NCBI GenBank assembly: GCA_964057225.1 | Contig: OZ059895.1 | Location: forward strand, 6,076,001-6,140,000 | DNA: 64,000 nt | Direction: 5' to 3' | Origin: Auanema rhodensis | Lineage: Eukaryota > Animalia > Nematoda | Shown here: piece by piece, positions 1 to 64,000 of the stretch | Numbering within the stretch: position 1 is the stretch's first letter | Layout of the letters: every line of letters starts with the position of its first letter | Program-made: the position numbers and the translations under genes | The notes under the pieces: generated by a model | Seen by the model: the letters and a program-made list of their open reading frames with translations, nothing else | The model's database searches: none | What the model was told of the DNA's origin: nothing

Positions 1-2702
1 AGCTCTTAAAATAAGTATTTGATTTTATAATAGATTCATGTCTAACTTTGATCCATAACTCCGACACTAACTAAGCACTTTAAAACTCCATGAATAAGTT
101 CGAGAACCCATTGTCGATGTTCTCGGTGGACACTGGTGAAAACTTGAATGAACGGACGAAGAATGTTGGTACAGCAGCGAACAGCGGCTAATCTAACAGG
201 AACAGAATCCGCCAAAAGATAACCCTACAGACAATATTTCATAAAAATATATTTCTTAATAAAAACCTCAGCTATATATTGCATACACATTTGTAAGGAG
301 TGCCGTTGGAACTTAAAACTACCAAATGTTTCTAAAGCCAACACTTTATCGTTTTCATCTTTGCCAGGCTGAAAAATAGGAACTAAGATAATCTAAGGCA
401 GTTAGTATTGTAATACCTCAACAGTGATCACTGTCGACGGTAAAATTGGTTTACGGGGAGGATCAATTTTAGCAGGTAATGTTTGTCCTGAACATACTAT
501 ATATACATACGACATCATATAAATGTTAACCTGTTAAAGTTTTGTATAAAACTTTCATTAAACCATCTTGAACATCAACAATCAATGCTGGAATATTACT
601 AGTAATTTCGTGAAGAAGTCCAGTTAATCCTTGTGATAAGGGTAATTTAAGTAAATTATCAAGAATAGCTTTAATTTCGTTAGATGCGTCAGCTTTATAG
701 GCTCGAACATATAACTTGAGGTAGGTAAAGACTTGGACATCGACATATTTTCTGGAACATAACATTTGAAAATTAGAAGTAATTCAGTTACAAACTTTTG
801 TGACCCGCTATAAATTATATCATGGCATTTGGTTGTGATTTTCTTCGCCTTTGTAGCAAACTTGTCAGGCTGCTGTAGAATGATGAGACCTAATGATATG
901 AGCGCTTTGGACAAATGACTTCTTTCCCACCTTTAAAAATGCATTATTAAATACATACATGTTGAAAAAAATAATATTACATAGTTTGCATTTGAGTGAA
1001 AAAATGCATTCTCTGTTCAACTAAACAACAATTTTCGAACGCCGATAATCGAGGGAGAAGCTCAAGCAAAACGGACTGCAAGAATTCAGATTCATATATA
1101 TTCAGCAAGGACTTCACAATTTTACCTGGACATGAACATTATTAGATTTTTCTATTCCAGAAATAGCTCGCACGATCTAATAATATTTACAATTACTAAT
1201 TGTTATATATATATTCATTTACCTTAGTAAAGTTTTCTCTAACCAAACCTTTGGCAGTGGTACTCTCTACAGTAACAGAAAATCTTGAAACAAAATATTT
1301 TTTATTGTTTTAGAACAGGCGCCTACCTAGGTTCAGTTAGCCATTCAATAGGATCTTCAATAGAAGATGCTTTACGTTTACTACCTTTAGCTTCTAAATG
1401 AGTCTTTTCAAAATTAGCATCAGCAATACGGAGAAGCTCATTCAATACCTGAACGAAATATTCTTAACCGTTGCAAACAACATTAAATATTATATGTTTA
1501 ATGAATTAATTTCGAAAAAATGTATAATTCATACCAGAAGCATGGAATGAGACCTTTCATCTACAGGAAAGGAATGATGATCGGAGCTTTCATAAGAAGC
1601 AAATGCTTCTTTAATGCACATCTGACAAAGCACTTCATTATTTATATGTAAATTATAAAACTTGCCTGGTACCATTCAGTTTTTTGCTTAGCTTCTCTCT
1701 GAGATGTTATAGTTAAAGCTGCATGGAGCGCTTCTGTAGCCTGGATTCTAATATTGTGCTATAACGGGAAATAAGATTAAACAAACAGAGCAAACGGATA
1801 AACCTTAGGATCACGGATAACAGCGAAAATATTGCGGAAAAAAACATTAGCACGTGAAAAGAAAGAAGTAGATGTGAACATCGCCAACTCTCGAGCTAAT
1901 AAAACAGCGGCTAATCTTCTTATAGAATTCCCACTTGATTCCTATAGACAATTGCTTGTTTTAACTTTACTCTGCTTTAGATACCTGTAACCATTCTAAA
2001 CATTGATCTAAACACTTTTCCACTAAATCGGCAGAATGCGCTTTGGAAGTCTACAATAATTTTTTTAATTTGTCACACATCAGACATGTAATTTACTTGA
2101 ATAAGAAATACAAGAGCTCGAGCAGCTAAATCCATCGTAGCTTCATCATTTTTTGGAAATGTTATAGCCTTAATTGAAAAAAGGATGTTTGTAAACACTA
2201 TTTGAATATCTTACTCTTAACAAAAAATTAGCATACCATACTATGCGTTGGCTTCTAACATTAATTTCTCCCAAACAGACTGAAGCCAAATACATAAGAA
2301 ATAATTTACTATTTAATAATTACCAATAAGATATATTCCAACTTTTCTTTTATCTAAATCGTCAGAATAAATGCTCTCATGAATAACGCTCTGGAATATA
2401 TTAATAACAGAGAAAAACGTATAAGTGTAATGCCTGATCAGTTTTGCAATCCAAGAATCCTACAAATTCTTCAACAAATTGTGATTCCTCATTTCGAAGA
2501 GAAATCGTGACATACCTATAGTATTGCGATAAAACTATTTCAATACTTCAGATAAAACAGACCTATACAATTCATTAGCTGTTCGCTCCCTTTCTGATGG
2601 CTTGCTGAGGTCAGCTAAAAACTGAGCAGCTTCCGAACGGGCAGATGTATGGTCACGATCTCTGGATTTCGGCTTCGCAGCTCCAGTTTCAAAATCAGCC
2701 AT
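1..2702 (-). CDS. let-363: Target of rapamycin kinase, N-terminal HEAT region (multi-exon; continues beyond window start)
   Basis: ATG at 2702 (MADFETGAAKPKSRDRDH). Spliced exons give RRLAAVLLARELAMFTSTSFFSRANVFFRNIFAVIRDPK, ATEALHAALTITSQRE, EWYQMCIKEAF..ERSHSMLLVLNELLRIA and LALETFGSFKFQRHSLQMC, which are collinear with mTOR N-terminal motifs (RHAAVLVLRELA..FFDNIFVAVWDPK; DRIHGALLILNELVRI). Confidence 0.93.
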
Positions 2703-3292
2703 TTTTTAATGTCATGTGAACTTAAAGGAGAAATAAGTTTTTTTTCATGATGAACATTTGGAACACGGAAGAATAGATCAATAAGTAGCAAGGTCTGACT
2801 TCCAATTGCAGTCACTTTTCAAAAATTAAACGAAATTGAAAGAAGAAGAGAGAAAAATGAAAGTTTAGACTGAAATATGACAGAATATATATTTTAATAT
2901 ACTGAGTTTGTATACTCACAGGAAAATTCTTGTTAATGAACGAATAGATTGATTTGAAATAAAGATATTCAAATTATTTTAGGGACAGGAGTCGTCATAA
3001 AGTAACTGCTATAACAAATAATCTTCCTTACTTTCTCAGGCATTTAGATTCATATTTCCAGGAATCTATTGGAATATTTTACTCGAATCATTGGAGCTAT
3101 GCCTGAAGAAGGAATTGATAAAGATTTGACGCACTATCACGTACAAGACTACTTGGCAAGAACGTAAAAAATTTAAATTCTCTTCAAGTCACTTATGAGC
3201 AACCTGCTTTGAGAAATTAATTTAAAAAACTAAACTATCTTCTGAATTTGCTGTTATATTACCGTTTGAATGATAGGTCATAGATTACTGAT

Positions 3293-3613
3293 ATGAGCGT
3301 CGACGGATCCTGTAGGATGCCAAAATATCCTATTCAACAATGCTCAAAAATTATCCTTCGTGATAAACATGGTAATAATCTGATTTCCGTTGACTATTTC
3401 AAGTAAGGCTTAAAATAAAATAAGCTATTAAATTTTGTATTTTAGAAATAAAAATAATGCCAAATATCAATTTTTAACCCATGCACATCAAATTGAAAAT
3501 ATATCGGTTTGCTTCATCAATCAAAGACCTAGAAAATATAATTATTTCAGCATACTTGGATTAAACCTATACATTGTTCTAAAGAAACTGCATTAATTTT
3601 ACCGCGATTAACT

Positions 3614-3644
<31 letters not shown>

Positions 3645-6391
3645 ATCAATCAAATCATTTGTCTTGTTTTTTTAGAAGATCGGAAAGCACTGGAGTGAAA
3701 TCTCGATTCCTAAGACCTATCGATAATGGACATACAGTTACTTTAGAAAATAATTTAAGGGTATGGAATTAGAGCATAATTACAATATTTATTTTCTTTT
3801 AGGTTACTTGTTTTGATGCAAATCATTGTTATGGGTCGGCAATGTTTTTATTCGAGGGTAAATAAAATACGTTTTCGGAACTTCTGAAACATGTTGCGGT
3901 TTCAGGCTCGTTATTGGAGTTTAGTCCAGTTCTCTGCACTGGACATTTTAAAGCCGATGACCGTTTCATGGAGAGATTCAATCTAATTGCCCAGTATGAG
4001 CGCTTAAGAACTGTGGGTTACTTTTTTTGTTGTTTACTTATTTCATTGCTTTTAGACCAAAATTCATACAATTTATTTTGATAATCTGCAAATCTCTGAT
4101 GAGAGCTTTTTGAATAGAGATGAACTAATTGAAAGGTTATTGTAAATATTCAATATGCCATAATACTTAAGTACTTAACAGATTGAAAAATTTTATGCTC
4201 TCTAAACCTGCAGCTAATATTATTCTACCTATTTTTAATTTGGGGCGTGAGGAAATTTTGGAAGTTGTTTCTGAGGAAGTTGGGGTACGTTTACAACCGT
4301 TTCAAGTAATACAGTGTATCAACACAGGAATCAATTGAGTTATTTGACGCTAGATTTAGCCTTTACCAGAGCCGCTGTGCCTATGACACAGTCCTCGGTT
4401 CTTTTGTCGAACCATCATCTAATTCTACTAGAATTCGTACTATACCTCGAGATACTAGGTAATGCATATCCATCTTATTTCGGCAATGTTCATTTTCCAG
4501 TGCTCTCTCAGAACTACTCATGAATTCATCCATGCAAGATTATTATGTTATTGATATTTATAAATCAAATCTCTTTGCAAGGTTTGAAGTATACAGTAAG
4601 TATTATTTCATTGTTTTCATATTTCAAGCGTCGTTCCGGAACATTTATTTTACCAATTAAACTATACTGATCATTCTAAACGATCCGAAATTTTTAATTT
4701 CTTCAAGAGGTTTTTCACTTTTAATTTTTATTCAAATTTATACTATTTAGAATCACTGTACAGCATTTGGTGCCTATATCAAAGCCTCTTGAAGAAGAAG
4801 AGGCCACCTTCTTGCGTCAAACTCAAATAAGGTAATTTTAATTTTGTATTCAATTTTATATTGATTATTGTCAGAGCGATAGAAAAAAAAGTGCCAGCCC
4901 CTGTTACGCGAGTTATTTCAGTAAAGGTATGGGGATATAATCATGTTAAATTATATTTAAATACATTGTTAGGAGATATCAAACCAAATATCAATGAAAT
5001 CAGAAGTTAATAAGGCACTAAATAGCACAACGATCGCTGCTAACAATTTAGATACTAATCGTTTAAAACATAGTACTAATGAATTAGGAAAAAGCATTCC
5101 ATGTCAAAGTCGGAATATTCATGTAAATGATTTTAATGGGAGTGCTAAGGGTATGTTTTCTTTAGAAATAGTTTCTAAAAGAAATATTGAATCTAATTAT
5201 TCAGAAGATAAAAGTATAACTTTGGAGACAAAACCAGCATCATCAGATGTTACTAGCTCAACTACTCATGGAAGCTCTTCAAGTTCAGACAACGAACCTG
5301 AGGCTGGAAATTCTGGCAATGAAAAGTCTCCCACCCAATCTAAAATCGTTGATGAGATATCAACAAGTGATCAAACTATAATTAATGATTTATTATTAAA
5401 TATAGTAACAGAAACTTCTCAAAGTATCATAGAGGAATCTCAGCAAAATCATATTTCAAACAACAGTCAGCTGTCAGTAACTATTGAGGTTATGAATGTA
5501 GTAGACTCAGTACCCTGTACTACACAACCTACAAGTAATCGTGTTGGTTCTGACCCAAGGACAAGGAAGCCTCCGACTGTTTGCAACATCAGCAAGCCCA
5601 AATGTTCCTCTGATGCATCAGAATTAACGGACCTAAACACTCAAGACACTCAGCTTGATACCTCTTCTACACAACAGTGCGTTGGAGAAGTGGAGACTCA
5701 TACTGGAACTGTGAAAGCAGTTTCCCAAATTGAGGAAAATCATCCAAATATGGATTCTGCTAATTATGGAGAAGAAGAAGTACAATCTCAACTTCCACAA
5801 AAAGATCAAAACAGTTCTGGAGAAATTATGTTTTCGCAAGAAAGTCTTGGACGGGATTCTTTTCCCCGTGACTCGAACAATCGGGAGCTGTGTTCTATGC
5901 TTATAGAACAACTTGAAAGTGAAGATAGTGTGCCTACACACATTGAAGAAAACATTCAACCCAACAACGATAACGATCATCCACCCAGTAAAAAGTGTAG
6001 ACCAGATAAAAACCAAGAGGTATGTTTTCCGTTTCTCATTTAATCTCAATTTAATTTAATATTCTTAAGATAAGTATTGAGAAACTAACTGATAATAATT
6101 ACAAAACGCTTCCCGTTAGTGAGGATTCTTCTTCCGTTAACCAGTTGAATACTTCTAATGAGGTACAGGCTCCTAACCATTGTGTCCATAATGTTCGTAA
6201 TAACAGGTTAGTTTTTATTTGCATTTTTTTGATAAAAATTTAACGTATGTCTTAGAATTTGTATTTCGTGTGTTCTACCTGAGGAAGAGTTCACAAATAT
6301 AAATGCCGATGGCATTGATCTCTCTGCCGAAGTTCCAAAACTAATTTGTTTGCCTCGGAGAAATAGGCGACCAGATGCTAGCTTTATCTAA
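3293..6391 (+). CDS. SNM1/Apollo/MRT-1-like metallo-beta-lactamase/beta-CASP protein with degenerate active site and long low-complexity C-terminus
   Basis: Spliced reading ISVDYFK..YQFLTHAHQIENISHTWIKPIHCSKETA, VTCFDANHCYGSAMFLFEG, VLCTGHFKAD, IYFDN, LGREEIL and NYTDHSKRSEIFNFFK follows the SNM1-family motif order. The 349-aa S/T/N-rich ORF at 4994-6043 is one large exon. Stop TAA at 6389-6391. Confidence 0.82.
3617..3644. repeat. (TA)14 microsatellite in an intron
   Basis: Perfect TA run starting immediately after the donor G at 3616. Confidence 0.95.
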
Positions 6392-6813
6392 TGTCTGTTC
6401 ATTATTTTTTCTAATTTACTTATTTGCAATATTCGTTGAACGAATCTCAGTGCTCTGTTATGCTTTATTATTTTTTCTCAATGAAGATTTTCCTTCCAAA
6501 CTTTTTTTTTGAAAAAAATACTTGACAACTAAAACTTAGAACTTTATATATCATGTATCACAATATATTCATATAGTAAGTCTTCAACCTCATTTGTTTT
6601 CATTTCGAAAAGAATACTTTAATTTATATTGGCTTGTAGAGAGATAACTATTTACAGTGTAGAATGGACTTGCAAGTAAGTACACAGACTTGTTTGCCAA
6701 AAGACGTCTCGGGTCAGTGTGCGTAGAGAAGTTCCGCCATTCCTCCATCCAACAAAGCTCAAAACTGCCCTATTGCCTTAGTAGTTTAAATATTTCATTT
6801 TTATTCCTGAATA

Positions 6814-8586
6814 ATGATATCTAAGAAATATTTATTACTATTAGCTATTAGCCCCTTAATATTCACTTATTGGTTGTCTTCCCCTGAAAAAATTATTAGT
6901 GATAAAAAAGTGGTAAGCTATCAGTACTATTATGTTTTTATCTAAATATTAAAGTTTTCAGAAAAGTTTTAATAGTGGCTTAGTGAATACGGAATCATTT
7001 AAGATAGATATACCAACTGAGAAGTAAGCTTTATTGAGATAATTAAGGCCAACATTCTGGAATTTAGAATAGACAATTTCAAAAAGGAGATAGATGATTG
7101 GAAAACTTCGCAAACTTCCAATAGCCAAAGCCAGTTCTTCAATAATCTCACTGATGTAATATTAGCATTTGATTGGAAATCTCATCAACATTTTCTAAAT
7201 ACATTCAAACATTACAGGTTAAATTCTGTTAGTTTTTAAAATAAAAAAACTTAATTTACAGAATGAAAATTAATGATATAGATATTCATTTTGTTCGATC
7301 TAATATCCCTCCAACAAAAAATGTTAGAGTAGTACCTTTGGTTCTTCTTCATGGGTTTCCAGGAGCTTTTTGGGATTATTATAAGGTATTACTAAGCAAA
7401 TAGACTTGATATTCGTTTTCTACATATATAGATAATTCCTACATTGTCAAATCCATCTAGACATGGGTTTGACTTTGGTATTAGTAAACCTATCATATTC
7501 GATGTTATTGTGCCAAGTTTACCAGGTTTTCTATTCTCCTCTTTAACTCATGAACAAGGTTTGTCTAGCTAAAAGCTAAAACTTGTCAAACGAATGTTTT
7601 TAGCTGACGGTATGAACATCCATGTTATTGCCGGATTAATTCAAGAACTTCTGAAGCAACTAGATGTAAACGATTACATTATTCACGGATCTAACAGTTG
7701 TTTTATTGAAAACAAGAATAGGCCTAAGAATATATATTATAGAATTTGGAGGAGATCTAGCTGGTTTAATCGCATCTGTCTCTAAAAATGTAAAAGGAGT
7801 TCATATTGCTAATCCCTATATGGATGTGAATTACAATAAAAAAGTTAGTGAAAAGCAACTTGATAACACTTCTCACACAAAATGTTTTTGTGTATGTTTT
7901 GTTTTGCTGGAAAACATAAAATAAATTCAGGTGTGGATTTATTCAATCATTGATTGTTTCTTGAACAGTAATCGATGTGACAAACTGAACAGCGAAAAAA
8001 GATCCTTTGATGACATAACTGACGAATTTGGTATAACATATTTCAGAAAATATTATTATTGAAGATATTCTTGTTAATTGTTTTTAGTTTATGAGCTGGC
8101 AGAATCACCTATTAAGACAGCTAACTATCTTATGGATGCTTGGCGTAATAGCTTCAGTGGAGAAGTTACAGTTAACGAAGACAACGAGAAACTTTTAAGA
8201 AAAAAAGAGCTGAATGAGTTATTCACCTATGATGAACTAGCTACTGCTATATATCTGTATTGGGTAACAGATTCTTTACCAACTGCGGTCAAAGTTATGA
8301 AGAATAGTTATGGAGAATCAGATCCAAGGTTTAATACTTACTAGTTTTAAAAATTTTACGTATGAGTTATAGAGCACAAATTACTGAACAACCCGTAGGA
8401 GTTAGTCAATCTACTGATAGTCCCTGGGTATTCAATTCAGAATTATTACAACACAAGTTTTTCAATATCACCATATTGCAAGATAATGAAGATCGGCCAA
8501 TTAAGGGAGGTCTTTTCCATTATCTTCAAGATCCTCATAATTCAGTTGCACACATTTTCTCATTCGCGGAAACTATTTTCCAATAA
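6814..8586 (+). CDS. Microsomal epoxide hydrolase (EPHX1/JHEH)-like alpha/beta hydrolase, probably catalytically altered
   Basis: N-terminal hydrophobic anchor MISKKYLLLLAISPLIFTYWL, then FDWKSHQHFLNTFKHY, INDIDIHFVR, PLVLLHGFPGAFWDYYKIIPTL and FDVIVPSLPGFLFS, which are hallmark mEH motifs. C-terminus KGGLFHYLQDP. A possible alternative first exon lies at 6664-6675. Confidence 0.85.
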
Positions 8587-8786
8587 CATTTTCATTAATA
8601 TATGAATTCTTTCAATTATAGTTGTTTTCTTTATTTTAAGATAGAAACGGTATCGAAACACTTTACCAGAAAAGAAAAAAACAATAAGGAATTTGGAATT
8701 CACAGAAACATTTTCGAAATACAACAGAAGATTCACAGCAATCATATATCTAAGATCTTAAATAATTTATTTATAAATTTAAGAAG

Positions 8787-10279
8787 TTAAACTTCGAATT
8801 TCCAGACGGAGTTAAAACTTTTGGAATTATTCTTCCACGAGTGACAGAGCCGGAGCTTGATGATTTTAAGTCTAAACCTGTACAAAACACAAATACAGCA
8901 TGCATATATTTTAAACTAACTTGGTGACACTGAACAGTAAGAGCTCAATTTATTACTTGGGGTAGATCTGTTATCGCCTGAAGCATTATTTTTTCTATTT
9001 TTTGAGTAACACATCATATCCATATAAGGATTTTCACTGAAACTTTGAGAATAACTATTTCTATCAAGCTAACAATTACCCCTTTCGAGGAACAAGTAAA
9101 GGTGAAACAAGTGACTTGTTTGTTGTACCAGACCCAACACCCAGTAACTTGGGAGTTGACATTATCTGAAAAGAAAAAATGATGAAAACAAGTAATTTCT
9201 AGACACCAAACCTCTGTAGCTATAGTCGAGTTTGAACATGGACTTATAAAATTATTTGAAACATCGTGAGTGAAAGATGAGCTAGACGAATTACCAATAC
9301 TTCTATTCATAGAATTATCTTTAGCCTTAGATAATCAATACAAAAACATCATATTCTTTTGAGTACCTGCATCATAAACGATATACCAGTATTCCCAGGG
9401 GCAGCACTGTCGTCAAAAGCATCACTCAAAGTAAAACTTTCCCGTGAAACTGAATAATAAAATGTTCTTTCTTTCAATAAACTAAAAAAAAACCATCTGC
9501 AGATGCTGAAGCAAAAAGCTTTTCCAATTCAGCTCCAAATGTAGATTTATCTTCCTGACTTGAACGTCTTTCAATTTTTCTTAAGAAAAAGAAGTTCTTT
9601 GAAAATATGAGCAAAGTACTCACCGTACGGAGTACTTAGCATCAGAAATTTTTTTCTGATTTTGCTGAATTCTATTCAATGCCTCTTTCAGTTCATGTCG
9701 AGTAGAATCTAACCTAGCTCTGAGTTCTGCAATTGCCCTAAGCACAATTCATAAATATTCAAAAAAAATCCTTTTTACTTTTTATCTTCTTCCGACTCTA
9801 ATTCTTTTAATTTGATCTTTTTGTCATACTCTTCTTTCTAAGAAACGCGTTCTTCATATATAACATAAAATGACTCACTTGCTCCTTATAATGACCAAAT
9901 AAACTTTGAAAAAGCATTTGTTGAAATTCCAAAGTCTTTTTTAATTTTGAACAAAATTCATTACAAAGCTGTTTGGTGGGCTGAAAACAATAGATATGTA
10001 TATGTATAACCATATATAATCTCTAACTTTAAAAAGCTTTTGTGTACTTGAATCTAAACTTTTGTTAATTTCTTTAAAACCAGCCGGTTTTTTACATAGT
10101 ACACAACATAATTCTGGACCTTTTGTTATATCTAAATTTTAAATATCTTATATCAGAATCGATATAAAATATATACCAAAGCATTTTCCACATAATAAAT
10201 GATAGCAAGAAGTAATATAAAACTTAATTTCAGATGTTGGCCCTTTACAGCAAACGTTACAAAAAATAAAATCGGTCAT
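8787..10279 (-). CDS. RNF212/Zip3/ZHP-family meiotic RING protein
   Basis: Start MTDFIFCNVCCKGPTSEIKFYITSCYHLLCGKCF, then CVLCKKP and a coiled coil PTKQLCNEFCSKLKKTLEFQQMLFQSL, then an S/T-rich tail. This is the ZHP-3/RNF212 architecture. Which ZHP paralogue it is cannot be resolved. Confidence 0.85.
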
Positions 10280-10467
10280 TATTAATTTAATACCTAAATC
10301 TTACAAATAATGTAACAAATAATATTAACATCTCTTACGTCACGGTATGTTCTCACGAATGCTTGACTTGTTCTCTTGAAGATTTGACTTCAAGCTCATT
10401 TAAAGGGCGGTCTTAGCATATTTTTGAAAATTATAAAATTAAAAAAAAAAAAAAAAATTAAACCCAG

Positions 10468-10920
10468 AATGAAGTGAACATTCTGTTTGCCAAGTTCATA
10501 TCTTCTGCTTATTTGCCTGTTAATTGTCTGGATAATAATGTTTTGAAAGAGTTAGTTAAAAAACTAAATCCTGCTTATTCGGTACCATCAAGGACAACAG
10601 CGATGAGCGTCGTGAAACAAATTTCAAAAGTTATTTATAAACTATTTTTTTCTTTTTTTTCATGAATTAATATGTTGCAGATATTGTTAATACTAACCAA
10701 CTTGGTTAGTTTTTTATCTTCTTTGGAACAGTATATTGTATTGATATGTTGTAACTCCTTAGTTATCTGCTTGTTGGCTGTGAAACAATTGATAATGAGA
10801 GTCAAAAACAGAAAAACTTCGTATGGGATGTATCTCGGAACCTAACTCTCTCCAAATTTGATGAGCAATATGATAGCTTGCGTGACTGATGGAGCTTTTG
10901 GATCTGATTGTGCAAGCCGT
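10468..10920 (+). mobile_element. Decayed hAT-superfamily transposase fragment
   Basis: EVNILFAKFISSAYLPVNCLDNNVLKELVKKLNPAYSVPSRTT resembles the hAT 'LP..V....F..L...LNP.Y..PSRTT' segment. IACVTDGA at ~10874-10897 resembles the VTD catalytic motif. Stops lie between the two blocks, and no terminal inverted repeats were seen. Confidence 0.6.
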
Positions 10921-11330
10921 GCTCAATAAAAACCCTTTTTGAAAATGGCATACTTTTTGTCATTTTAAAATAATAATGAGTTTCTTTATAGCATGCAGTT
11001 TATGATATTTATATGACAATATGTTAATTTGAAAATTCAAATAGGCTACGTCAGTTAGAACGTTCCTTTTGATTTCCATTTTGAACGGTTTAAAAACTAG
11101 TTATGCTTCATTATTTCCTCCCACATGCAGAACAGTCGGTTGTATATTTTGAATATTTCTTACTCATTTCATGTCGCTGTGGTAGTCACATAACAAAAAG
11201 ATTAATTTTTATATATTTATTATTTTACCGGGTTGTCCCGTCATTCATAATCATAAAAATTTGAGTTATTTTATTATTACTGTTTTTAGAAACAGAAAAT
11301 TTACAAGCAAGTAGGTGACTTTAAATTCCG

Positions 11331-12421
11331 TCACAAGGAATGTACTTCACGGATGATGATCTTGTGCTCGGGACTACATCGAATAGCGATAGACACAATA
11401 GGGATCTGGAAATATATAGTTACTTGGCATTGCTGTGAGTATTCAGCATACCTGATTAGGAATTTGGGCTTCTCCTTCGGAAGACGTTAAAAATAAAGCA
11501 TAGTTAATATCGGGTTCAACATCTTTTCGGTTCATTTGGAAAACAAGTCTGATAGTTTGTTCTGCTGTGGTATCTGGCGCGAGAATGAGTGACTTGTAGT
11601 TAGACTGAAAAAAATCAAATCAATTGTTTAGTTGTGCATATATTCTGATCATTAGCTGGTTCCTAATGATGTAGTGAACCATTGATAAAACTATTGACAA
11701 ACTATGCTAACCTCAGAAGAGATATTGTGATCATAAATTTTTACGAGGCTACCCGATGAACACATGTGAAGAATAAATCGAGACATATTTTCAGGATGAC
11801 ATCTGAAGGTAAATAAATTAATATGTTTTATATGAATTTAACTTTGTTTAATTAAAGAACAAAGAAACAAAGAAGAATAGATTTATAAATCACCTCTGCA
11901 GTTCAAGTGGCCTCGAGAACCTGTCTAGCTCAAGGATTGTGCTAACGGTTTTGCCATTTGTCCTAGTTATTACCTTAACAGACAAAAATAATTAATTTTG
12001 AATGTATATAACAGTATACCTCCATCCATAGTTTGAACAAATTAGTATCACGACATGAAAGTTTAAATTTGTTTAAAACTGTATCGATGACTTGCTCAGT
12101 AGTAGCTGTTGTTGAAACTCGGATGGTTTTATAATCAGCACATGTTTTAATATTATTTGTATAAATTTTAAGAGATCCCTACAAATAGTGATAACAGATT
12201 TAATATATCCAAATAGGTTTAGAACTTACAGTATCACTATCAGAAGAATTGCTGTCGAACGAGCTTAGAGATAAAAGAGAATTACTACGAGTTAATGTGA
12301 CATCATGTTGAAGTGAAGGCAAACTAGATGACGAAGATCTTAGATGCCTAGGTGGAGGTACAGGAGATGAAGTTGATGGTACGTTATATTGTTGAAGACG
12401 GGCAACACTGTATTTGAGCAT
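11331..12421 (-). CDS. Protein with two tandem Ras-association (RA/ubiquitin-like) domains
   Basis: Exons give SLKIYTNIIKTCADYKTIRVSTTATTEQVIDTVLNKFKLSCRDTNLFKLWME and SLVKIYDHNISSE..SNYKSLILAPDTTAEQTIRLVF, two 'YK(T/S)(I/L)...TT..V/I' RA repeats. The ATG at 12421 directly follows an AG acceptor, so further 5' exons are possible. Confidence 0.75.
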
Positions 12422-15400
12422 CTATAATCAAAATTAAAATTAAACGGATAGGAAATTCAAAAAAGATGAAATAAAATGTATGGAAGAACAAAAATAGTAA
12501 GAGTATTGTGTGAAAAAAGAAAACAGGAAATAAAATGAAATGGAAAAACTAAAAGATGAAAAGATGACTAACATTATTATCATACAGAAAGTAATATAAA
12601 AAAATATTTTTGAAATTCAAAGCTAAATAGTTAAAAGTATGAAACACGTTTGTATATATATATATACTATATGATTATATTAGGGTAACATGGACACGAC
12701 GTGCATAGCTAATTACCAGCTGATAGTAATCTAGATAAGTCTTTCTAATAAAAACATCTAGATATGTCAATGTATATATAGTAGAATACAAAAACGTTGA
12801 ATAATGATGTCAAAAAAACGAACATATGTACGACATTAAGAGAGTTTGAAACGTTGATGAAAGTGGATGAACATAGGAACAGCTGTGCTGGTCGACGGGT
12901 GGTCGTAAGTTTGAAGGCGAGGTGAGACAAGCTCCAAGGGCAATTTAGTCAATATTAAAAGGTAATAGAGATGGAAATGAATTCAGTTGTACGTCTAAGA
13001 CTAGATATGTCTGAACTAATACATGAATTTGAAGAAATGCTAGAGCGATTAATAGGGTGGGGTTTCTGGAATACTGCACAACGAATGCGGAACCACTTAC
13101 TGTGAGAATTTAGAAGCAATTATGCATTGTTTGAAGTAAAAAATTAAAATTAAAGACATTGTAAAAATTGAAGTTGAAAAGTTTTAAATAATAATAATAA
13201 CCGCCAGAATAACAAGAGGAAAGAGATCGGGGACGATCGAGAACCGTTCATCGACGACGATGTCGGGTGATGATGCAACCACCTTGCAATATCTAGTCGT
13301 GCCCCCGGATAAAACGGGATAATGACCTTCGATGTCTCTAGTCTTGATACCGATCATCATATTGAAGTTGTGACGTCGGGTTACCTTCTACGGATACGAA
13401 GATGTGAATGAGGTAAGATGTATGATGATGAAAGTAAATAGAAAATAATGACATCAGGATCACAGAAATCATAATGTTTCTAGTAGTGAAGACTGTTGTG
13501 ATTGGGTCCTGCTCTGATCACTGCTGTAGCGACTGCTGTTGCAACTGATTTTTCATCAGGTATATAAAGATGAAGAAAATAATTATGAACTCATACGACC
13601 TGTGAAACAGACAAGTTCACCTGCCCTACGGGATGTGATTTAGGTTTAAAGCTGTGTATATGCAGGACATAAAGAATATGAACAAGTAAACATATGTACA
13701 AGCCTGGGCAAAAGGATTTGAATGGGAAAAGTTCGATACAAGAGAAAAAGGATATGAGAAAAACGCCTTTCGTTAGCAATAACATGAGAATATTATTTCA
13801 TTAAGAGAAAATAATAACATGATGTCATCAATTGTCATCTGTTTCGATTAAATAGAAAAACAAGCAGAAAACATACATAGAATACTGAGGAAAAAAAGAA
13901 AGAAAATACATTTTTCAAACTATAATGATTAGGCCCGAAGACTTTTTTGATAAAAGAAATGTTCGTTCGTTTGTTTAGCTAGTAGTGATTGAGAGGAATT
14001 GATAGGTGAAGGGAGAATAAGATCCCGAAATGGGAATAGTAGTAGAACACAGCATGACAGACATGTTGAATGGTCTGTATGTACATTTATTGATAATATG
14101 CAAAGGCACTGCAATCTTCAGCTCGAAATCAAACAGCTTGATAGGCTCCTTGATGTATTTACCAATCTTTTTATCACAGTTTCCGTAAAGAAAGAAAACA
14201 CATTATGCACAGCTGAACGCAAAGTGAAAACTAAAATATTCTTGGGAAAGTTCTCTAAATACGTTTTTCGGATCTAAACTTTGTTGAATAACAAAGCAAA
14301 GAAATATTAGCATACAACGTATCGGGGGTAAAGAACTGTTCATTCTTTGTATAATTCTAAACATAGTTTTCTAGTAAAGAATCAAAACAACGCGAGAACA
14401 ACCGATTATAACATCTAATAAATTCGAAATAATATTAGGTTTCACGTACGAGTCACTCAAAAAAAAACATCGACCACAGATGGGATTTTTGAAGATTATC
14501 TGTATTGGTTTCCGGCTCACCTCACTCTGAAAGTGAGACTAGTTCCAAAATGTATCGGCGGTTGTCTTTTGTAACGGAACGCCGGCGACCCGGAAAAGCT
14601 ACGACAGCTGCATAAATATGAAATCAACGTTATTCTCTTATAAGGTTGTGAGGACAGGCGACGTATGATTCTGAAGACAGTACGACGTATGGTTTTAGTG
14701 ACAAGCGGCTAGATGAAGGATGGAGTCAAAGACGAATGAGAGAGATGAGTTAGACAATGACGGTTAAATGCGAAAAACGCTCTACATTTCTTCTCAGAGC
14801 TCATTTGAGATTTATTGAAAACTATTTGTTTCAGAATAGCAACGATTAAAAAACATGTTGATGGCTCCAATTCATTGAATGAAAATGTGAAGAGAAGACG
14901 TGGCCAAGAATTGAAGAAGTTTATGCAGCTGGATTTTGAAATAAACTAAACTGGATGTTCAAATGAGACACACATAAGGCGACGAAACAAAATCTTTGTT
15001 TATAGTTTATACTACATGATGATGATGATCCTGTCTTTAATACAGTAGCATAGTATAGATCATATTGGTTTATACCATTAATGGCAAAACGGAAAAAAAG
15101 GAATAAATTCCAAAATAATAGTTTCAACGAGAGATTAGTATCAAATAGTGATGTTGGCAACAAAAATAAAATATCGAGAATATCTGGTCGGATTTCGAGG
15201 TTATGAAAAGATTAAACAAGAATTAAACAACGTTAATGGCTCTGTTACACTCACAACATTTCCAAAATTGCAATTTTTTTAGCAAATCTAAATAGAATGT
15301 ATAAAAATACTTTGGCACAATGAAGGAGTTTCTATAATCGGACAAACGTGGAAAGGAAAATCGGTCTGAGTCGTTAAGGAGAATGATGAAGTGAAACATC

Positions 15401-17372
15401 GTTTGGAGATTTTGAACTGATTCTCTGAGGACGCGGCTATTGATGATGATGATGATGAGGAGGTTGTAGCCGTTTATGGCATTGGCTTTCCATCAATCAG
15501 AGATGGCCATTTTCATCACATCTTAAGAAGAAATCAAGCTGTAATATGCATATGAGAAGGATTGACGCAGCAGGGGTTTTAGTCTACCAACGAGTTGGCG
15601 CCAGCAAGCGACCGAATGGCGCCCAATCCTGAACTATCCTATTATTGTATTGTGACCATTGTCACGTCATTTTCATGTAAGAAGCTGATAGGGTTAGACA
15701 GTTTTTAAATAAGCTAAACAATTAGCTCAGAAGCAAGGACAGGGAAATGTCAAAGAAAATTTGAGAAAAAAATTATAAAATCAAAAAGACAAAGTTTCTG
15801 ATGTTTGAAAACAAATACTAGACGGGTAGTATAGCTACTAAGACAGATCGTTTACCGAAGTTGTATGACAAGGTGAAAGACTACAAGAATTAGTACCGTA
15901 TCATTATAAAAATGAAAAGCCTGCAAGTAAAGAAGACAGAAAAGCAAAGATTAAGCTATTTAAATGAGAAAAACAAACAAATTGGTTATGAGTAGTAGAG
16001 AAAGAAACGGTGAACGAATGACAACGAATGAAAATAAGAAGATATTGCAGAGACGATTAGTTCAGATTTACCAGCTGTTAAAACATTGATGGTCAACAAT
16101 CATAATTTTGTCCTAAAGGGAACAGAAACCAAGTGATAACTGACATCTGACTGTTAATCAGTTCAACAACTTCGACAGTTTCGTGAACATTAGTAAATGG
16201 CTGATGAACTTGCCAAATGAAGTTCAAATAGTTTAGGCTGTAAAATGGAACGATCTGATAAGAATATATTAGGTTGAATGAGTAAGAGAGGTGCGATACC
16301 ACCAGAAGGCAAAATTTGGCTATTGTATAAGTGAAAACGATAGTTTCCTCACTAAGACGTAGATGAAGAGGCCATTTAAGGTAGTAGTATGATCGCGAAA
16401 TGGATGATGCGATCTCAGAAGTGACAAAGCCTAGAAAGGTAAGAGAGAAGAGAAAACGAGAGACTAAGAAGAAGAACGTTGGAAGTGGAGAAAAGCTTTG
16501 GCATTGGATCTGTATGTCTGTCGGCACTCATTTTCTCCAGGTATAAATGTCCTTCCAAATTGAGAAGGTGTTGAAGGACAGTAACGACAGTTGGTGGTAT
16601 AGTTGTACGATTATGTGTTCCTAACCTCACAAAGGAATAATTTTGAAAAAAGGTATAGCGAAATAGGAAGAAAAATGGAAATATACTGAAGAAAAAGATA
16701 ATTACAACAAGTCCAATACAATTAAAGAGGATGAACTATAATATAAAAAATACACCTTTGCCTAAAGAGGAACAAAAACAAAAAATAAAAGGAAGGGATT
16801 AGACATAGCATTCTTCTTCACAAAGTCCTATTCATCTACTTATTTCGGAATCGTTCTCTTCAAATTCTCCTCTAAACTGTCATTAGATGACACATCTGCA
16901 CAACAAAATGACATGCAAAGCCAGTAGCTAAGAAGAAAACAGAGCATCAAGGATAAACATCATCCGAAGCTCACATTTGGCTGTTTAAACGGACACCACC
17001 ATCACATTCATAACTGGCTTCGTCAACTGTCAAGCGATAGAAACACTTTCCGAATACCACTGACTGGATATATGCAACGAAAATTTTTTTCAAGTTTTTG
17101 AAGCTATCATTTCCTCGTTTTTCGAGTATATCTATCTGCAAGGGCTAGAATTGTGCAATCAATCTTGAGCAGCTATCGAATCAGATAATTCTAAGATCAA
17201 CTCCGAACACGCCGTTTATAAGAGGGAACGAACGTCTTTCATGCTAGTTATAAGTACTTCAAAGAAGCTGCGGCAAATATGTAGCCATTGGAATAAGAAT
17301 ACAACAGACAATAGCTAAGATAGAAAAAGAATAGAATATGAATGAAACGAAAGCATTTCGCTAAATTCTTGA

Positions 17373-17398
17373 TCTCTCTCTCTCTCTCTCTCTCTCTC
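17373..17398. repeat. (TC)13 microsatellite
   Basis: Perfect TC run. Confidence 0.95.
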
Positions 17399-18680
17399 AG
17401 AAAATCTCGATAAAAGAGAAGCAGGCAAAGCATATGTGAGAGATGATAATGAGACATTGAGGTATGGTATAGTCAAAGTGTTGTAAACTAACAAAAAGGA
17501 ATAATGAATCGGATGACCATAATTGGATTTCAAGTTTTTAGAAAATTATCATGTTCCGTTTCGTGTCATGTTCTGACTGCATTCATTAATCAAAGCAATC
17601 AAAAAAATAGTCTTTGAAACATTACCGGGTGGAGAAAAGTGAAGAAGTTGAGGACAAAATACAAAAATTTTTAAATTGTTCCAATGCCCGAGAACAGGAA
17701 ATTATGAATAATTGTCGAAATAACATATTAGGTATGTCATCATTGAGGGCATATAGTTAAAATGGGAAGGCCGTCGTTTGGGGAAAGCTATGAGCAGCTA
17801 GATTTCAGGAAGAAGTGTAGGAAATGAGTTAGAACTCAACATTAAAGATCCCACCTTCCGGTTTCTATAAATAGCAATCATTAATCATATTCATCACAGA
17901 TCAGGGTAAGAAGGGCGGTCGATTGGCTGATATGAATGGAGCGATGAATGTTTGGTGTAACAGCTGATTGTCAATATAATCAAAAATATAATTAACAGGC
18001 GAACTGATAAGGGATTCTAAAAGCAGAGAGATGATATCTCCTTGTCATCCTATTCACTTTCTCAAATTTTATCCCGATATGCTATATTAAAGGATAGACT
18101 AAAGATTCATAATCTCATAAAAGTGTATTGTTCTCTACATCGTTATCGTTGTACTTCTTCATAACAATTTTCACTCGTTCGGATAACGAAATCGAAACAG
18201 AATGATAATCTCTATTATAGAAGCCGAATGTCTAATTTCAATGACAACACCGTCCCGGAACTCACTGATTCAGATGACATAAAATTGCTGTATAACCAGA
18301 GCTTACAATCAAAGTCATAAAAATCAAAAGAAATGCATGAGACAAGTTGAGTAATGAACTAAGCAAATCGAATTATGAAGTTGATATCAATTGATTTATC
18401 TATTTATTATTCCATTCTCCGAAAAGTGTGAAGCCGATGAGAATAAGTAAAGTGATAAAGTTGGTTAAAGAATATAAGAAAACTAAGACAGTCGTTTGAA
18501 GAAGAGTACTTGTGATTTTCTCAAAAAGTTATGACTTAATTTCCTTCAATTTACTATTCAAAGACAATAAAGGAAAGTCAGAACGGTAGCTTGTCATTAG
18601 ATTATTGTCTTTGACTGTTAAAAGAAAAAGAACAAAAAAAGTTTAGAGGTTGTTTTTAACGTTATAGGGAAGAGAAAAAC

Positions 18681-18792
18681 GAAAAGAAGAAGAAGAAGAA
18701 GTTGAAGAAGAAGAAGAAGAAGAAGATGGAGAATGACAGACAAGAAGAAGGAGAAGAAGGAGAAGAAGGAGAAGAAGAAATAGAAGAAGAAA
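18681..18792. repeat. GAA/GGA purine-rich simple repeat tract
   Basis: (GAA)n runs plus three 9-mer GAAGAAGGA units. Confidence 0.85.
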
Positions 18793-20286
18793 GCATAAGC
18801 ATTGACCCAAAGACTACATGCTTCATAGTACAATCATCATCACAGTGGTTTTTCATATTTTTCGTGATGATCATATATAATCTCGATTGTGCAGATGATG
18901 AGAAAAGCAGTTGTAAAATTTCCTGTCATTTCTGAAAATGACAGTTTTCAGGCAAAAGCTGCTTGTATTGTTATTCGCATTTGAGAGAGCTGCCCAGAAA
19001 TTTGGCATATGATTTGTTTCTTTAAGAGATAAGAAGATGAAAACATGTCATATTAAACATTATGAGCAAAGAATTATTATATAGCAGATTACGAACGATT
19101 AATAAGCCAAAATTTAATTTGTAGAAGATTAGAAGATGTGTATAATGTGTATATGCAGATCTAATGGGGCCGACAGAAGCGTGGACAAACACTAGGCAGC
19201 CACAAAGATAGCGAGAAGGTAGTATGAAGAAAGAATTGAGGGAAATTGAAAGAGACAGTAGAAGAGACAGAAGAAGAGACAGAAGGAAAGATACGGAACG
19301 AAATAAAGCGGAAACGAAACCAAAGGAGAGAGAAGAGCTGGATAAGTTTGCTACGGCCCAATCACTGAAACCCAAGAAGAGTGGACTTATTCGGTTATTT
19401 GAGAAGATTGAAGCATTTATTACAAAGAAAAAGTAATCTATTAGCCTACTAATTATCAAAAACATTAAAACATAACAAGAATATGATATCATAGGTACTT
19501 GAAAACTAGTAGAAGCGATGAAAATAGAACTGAAAGATAAAAATAATTTTCTCCAACGAGAAGGTTAGATGCACTTACCAAAAATGATGAAAGCTAAGTG
19601 ATTATTGATTATTTAGAGTTCTTTCCACACCTTCCAAGTTCATAAGTACAGTTCAAATAGTTCCATCATAGTCCTTGTTTTAATTTATCAAATGAATCTA
19701 AATGTTTTTGAAAATATATCTTATGAAGATATTATTTAAAATATATTGTGTAACATAAAAATATTTTTTCTCTGATTTTCACTATTATTACCGTTCTACA
19801 TTTCGAGCAATACGTTCTATTATGGTAGAAGGAGGTCTTAGTAAAAAGAAAACCATTCTTTGATTTTAGAAATATGGCTGAACGAACTTTCAGATGTGTA
19901 ATTTCCGGATATCGTAAATGGTGAGAAATTTGTTTTTTTTTCCCAGTTTTATCTCTATAAGCTTTGGTACTCCTTTACACTTCTCTTTCTCCATTTCGAG
20001 CGCTTTCACGTTTTATTGTATTTGAAATGTATATCGATTAATCGAAACAACTTCACTTCTTGTATCATTAGTTGTAATTAGTCGTTCTCGTCTTCTTATG
20101 TCCAACTGGTTTGCCACCATCACCAATCACCCATCACCAAGCACGTCTCTGCATCTCCTACATTCACACCACGAGCCGTCTGATGACCGATTTTTATAAT
20201 GAGAGATAAGCTCTGCCGTGGTTTTACCCTATCTTACTTTCAATTTTTTTCAAATTGTTATTTTAATGCTTGGCGTTTAGGCCTAT

Positions 20287-21990
20287 ATGAGCTTGGCTAT
20301 CTTGAAGCAATGGGATGACGGAACCGCCTCAGTACAAGATGCCCAGGTATCTTAGCTAGACTTCGATTTCATTCTTATCATTCACCTCAATCTCATATGA
20401 CAGCATTATTTCTATAGGTAGAAGGAGGAAAACGGGAACTTCTCAAACGACCTATCTATGTATGGAGAGAGCAGTTCCTTGAAGATCGTTGTGTTCCTCA
20501 TAATCAGTTAACGAAAGAGGTTCAATATTTCCTTGTTATTCCGGTCTAGTATGTGCCTTTCAGTTGCTAATTGCCGCTTTTCCTCATTTTTTGTTAAATG
20601 GATTACTTATTATTTATATTTTATTTGGCGGAATTATTTTCGGCATGGTTGATGATCAAATAAGGAACAAAAAAACTTCTGAAATTGTTTTATTTGCCTT
20701 CACTACTATCACAACAATAGGTTTTTTTCATGTTTTTCTAACAACTAACATCAATTTGAATGAAAATTACAAGCAACTGTCAATTTTGTAGGCTATGGGG
20801 ACACTTCTCCAACTAACCATGTCAGTCAAGTGTCTTGTATACTCTACTCCATAATTGGCATTCCTTTAATTTTTCTTGTATTATCCAATAATGGTCAATT
20901 TTTGACTGAAGCTTATAATATTTGGATGATGAGTTATCATAAGGAAAAGGTGCATACTTTCTCTTTAAAATTACATGGATAAAACAATTTATTACATTAT
21001 AGACGTTAATATATTTACAGACAAGATTCGATTCAATACCGTTGTCAGCTAGTTTGATGCTTTTACTAATTCACTCTCTCATTGGAGGTTTAATTTTCAG
21101 TCTTTGGATTGATAGTATGCCTTTCATATCAGCAATGTATTTTAGGTGATATTCGAAAATTTTTTCTGCGAATTAAAGTTTTTTCTTTAGTTTTATCTCG
21201 ATAGCTACCATAGGATATGGTGATATAACACCAACACCCGAAAATCCATTTCAGATTTGCGTAATTATTATTTATATGAGCGTAGGTACTTTCTCACTCA
21301 AGTTTTTCTTCAAATTATCGATGTTTTCTGTAGGAATTATTGCACTATCGACACTTCTTACTTCTCTATCATCTTATTTGAAATGGATTCATAGCATTGG
21401 AAGGTGTTCATTTCCTAAAATAATGTTGTCAAGATCTTTGGTTTTTTCAGAAGTTTCCAAGATTCCAAAGATTTCGAAGTGTGGTTGGGCGGAGATGTTA
21501 TAACTATAGAAGAACTGGTCATCACAATTTCGAAACAATTTCAGGTTCCAAATATGAAAAATACTATAACTCATAATGCGCTCCTCTTTTAGGTGGAGCC
21601 TAAAAAACTAAAATATGTTCTTAGAGACTTGGATAGAATAATAACATCTGCATGTACACATGAGGATGTTAAAGTCAAAAACATAACGGTAAGGTTATAT
21701 TATTGTATAAAAATTTATTAATTCTATGTACAGACAAGTTGTTCAAAGGAATTTACACAGCAACAAAAACAGAAAACGTTATTTGAGAGAAGTCCTTCGG
21801 AAGACACCCAAGTGGTTGGCATAGAGCAGAATTGGCTGATTTGATTACGTCATGTTTTTAGGCATTACACGCTTTGGGCGTTCTGCACCACAAAATCAAA
21901 AAGCAAGGATCATTTAAAAGAAATTCATCTAGTTCTTCATCTATTCGATCAACCTCGAGACTGTTACGGAGAAGCGACTCAGAGAAATAA
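20287..21990 (+). CDS. Two-pore-domain (TWK/K2P) potassium channel
   Basis: Two pore loops across exons, FAFTTITTIG|YGDTSP and FS|FISIATIGYGDITP. Four TM segments, including ILYSIIGIPLIFLVLSN. Stop TAA at 21988-21990. Confidence 0.9.
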
Positions 21991-22166
21991 GGGATTGTAA
22001 TTAGTACATGAAGAGCAATGACGGCAGCGGTCGTAATCACATGAAACAACAAACTATTCGGTTATTCAGTAAAGTACTTTAAGAGAATTAATAAAAGGCA
22101 GTTATACGCAATATGTTAATGAAAAACTAAAAAAAATGAGATCAAAAATGATTATAAAACAAACTA

Positions 22167-25100
22167 TCATCTGAATATATGTGTGTAAGCTTTCTCTGCA
22201 ACTTCACTCACACCATAATAAGCTGGTTGACCCATACTAACAACTCTATTTATGTTTTGTAAATCCTTTCGAGGACTTGAGTGTATGCTATATTTGTATT
22301 GTCGATCACTTTGAGATGTATTTGTAGTTAAAGGCAGTACAGAAACCTTGAAAAAGAAAAAAAATGGGAAAAAAAGGAATTTTATGTTCTTACCCGATCT
22401 CCTAAACTTCTTTTAACTGGAGACAAACCAAATCCACGTGGTTGAGGAAATGGTAACAAAGTAACATTGGAATCCTCCTTATCCATTCTTTTAACAAACT
22501 CTTGAACCCTTAACATAATAATTTCATGAATATATCTAAAAATGTAATATTACCTTGGTAAAAATACTTTATTATAATATTTGATGAGATCAACCTTGGA
22601 TTTTTCTTTATCTTCAAATGGTTCATTCCAATCATCATTGTCTTTAAAGCTGGAAGAATTTCAATAAAGCATTATTCATAAACTGTTGTCTTACCAATTC
22701 TCATCTTCAGCATTTACGGCTACTTCACGATATACCTGAGATCGTGATTGGGGTTGGTGTCTATAGTTAGTCATAATATCAATAAAGGAACATTGCATTT
22801 TCATGGATTTGGCAACAACGTATCTACAAATTTCAATTATTATAGGAGAATATATATGTAAAATCCTACATAATACATAGAAGATTTTGATCTAAATGCC
22901 TTCCGGCTAATAGATTAGTTTCACTGCGTAATATATGTTCTAGTAGAGTCCAAACCATTTTTCGGCCTTTATCATCTATTCTTATTCTATCACAGATGTC
23001 TGTTAATCTAACGCAACAGATGTAATAAACCTAAATGATGTTCTATTTTAGATATATAATTACTAATAATAACCTTTCTAAAGAACATTACAGTAGCCGT
23101 TGAACCACCTATAGATGGTGTACAAGACCCGTCATCAAGCCTTCTTCTTTTGGCAGGTGAATAGCTCTTACTAAGTTGGCCGGACTGATTCCAAGCACTA
23201 ATACAGGAAGGAACACAATCTGGTCGTTTAGTGATAGCTTGCCATATAGGACTGCATTTTGACCAGGCTAATTCTTCCAATACTTCTTCTTCTTTCTAAA
23301 ACTTTATTCATAGATTAAGATTGATCAAAGATACTAACTCGATTCAAATGTTTAACCATTCCTCGACTAAGACCGGGTTCTGCTCTGATAATCACTTCAA
23401 TAACTTTGTGAAATGATACCGGAGGTAAATCAAACAACTAAACCAAAAATAAACTAAGAAAAAGATATTAAATACCTTCACACTCCAAGGAAATGCTCGC
23501 ACACTGCCATAACTGAACAGAACAAGTTCGATAGCACAAGAGAAAACAGATGATAAAAATTCTTCTTTACGAAAAACATTCTGCAAAATATTAGAAAACC
23601 ATACAAAACACGGATGAAATAGCTCACACTAAACTCCAGATCCCTTCCCGGATTCTTTTCCATTTCATATTTTGCTATTTTCTCCATTAGAACATAAAAC
23701 AAATGAACTAACGTTTGTCGATGTTTTTCCACTGATAACGATATATTGGCATCGTAGTTCGGTCCAAATTCAATAGAATCAGATTCAGCTTGAATTTCTT
23801 CAACAAACCTAGACCAATGAACGAATTAAACAGAAAAAACACAACAATGGAAACTACCGTTGTGCCAGATTATCAGCATGTGTGGCTATGATGGGTAATG
23901 GGTTATCTCTCATGTTTTGGCAGCATTGATCCAAGAAGGATCCCTTAGAAGCAAAACATATGCGAGGTAATTATTAGAATATACACATACCGATAATGTC
24001 CAGTTTGTAGGGATTAGATTAATAAGCCTTGAAATATTGTGCAGTGAAGTTGATAATGGTGTAAGAGGGCACAGTTGATCAGATGATATAACATAACTTA
24101 AAAGTAAATCCAATGAAAGAAAAATGAAAAAAATCTTTACCTCTTGGCTGATAATGGAGTGACCAGAGCTTTGTGGTCTACTAATTTCTCTAAGCAGTTC
24201 TCAAAAAAGAAAAAATTATTTTGAAATAATGTTTGATATACCTGAGTAGACATCCTTAAAAGTAGCTCTGCATCTGCAAAAGAAGAATCATCTCCACCTC
24301 TTTTCAGCAGCTCAATTGGTGAACCTACAACTAATTAATAACAAAAAAAGTAACTTGAGCTTAACAAACAATCGAACGAACTGTCAAAAACCTTCTCAGC
24401 ACTAGTAGGCAAAAATATTCTTTCATCCAACTCTGCACGTTTTGTTACAGTATCAATGTATGTTTGGCTCCAGCTATCACTTAAAAAGAACCAAAATCGA
24501 AGAAATCTCGAAAAAGCTTACATGAAATCACGATATTTGGATATGATAGTGTTCTCCAGTTCTTTAGCATTAAAGAGAATACTATCTTTACGAGCATTAT
24601 ATCTAAACACAAACAATATATTTCTGCCAGGCTGATATCAAAAGCTCACATATGAGTTCGGAAATGTTTAGCATCTAAAACAATTCCATCAAAATGGCGG
24701 CATAAGCATTCTAATACTCCCTCGCCACCATCTAATAGTTGTTGAGCTACAAAAAAAACAAGAATAAAAAAAAGGAAGGAATGATACGAACCAAAGGTGG
24801 TGTTAACATGAATTTCTAAACTACACACACAAACAATCTCATTGTAAATTTGTTCAATGACGCATAATAATAAGTGAAAACTGTTAATTAAATCTTCTGA
24901 GGGTAACGACTCTAAAATATTTAAATAAACTAATATCATTATCATTTTTTCCTTACTTTTCAAAACAAGAAACATTATCCAAATTAAACGTAATAATTCT
25001 GATGTACCTAACTCATGGTCATCCTCAACATATACGAACAAAGTGCGGAAAATTTTTAAAAATTTCTTATAAACGACAGCAGATACAGCTAATGAACTCT

Positions 25101-25816
25101 GTATGAAATATTAACTAGAAAAAACAAAAGAGAGAAAAACTTTACCTGAACTCGCTGCAGTTGTTCTCTCATCTTTTTAGATCCAGAAACTGTTTCTGTC
25201 CATCTCTCCATTTTATCGAAAAATTCCATTGCGCTAAATGTCATATAGTCAAAGAAAACGTTTTATTTTAGACTGACCTTATGCTACAAACAGATAACAC
25301 ATTAGCTAAACTCAATGAATTCGGAGTTTTGGAAGTCATTTTTTTAGAAATCATTTGTGAATATATAGCACAAGCTATCCAAGCTGATGGGTTACCCTAA
25401 AAAAACGATGAGAAAAGTACACAAAGCTTCGGATTACCTCTAAGACAACATGCTGACAAGATGAATAGTACTGTTTCCAAGCTTGAGAACAAAATTCATC
25501 CTTGTCGAAATGATCCGATTGTAGTAGAGAAAGTCGGTTAAAAATTGACATGAACGTATCGCTGGGAGGAGGTATATTATCCTAAACAGCTGAATCTTAT
25601 AGAAGAAATATATCTTCATATGATACCATAGTATTCGGAGGGATTGATAGTTTCGAACTAGCAATGCTTTCATCAATAGATTCTTCAAACTTAACGGCAT
25701 GATCAGATGATTCAGAGTTCAGGATCTTCTGAAACAAACTGAACTCAGCCAAATTCATGAAATTTAAAAACCTCATTCATAGCTTCTTTCTTTATTGAAA
25801 CAAGTTGTGCTGCCAT
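22167..25816 (-). CDS. lin-35: Retinoblastoma-family pocket protein
   Basis: RbN motifs (WIACAIY, EFFDKMERW, LRLIWIMFLVLK, DLINSFHLLLCVIE). Pocket A (FLSSVFSCAIELVLFSY, ELAWSKCSPIW). Pocket B (MFFRKV, RHLDQNLLC, IMTNYRHQPQSRSQVYREV, DLIKYYN). C-terminal SPRKDLQNIN. A TTTTCAG acceptor lies just upstream of the ATG. Confidence 0.93.
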
Positions 25817-26005
25817 TTCAATAGGCAAGACCCTGAAAAAAATCTTTTTTAGTCTCAATTGCTTACAAAAAATCAAATTGCACTTTATTAGGAATATATT
25901 TTGATGTATTTAAGCTAAAAATTATGTATTTAAAAGATGTAGAAAGAACATTAGAAGCATATGCACAATACATTGTCACAAAATGCTGTCATTTCGATTT
26001 CCCTC

Positions 26006-26013
26006 TTTCGCGC
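26006..26013. promoter_or_regulatory. E2F/DP-type site in the lin-35/ubr-1 divergent promoter
   Basis: TTTCGCGC, ~190 bp upstream of the lin-35 ATG. Confidence 0.45.
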
Positions 26014-26342
26014 TCTTATAGGCTACTGTAACTAAGAGCAGGGTCACATGAAAGAGTATTTGCAGAGAAGAGAGCGCCAGACAGTCAGACAGGAGCCCTT
26101 TAACAGTGAAGACATTTGGTCATCAAGTTTTTTGTGATAAAATTGGCTAGCTACTTCCCGTGGGTTTGGTTTATTTTAACTGTTTAAGTAATTATTAATA
26201 GTTTATAGCTGATTAAGTCAATTAAAAAATAGTAAATAATAATAATCATAACTTTTTCTTAATTTACAAATATTTATGATAATTTGAGCTTTTGCTCTTA
26301 TAATTTACTTTCATTCAGGCGCTTTTGGATGTCAATGAAAGC

Positions 26343-29300
26343 ATGATCGTTGATCTTGTGAGTGCTACTCAGAGGGAAGATTGGGAACAGACTCGGCAAT
26401 TATTATATAGACATTGGATATCGGAATGTCCTAAGCAGTTCAATCCTAGTCCTGACCAACCATGGGAGTCCGTTAGCGAGAGTGTAATAAGTAAGCTTTT
26501 AATTTTGAATTATATATATATATATATAATTTTACCACAGATCCTTCATTATTTCTTCCTTTAACTGGAGCTCTTTGTGTTGACTCGCAAGTGAACACAA
26601 CTAGCCTCGTTTCATTAAACACAGAAGCTGGCATATCTGCTGAGTCCAGTAAAGCAGGCCATATTTGTGGCCATGTTTTTAAAGTTGGAGAGTTGACTTA
26701 TATGTGCAAGTAAGCTTTTTCTTTTTTTATATATTGAAATTATAACTTTAGGAATTGTGCTACCGATCCAACATGTGTCATGTGTCGCGAATGTTTTATG
26801 CGATCAGAACACAAAGACCATAAATATAAAGTGAGCTCATCGTTTTGTTTTTGTTTACAAGGTTTTTAAAATATTGTTTATTCTGTTATTTGCAGATTCA
26901 CGCTTCTTCGGGTCATGGGTATTGCGATTGTGGTGACCCGGATGCCTGGAAGCAGGGTTATGCTTGTTCAACCCATGCCCCAAATACAAATGATGACCAG
27001 TAAATTATAAATTGATTTTCAATATGATTATGTAAATTGTTAAGCGCTGCGTTTTCTATTCCTGAATCTTTGGAGTCTCGACTTACCGAGTTGTTTTCTA
27101 TAATTCTTCAATACTGCAACAGTCTAGTCTGCTGGGACGATAAAGAAAGTGTTCCAGCATTTCTAAAAAAGTCACAATTTCCGTAAGTTTTTCACATATA
27201 ATTGAATGAAATATAAAATTGTTTTTTTTTATTCTAGTGGGGATGAGGAACCGATTCCAAATATGACGACTTATATGACGGTGCTTTATAACGACGAAAC
27301 TCATACTTATGAAAACGTAATTATTTAAAGTTTTTTCAGTATGCAACTTTTTTTTTCAGGTTATTCGAGCTTTAGAAATGTTCATAAATTGTACAAAAGA
27401 ACAAGCAATGCTTATTGCTACTATTGTTGACAGAGAGGGAAGAAGTGCTGTAAAAATAGGAACTAAGCAAGAGTGTGATAGAGTTAAAGCTGAAATTCAA
27501 GTAATTAAACATTTTTTTTGACTTAATGAATTCTTATTTTTCAGAGAAGAACTTCTCGTGAGCCAAGCAGAAGAACAGAAAAGGCCGGTCCTTTAGATGT
27601 AAAGGTTATGGAAACCTCTTTAGTTGCCCACCAGGCTCATGCTATTAATCTTATGGCATGGACCAATCAGCAACTTGAAATTTGCCGTATGTTGTTTGTT
27701 ATTTTTAATTGTTTTATGTACTTCAATTTCAGCGTTCCTAAGTGAATTAATTGGAAATATTTTGCTGAAAGTTCGAGCTATTGAACCTGACGAAGCTATG
27801 GAAGTTGATGGTGCAACGCCAGAAACATTATTGGTCAAGTTCCTTAAATATAACAGACGAATGTGGAAAGCTGCTAGAGCTAATATTCATCAAATGCTAA
27901 TGAAAACTGTTTTAATGAATCCTGAACAGAAATATGAATTTGCAAAAACATTTTTGAAGGTATGAAAAATATTAATATGTTGTGAAATAAGGAATTTTCA
28001 GCATTATGCTGTTATGTACACAGATTTTGTTGACGATGATCATGATTTGAGTGTATCTATTGTTAGTCTTTCTGTTCAGTTCTTAACTGTGCCTGGAATA
28101 GCAAGGTAATGATCATCAATTATCATATTATTATTGTTATATCTGTAGACGATTGATTTCCGAAGAAAATGCTTTGAGCATAATGCTTAATGCTTTAAAA
28201 GGTCATACCGACAAATATTTAAAAGGTTTGATTTTTGTTTTATTTTATTCATTATATATTCATATATTATTATAGAAGTAGAAGGTAGAAGTCTTCCTGT
28301 ATTTGATTTTACCAATCGCTCTTTCCCTGTTGTATTAAAAAGAGCAATGCATATGATGAGGGACCAAGTGTATGATTGAACCTAAATCATTCCAAAAATA
28401 TATTCATTTTTAGCTATATTCTTAATGCTATTCCACAAAAGGAAGATTGGAATGACGACCTTCGTACAAACTTTGTCGATGGGTTTAAACAACTATTAGT
28501 TTTTCTCAATTGCATGCAGGTCAGAGTTTGGTCACCTTTTGGCTTCAAATATAATGTTTTTTAGGGAATGGATGAAGTTAAGCGTCTTGCTTCTGAACAT
28601 CAATTATGGGAACTTGAATGGGAAACTGCTTTTAATATTCAGCTGCGTATTCAGGAAGTTTTGGGTTTATTTGTACAATGGGCTAGTACAGATGTATTTT
28701 TATAATTTCATTTTGATTACTATTTTTGTTTTGTTTAGCGAATCGTTCATTTACAAGTTTTGAAACACTGTCTGGCTGCCATGAAGTTACATCCCGTTAC
28801 ATCCACTGATACAGCTGAAACTCATATGCTTGTTGAACGTTAGTTTTATTCAACTTTAATTGCCTTTGAAAAGCTATTATTTTACTTCAGTAAACGAAGA
28901 TACATCTGTCTGCAAATCTTTCGATGTACTTCACGGAACAGTTTCCATTCATCAACCACTTTGGCGTTTAGCTGCTGGTCTATTTGCTGTGGGTGGGAGG
29001 GAACTCAATTTTTTCGCGGAAGGTAGTCCGCTGTTTATCAATACTGCTTTAACGCAATTTTAATTAGGCTACGAAGTTTCTGATCCATTAGAGGAGGATG
29101 TTCTTAACTTTGTCAAATCAATGCGACAAGATATTTATGAGAACCCCTTACGGTAAATTTTGTTTTCAATCCTTTCAACAGTTTCCTTAATTTAAGTGTG
29201 GCTGTCTTGTGTGCTCAAGCAAATGCCCAATTATGGAGAAGAAATGGGTTCTCTTTAATAAATCAAATTCACAATTATTATTCTCCATTATGCCGAACAG

Positions 29301-32300
29301 AAATGTTTGACAGGGATTTGCAAATGCTGCAAGTTGGTGCTGCACTGTTTTCTCCTATTGATTTTATTCTGCACTTGGTTTCAAGGTATCTAGAAAACAT
29401 TGAAAAACTTATGTTTTATTTTTTTAGATATCGCTTGACAGAGTGGGCTGATAAGCACCATGACAGCGCTTCTAAATCGACTGCAAGTCCTGTGAAAATT
29501 GAACAAGAGGAAAATAGCAAAGTCACTGTTTCTGTAGCAGAGGACCTACTTACGCTGCTTATTCAAATTTGCGGTAAAAAGATGCTGAATGCTTTTTCAA
29601 TACTGTTTGTGTGATTCAGGCGAAAGATATAAGCCGGGATTAGGACAATGTACCCTTCGAGATCTTCTAAAAAGAGAAGTAATTCATGTATTGTGTATGG
29701 ATGCTCATGCTTTTAGTAAGGTTAGTAAATTTTCAAGTCCGAACCGAATATGTTTTTCCAAATTCTTAATGTTGATGTTTATTTCATTAATTTTTCTATT
29801 GAACATTGATATTTAGATTGTAAAAAAGATGTCTACTGATCCACAATTGGATAAAGTCTCTCTTCATGATGTTGTGAATGAAGTTGCTGATTTTAGGTTT
29901 TCATTGCATCTTTTTTTCTAAAATAAGTAAATTTGTATAGAAAGCCTGTACCTACTTCTGCCGGACAGTTCTATCTTAAAGAAGAATTTTTATGCGAATA
30001 TAATCCATTCTTCTATCACTATTCTAAGAGTGATATTTCTCAAGCTGAGCTTCACCAACAGAAAATTAGATTGAGATTAGATAGGTATTTCCTTTAATAC
30101 ATTCATGAAAATCCTATTTATATGATTTTAAAGAAAACTAATCGCCTGTCCTCCACCTATTCCTTGCGCCTTTGAGCCTTTCTTTGCTCCGATTATTCAA
30201 ATCTTACGAAGCAAGCTATTGATTCGTATCTGTCGTGTAGTACTGGAGCGATCCCTTAAAAGAAATCGCTTTTCAAGTGATCGTTTATTGCATAGAGTAA
30301 GTCTTGACAAAATTCACGTTACGCAGTAAATACTTTAGGCATTATATCTCATTGGTATGGGTCTTCAAGAGCAGGAACGTAGCCCTAACAATGAGTTTGA
30401 TTATATTACAATTGCTACCGAAGAGAATATTTTGAAATTACTCGAGGAAATTCTCGGTTGCAATGGGTTCCCCGCTTTACAAGATCTGGTTTGGTGGACT
30501 GCTACGGTTCGAAGTCAAATTAAATCATGCTTTCATGTATTTTTGTTCAGAAATTCAAGCAAATCCAATGCAAACTAATGATCGCCACATTGCCTGAAGC
30601 TCCGAAAGAAGAAGAAAAAGAAGCTACCGCTCCACCATCAGCTGTTCGTGCAGCCATGGGAGCAAAGTACCGCGAAATGGCTAAGCAACGGGTAATTTGA
30701 TAGTGCTCTAAAGAATACAAAAGTATATTTTTTTTAGATGATGAAGTTGCAAAGTAGCTTCATGAAAAATATGCAAGCTGAGGCACAAAAAACTGATGGA
30801 TCTCAAACAGCTGGCTCTTCTGAATTGCAAGCTCCAGCTTCTGTAATAATTAATAGAATTGATGAAGATGAAGACAAAGCAATGTAAGAAATTGTTTTTT
30901 TTCTTTTTATTTCTTTGTTATTATAGCCCTGTAACTGATAGCGGTTTTCCAATTTGTCTTGGTGCTAAACGTACTAAGATAGCTCATGTTGAACCTCGAA
31001 AGGTCTGTAATTTTCAAAGTTCATTAAATCAATTTATTATTTTAGTTAACGTGCATTCTTTGCCAAGAAGATGAAAGCTCTCTCCCCAACCAAATGAAAC
31101 CATTTGTGTGTGCTGCTTATGTACAAAAGTAAGTGTAGTGTGACAATCACTCTATAACCTCTAAATCATTGCTTTAGGTCCCATTTATTCTCTCAAAAAT
31201 ATTCAGAAGAATCAAGTTCGAAGTGTTTGAAAAATTTCTTTGTGCCTGCTGGTTTGCACACGGGAATTGATGCATCCACATGTTCCCATACTATGCATTT
31301 TGAATGTTTCTCTGCGTAAGCTATTTTTTTTGTATTTTTGAAATTCATTTATTAATTTTTAGTCAGGTTGAAATGTTGGTAAATAAAGAGAGGCAACGAC
31401 CCCGACAGCAGTTGCCATTCACTCCGCGCTTAGTGGATATTGAGGTAAATAGGTTTTAATATTCCTATACCATTCATATTATCTTAGATTGGAGAATATT
31501 TATGCCCGTTGTGCAAACGTCTATCTAATTGTGCTATGCCTATTCTTCCCAGTTTACCAGTAATGAATATTCCTGGGTATTCTATGAAATATAGCTATTT
31601 TTACTCATATATGCTTTTTTTAAAGATTCTCCACTGCTCGCGCCGATGTTGAAGATAATTTTGAGATTTGGTACGGGAAGATTAAGAGTCTTGTGCATTC
31701 TCAGGGAAAGCCTTCGCCTCCTCCTAAGCATAAAACCCATAACAGAAAAAGGTTAGTCGGTTATGGAACAATCAAAATTATTTTAAAAATTGAAGATCCC
31801 ATTCGGAAAGATCACTGTTAGATCTTGCTAAGCAAGGAGATGATCTGTCCAACATGCCAATTGACAGTACTTTGTCCACATCTGTACCCAGTGCTTCTAC
31901 AATGGAGTTACTACTTGATTCAGAAGATCCTAGGGTCATCGCTTCAAATCCTCATACTCACTCTTTTATAAATATTGGTTTGTTTTTATTATTGATAATG
32001 TCTTATACTATTTTTTCCAGAGCAAATGGATGTTCATTCAGAATCAGGTGAGAATCATAACTGTTTAGATAATTTTCGTCTCTTTGGTGTAGATATGGAA
32101 GGTACAAATCCAGATGGAAGTAGAAGGGAAAGAAAGGATCTCAAGTTTTCTATGAGCTTTGCTAATCTTCTTCGTAATATGCCAGGAATAGCATCTATTC
32201 TTAGACAGAATAAAATGTAAATTTTATTTAGATATTTAGTTATTCAATTTTCATTTAAGTACTAGTCCATCTTATGAAAAATATGCTGAGATGATCAGAA

Positions 32301-34362
32301 CATTCTGCAAGACATTAACACGAGTAAGTTATGAAAGCAATATAATTACGAAACTTCTTATTAGAATGTTGATAACAAAAATAAGGAGTTATTCGAAGAT
32401 AGAATGCGTGGATTTTTATGTGCTACTACTGTGTGGCAGAGTACCGCTCATGTTTTAAGATCAACATCGGCCAACTTGAAGCTTGAAAATAAGCCTCTTT
32501 TCGGTGCTTTGAATACGAGACAGGTATAAGAACATCTATATAATCTCGGATACGCATAATTATTTTAGCGCGATTGCATCCTGGCGATGAGTCGTCTCTG
32601 TGCTGCCATGTCGTTCTCATTACAACATATGCATGAGCATACTGTTCTTGCCCTGAAAGCTTTGCTAGGTAGACCACCTGTCAATGTACCTTCACTAACA
32701 ACATCGCCAGCTTCTCCTGAACCCACTGCTATGAGTCCTCCTTCTTCTCTTCCTACTAGGTAGGGCATTTTTCTTAACTCTTAGTAATTCTTTGGTATTT
32801 CAGTCCTGTTGTTTCCAACAATCCCGAATCGTCAGGTCCCAAGTTATCTAGTCCTTTAATCCAATTTTTATTCAATACACATACAAAAGTGGCCAGTCCT
32901 ATTGCCTCTGTTAATCTTCTTCATATTGATATGCTCAGTTTAGCTGTATGTATTATTTTCAATTTTAATCTATTTGAGTTTTTTGAGATTTCTTTATGTA
33001 TGTGCATTGGCTGGACGTGGAACAGTGGGACACAATCGTTATCTCATCCTCGAAAAGAAAGAGAAATGATTCCTGATGGATCACCTGATGAGCAATACTG
33101 CGTCCGTCTGTGCTTATTGGGTTTTTACTTCCAAGTATTTATTTTTATATTTTCTTTAGATTCAATTATGTTTTCAGGTGTTTGTTGCTTTCGATGATAA
33201 TACCCAGGATGATGAAAAAATGGAAGTAGACGAGATTTTAGAAGAACGAGTGAAACAATTGTGGATGGCCGCTAAGCCTCACGAAGTTCCATTAGTGAAT
33301 TCTAAGAGTTTATGCATGGTTTGTATTTTTTTCAAACTCATTATAAATTCTTAACTTTAAGCGATTGAAAGAAGCTACCTTAAATATGCTAAGACCAATT
33401 GCTTTACTCTACTATGGAATCAGCATGGTCGATCCCCCTGAGGCTTTAAAAGGTTATTAGATTTACTCTTTATTCTCATAGTAATTAATTTTTTAGATCC
33501 ATCTCTTGACGAGTTTGAACCTCTCTGTAGATATCTCGGTTTACCTACCAGTCTTGTTGAGCTTCTCAGTGGCCTCATGATCGAAGAGCTTTTTGAAATG
33601 TTTGCTTAAATTTGTGCAGTATTTTGTATTTAAATTTTTAGGTGGTCCATTGCTGTTCCTTCTGCTCTCGAGAGAGGAGGTCTTGTACGTCAACCTGTGC
33701 AGCCTAATTTATTGGTGAACTTGCCTGAAGATTTTAGTGAGGTTATCCAATGGGCTACCGCATTCAGGTTTTTTCTAAATTTTCCAATGTTTACTAATTT
33801 TAATTTTTAGATGTCCTACTGTGCCATTTGACGAATCCGCTTCCAATGTACCAACATTATGTCTTGTTTGTGGAGATATTTTGTGTTCTCAGAGCTATTG
33901 TTGTCAGAAAACTGTAAGATTTAAGAATCATCTTTTTTTTTTCAATGGTAATGCTTTCAGGTAGGAAAGGATTCTGTTGGTGCATGCCGTTATCATATGG
34001 ATCATTGCTCTGGTTCCATGGGAATTTTCTTAAGGTTTTTTTAACAAGATTTGTTCATTTAATTATTCCAACTTTAGGATTCGTGATTGCTCTGTTGTGT
34101 TAATGACATCCCGTATACGTGGATGTTTCAGACCAGCTCCATATGTTGATGAATTTGGAGAGACCGATCAAGGATTCAGGTATCCAAAATTTTGTATTAG
34201 ATACTCAGTTCTGTTTTCAGAAGGGGAAATCCTTTGAGGCTTAATGCCCAACTTTATCAAAAACTCCACAGGTTATGGTTAACCCAAGGTGTCAGTGAAG
34301 AGATTGTGAACCAGTATGAAATAGACCCTCGAAACCTTCAGTACGACTGGGCTCACTTCTAA
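26343..34362 (+). CDS. ubr-1: N-end-rule E3 ubiquitin ligase UBR1
   Basis: UBR box ([42 protein letters not shown]), ClpS-like VLYNDETHTYENV, LWRRNGFSLINQ, RING (CILCQE..CSHTMHFEC..EYLCPLCKRLSN) and C-terminal PYVDEFGETD..RGNPL. Stop TAA at 34360-34362. Confidence 0.96.
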
Positions 34363-34668
34363 ACTAAACATCTTTTCAATTCTTTCTTCATCTACCAACT
34401 ATTTCTTAATAATCTTAGAGAATCTATAAACAGAATTTTAATTCTCAACTTACTTCCCTGTGGTGTCGTAGATAAATTTATTCGGGTATGCTTTTTCCAT
34501 ATGTAGCGTCATATATTTTTCATTACGGTACCCACTGCATTGATGGTAATGTGCATAGCTCAATCTTACTCAAAACCTTACTATCCATACTCTTTTCATA
34601 ATAATACTCTCAATGAGTCAACTAAAGTTTGCTATCTTAATAAAAAAAATTTATTTAAAGAGAGAATT

Positions 34669-35250
34669 TCAATTGTCCATTATTTGCTGTAAATATTCCT
34701 TTTGTGTTTGTTCGATTTGCTTGACGGCAGCAGCTTCAGCCCTTAACCTTTCTAGTTCTACCTGCCGTTCACGAATAACTATCTGAATTTATAGAAGATA
34801 TATATATATATTTATATATGTAAAGAATTGAATAAACTATCTTCTTAAAAACAAATAACTAACTTGTGTTTGTTGAAAATCTGTCATTTTCCTTCTACTA
34901 GTAGATTTCAATTCAGTTCGTGAAGCCATGGCTTTCAATTTTTCGGCTTCCACAAATGTAGCTAGCTGAAAATCATAGTTTCCGGGGGGCGTTTTGATAA
35001 ATGATTTTACTTCTTCCATTGTTTGAAAAAGTGCATCCGCAGTTGCTTTAAAAGAAGAAAGCTGTGTTGCGAATTCTTTGCATTCATTTTGAAGTTCTCC
35101 ACATATTTCGGTTACTTCTAAAAAAAAATGTATAAATGTGTTAAACCTAGACAACAGACCAGGATTCATTAATCGTAATCTATTCAGCTCGTCAATGTGA
35201 ATACCAGTTCTTTCAAGAATACTATTCAGTTTACTATCACCAGAAGACAT
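34669..35250 (-). CDS. ift-20: Intraflagellar transport protein 20
   Basis: GIHIDELNRLRLMNP..VEAEKLKAMASR..IRERQVELERLRAE..QKEYLQQI matches IFT20, and an X-box lies upstream. Confidence 0.92.
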
Positions 35251-35343
35251 CGCTGACTTGCACAGAAAAAGTAACCCAATAATGAATAAAATAGTAGCAG
35301 GATTGTAATTTGGTGACTTTAACCAAGCTTCGATTTATTTTGA

Positions 35344-35357
35344 GTTTCCATGGCAAC
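35344..35357. promoter_or_regulatory. X-box (RFX/DAF-19 site) for ift-20
   Basis: GTTTCCATGGCAAC is a canonical 14-bp X-box, 94-107 bp upstream of the ift-20 ATG, the usual position for nematode ciliary genes. Confidence 0.9.
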
Positions 35358-36134
35358 CTGAACATTGAAACGAAATATTCAATAGTTCAAAAAGTGAATA
35401 TATAAGAATTCAAATAAAGATGGACTGAAAACATAAACATAATAAAAACAATAATATTATGTCTCACAGTTATTCTGTGAACTTGTGGACCATATGTTAT
35501 TATCAAGGGCATTTTACGGGCATTCATTACTGTGAGTATATTTCTGTTTGTTTTTAATTTTTTCAAAATTTACGTACATGTTAGGAAGTGATAAAATATA
35601 CAAGGCACTATTCTTACATATTAGATGTTCTCGAAACTTGCAGTGAAATTCTTTAAATAGTTAGCTTATCAGTTTCAAAGTTCTATATTTCAATTTAAAA
35701 AAAACGTTCATGACTGTTTAATGTTTTCATCAACACACGCTGGGCACATTTCTAACAATGTAAAATCGTCAAGATGAGGAATATTTACATTTGCATTTGT
35801 ATATAGCAAATACATTTACAATTTTTGCTTACACGACTCTTGAAAACGCTCCATTGCGTACTGCGTTTGTTTTTTTTTAATTAACATGTTCCAAACGTGA
35901 ACCCAAATACTTTCTCTTTTTTTATAATCATTATTGTTAATGATTGGTTTTTGTTTTTTTTATTCTGAATAGTTTAATATAATGTTTCAATTCATATTTT
36001 TTGATCAATTATAATGCGTTAAATTAAAGAAGTTTAGTTTATAATATTTCTAAAATTTGGTTTTATTCTGGAATATTTTTGTCACTGTAAATGCAAATGT
36101 AAAATTTATACATAATTATTTTATATAGAGAGCT

Positions 36135-36806
36135 ATGGCAAGAAGCCGAAGTCGTAGTCGAAGTCGGAGCCGAGGTACTATCTTAGTTTGTTTTCCAAAT
36201 GTTAACTTAATGAATTTGTAGAAAGAAGAAGAAGATCAAGATCTCCAGAAAGAAGACACCATGATAGAGAAAAAGAAAAAGATAGGGGAAGAGACAAGGA
36301 TAGACATTACAGGAAAGATAAAGATAAAAAAGAGAGAAGCAGGTTTTTTTGTGTAGCTCTGCTTCTTTCTTAATCTGATTACTTTCAGAAGTCCATATGA
36401 AAGAAGAAGAAGTAGAAGTCGTGATAGAGATAGAGACCGCAGAGATAGGGACCGCGATGATCAGAGAAGAAGACGAAACAGTAGAAGTCGCAGTCCCAGG
36501 GAACGAAATCACAGTTATATACAATTTTAATACATAGAAATATTTTTTTTCTAGATTCTTCAATAGATCTCGAGTCTTTAGCATCAGCTGAAAAAGATGT
36601 TATGACACAAATGGGTTTTTCTGGGTTTGACACTACCAAAAACAAAAAGGTATCTTTGTTGCATTCAGGCCAAATTATATTTATTCCTGTATTTTTAGGT
36701 TGATGGTAATTATGAAGGTGAAGTAAAGATTAACAAACAAAGACGTTATCGTCAGTACATGAACCGTAAAGGTGGATTCAACCGACCCTTGGAATATATG
36801 GCTTAA
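36135..36806 (+). CDS. SNRNP27: U4/U6.U5 tri-snRNP 27 kDa protein (SNRNP27)
   Basis: RS-rich N-terminus MARSRSRSRSRSR. C-terminus MGFSGFDTTKNKKVDGN..KQRRYRQYMNRKGGFNRPL. Confidence 0.95.
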
Positions 36807-36939
36807 GAATATGAGCATTTAATGATTCCTTTATTTTAATAAATTACATGTAATTATATTTTTTTAAACTCCTTTGGTCAGCTCCATTTCGAATATTTCG
36901 GTTTTTTAAGGAGCGTGATAAGAACACTTCATATTTTAG

Positions 36940-39151
36940 ATGACTAGTTGTATTGGAGGTGTTTTATCAGTCGATTGCGGCTCTAAAGGATATTACCAGG
37001 GGAAATTATCGGCTATCGACGTTGATACAAAGAACATTACTCTGGATTGTGTCTTTCGGTTTGAATTGGGAACTGCTGCATCGTGAATATAAGAAAAAAT
37101 TGTAGAAATGGTGTTCCTTTTGGAAAAAGTATTGTGTTGAGTGGAGCAGATATTGTGAATTTGAAAGTGTTAAGAACTAGCGATGATTCTTCTGTGTCAG
37201 ATGATCCAAATGAAAATCAGGACAACAAAAAGGTTTTAATTTATCTTTTGAATTATTGTTGTTCCTTCTATTAGACGAAGCGCGAGTTTCCAAAACGAAA
37301 AAATCGTAATCAAGAAAGTAAAAGTGCCAGTGGTATGATATTTAAATGTTAATAGTTACGTATTTTTTCTTGAAGAAATGCCGTATACTAAGAACAAATA
37401 TAATACCAATTCTGTTTGTGCTGAAAATGATTCGAGTAGTTTTTCTAGCGAAGTGGATACTCCTTCATCGTGAGTCTTTATAATAATTAACTTTTGACAT
37501 ATTGGTTTAAGTCGTAGAACTCGTAGCAGAAATTCTAAAAATAAATCTTCTCGTGGAACTATATCCGATACAGAACAGGTTCGATATTTTGAATATTCAA
37601 TTGAATTTAAATATTGATAGATACGACCTCCTGAATTTACACCAACTCCATTGTATAAAAAATATGAACCACAGGTTCCAAATCCTCAATGCTTGTCTGT
37701 AGCATCGGGCTCGAGAAAAAAAGGACGAGAGCGAGGAGGTAAGATTATTTTACTATTTCTTTAATTTTACTTTGCTAGCCTCACCATCTGGAATCCCAAC
37801 TGTAGATTTCCGTAATGGCTATGGAATGCATTACAAAAAGAAAAGTGATCTTGACCGTCCCCTCGATCTTCAATCTCTAGAAACTGATTTTGATTTTGAT
37901 GCCAACTTGAAACTTTTTGATGAAGAAGGCAACGAGGTGACAAAAATATGTTGATTTTATTTCAAATTCTTCATTCAGTCCGATGACAAAGAGTTCTTTG
38001 AGAATGTTGAAATGGCCAAAGCCTCTAGGAATTTTGCACATTATGAAAATATAATTTCTGATCCTAGTAGAATTACATCATGGACTGGAATAACATCCGA
38101 AAACGGTTACATTGAACCTCAAAGGTTAGATATAACATTGAGCTTTGATTAAAATTCCTTGATTCTAGTGATCGTTCTGATACTCCAAGTTTCAAAGTTA
38201 TAAATCTCGAAAGCGTGGCTACGGGTGGATTCATTCCATGCTTGGAACAAATTGAAAAGAAACGTTATATTAAAGTAGTTTTTGATTTTCAACATTTTAT
38301 GAACCTCATTTTGTAGGAATGTATATCATATTTGGGCTCAACTGTTTATCATACAATTATCGGTGATCGTCTTTTCTCTTATGCAATTTCAATTATGAAA
38401 CGGTATCAATTTATTTTTATATTTAATGTTGCTTCTTTATTTTAGGTTTTCACTTCTTGCTAATAATGTTGTTTTTCTGGCTGACAAGAAAGTATCTGGT
38501 AAATTTTTATTGCAATGTACACGAAGTTTTATTAATAGAGGGTAAATTAATTATATTCATATTTCAAACTGTGCTTATTGTTTCTTCAGAAGTTCTGTAT
38601 ATGTATATGGAAAATCTGCTGTTCCTGGATCATGTTATAATTACTGTACTGATGCTAAAGAACTTCCAGTGAGAGTAAAAGTATGCTTTTGATCATATTG
38701 GGTTGTTTAAATCTGTTTGTTTCAGTTAATCATTGTACTTTCCGAAGAGCTTCCTAGTAGTATTGTCGAGTGGTTATCTAACCAAAAGTCAGCTCATGTT
38801 ATAGGATATGAAACAAATAAGTTTAGCTGCGATCGAGATAATGTAAGTTTCAAAAAAATACATTTGAAAGAAGTTTTTGTTTAGTATCATGTCTTTATGA
38901 TTGGAACTCTAACCTCCCAGCTCTACACATCCAGTCCGTTTGTATTGGGTAGAACTAGTTTTGCTCAACTTTGCAGTGCCACAAACCCCAAGAAATTAGG
39001 TATAACTAATACAAAAACAAACGTAATCGTAAATGATTGATTTACAGACTGCGCCGTTTGTGACAGCACGGTTCCATTCTCTTGGTTAGGCGATGATGCT
39101 GAAAAACATTTAACCTCTGTGTTTGCCAACAATGTTATTGTCAATTTATAA
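36940..39151 (+). CDS. edc-3: Enhancer of mRNA decapping 3 (LSm-FDF-YjeF-like)
   Basis: LSm domain IGGVLSVDCGSKGYYQGKLSAID..FRNGVP, FDF motif LETDFDFDANLKLFD, and a divergent alpha/beta C-terminal domain. Confidence 0.85.
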
Positions 39152-39453
39152 GTCACAGATCCGAAATCAAGCGGATATATGTAACTGCATGGAAGAAAAT
39201 AATGTGCAGTTTTGTTGAAGCGTTGCTCATTCCAAAATTACAATTTATCTCAATTAGTTTATATAATAGTTTTCTAAATCTGTTACGCATCTTTTTTTTT
39301 GCATGCCACAGAATATATTAAGTATTTTCTAGATTTTAAAACAAACTTGAATAAAACACCTGAGTTTGATTGTACTATATAATCTTACGTCTATATCGTC
39401 TCCATACATCGCTTACATATATACATATATATAGAAATTTGTCTTAGAGTTAC

Positions 39454-40000
39454 ATGGCTGAGGATGTAGTGAAATTTTCCAATGCAACTTTTGTATCAAA
39501 TGAAATAATGAATGCTACATCAGAGATAATTAGGTTGAATTACTTTCTCTACTTTCTTACATGGGATGTTACAGTTCTCTTCAAGATGAGGACAATACGT
39601 TTTATTTATCTTCAGTTTTCCAACTGAAAAAAACTAATCTTCGGGAATGGTGGGAAATCGCCTTATATATCTTTATGTGGATGTTCATATCTTACAATAT
39701 CCTGTTCGCTGGAGCAGCTGTCACAGCCTCAATATTTATGAGGCGACATACTTATCTACTTTTGTTTGTAGTTCCAATGTTCGGTTAGTTAATTTTTGTT
39801 AAACAATATTAATATTTTCTGTTCTAGCTATGTGTCTCATAGGTCCGGTTACCGTGGGTGCAATAACATCAATGTCCCTTGCTTTAGCTCTTTCTTCTTC
39901 TAATCAGCCAGTAAGTGTATACTACTGTGTTTTCTTAGGAGTTTCTCAAACTGTGATGGTCATCGTAGTGTCGTTTTCACGATTGTTAGGCACATTATAA
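39454..40000 (+). CDS. TMEM170: TMEM170-family membrane protein
   Basis: LREWWEIALYIFMWMFIS..RRH..IGPVTVGAITS..GVSQTVMVIVVSFSRLLGTL*: three TM segments and the family C-terminus. Confidence 0.88.
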
Positions 40001-40434
40001 GTATTGAAATTCAGAATTGTAGTTCCTACGAGTATCACTCGTCCCATCGTAATACTTTGTTTATTGAACCGTGCGTAAGCGTACATTGTAAAACACTATA
40101 AAGTGACTATGTCATGTTTATCTATTTATATTAACTTTACATAATAAATACTATTTACAATTCATGTATGACAATAGCGCTATCAATTTTTCTTTAAGTT
40201 TTGACAACATTTTCGTGTATATTTCACAAATATAATCATAATTGTAAGAACAAATATCATATTTGCATGACGCTTGCAATATGCAAATCAGGCACGCGGA
40301 CTTCCATTTCACGTAAGTCATTTCAAAGTATTTATGAGGCGTACGGCCGTATGCACCTTGGCACTTAAATCTTAAAAACTGGTGCGTTAGCTTTTTTCTT
40401 TTTAAACAATTCTTAACATTGTTCTTATAAGGTC

Positions 40435-42178
40435 ATGCCAAGCGATACTACTAATACTGAAACGCAAGATCGAGATGCTCTTTTATTTTTAAAAGATGCA
40501 ACCGAAGCGGATACTAAAATGACGTCAGAATTTTGCAATGAATTCGAGATGTCTAGATCAGAAACAGTCGTTAAGGATATGGTACAAAATCAGCAAAAAC
40601 AATTATCAGACATAATTTACAGAAAGAACAACCTGTTACTACTTGTGATCGGCTATCATTGGAATTTCATGGGTTTGTATAAGAATTTAAGACATTTTTC
40701 ATTGCATGTTCAGAATGAAAATCATGAAAACACCCGTCTCCAAAGTAATAGGAAATTCTGGTTTAGCTAATGCTAAGTATAATTGTAGGGAAAACCTGCC
40801 TCTATGAAATCAAAAATAACTTTTCATTTTTAGCTCCTCTGGGATCTCGAACAGTTCGTTCTAGTTCTTCTGTTCGAAGCGGTTTAAGACGAGCTCGCGT
40901 ATCACCACAGAGTTCTCCGAACAATACTGATGTGGTGAAAACACCAGGTGAGGAAATGACCAAACAATTGATGTAATCATCAATAACTGATAAATAATTA
41001 TAAGATGATCATGAAAATTACGATGTGAAATTGAATAAGCCGCAAGATTACAAAACTAATAATTTTAACGGAAAATCGTGCAAATGGGATTACGATTATT
41101 TGAACAATATCTCAGTGAGACCTTGTAGTGGAAATTTACAAAATATTTTTTAGAAGGGATTGATAATATATCCATTGATATATGTTTCTCCTGCTGGAAC
41201 AATTTCCGCAATATTATCCCACGATTTAATTATTGAAATGTCGGTTGATCGAAGTCTTCGTATTGTGCACCACGATCATTTTGTGGTGAATATTTTTATA
41301 CGACTAACTTCTGTAACTATTATATTTAGGCTTTCATAAACAGTTCTGGGTCTTCTTCAGCACTGTTACATCACCGAGCAAAAATTGTACATACTAAGGA
41401 TACTATATTCTCTAAATTCAGTAAGTAGTTGCAAAAAAGCGGAAGTATTGTTTTTATTTAGCTTCTACCACTGATAAAATAGCAGTACTTGACTCCGATG
41501 GGGTTCTTTTCACTATGAGCCACTTATCTGAAGCTTTTCTAATGAACAGCTTTATTAGGGGTATTGTGCTTTTTAAATTATATCTCATTAGTTGTGTTGT
41601 AGGAGTCTCCGCTATACCTGTTGACAAATTAGATTTTCCTTCTTCAATGAAAAATGACTTTACCTTAAAAATGTTTTATGCTGATGCACAAACGGGAAAT
41701 CAAGTAAATTAAGTTTGAGTAAATTTTAATTTTTTTAAATAGTTCATGATTCTTTGTAACGAGATAGTCGATCAAGCTATGCATCAACGCAAACCCGATG
41801 GAACTCTTATCATGCATGTCAATGGTAAATTATTCTTTAAAGTATGTTTCTGTATTGTTCGTTTCCAGGACTTTCCATTAAAAGTCAACCATCTGGCTAT
41901 ATAAGTATTGATAACAAAGCTCGTCATTTCTCTTATACTCCTGGCTGTGAAACTATCAATTTACGGACTTCACATGCCGATATTGGACTCCAGGTTTTTC
42001 CTTATTCCCAAGGTAAAGAAGTCCTATATTTCAGACTAATGAAAAAGCTTTTGTGAAAAGTGGTACTAAACGTGTTCATGTATCGAAATCAGGAATGGTG
42101 GTATCTGACGGCAATAGCGTTACATCCATGGATCAATTTGGGCAAATTTTATCCGGTGCATCCATTCTGCGCAGATGA
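40435..42178 (+). CDS. Uncharacterised protein: disordered N-terminus plus beta-strand-rich C-terminal domain
   Basis: A consistent chain of GT-AG exons gives YVSPAGTISAILSHDLIIEMSVDRSLRIV..SSALLHHRAKIV..DFTLKMFY..AFVKSGTKRVHVSKSGMVVSDGNSVTSMDQFGQIL. Stop TGA at 42176-42178. Confidence 0.75.
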
Positions 42179-42308
42179 TTTTTTACTCTCTGTATATAAA
42201 ATGACAATTTATTTTTAATGAGTTATAAATTTTTGTTTAAACAAAATGTATTCAAGCATGAGATAAATATTCAATATTATGAACTATAATAGCTTCCGTG
42301 TTTTAATT

Positions 42309-44460
42309 TTATGGTACATCCGCGTGCAGCGTTGTAGGGAAGTCCTTGGATTCTTCGTTATTTGCACGAATGAGAGTACCTTCCTCTTCTTTATCTCTTT
42401 CCTTTTCATCAAACTTTCGGTCTTTTTCCAGTCTCCTGGCTTCTCGAACGTCTTTCAGCATATACTTGTACCGCATTAAGCCCATCCATTTGGCAAAAGG
42501 AATAAAGCGGTCATACCTATCGAGAATCTAAAAAAAATATTTTACTTGCATAAAAACTATTTATCTTACCATGCTACTCTTAGGCGTCATCTTTAACAGA
42601 AAAAATAAGATGTATAGTAAGAAAAAGAAAAACCCTGTGACATAAAATCCGACGGCTAAGACAAAGGCTGATGGAATTGTTACGGTAAGTACGGTAACAA
42701 TCTAAATATAAAAAAATTAATTGAAAAGCAACTTTTTCTACAACTTTAAACAGCATAAGGAAGCGTTCGTTGACTGTGAGGAAATTGGAATTCGATTTTG
42801 CTTTTTTTGTCACAAACTTGCAACAAGCGTATGGAAATAAAAATAGCATAAGAACTGGGCATATAAACTTAAATTATCAATATTTGTTGTTCATTAAACT
42901 TTACTTACAAAAAAGAATGAAAACATTACGGGGATTCCAAACAATACACCTATTGGATGTACATCTCGTGCTAATCGAAATAGAAAAAATCCACGTTCCA
43001 TATCATCTGTGGAAAGATTACAGGAAGTGTTACCTAAGAGAAATGAGTTTAGTGATTAATGTTTGCTTCTACCTGCAAAATGGCTGAATCCTCTAGTAGG
43101 ACGCCCACATTGCCAACAGAATTGGGTATTACATATTATATTGGCGCATCTAACATTGTTACATCCTTCTCTTTTATAATATATTGTCTATAAAAAATAA
43201 ATATACGTATGTCTATTCTTTCACATACTCTACATGTGGGACACCGTTTAATGAATCGCTCTTGATTTTCTAGATTTGGTCCTGCTAAGCCCATAATAAT
43301 ATTATCTTTATTGTGACAATATTGCAGCCATTTTCGATGTTCTAAGGGCATGATAGCATTAAGTCCATCCTAAATAAAACACTTCGAACTGTGAATTCTA
43401 CATGAAATTGTTCCAATTCACTTCTTCATCATCTAGAACCGCATTTATGTCATTTTCATGAATTGTCTTGGGGCATGTGTCCATTAAGCATCGAATTCGA
43501 ACCTTGGCTCTCAATTGAATTTCACCCTGAATGCTCAATAAGTATAATAACTATTCGATCAAACATACCTGAACGTGCAACAACATACATGGAACGCAGA
43601 CGATATGGCCACATTTACGTAACTTAATTCTAACGCATTCGCAATCCAAACAGCTTATACAAATTGGCTAAAAGTTTCTATATTGAAAAAATAACATAAT
43701 TACTATAGGTAGTATTACAGGGCCCGTATCCTCCGGAATAACTCCAATATTACAAGAAAGATTCGACTGTAAAACAGTCATGTCTTAATTAATCTAATTA
43801 GCATGCTTAAAAATATATTTATTGTATTTGAACTCACCTCCTTGGTTAGATTTGAGATCTTTCGAAGCATCAGAATTTTTGGTCGAAAAAGAGACAGGCG
43901 TAACTGGATTATTAATTACCTATTTTTACTAGTTATAACAAATTTCATATTAGCAAGAGCTATGGAATTCGAACCACCCACTTTATTAGTTTGGAAGTCT
44001 TTAGAAATATTGACGTTGTTTGTAGAGACAGTTTTAGGTGTTACAGGGATATTAATGATCTAATGAGTTTTCAATAGTTCTTACAGTTTGAATGATTATG
44101 AATGTGTTTTTCAAATCAACCCACTTCATTAACTTTAAAATCTTTTGCCGCATTAACGTTATTGGTAGAAACAGATACAGGTGTAACTGGAGTACTAATA
44201 TCCTGGTTTTTTATTAAAATTCATTCATTATAAAATATTTACAATAATTATACCTGTGCCTTTTTGGAAATTGAGATTGCGACAGGTGGTCTGATTTTAA
44301 TTGGAGGTTTAGTCAAATTGGTTACATTCATTGGAGCATTTTGAGGTTTATTAAAATTTCCTATTAATTTGTTCTTCTCATGTGAGAAAGTGGGATTCAC
44401 GGGATTGATCTGCGCATTATTTGTATATTTTGCTTGTACAGGTCCCGCCTTTGCCTGCAT
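42309..44460 (-). CDS. Atypical RBR-type E3 ligase (RING1 + Rcat/RING2, C-terminal TM segments)
   Basis: RING1 CISCLDC..KCGHIVCVPC..IRCLMDTCP. Rcat KRCPTCR..KREGCNNVRCANIICNTQFCWQCG..H. Hydrophobic C-terminal helices and a charged tail follow. Confidence 0.8.
43838..44202 (-). repeat. Three tandemly duplicated ~78-nt exons
   Basis: Exons 44125-44202, 43982-44059 and 43838-43919 encode DISTPVTPVSVSTNNVNAAKDFKVNE / IINIPVTPKTVSTNNVNISKDFQTNK / VINNPVTPVSFSTKNSDASKDLKSNQG. Confidence 0.85.
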
Positions 44461-44483
44461 TTTAAATAATACGAATGAAAGAA

Positions 44484-44501
44484 TTCACGTGATCACGTGA
44501 A
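44484..44501. promoter_or_regulatory. 18-bp perfect palindrome containing two tandem TCACGTGA E-boxes
   Basis: TTCACGTGATCACGTGAA, 24 bp upstream of the RBR gene ATG. Confidence 0.6.
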
Positions 44502-44710
44502 AAAAATGTAATTCAAACACATATTTCGCATTTTTCATTAAGTATCTATTGCAAGTACTATTTCATTTTCTTACCATTTATCAGTATTTATTGGTAGCCA
44601 AACAAAATTGCAAAATATTCATTTTCATAACAACAAACAGAAGAATCAACAACAACAATAACAACTGAAAAAAACAATTCATTTTTCAACCAGGTCAGTC
44701 TGTAAAAAGT

Positions 44711-46988
44711 TTATATGAATTTTGATTTTTTAACGGCATGTATCACCTTCTTAGAAGACGGTTGTCTTCTTTTCTTTGGCAATCGAACTATGTTCTTTCG
44801 CTTAGGAGCATGCTTTTGTATATGATGTTTTTCGTTCCTAAACACGCATGCTTTGATATGAGTAACTTCTAAAGAATTTACCTTGAAATTTGTTTCAAGG
44901 AAAGCGTATACTCCGGAACTTCAAAGCCAGCCTGTTTAATAACAGTTGCAATAGGGCGGAGGTGCTTGAGATCAGATTCTGTGAAAAATGTTATCGCTTC
45001 CCCACGACGACCGGCTCTACCAGTTCGACCTATTATGTATTTGAATTTGTTATCAACCACGTTGTCACTCACCGACACGATGAATATAACTGACAATTGA
45101 TGTAGGAAGGTCAAAATTGATAACCATACTAACATTATTAAAATCTAAGCCACGACCAAGAAGTTCAGTACATATTAATAGCCAGATATTCCCTAATCTG
45201 AATTCCTCGACAGTTTTCTCTCTCTATAATTTTACTGATCTTAAATATTTGAGAACAAAGTCTAAACCTCTTCTGGGGATTTCTCACTACTAATAATTCC
45301 CATTGGAATACGATTTGCAAGACTGGACAGAGAGGCAAGTAATTCTCTTGCTCTTTGTTTACTCTTAAACATCATTACACGTACAATACTTTATCTATAT
45401 GAAAGGAAAATGATATTGCTCACCTGTACAAACATAAGTGCAGATGGAGTGAACTTGTTCAGCAGAATATCCTTTAATGCTACAACTTTGCCATATTCCG
45501 ACCCAGCAAAGATCAGTTTTTGGCTCACATTACTATTACTGCTATTTCTATAAATAGAGAAACAAATAAAAATCAAGCATGTATATATAATACCTAGCAC
45601 CAATGCAGACGAGTGCCATATCATTTAAGTTCTCTTTACACCTGAAAATATGTTGTTACTGGTCAAATGCTTATCATATCCTACCAGTTTTCTACTTCAT
45701 ACGAAAACGTTGCACTGAAAAAAGCTCGTCTGCAATGTGGAACATCGCAAGCTTTGTAAACCGTAGCTAGCTGATTTCAAAAAATAATTCCAACCCAAAA
45801 ACTAATTTATACCTGTGTTCTAAAGCTACGATCTTCACCTTCTACCACCTCAAATAAACGATCGCTTTCATCAACAATAAGCCATCTGAAAATGTGGTAT
45901 CAATGATTCATTCTCTTTTGCATTTTCACCTCAAGTCCTTCAAATTTGCTTTACTGAGATGGTGTACAAGGCGGTTAGGAGTTGTTACAAGAACTTCAAC
46001 TGCAATCACAAACCATCAAACGTGAAAAAAACACAATGTTACCGTTCTCTGGCAATTCATCTTTTTCAAATAATCCATAAGTAATATTCAATTCCGAACC
46101 ATATTTCACAAATTGCTTATAAGTCTGATAATGTTCGTTATTCATATACAGCTATAAAGCTATTTGACATACCTGGGATGCAAGCTCACGAGTAGGCTCT
46201 AATACAATAGCTAAGAGGTTCTTGTTTTGTGCGGCTTTTTTAGAACTCTTTTTATATCCAAGAATATCTATTAAAGTTGGTAAAACGAAGGCCAACGTTT
46301 TACCAGATCCTGCAAAATTAGTATCCACAAAATAAGCAAAAACTATACAAACCAGTAGGAGCACAGCATAATAAATTCCTTCTATTTACCATCAATGGAA
46401 TTGATTGCATTTGAATGGGTGAAGGATCCTTAATACCAAATTCATCTAAATATTTTTTAGTCTCTTTTGGCATCGTTGTTAGATCCGTGAACTCAATAAT
46501 GGGTTCAGGAATATCAGAACCCCAGACAAAAATTCTATTTAGTCGTCGAAGCTGGCTTATCTGACATAATTATTATAAAGTTATACTAAATTTTAGTTAA
46601 TACCTTTTCGTTATATTGCTTTTCAATTCTACTACTTTGTACTTCATCATCACTCTCGTCAGCCACGGGTTCCTGATTTGAGAAAATAGATATATCTGAA
46701 GAAGTATTTAGTATGGTTAAAAAATGATTATAAATATGACTAACCGGACTCTGTCTTTCTTTTCTTTGCTTTCTTTGGACATTCTTCAATAACATTTGCT
46801 GATAATTGAAGTTTCAATTTCTTCAATTCCTCTTTTATCTCTTCTGGTAGAACTTGAAGTGTGAGTTCTGAACCCTCATTGGTTTCTTGCTTAAGTAATG
46901 TCATTTATAAAAAAACAAAATGAATAACTACCTTCGCCTTAGCTTTTTTGATTCCAAATGAGAGCTTTTTGAAAATATCTCCCGGCAT
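44711..46988 (-). CDS. DDX52: DEAD-box RNA helicase DDX52/ROK1
   Basis: [59 protein letters not shown] and YIHRVGRTGRAG. The DESD motif and [12 protein letters not shown] are typical of Rok1/DDX52. Confidence 0.93.
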
Positions 46989-47260
46989 TTTCAGTATTAA
47001 AATGGCAATAAATTATGAAAAAGCACAAGCTGAAAAGCATAAAAGCTATTCGTGCTCCATAGCTAAAATTATACCGTATTTGCTAAGCATAGTACGTTAG
47101 TCCTTTAGGGACAGTTGGGAGTAGCTGCAATATAGATGTTAGCAACATGGCGAGAAAGCCTTGACCTACTTTAAATTTTTTTTGTGAAACTTGTTAAATT
47201 ATTTATAGGAATTGAATTAGTTATAGATAAATTGTAGTTTTTTTTGTATTTTCAGTGAGT

Positions 47261-48999
47261 ATGAAGACCTTTATTCTGTTGTCGTTATTACAAGCAGTTA
47301 GTTCTGTAGTTGTTCCTTTGGACAGTTCTAACATCGATGGAATTTTAAGTACGTTATTAATTCATAGAGAATATGAATCTTTTATTTTTAATCCGGTTAT
47401 TAATTAACTACTTCAGATAATAATGAGATTGTTTTTGTTAATTTTTATGCTGATTGGTGTAGATTCTCTCAGCAATTAAAACCTATTTTCCTAGAAGCAA
47501 GTGAACTTTTCAATGTAAGAATGTTCCCCCAAATGCCATATAATTTAGTTTTATAGAGTTATCCCGCGGGTAAAGTGGTTTGGGCTTCCGTTGATGCTGA
47601 CCGCCAACGTAAGATATAATTTCTTGATATTTTCCAAAAATGTTGTATTGTAGCTGCAATTGCCACAAAATATCATGTTAATAAATACCCAACCTTGAAA
47701 CTTTTCCGTAATGGGGAAATAGTTAAGAAGGAATATAGGTACATTGTCATTTATAAATATATACTTCATTCATATTTAAGAAGTCGTCGTTCTGTAGATG
47801 CATTGTCTGAGTTTGTTAATAAGCAGCTTAGCACAAGCTTGAAAATTGTTGAGAATCCAGAAGATTTAAAACAAAAGCTTGAGGTATACTAAAGTTTGTT
47901 AATTATTTTTAATGTTTTCTTAATAGGCTGGAAAACGAAACGTTATTGGTTTATTCCCTACTCTTGATACTATTTCTGCTGAGAGCTTCAAAAAAGTAAC
48001 TTCTTTTGCCTTATCAATTATTGATCCCTTTTTTTCAGATTTCATCCATCTTACGAGAAGATTGCAACTTCTTTGTAGGACAAAATCCAGGGTTTGCCGC
48101 TCAGTTGAACCAAGGGCCCAGAATTGCCTATCGTGCTCCTAATGTAAGTCAATACGTGGTATTATATATAAATATATTTTTTTAATTTAGTCCAATGATG
48201 AACAATATTTCTCTGGAAATCTAAATGATTTTGATCAAGTCAAGTAGGCTCATTTTTGATATAATGACAAATGAATTTTAATATTAGGTCATGGATTAGT
48301 GAGAAATGTATTCCTCTTGTAAGGGAAATTACTTTTGAAAATGCCGAAGAACTCACAGAGGTGTTGTTTGTTTGAGCTTCTTTTACAATGTTGATGATTA
48401 TAGGAAGGACATCCATTCTTGATTCTTTTCAAGCACCCTGATGACAAGCATAGCGAAAAAATTTTCACTGATTCTGTAATCAGAGAAATACCAGATCAAA
48501 AAGGTGACCACTGAACATTTATATCTTCATGATTGTGTATCTTTGAAAAAAAAACTTATTTTATTGATTTATAGCCTCTGTGAATTGTCTTGTCGCTGAT
48601 GGAAAGAAATTTGCCCACCCACTTCACCATTTAGGCAAAACGGAAGCTGACCTACCTGTAATTGCAATTGATTCATTCAGACATATGTATCTCTTTCCTA
48701 ACACAAACGATTTGACGTATGCTATCTTTTTTCTGATTACAGTTTTTTTTTAATTTAAGCACTCCGGGAAAACTAAGACAGTTCGTTCTTGATTTGCACA
48801 GTGGTAAGTTGCACAGAGAATTCCATCATGGACCAGATCCAGTTCAAGCTGATGAGAATCAGGTAAGTTCTTGCAAATATGATGACCAGACTATTTCTTA
48901 ATTTAGGCCCCATCTGAGACTCAACCACCTCCAAGTGTTTTTGAAAAGTTGAAACCTTCTCAAAATAGGTATACTTTATTGGATAAGGATGAGTTGTAA
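47261..48999 (+). CDS. ERP44: ER resident protein 44 (thioredoxin family)
   Basis: Signal peptide, VNFYADWCRFSQQLKPIF (CRFS motif), VREITFENAEELTEEG, HSGKLHREFHHGPDP and a C-terminal KDEL. Confidence 0.96.
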
Positions 49000-49380
49000 A
49001 AAGATTTCTAAACAAATCGTTTTCATCAGTGGCCTTTTAATCGTCTAAATAATTTATGGGAGTATTGTTACATGACAACCTAGTCCGTCGTATTGTATAA
49101 ACTTAAGTAATTTTTTTTTGTACCGAATGTTTAATAGGTTCCTGGCTTTTGATTTAAATGCCATAACTAATTTCTCTAATCTGCTTTATTACAACTGGGA
49201 TCAAGGGAAAAGAAAGCGTGTCTGTGATTTGTTGACGTAACCTTTTCTAAATGTTATTAATATTATTTTAATAAATAAAGTATTATTTTTGAAATAATTA
49301 CGTATTTCATGGGTTGCGTCCTATAATATCAGAGTTAGTTTAGTAACTTTTTAAATGAAGTTTTTGATTAGGGTTGAGCG

Positions 49381-50943
49381 ATGCATGTGGGATGTATGAC
49401 TAGCCAACTACTTAAGGGGCAGGTTATAATCAGATCTAATCTTAGGTATTTCAATTTTTCTCCTTTACCTTCTTGTTTTTTCTTTCCTCTTTAGAAAATT
49501 CTCTGTGCAGACAAGACGAAAGAAGAATGTCCCTGCATTTGCATGTGATAAGATCAAAGACATGCAGGTATATTAATTTTCCTTAGCATCACCAAATCTT
49601 TTAACAGCATGAAATTGCTGCCCAATTCGTAAATGATGCTATACCAAGATCTGTTTCAAATGAATCTGAATCACAGTTCACAGCCAATCTAGAGAGAATG
49701 GCAAAATATTATTTCGAACAAGTGAGACTTTGCCGATGGTGTTCAATTCTCATTACCTGTCCTAGGGAGGAAAAATGTTTCGACCAACAGTTGCACTTGT
49801 CATGGCTAAGGCTTGTAATTTATCGTTCGATCACTCCTCATCTTCGAGAATTTCGTAATAATGAAATCTTATTCATGAATTCTTATATTGTTACTGTTTT
49901 AGATTAGAGTGTGGCGCCGATGATATCTCATTGAATCAATATAAAATAGGTATGATTAGTGAAATGATTCATACTGCTAGTTTGGTACATGATGATGTCA
50001 TTGATGGTGCTGACACTCGACGGGGAAATGCTTCCGTTAATGCCGTTTGGGGTAATAAAATGGTAAATAACGGTGAACATTTTCAAATAATATTTTTTTA
50101 AATCTTCAAGGCAGTTTTGGTGGGTGATTTCATTCTGGCTAGAGCAACACAAGTATTGTGCTCTATCGGAAGACCTCACGTAATTTCTGTTATGGCATCA
50201 ATTATTGAAGATCTTGTATTGGTACGTTTCTTAAACAATACGTAAATGAGAATGTATGATATGCGATTTCAGGGTGAATTCATGCAGATGACAGCAAAAT
50301 CTGATACGTCTGAAGATTTACTCTCTAATTATATGCAAAAAACATATAGGAAAACAGCTAGTCTTTTTGCCAATACATGTAAAAGTGTAGCTATTTTGGC
50401 TGGTAGTTTTATTATTTGAATATTTATCTTTATACACTATTTTCTCAGAAGGAGACAATGACTTACAATTGCGTTCTTACGAATATGGGCGTCACTTAGG
50501 TTTGGCTTTTCAACTTATTGATGATCTACTGGACTTTGTTTCTTCTGCTGAAAACATGGGAAAGCCTGTCGCCACAGATCTGAAACTAGGTAATTTGTTT
50601 TCTTAATTAATTCATCATAATAAGATTTATAGGATTATCAACAGGACCCGTAATATATGCTTCTTATCAGTTCCCTGAATTGTGTACTCTAATGTCCCGC
50701 AAATTTTCGATGCCGGGAGATCCTGATTTAGCTCGTAACATTGTTTTAAACTCAGATGGTTTACAAAAAACTAAGGCATTAGCTGAGCATCATGTTAATG
50801 AAGCTATAAAATTAGTGCGTTTATCTATTATAATTGATTTCATTACCATTATATTATTTTAGGCTGGAATGTTCCCCAATGTTGATGGTGTAGCTGATGT
50901 GTTAGCTGAATTTGCTATTTCTCAATTAGATCGACAATCCTAA
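49381..50943 (+). CDS. coq-1: Polyprenyl (decaprenyl) diphosphate synthase subunit 1
   Basis: [54 protein letters not shown] and [11 protein letters not shown] (FARM/SARM motifs). Confidence 0.94.
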
Positions 50944-51728
50944 ATGTCAAATAGTTAGTACATAAAATGTAAGTAGGTTTTTCCCACTTTGGTAGAATTT
51001 TGTTGCCAATTGTCGCACAAATTAAAAACTGTTGTCAAAATTGTTTAGAATTTTATTAGAGAATACTAATGCGTATATCATTTTCATAACTTTGTTGAGA
51101 TTTTATACACTTGTCTTGTTATCCTTTTATTACTTTGTTATTCTCTATACGTGTTATTTTCAAATAGTTTGTATGCTCAACATCCACATAGTTAGTGAAT
51201 TGTGGTGCTAAATGAAAGTTATTAGATTTTAGATTTACGACTCTTCAAGTCGTTAGAACAAAATGAATAAAGTAGAATTTTTTATGTTGAATTAGTTTAG
51301 TTTCTACTCCTGGTGAGAGTTGTGACCCAATTGTTTTCAAACAGAATATGTTTACGATGAATTGATTATAAACTTTACTTTTTTTGATTTTCAATATGGA
51401 ATCATAAAGTTGAACAACTGAGAAACAGATTACGGTATTTTTTCTTAAAGGGCGGATTTGAACTAATCGTACTGCTCCATTGCTAACTTTGCAATTTTTG
51501 CCGTTTACTGAGTTTAACGTATACTAAAGCTTGGAATTTTTTTTTGTTTCAAGAAATGTGTTTATTTTATATGTTATAATAAAGTATTCTTGTATAGAAT
51601 ACAAAATATTCAACAGGGAATTTAGTTTTGTGTTTTCCTGGAGTACTTAAACTTTTCTTTTTTTTTTTAATTTAGTACAGACACGAATTTTTTGATATTT
51701 ATTTGGTTTAGCTGGGAATTGATCTAAA

Positions 51729-52381
51729 ATGCGTCTCGCTCTGAGGCTGCTTAGACCTGCTGCTAATCAAAATGTAAGAAATCCTAAACTTTGGCAAGAT
51801 CCTGTTCTTGGATATTTCGAAACTCACGGTGATCTTTAATGAAAATTATGTTAATATATGAATGTATTGCAGGAAAAACTGAGTTCGTAGCTGGACAAGA
51901 ATATAACCTTACTGACAATGAGAAGAAAGCTGTATTATGGAGATACAGAGTAAAAGAGATTCTGAAAAAAGAATACCTTCGCCGTGAATATGACCCTGCT
52001 AACTTCAAATATAAGGTTTGTATTTCTTGTTATGTACGCATATATATATAAATGGTTTAGGAAGGAGTTACCATGGATCCTGCTATGTTCAGATGGTACT
52101 CTGCTGATATGACTCAGGCTGAATTCTTCCGCTTTACTCCAAGATCTGTTCTCTTATATGTAGGTTCAGTGTTGGTTGCTTTCTACATTTACACTCGTCT
52201 TATGTTTATCTCAGGGGTAAGGAACGACTTTTAAAGAAATAATTTTATTTATATTTTAAAGGATAAGTCTAATGAGGCTTGTTTGGATGGTGAAGTATTA
52301 TGGTGGGATAGACAGCAAGGCCGTACTCTCATGACTGCCGGATCTGGTCACTTTGCTCCAACGATCGGAATCGACTTCTAA
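51729..52381 (+). CDS. nuo-6: NADH:ubiquinone oxidoreductase subunit NDUFB4/B15
   Basis: Mitochondrial presequence-like start, EYNLTDNEKKAVLWRYRVKEILKKEYLRREYDP..DPAMFRW..FRFTPRS, and a single TM segment. Confidence 0.85.
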
Positions 52382-52587
52382 TTGACCGTTATTCGAAAGT
52401 GTAGAGGGATATAGTTAGTAGATATGAAAGTCTTTTGTGACTTCTTGTATATCTAGTTATTGTATTTGTTTTAACTCAAAAAAATATAAAAATAATTTTT
52501 GCTTAAAAAGTTTTATGTCGTTATATCGCTTGAGCTATTTATCATTGCAGATCAAAAAAAATTTTGTTTATTTTATAGTTCCTAGTT

Positions 52588-55500
52588 ATGAGTGACCTAA
52601 AATTGGCATTGAAAAACGCCAAGGTTCTTCTATCAGAAAGTAAAAATCAGGAAGCTTTGGACTGTCTGCAGGTCTTGATATCGATTAAGTTGATTCATCT
52701 TGGAGTGTTCAGGAGTTTCTGAATAATGGTGACAGTAATTATATGCTTTTCTGCTTTGGTGCATTAGCTCTGTTTAATTTAAAACAATATGAGAAATCAA
52801 GAGTTATGTATGAAAAGGTTGAAAATGAATAATATAAGTTTAGAATGTTGTGTATTATGTTCAGGCTTTAGCTCTCGATTGTTCTTCACCTACCGCTTGG
52901 CAAGGCTTATATAAGTTATATGAAGCTGATTCTATAGAAGGTAATCAACGTGGTGTTGAAGTATGTGAGAATTTATTGGGATCTTGGTATGGTAATATGT
53001 CAATACTTTGTCTCTATATTTTTTGAAGTCAAAATGAAGAAAAAAGAGAAAGTATTATGAGTACACTTCGACGAATTTATTTTGTTCTTGGTAATTATGA
53101 ACCTCTAATTGAAAATATCGGAACAAATATGGATGTAATAGTTACAATTATTGAACGTACATCCAACAAACTTATGTCTACTACAAACAAGAAGTTGGTA
53201 AGTTTTGAAAGAATTATAAAAATTGTTTGTTGTGTCTTTTCAAGTTGGATGCAGCTTTTAATGTGGCTAAAGATCATTTGGATAGTTATCCTACTATAAG
53301 AATTTCATACTTCAAATACTTGAAATCAACGGTTTGATAAAATATTCTAAAACTTGCTATTATTTATTTAGAATAATCCTATACTGAAAGAAGAAGTTTT
53401 GAGATATTGCAATAATATCACAGATGATGAGATTACTGATGAAACTCTAGTTGATATATTGGCTGGAGTATTGTGCTCTAGTATGTTTGATATTAAAATT
53501 ATTTTAAAGTAATAGCCATTTTCAGCTTATTTGAAAACTGGAAAAACAGACTGCACTTTGTTGAAAAAGCTTTGCCCAACAAACAAACAGTCCGTTGTCG
53601 CTGTTGCTGTCAATGTTTTGAAAAACATAATGTAAGTGAAAAGATTACACATTAAAATTGTTGAACAAAATTGTTTTAGGATTAATAGCATTCAAGAAAT
53701 GCTAGCATTTATGAGAAAAATTCCTCCATCTTCCATCGATGGAATTCTTGTGCCATGCGTAGCCATTAGACTATATAATACATTTGAATACTGGGATAAA
53801 GTTATTGAAGTAGATTCAGTTTGACATATGTTCTATTAGCTTTTATTTTTTGTTCAGCTCAGTAGGAAAATAATAGAATCAGATTCAGAGGAAGATTTGA
53901 AAAATATTGCTATATGGTTTGCAATAAGAGGATTCTTGCTTTCTCGTAATAATGAAGAGGCCTTGAAGTTAGTTGATTACTATTTATCACATTCTATTTA
54001 ATATTTAGGCTTTATGAATTATATCAGCCAGTTTTACTCGATGAATTTCTTACTGAAGCTGTTGCAGTAATGAATTTAGAAGGGGAAAAATTTGATGCAT
54101 TTCTTTCGTCTCTAAATGAAAGTCAATCTATCCGTGCACGTGTAGCTAGAGCTATTTATTTGGGTAAATCAGATACTGTGATCAATGATGTACGCCAGTT
54201 GCTTAAAAGAGAGGATGTTCTTGATTCTGACTATCTTTTGGCTTCAGTTACTTTATTCGAAGCTGGGAAAGTAGATAGCACGAAAGAGTTCGTTGAAGTA
54301 ATAATTTTGGTTCGATCATACCTGATATATTATTAATCAAATTAGGCTGCTCGAAGATATCCTTTTAATGCTCGGATATTTTATATGCTCAGTATGATAT
54401 TATCTCAAAAGAATGTCAAAAAAGCTCTTGGTTTGGCTGAAAGAGCTTGTCAACTCTTCCCAGAATGTGAAGATTATGTGAAGCTATATGAAAGTGTAAG
54501 TATGTTTCTATTGTTGCAACTTCTAAATCGTTCCATTCAGTTACTCGAAAGATCCAATTTTCCTTATGAAACTAGAATCAAAGTTTTGAGCCCCCTTGTT
54601 AAGAAGAATTGTATGTGGGCCTTGATGCGATCTATAGGAATGTATTATGAATTAAAGGATCATCAATCGGCACTACGTTGCTTACAAATGATAATTCGCT
54701 CAGATAAAGACAATTTATGGGCTTGGAGTTATTTATCTCAAGTTTACTTTGCAACTGGAATGTATTCCTCATCAGTTTCGGCATATAAGGAGTGTCTAAG
54801 AATCAAACCAGGATCTAATTTTATAATCCCGGTATTCTGCTTTGTAGTCTAACTCCCCTGAACTATTCTTTCAGCTTTTACAAATCTATATACGTTTGGA
54901 GAAACATGCTGACATTGAAGAGTTATTCAAAACTGATTGCAAAATTTTAAATGCTCAAGCGAGAACATATTTTGAGTTAGCCAGAGCCGAGGTATTGCTT
55001 AAGGATCATGTAGATTAGATTGTTCTCAATTTTCTCATTTTAGTACTATTTTCAACTTTCTCGTCAAGAAAGAGGGCTGCCTCAACGAGAACATCTCCGA
55101 GAAGTCATTCGTATACTTGCTATGCTAATTCATGAGAAGTACGCAAAAGCAAGAGCTTTCAAATTACTTGGAGATACTCTGATGATGATTTCAAAAATAT
55201 CTGAGAAATTCTTACCATCTCTTGAAGTCTGTCACATATCTTGAAATGATATTTAAATCTCGAAAGCATACTTTAGATTCCCGTGGAGTGGAATTGTCAT
55301 GATGCTGTGGGTTGTTTGAAAGCGTCGTGCTCCTTTTACTACTCTTGTCTTCGCGAAAATGATACCAACTCTCTTGTATACATTGACCTGGTGCAAGGAT
55401 TGCTGTTAAGCTCATCAATTTCTAAATCACCATCTTATGCTGAGAAGTTTGTTCTTATTTTAATAAAACAATTTAGGTTTGATATTTCAGTGCTAAAAAG

Positions 55501-56936
55501 ATTATTGTTTTACTTTTAAAACGTCCGTTACCTGACCGTTTGAAATCAATTGTTTGGTGCCTGCTGGCTGAAGCATACAGACTCACTGATGAGGCAATTG
55601 ATAAGCAAATTCACGCCCTTATTAGAGGGTTGCAAATCAGCAAAACCAATGCTCAAGCATGGCTGCGACTGGGATTAGTTTACTTGCAATGTGGTGAAGT
55701 TGGTCAGCTAGTACAAAATTGGGTTGTAATCCAGTATTTCAGGGTACCTTAGCATTCAAAGCTTTCGAAACATCATTGAAGCATGATCCCAAATCAGCTG
55801 CGGGATGGTGTGCTTGGGCCCTACAAGCTGAGCGGCAAAATGTCCATGACGAGGCATACGAGATGTACAAACAATCTCTTACATGGGGTCCTTTGGTATC
55901 TTGATTGTTGAAAGCATTTAATAGATTATTTTAAATTTAGATTACGTCTGTTTCAAAATATACTGGTTATTTGTGTGAAAAAATAAGAAATGGGTTTAAG
56001 TTCGACCCTTCAATTATCAAAATTGATAGTGCAATAGTGGAAAGCATATCTGGTTTTATCCTATTGTTGTTTTCAGAATATAACTTAGTATTTTTAGATT
56101 TTCGAAGTGTTTCTAAAGAGAATATACTATATGCTGGAGTTCTTAACGAACTATTTGGAAACTATGATAAAGCTGTGGAATGCTTCGCTATGGTTGATGA
56201 AAACGGTGTTAATCATAACAGGGCAAAATTGTACATCAATAATATTTTGATGTTCAGCGGATGTTATTCATATTCTTACAGAAAGCAATGTAATTCTACT
56301 CCTATCCCGTGCCAGTTTGAGTTGAACAACTTAAAGAAACTTGTGGAATCGGATACTGATCAACTTATCTATATATGTCGTGAAAGCATCCCTATCTATG
56401 ATAAACTTTTCAACGAATTTGAGGTGAGTCATGAGCTGATTCATAAATTTAACTTTATATTTTGAAGAATCCTCATGTTAATGAATTGTCAATGGCATTA
56501 GTCGAGCGAACTATCCATATCCCTCTACTTATCTCGATGATTCTCTACAAAAATTGGGTTAAGTTTCAAATTCTGTTACAATTCTATAACTTTCAATTTT
56601 AGATTCTTCCCAATCAATTGGTTTATCAAATGCATGCTCTTCGTCCTAAACATGAACTAATGGATTTCTTCCCTACCATTGTTCCTTTAGATATATTGTG
56701 TGAAAATGACTATTTGGAAAACAGTGGTGAAGAACCTTTCCGATCGAATCATTTCATTGCCAAAGTATACTTTCTTATATTAGTTTTGTTAATCTTTTAT
56801 ATTTTATTTTCAGAATATTTTGGAAATTTTAAAAATACGCAGAGAAAATGCATTACCAGCAATGAAAGCGACTGAAATAATAGCTCAAGAAGCTGCTGAA
56901 TCTGTATTAGTTTCTGCCGATGTGAATGATGATTAA
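52588..56936 (+). CDS. TTC37: SKI complex TPR subunit TTC37/SKI3
   Basis: N-terminus LKLALKNAK..ALDC..NYMLFCFGALAL..YEKALALD..TAWQGLYKLYE matches the TTC37 N-terminal TPRs. Further TPRs follow (LRCLQMIIRSDKDNLWAWSYLSQVY, AQAWLRLGLVYL). Confidence 0.85.
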
Positions 56937-57269
56937 TATAAATGTTTGGCTCACTTCCATTCGATTTCTTTCGTACAGAATGTCTGTCTTCGCGGATATC
57001 AATATTTCACCTTCCTTTTATTCGGTGTACTCCGTATTCTTTCCTATTCTCGCGTCTCCTGTGTGATCTAGTTTGCGCTTTTCGCAACTCTGATCTCTCC
57101 TTATTTACGTTTTCTTTTTCACCTTATATAGGTTGCTGCGATAGTGACCGGCTGGAACTTTGCTTGTCCGTTTTCAGCTTCTCATGTTTCTTGTTTTTCT
57201 TATTTTTTCTTTCTATGTTTTTATTTTTGAGTGGTTTCAGTTAATTGGGTTTCTGAAGGCTAACTGAGA

Positions 57270-59518
57270 ATGTCTTCCGCGATTGATATTGAACAGCAAA
57301 TCTCGCAACAAGGTGATTTAGTTCGCAAATTAAAATCTGATGGAGCAGAAAAGGTTCAAAGCTTAGCTTTTCTTTTTAACTTGTTAGTTTCAGACCACAA
57401 TAGAGCAGGAAGTTGAAAAACTGAAAAAGCTAAAACTTTCTTATAAGGAAGTTACTGGCAAAGATATCCAACCAGCTGGTGGAAATCAACCACGCCAGAA
57501 AAAAGAGAAGGTGAAGCTAAGAATAATCGAAATTGTGCAATATACTTTTTGAAGGCCGCTAAAGCTCCTGTTAAAGAGGAGAAGAAAGCTGATGGAAAGA
57601 AGCAAAGTAAGCTTGGTATCTCTATCAAAAAAGATGAAAACTACTCTGATTGGTACAGTGAGGCGAGTATTAAACCAAGGTGTGCTTGAATAATGCCATT
57701 CTTTTTAGGTGATTACCAAGGCTGAAATGATTGAATACTATGACGTATCTGGTTGCTATGTTCTTCGTCCCTGGTCTTATGCTATTTGGGAATACATCAC
57801 TGTGAGTTTTCTTCATTTTATATATTTCTATCTTGTACATTTAATTAAAATATGTATAGGATTTCTTCGATGGGGAAATCAAGAAGCTCGGTGTGAAAAA
57901 CTGTTACTTCCCCATGTTTGTAAGTAACGCAGCTCTTGAAAGAGAAAAAACACATATTGCTGATTTTGCTCCAGAGGTAGTGACGAACTATTGAAAGATC
58001 ATTATTGAATATATTTATGCAGGTAGCTTGGGTTACTAAAGCTGGAAGTTCTGATATGGCTGAGCCAGTTGCAATTAGACCAACTTCTGAGACTGTTATG
58101 TACCCTTCATACAAGAAATGGGTTCAGTCTCACAGAGATCTTCCAATCAAACTCAACCAATGGTGTAACGTTGTGGTTGGTCTTCCACTGCTCAGAGTCG
58201 AACGGTCAATCTATGATTTTAGCGTTGGGAATTCAAACATCCAACTCCATTCCTGCGAACTCGCGAGTTTCTTTGGCAAGAAGGACACACAGCCTTCTCC
58301 AATCCAGCAGATGCTGAGAAGGAAGTTTTCCAAATTCTGGATTTGTATGCTAGAGTGTATACTGATTTGTTAGCTATTCCTGTTGTGAAGGGACGCAAGT
58401 CCGAAAAGGTACTTGGCCATTCGAGTATAAAGTAGAATCGAAAATTCCAGGAAAAATTCGCCGGAGGAGATTTCACTACTACCGTAGAAGCTTACGTTCC
58501 TTGCAATGGTAGAGGAATTCAAGGAGCTACCTCTCATCATCTCGGACAAAATTTCTCCAAGATGTTCGATATTTCTTTCGAGGAGCCAACCACCGGAAAT
58601 AAGGTGAGTCATCATTTACGTTAAGTCACTGAATTATTTTTTAGGCTTTCGCTTGGCAGAATTCATGGGGACTTTCAACAAGAAGTATTGGTGCTATGGT
58701 TATGGTTCATGCCGATGACAATGGATTAGTTCTTCCACCTCGCGTTGCAGCTGTTCAAAGCATCGTTATACCCGTAGGAATTACTGCACAAACGACTGCT
58801 GAAGAGAAAGAGAAGCTCACTAAAAAGGTTGAAGATATCACAGAATCTCTTCTTGGTGATGATATTCGTGCTGAATCTGATTTAAGGTTTAATTTCTTTA
58901 CTTCCTTATTCTCCATGTCGTAGTTTAGAGACAACTATTCCCCAGGTTGGAAGTTCAACTACTGGGAATTGAAGGGAGTTCCAATTCGCTTGGAACTTGG
59001 ACCCAAAGATTTGGCTGCTAATCAAGTTACCGCTGTTATTCGTCATAATGGACAGAAAAAGGCGTTAAGCTTAGATAACTTAAATGCTACCATTAAAGAC
59101 CTCCTTGAGCAAATTCACAGTGATATGTATCAAAAGTGAGTGTAAATTAATTTATAACATTTTATACGATGGACTTACTTGTTAGGGTTCTTCTCATTCG
59201 CGATGCTCACAAAAAAATTTCCACTGATATTATTGAGTTCAAGAAGTTGTTAGACGATAAGTATGTCTTGCTTTCTCCATTCTGTGGTGAACCATCCTGT
59301 GAAGACGAAATTAAAAAATCTACAACTCGTGAAGACGGAGAAGGAGCTCAAATGGGAGCTAAAACATTGTGCATTCCACTTGAACAAGTGAGTAAAATTA
59401 ACGTATTAGCACTAAACACATATATTTTTAGCCATCCGAGGCTCTGCCTTCAAAATGTATTCATCCATCTTGCACTAGGAAGCCAAAGTCTTTCGCATTG
59501 TTTGGCCGCAGTTATTAA
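57270..59518 (+). CDS. pars-1: Prolyl-tRNA synthetase with N-terminal WHEP domain
   Basis: WHEP domain [28 protein letters not shown], then [13 protein letters not shown]-type motif ([13 protein letters not shown]), [27 protein letters not shown] and C-terminal LFGRSY*. Confidence 0.97.
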
Positions 59519-59798
59519 TTGGGTAGCGTGCTCTATTGCGATTTTCAAGGGCGGTCAAATTTTGCTTTCGAGCGAAATTTGTCATCTCAAAAATCTCATA
59601 TCGTTTTCTTCTATTAAACATTTTTTATCATCATTGGGTGATTGGTTGTTTTTGAAATTTTTTAAAATGTTTTTATGGAGTAAATATTCAATTCAAATGA
59701 TGTACATTTTTAATTCTCATGTCTTTCCATAGATATTCTAATCATTTTGAGAAATGATGATTTTAGTCCTAATACACTACTATACCTAATTCAAAATA

Positions 59799-60237
59799 AT
59801 GGCTCAGCTTTTCAAACCAGCCAAAGGAGATTTTTGTGGGTTATGCGGCTCCTTGTTACCTATGCCTGACGATGCACCATCTGATGTAATTTGTGTAGTG
59901 TGCGAAACTTCTTGGGTAGTGAAAGGTTTTTATTTGAGTGCTGACCCTCATTCAAAGAGAATCCTTTAGCTAAAAAGAATATATTGGTTTCCCGCTCCAT
60001 TAAAAGTTATGAGCCAGCTTATATTAGTGCAGACATAGAAGGAGAGGAAAATTCTGTTGTAGATCATATATGTTCAAAGTAAGTTATAATCTCACCGGCG
60101 CCTGAATTTTATTTTTTCTCAGATGTGGCCACGATAAAGCTTCCTATTCAACCTTACAAACAAGATCTGCTGATGAAGGTCAAACAGTTTTTTTCACTTG
60201 TATGAAATGTAAAAAAAAAGATATCGAATACTCATAA
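59799..60237 (+). CDS. rpoa-12: RNA polymerase I subunit RPA12
   Basis: FCGLCGSLLP..CVVC zinc ribbon and C-terminal CSKCGH..LQTRSADEGQTVFFTCMKC. Confidence 0.95.
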
Positions 60238-60402
60238 TTGTATATGCAAATTTACATTATTTTTCCCTTATAATTGTTATATTGTTATTGTTGTCTTTGA
60301 AGAAGTTTTTTTATTCATATATTATTTTTTTCTACAGCGGTTTTTTTACCGTGTATACTTCTTTTTTTCTATGTTTAATATTTGTAATCATATTTTTCTA
60401 AG

Positions 60403-61396
60403 ATGTCTCGCAGCGCTGGTTTCGATAGACACATTACCATCTTCTCACCAGAAGGACGTGTATACCAGGTAAATTAAAAAATTCGAGTTGAATCTCTATC
60501 TGTATATTTAAAGGTTGAGTATGCTTTCAAGGCTATCAGTTCTACAAATCTTACTGCTATAGCTGTTAAGGTTTGACTTAAACTGTTATCCGTTCTATCA
60601 AACAGTTTAGGGTGTCGATACCGCCGTTATTGCTGTTCAAAAGCGAGTGCCTGATGGTCTCATTGTTGCTGATTCAGTTTCCTCTGTTTACCAGTTGAGC
60701 CCCACAATTGGAAGCTGTGTGATCGGAATGATCCCTGATGGAAAGTTCCAGGTATGTAATATATTTTAATTTAAATTTATCTGTTTGTAGGTTAACCGCG
60801 CTCAAGCCGAAGCTGCAGAGTTCAAGTATAAAAATGGATATGATATGCCTTGCGAGCTTCTTGCTAAGAGAATGGCTGACAAGAATCAATATTATACTCA
60901 GAATGCTGAAATGAGAAGTCTTGGATGTGGTGCGATAAATTAGATATTTTCATTTGTAAAAACATCTTTAATTTCAAGCTCTGTTGATGATCTCCTATGA
61001 TGATGAAGATGGTCCATGTGTATTCAAGGTTGATCCTGCTGGATATTACAGAGGAATGAAGGCCGTTGCTATAGGAGTTAAACAGGTAAGTATAGTAATA
61101 CTGTATTTTTGGAAACATTTCTTCTGTAGACCCCCGCAATTAGCTTTTTGGAGAAGAAAATTAAGAAAAAGTCCGACTACAAGAAGGATGAAGCCATTGA
61201 GCTTGCTCTCGAAACTCTTCAGACCAGTCTTGGCATTGAAATTAGAGCCAAGGATGTTGAAGTTCTTGTTGTAACTGAAACCAACCGAAAGTGCAAGTAT
61301 GTATTGAGTTTTTTATGGTACTAATTTAACCTATTTAGCAAATTGACAAATGAACAAGTTGAAGCTCACTTGAACGCTATAGCCAACCGTGATTAA
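60403..61396 (+). CDS. pas-1: 20S proteasome alpha subunit (PSMA6/alpha1 type)
   Basis: [59 protein letters not shown]. Confidence 0.96.
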
Positions 61397-61592
61397 ATAG
61401 TACTTCCACAAGGGATTTATAATACGGTTTTGTTGTAAGCTACGGTGATGATTAATGTTCTTTTAATGTATTCTTTGTCCACTCATTAAATTATTCTTTC
61501 TTTTTATTTGTTTTATTTTCTTGAAATGATGGTTGATTACCTATTCTATCTGAATTGTAGTTAATTATGTAGTTCAAATTGAAATTTCTCAG

Positions 61593-64000
61593 ATGTCTGA
61601 TGAATCTGACATTGATGAGCTTGCTCACGAGCAGCTTCTAAGAAGCATTAAAGATGGGCATTCAAAACAGGTGCTACTAAGATTAGTTTTGTATTATACT
61701 CATCAATCTTTTCCAGAAATCTATACGTAAAACTATACATAAGGTTGATGCCAAAGATTTGTTATCTGTTGTTAAAACTGAAAGAAAATCCTTATCCGTT
61801 GCTAAAAAGAAAATAGAAGATGAAGAGAAAAAGAGATCTAAGAATAAGTCCACAACTGCTATTGCTGCACCAATTCACAGACAAGAATTGGAAAGAATAC
61901 AAGGAGAAGTAGGACTCGTAGAATTAAAGTATCAATTGCTGTTGCAGTTTACATAAACTGAATTTTTTATTTTAGAAAAGATCTTCAAGTATGGAGAGAA
62001 GTTGTTGAATCCAATAGATTAGCTGACCAATTAAGTTTTCCATTAAATCAAGAGAAAGTTCTTTCTTCTGATACTGCGAGCATGAAAGTAGAGAACTTTA
62101 AGGTGTAGTTTATTTTTATTTAAACTTGATAATTTGTGTTATTTCAGCCAAAAACGGACATGGAGAAGGAGCTGGCAGCACTTGTTCAGACTAGTAAACA
62201 TAACTTGACTAATGAAACAATATATACACCTGCTGAGCTAGAAATTATTAAAGCTATGAATGTAAAAGAGGTTTGTATTTCAAATATAATTATTTATTTA
62301 GTTTATATCTTTTAGGCCAAAGCTCGTTTAGATTCATTGCAAAGAATGAGAGCTCTTATAAGTTATCGTGAAGCTAAGTTCAGATATGCGGCTAAAATCA
62401 AATCCAAAGGGTAAACAACTAAATTTTGATGGCTTTTTCAAATCATTTATTGAAGATACCATCGTTTACTGAAGCGACAGAAGAGAAAACAGCTAGTCAA
62501 GGAATTCGATGAATTATTGATAAAAGATCCCGAAGCAGCTAAAGAAAAACTTAAAGAATTAGATACGCAACGTATTTTGGAAAGAGGTTCTCTGAAGCAT
62601 CATGCACGTAGTAAATTCCAACAAGAAATTCTGAAACATGCCGGTCGAGATCCCGCTGCCAAGAAAGTTTTGGAGGAGCATTTAAGGTTTATATTTGGAA
62701 ACGTTCTGTATGAAATTGAATCGAATTTAGACTAGGGAGAGAACTACGAGAGAAGATTACTCAAGAATCTGATAGTGAAAATGAAGATGAAGGGGAACAG
62801 GCCAAAAGCGTTGCAGATCTCATTAAGGTATTACTTTTTGTCGACCATACGGCATTTTTTAAATTAAAGTCTGCTGCCCTTGCTGCTGCCCAATCTGATG
62901 AGCCTTCACGACTAGCATTTGATGAAGAAGATGAAGCTGTAACTAAGCAAAAACTTTATGAGATGAGAGCAGCTAAACGAGCCAGTGCCCAAGCATCTAA
63001 AATAAAGAGTGATGGAACGGTACTTAACTTAATATTTTATTCAAACTCATGTGGGTATACGTTGCAGATAGCTAAAGTAGAAAACGTTTTTGAAGAAGAT
63101 AATGCTTGGGATGAACCTGTTGTCGAAAAGAACGAAGAGCCTACTAAGTTGAAAACTAAGAAGAAAACACCTAAGAAAAGAAAATTAGAGAAGAATCTTG
63201 AAGAAGCAGCAGCAGCAGAAAATGGTTATTTTAGTTTTTTCCATGTAAAGCATATTTACTTCGAACTTTAGAAACTGAACCTGTATCTGTGAAGGATGTT
63301 GATCAAATATTCGAAGAAGGAACAGATGTTCTTATTAAGAAAATGCGGGATGTAAATGATTATCATAGTGAAAGAAATTGGATTCAAATTTTATAGGAAT
63401 TTGCCAGTGAAAAGCAAAGCGCTACACCCTTAAAGAAGAAAAAGAAAAAAGTTGTGAAAAAAACCGATGAAGAACCTAAAGTTGAAGAAGAGGTTGATGT
63501 AACGTTGGATCCAAAACACTTCCTTCAAGTGGAAACATCGAAAATCATGAAAGTTGCTGCCGATATGGATGATCAGCTCAATGAACTTGAGGACGAAGGT
63601 GTGGTATTATTTCGTAATACGTTCAAGTTATCATATTTTCAGATCAAAGTAAATTGATTGCTGAAGCATTCAAAGATGAAGATGTAATTGGTGAATTCGA
63701 AGAAGAAAAAGAAAGGGTACGATATCATTATATTTAAGGCAGTAATCTGAATGTTTCATTAGGTTGAAGAAGGTGAAAAGGGTAAAGACATTGATTTAAC
63801 CTTAAAAGGTTGGGGTTCTTGGACAGGACCAGGAACAACAGAAAACAAAAGAAGAAAACAGTTTATAATCAAAGCTGCTGAAAAGAAAAGAAAAGATAAA
63901 GGAAAATCAGCAGTTATCATCAAAGAAAAGGCAGAACATGTTTGTGAACTTCTGAAAACTTCGTTATCATGCTCTTTTTCAGCCTATCAACAAGATGCAA
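61593..64000 (+). CDS. UTP14: U3 snoRNP/SSU processome protein UTP14 (continues beyond window end)
   Basis: RMRALISYREAKFRYAAKIKSKGYHR, RILERGSLKH, AFKDEDVIGEFEEEK and DLTLKGWGSWTGPG. Confidence 0.93.

Follow-up and report, generated by a model that had tools for sequence, protein, structure and literature searches.

Textbooks cite nematodes for the rigidity of their 3' splice-site motif (UUUUCAG), and this locus raises the question of how a rhabditid nematode selects the 3' end of tiny introns when many of these end in AAG. The window, a single 64-kb stretch of Auanema rhodensis DNA (OZ059895.1), was reported in a preliminary description to contain frequent AAG acceptors, highly degenerate donors and introns of near-fixed length, from which it was proposed that the AG is picked by its distance (~42–50 nt) from the donor, with relaxed specificity at position -3.

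To assess acceptors without presupposing their sequence, genes were modelled using a self-trained dynamic programming gene finder in which the -3 base was masked and the intron-length prior was flat between 36 and 80 nt. Enumeration of GT...AG pairs that bridge open reading frames was also tried but dropped, as this gave thousands of alternatives yet missed five of 15 verified introns. The masked gene finder recovered 14 of the 15 RNA-verified introns along with all ten of the introns named in the preliminary description, and made at least one acceptor error, calling 61086–61153 (GAG) where the true intron is 61086–61129 (TAG), which amounts to one error in 26 introns. RNA evidence came from spliced transcript contigs of four runs (X1–X4) of one study, which covered 57300–63200. 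For each predicted AAG or GAG intron we searched for YAG alternatives that were in-frame and stop-free, with the donor moved by up to 18 nt and the acceptor by up to 24 nt in either direction, and as a homology check we used the Pfam profile coordinates of exons in coq-1, erp44, ubr-1 and nuo-6. Coordinates and support are given in Table 1.

Table 1. Introns and RNA-covered stretch discussed in the text, in window coordinates.
Feature	Position	Strand	Length (nt)	Donor and acceptor	Support
RNA-supported stretch	57300–63200	+			27 joints; 15 exact, a further 6 compatible with loose ends or with edges of contig pieces
pas-1 intron	60930–60978	+	49	GTGCGA...TTTCAAG (AAG; weak donor)	RNA joint in 4/4 runs; also predicted with -3 masked
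pas-1 intron	60469–60513	+	45	GTAAAT...TTTAAAG	Predicted with -3 masked; no in-frame YAG alternative
pars-1 intron	57511–57554	+	44	GTGAAG...TTTTTGAAG	RNA-consistent; no YAG alternative
utp14 intron	62411–62455	+	45	GTAAAC...TTGAAG	RNA-consistent; zero alternative solutions
coq-1 intron	50063–50110	+	48	GTAAAT...CTTCAAG	Gapless Pfam junction
erp44 intron	47739–47780	+	42	GTACAT...TTTAAG	Predicted; no YAG alternative; upstream exon matches Thioredoxin family
nuo-6 (NDUFB4) intron	52217–52261	+	45	GTAAGG...TTTTAAAG	Predicted; junction not fixed by homology
ubr-1 intron	27000–27044	+	45	GTAAAT...TTGTTAAG	Sole frame-keeping GT-AG solution; upstream exon is the UBR box end
ubr-1 intron	29153–29196	+	44	AAG acceptor	In-frame CAG at 29 nt skipped
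Intron	4582–4628	+	47	GTTTGA...TTTCAAG	Unique solution
ubr-1 intron	32946–32987	+	42	GAG acceptor, ends TTTTTTGAG	Recovered with -3 masked; lacks a YAG alternative
Intron	24200–24241	-	42	Second GAG acceptor, ends CTTTTTTGAG	Frame-forced; zero alternatives
Intron with TTTTTTCAG at 23 nt and again at 43 nt from donor	27317–27359	+			Frame-held model uses distal copy only
pars-1 GC-AG intron	57663–57708	+	46	GC-AG	RNA joint in 4/4 runs

All ten intervals that had been named as AAG introns read GT...AAG on the + strand and are 42–49 nt long. Acceptors of the 21 RNA-supported introns in 57300–63200 comprised 13 TAG, five CAG and three AAG, while the exact joints consisted of 14 GT-AG introns and one GC-AG intron, all precisely removed, as is the mark of U2-type introns. 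One of these exact joints is an AAG intron, namely the 49-nt intron of pas-1, a gene in which two of six introns end in AAG and for which RNA contig depth is 271–623. For the pars-1 AAG intron, an X4 contig has a loose end, AAAAAAGA, before 57551 that equals the end of the upstream exon, and in utp14 the RNA contig pieces restart at 62455, with an ambiguity of 1 nt. Homology fixes a further junction in coq-1, where the match of the upstream exon to PF00348 (polyprenyl_synt) ends with residue 52 of 53 on position 81, and residue 1 of the downstream exon falls on position 83; two in-frame CAG alternatives exist there, and either would alter the length of the protein at this point. Only coq-1 was pinned in this way, the exons of erp44, ubr-1 and nuo-6 being too short or divergent for a Pfam junction at one-residue resolution, and the nuo-6 exon upstream of its intron matches NDUF_B4 with an E-value of 4.6e-13.

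A GAG acceptor suspected at 32987 was likewise predicted, and its sole nearby alternative, upstream at 33 nt, is also GAG. For the second ubr-1 AAG intron, it had been suggested that an in-frame CAG at 29 nt from the donor is bypassed. This CAG is indeed in-frame and stop-free, but against its use stand only its distance, which would make the intron shorter than any seen (minimum 38–39 nt), and its poor tract (CAACAG), which lacks a run of T.

Across 197 short introns in gene models blind to -3, that position was occupied by T in 101, C in 62, A in 32 and G in two (51%, 31%, 16% and 1%, respectively). The AAG share is 16.2% (95% CI 11–22%), and it was 17–18% both where donor and acceptor solutions were unique (9/49) and where the acceptor was unique (13/77). 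Furthermore, 27 of 35 predicted AAG or GAG introns had no in-frame, stop-free YAG alternative nearby. This confirms that AAG-ending introns are real and make up about one sixth of the tiny (~44-nt) introns here, although the emphasis placed on AAG holds for a sizeable minority and not for the usual acceptor, which is TAG, followed by CAG. Relative to the composition of the introns, which are 78% A+T, C is enriched 2.7-fold at -3 and T 1.1-fold, with A at 0.5-fold and G at 0.1-fold.

The remainder of the acceptor is well conserved. Its usual form is TTTTAG, with T found at -5 in 86%, at -6 in 72% and at -4 in 63% of the 197 introns, and the following exon opens with a purine in 73%. Donors are as degenerate as had been stated, with 81 distinct hexamers, and 22 of 197 (11%) lack both a purine at +3 and a G at +5; GTTTTT, GTTTAA and GTGCGA are among those verified by RNA. 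Intron lengths have a mode of 43 nt, with the bulk at 42–47 nt and a minimum of 38 nt, and medians for AAG, CAG and TAG introns are 45, 44.5 and 44 nt, respectively. Compensation for the AAG acceptor elsewhere in these introns was considered and rejected, since G was not enriched at +1, lengths did not differ and the T-tract score was only slightly higher (0.88 for AAG compared with 0.78 for CAG and 0.56 for TAG). As a separate observation, the T-tract is offset by 1 nt (TTT-N-AAG) in 17 of 32 AAG sites and in 54 of 162 YAG sites (P 0.044), which is the one hint of compensation.

We consider it probable, at odds of roughly two in three, that this rhabditid nematode has ordinary GT-AG introns of the major-spliceosome (U2-type) class, squeezed to the minimal workable length, in which ordinary splice-site recognition has been loosened, and that no new distance-measuring mechanism is at work; what is seen would then be a known system that has shifted in degree. 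The acceptor would still be read as a short T-tract plus AG, with -3 only weakly constrained, giving the motif TTT-[T>C>A]-AG, and recognition would proceed by intron definition, with the two ends of each intron paired to one another. A branch lacking any consensus sequence may form ~28–30 nt past the donor and ~16 nt upstream of the acceptor, a placement suggested by a mild enrichment of A at +28 to +30 relative to the donor, or -15 to -17 relative to the acceptor; neither k-mer enrichment nor the positions of TRAY/CTRA-type sequences in the introns yielded a convincing branch-point motif. The first reachable downstream AG would then be taken. In an intron of ~44 nt there would be essentially one AG in the reachable zone, so that an AAG without a competitor could be spliced cleanly, whereas AGs less than ~35 nt from the donor would be sterically unusable, whatever the quality of their motif. 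AT-biased mutation combined with this lack of competition could have given AAG at ~16% and TAG at ~51%.

The distance floor itself is seen in the gene models. AGs within 33 nt of the donor are skipped, even perfect copies of TTTTTTCAG, and strong TTTTCAG-type sites 19–33 nt from the donor are passed over, while AG density remains near background up to 37 nt. Such disregard of perfect decoys is what a true molecular ruler would produce, in which ~38–50 nt are measured from the 5' splice site and the first AG is taken, the small U2AF subunit having lost its discrimination at -3. The preliminary description had asked whether the AG used is the first beyond ~40 nt, and from 38 nt onwards this holds in 192 of 197 introns, mostly as a by-product of minimal length. 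Motif alone predicted 168–175 of the 197 acceptors and was thus outperformed by the distance rule, which when applied to shuffled intron interiors agreed with 179±3 of 197, with a maximum of 187 in 300 shuffles. A 91% agreement is thus expected by chance, because the introns barely exceed the minimum length and their last 6 nt form the T-tract, but as the observed value beats both the motif and all 300 shuffles, there must be some AG avoidance or distance dependence beyond the motif.

Eight of the 11 introns of 60–96 nt are free of AG from 38 nt to the acceptor, as a ruler would have it, and the A peak on the donor side (+28 to +30) recurs in two length classes; however, introns of at least 50 nt hold seven AGs between 38 nt and the acceptor against 12.9 expected, a depletion that is not significant (P about 0.06; 0.057), and five introns skip AGs beyond 38 nt. 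Lengths are also much narrower than if the first random AG past a threshold were used, and the position of the AG itself is therefore under selection. Selection purely by distance should place no constraint on the sequence that precedes the AG, leaving -3 and the tract at background composition, and does not predict the strong conservation of the T-tract or the -3 ranking C>T>A>G, with C at 2.7-fold and G at 0.1-fold. What survives of the ruler proposal is therefore the sharp minimum between donor and acceptor and the success of the first-AG rule, while the shuffles, the retained T-tract and the order at -3 speak against it, and we regard a ruler as unlikely. An equally doubtful formulation is that in this lineage a fixed reach from the 5' splice site chiefly determines where the 3' splice site falls, with a branch at ~28–30 nt, the first AG after ~38 nt being used and the U2AF small subunit no longer discriminating at -3; if true, this would provide an animal in which length-measured splicing occurs naturally and can be studied by genetics.

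Splicing factors could instead be as specific as those of C. elegans, with AAG and TAG acceptors being slightly deleterious and accumulating through drift under AT-biased mutation and weak selection. The A+T content of the introns, the canonical hierarchy at -3 and the degradation of the donors, both in number of hexamers and in the 11% that lack a purine at +3 and a G at +5, would all fit. However, AAG introns occur in two housekeeping genes, pas-1, with its deep contigs, and pars-1, and are removed cleanly as far as contigs, which are blind to low-level mis-splicing, can reveal, and a 16% share that is accompanied by no compensation in length, T-tract score or G at +1 suggests real tolerance and not a burden; we therefore think pure drift quite improbable. 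Misplacement of boundaries, by the earlier reader or by our gene models, with nearby YAGs as the true acceptors, is largely refuted and very improbable, for although the gene finder did put a GAG at 61153 in place of a TAG at 61129 and eight of 35 AAG or GAG calls have an in-frame YAG alternative (e.g. 46172–46116, - strand), there is direct RNA for one AAG intron and consistent RNA for two more, Pfam continuity at coq-1, a frame-forced majority of calls and an equal AAG share in the unique-solution subsets.

A close rhabditid relative of C. elegans in which half of the acceptors are TAG and a sixth AAG, and in which donors are very degenerate, indicates that the rigidity of UUUUCAG is not clade-wide, and gene-prediction software trained on C. 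elegans will set many exon ends wrongly in this genome. This lineage also offers a natural test of how far positional constraint in minimal introns replaces sequence information. Transgenesis has been established in Auanema and Tokorhabditis (PMC12100158), which makes it feasible to test minigenes both there and, reciprocally, in C. elegans.

One of the closest comparisons is with C. elegans, where the 3' splice site UUUUCAG/R is bound by both U2AF subunits (UAF-1/UAF-2) (PMC4889670, PMC2762039, PMC4484395), the U at -5 is the most conserved acceptor position (PMC4889670), and there is no branch consensus, with one branch mapped 14–20 nt from the acceptor (PMC4484395). The introns of the window share with these a T-tract that abuts the AG, a T at -5 as the most conserved position after the AG itself, a purine as first exon base, the lack of a branch-point consensus and very short length. 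They differ in the -3 base, which here is T, C or A with no dominant C, in donors that are much more degenerate and in a length mode of ~43 nt. The genes for the U2AF subunits lie outside the window. The relaxation at -3 that had been proposed is thus upheld, with the C. elegans side of the contrast resting on qualitative published statements, as the text of Sheth 2006 gives no numeric -3 frequencies; the A. rhodensis genome paper is silent on splice sites. The canonical order of acceptor efficiency is CAG>UAG>AAG>GAG (PMC11802449).

With the scanning and competition model for selecting a 3' splice site, which PMC4484395 attributes to Smith et al. (1989, 1993), there are likenesses in the use of the first AG past the putative branch region, in AAG working where no better AG is nearby and in an apparent depletion of AG directly upstream of the site used. 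Unlike in that model, the scanned zone would be only ~10–15 nt in a 44-nt intron, given the putative branch position, and a position measured from the donor is therefore indistinguishable from one measured from the branch.

Minimal-length introns under intron definition are known from Drosophila and ciliates (PMC5762160, PMC5014332), and the sharp lower bound on length, the pile-up just above it and the tolerance of weak motifs are common to these and to the introns described here. By comparison, 20 of the 197 introns could be retained with the local reading frame left open, lengths divisible by three are not depleted, and the T-tract is still informative, making the acceptor more than a bare AG. 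Finally, lineage-wide relaxed splice codes have been described in Globodera, which is rich in GC-AG introns (PMC4901422), and in tunicates, with non-canonical introns and a divergent U2AF (PMC13326754). As in those lineages, A. rhodensis combines a clade-specific loosening with a compact genome and misled gene predictors, but unlike in them the terminal GT and AG are kept in the window, and only -3 and +3 to +6 have been loosened.

AAG acceptors are frequent in the window, as the preliminary description had claimed, but TAG rather than AAG is the commonest form. Among 197 short introns the base preceding the terminal AG (position -3) was T in 101, C in 62, A in 32 and G in 2, which gives an AAG share of 16.2% (95% CI 11–22%). 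Restricting the count to introns whose donor–acceptor pair alone keeps the frame free of stops gave 9/49, and restricting it to those with a unique acceptor gave 13/77; 27 of 35 predicted AAG or GAG introns had no in-frame YAG alternative. The ten short introns originally named are all GT...AAG intervals of 42–49 nt on the forward strand. One of these, in pas-1 (60930-60978), is spliced in RNA, and the coq-1 junction is fixed, although alternatives exist, because in searches with single exons the Pfam polyprenyl_synt coordinates continue from position 81 at residue 52 of 53 of the upstream exon to position 83 at residue 1 of the downstream exon. Window G+C was 33% throughout.

The introns come from a self-training gene finder that scored codons by log-odds and donors and acceptors by PWMs, with -3 masked in the acceptor PWM and intron length given a flat prior over 36–80 nt; its calls were thus protected from bias by the base at -3 or by a preferred narrow length range. 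The gene finder recovered 14 of 15 RNA introns, all ten named AAG introns and the GAG acceptor suspected at 32987. The one known error, a GAG intron at 61086-61153 where RNA gives a TAG intron at 61086-61129, was corrected ahead of the statistics, for which we retained introns of ≤80 nt in genes scoring ≥40 (n=197). Towards its 3' end the ubr-1 model is not reliable: it needs a doubtful 1951-nt intron with a GAG end there (34180-36130, +), and this intron encloses a weak antisense ORF (34837-35250, -). At 12000-20000, a gene-poor stretch with strong forward-strand purine skew (GC skew 0.15–0.20, AT skew 0.16), we found no confident gene model and only small repeats.

Direct RNA evidence spans 6 kb (57300-63200) of the single 64-kb window analysed and came from four sequencing runs of one 2019 study, in which ~60% of sampled words of this stretch were present. 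The runs yielded spliced transcript contigs with 27 joints, while the gene finder placed 26 introns here, leaving at least one forward-strand joint unmatched, perhaps an alternative intron, one in a UTR or one with a non-AG end. Among the 15 joints listed, 14 were GT-AG and one GC-AG, with lengths of 39–58 nt after adjustment for alignment ambiguity, and the acceptors were TAG in 11, CAG in three and AAG in one, the pas-1 intron, which has the weak donor GTGCGA. In addition, a contig loose end before 57551 matches the upstream exon end required by the pars-1 AAG intron (57511-57554), contig pieces restarting at 62455 are consistent with the utp14 AAG intron (62411-62455), and another loose end backs a 40-nt CAG intron at 57354-57393. 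With loose ends and piece edges included, the 21 RNA-supported introns comprised 13 TAG, five CAG and three AAG, as seen in contigs that are blind to low-level alternative or failed splicing. One contig (59432-60237, +) also continues without a break from the final exon of pars-1 (stop predicted at ~59518) through ~280 nt and into the following gene model (ATG ~59799; introns 59926-59969 and 60079-60122); the two genes may be an operon-like pair or, alternatively, the introns may belong to the pars-1 3' UTR.

Features of the window
Feature	Position	Strand	Remarks
Decoy TTTTTTCAG at 23 nt, passed over	27317-27359	+	identical to the copy that the gene model uses at 43 nt
Decoy TGTTTTCAG at 24 nt, passed over	56053-56097	+	near-perfect acceptor motif
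GC-AG intron, prolyl-tRNA synthetase gene (pars-1)	57663-57708	+	46 nt, GCGAGT...TTTTTAG; spliced out in contigs of 4/4 RNA runs
(TC)13 repeat	17373-17398		within gene-poor 12000-20000
(AAG)n repeat	18684-18791		within gene-poor 12000-20000
12-mer array	19248-19303		within gene-poor 12000-20000

Upstream of the AG the 197 introns carry a T-tract, with T in 86% at -5, 72% at -6 and 63% at -4, and in 73% the downstream exon opens with a purine. Compared with the intron interior (A 0.32, C 0.12, G 0.105, T 0.455), position -3 is enriched in C (2.7x) and T (1.1x) and depleted in A (0.5x) and G (0.1x). The canonical acceptor order is CAG>UAG>AAG>GAG (PMC11802449); this order is kept, and specificity at -3 is weakened, not lost. 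A non-T base at -4 after TTT (e.g. TTTCAAG, TTTGAAG) was found in 17/32 AAG against 54/162 YAG acceptors (P 0.044), a pattern that looks like TTTNAG with an A inserted. Donors are weak, with 81 distinct hexamers and G at +5 in 49%; 22 introns lack both the +3 purine and the +5 G, among them introns with the RNA-verified donors GTTTTT and GTTTAA. GC donors make up 2% of donors in the gene model.

The preliminary description had further proposed that the AG may be picked by how far it lies from the donor and that U2AF has become less specific at -3. Intron lengths had their mode at 43 nt, most were 42–47 and the shortest was 38; they were equal across AAG, CAG and TAG introns, and multiples of three were not depleted (63/70/64). 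AG density within introns stayed near background (0.022–0.034) to 37 nt from the donor and collapsed beyond. Excellent decoys near the donor are bypassed, including TTTTTCTAG at 31 nt, where the site used downstream is weaker, which points to a real floor somewhere from 33 to 38 nt; the two tabulated introns, with a second acceptor motif too near the donor to be used, would be good natural substrates for spacer experiments. The used site was the first AG at ≥38 nt in 192 of 197 introns and the best motif score in 168–175. However, when intron interiors were shuffled with the donor core and last seven bases kept, 179±3 of 197 still followed the first-AG rule (maximum 187 in 300 shuffles), because only the few bases of the T-tract separate the floor from the intron end; the observed excess is significant (z ~4), though small. 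The rule is non-trivial for the 24 introns that reach ≥50 nt. Between 38 nt from the donor and 6 nt short of the acceptor they held seven AGs against 12.9 expected (P 0.057), and five of these introns skip AGs there. A dedicated ruler anchored at the donor, with an altered U2AF, is improbable; the conserved T-tract and retained -3 hierarchy count against it, and nothing in the window demands one.

The most plausible account is that minimal introns are spliced here in the ordinary U2-type way under intron definition, their short T-tract being recognised as it is in C. elegans. On this account the branch would lie ~16 nt upstream of the acceptor, and splicing would take the first AG within reach; a 44-nt intron would offer a single such AG, so that AAG, and rarely GAG, could work without a competitor, and AT-biased mutation would fill -3 with T and A. 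A search of the 197 introns found no branch consensus; a mild A peak, at +28 to +30 counted from the donor or -15 to -17 counted from the acceptor, has an ambiguous anchor in a set of this size.

In the published genome of A. rhodensis the median intron is 47 nt long and short exons are numerous (PMC6469403), which is compatible with the window. Splice sites are not discussed in that paper, and in the literature searched we found no account of the range of acceptors in this lineage. In C. elegans the U at -5 is the most conserved acceptor base, and the octamer is bound by both U2AF subunits (PMC4889670, PMC2762039). This architecture is common to both, T at -5 being the most conserved here also. 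The difference lies at -3, where a review describes C "almost exclusively" in some nematodes (PMC11802449), whereas here the base is mostly T, C or A.
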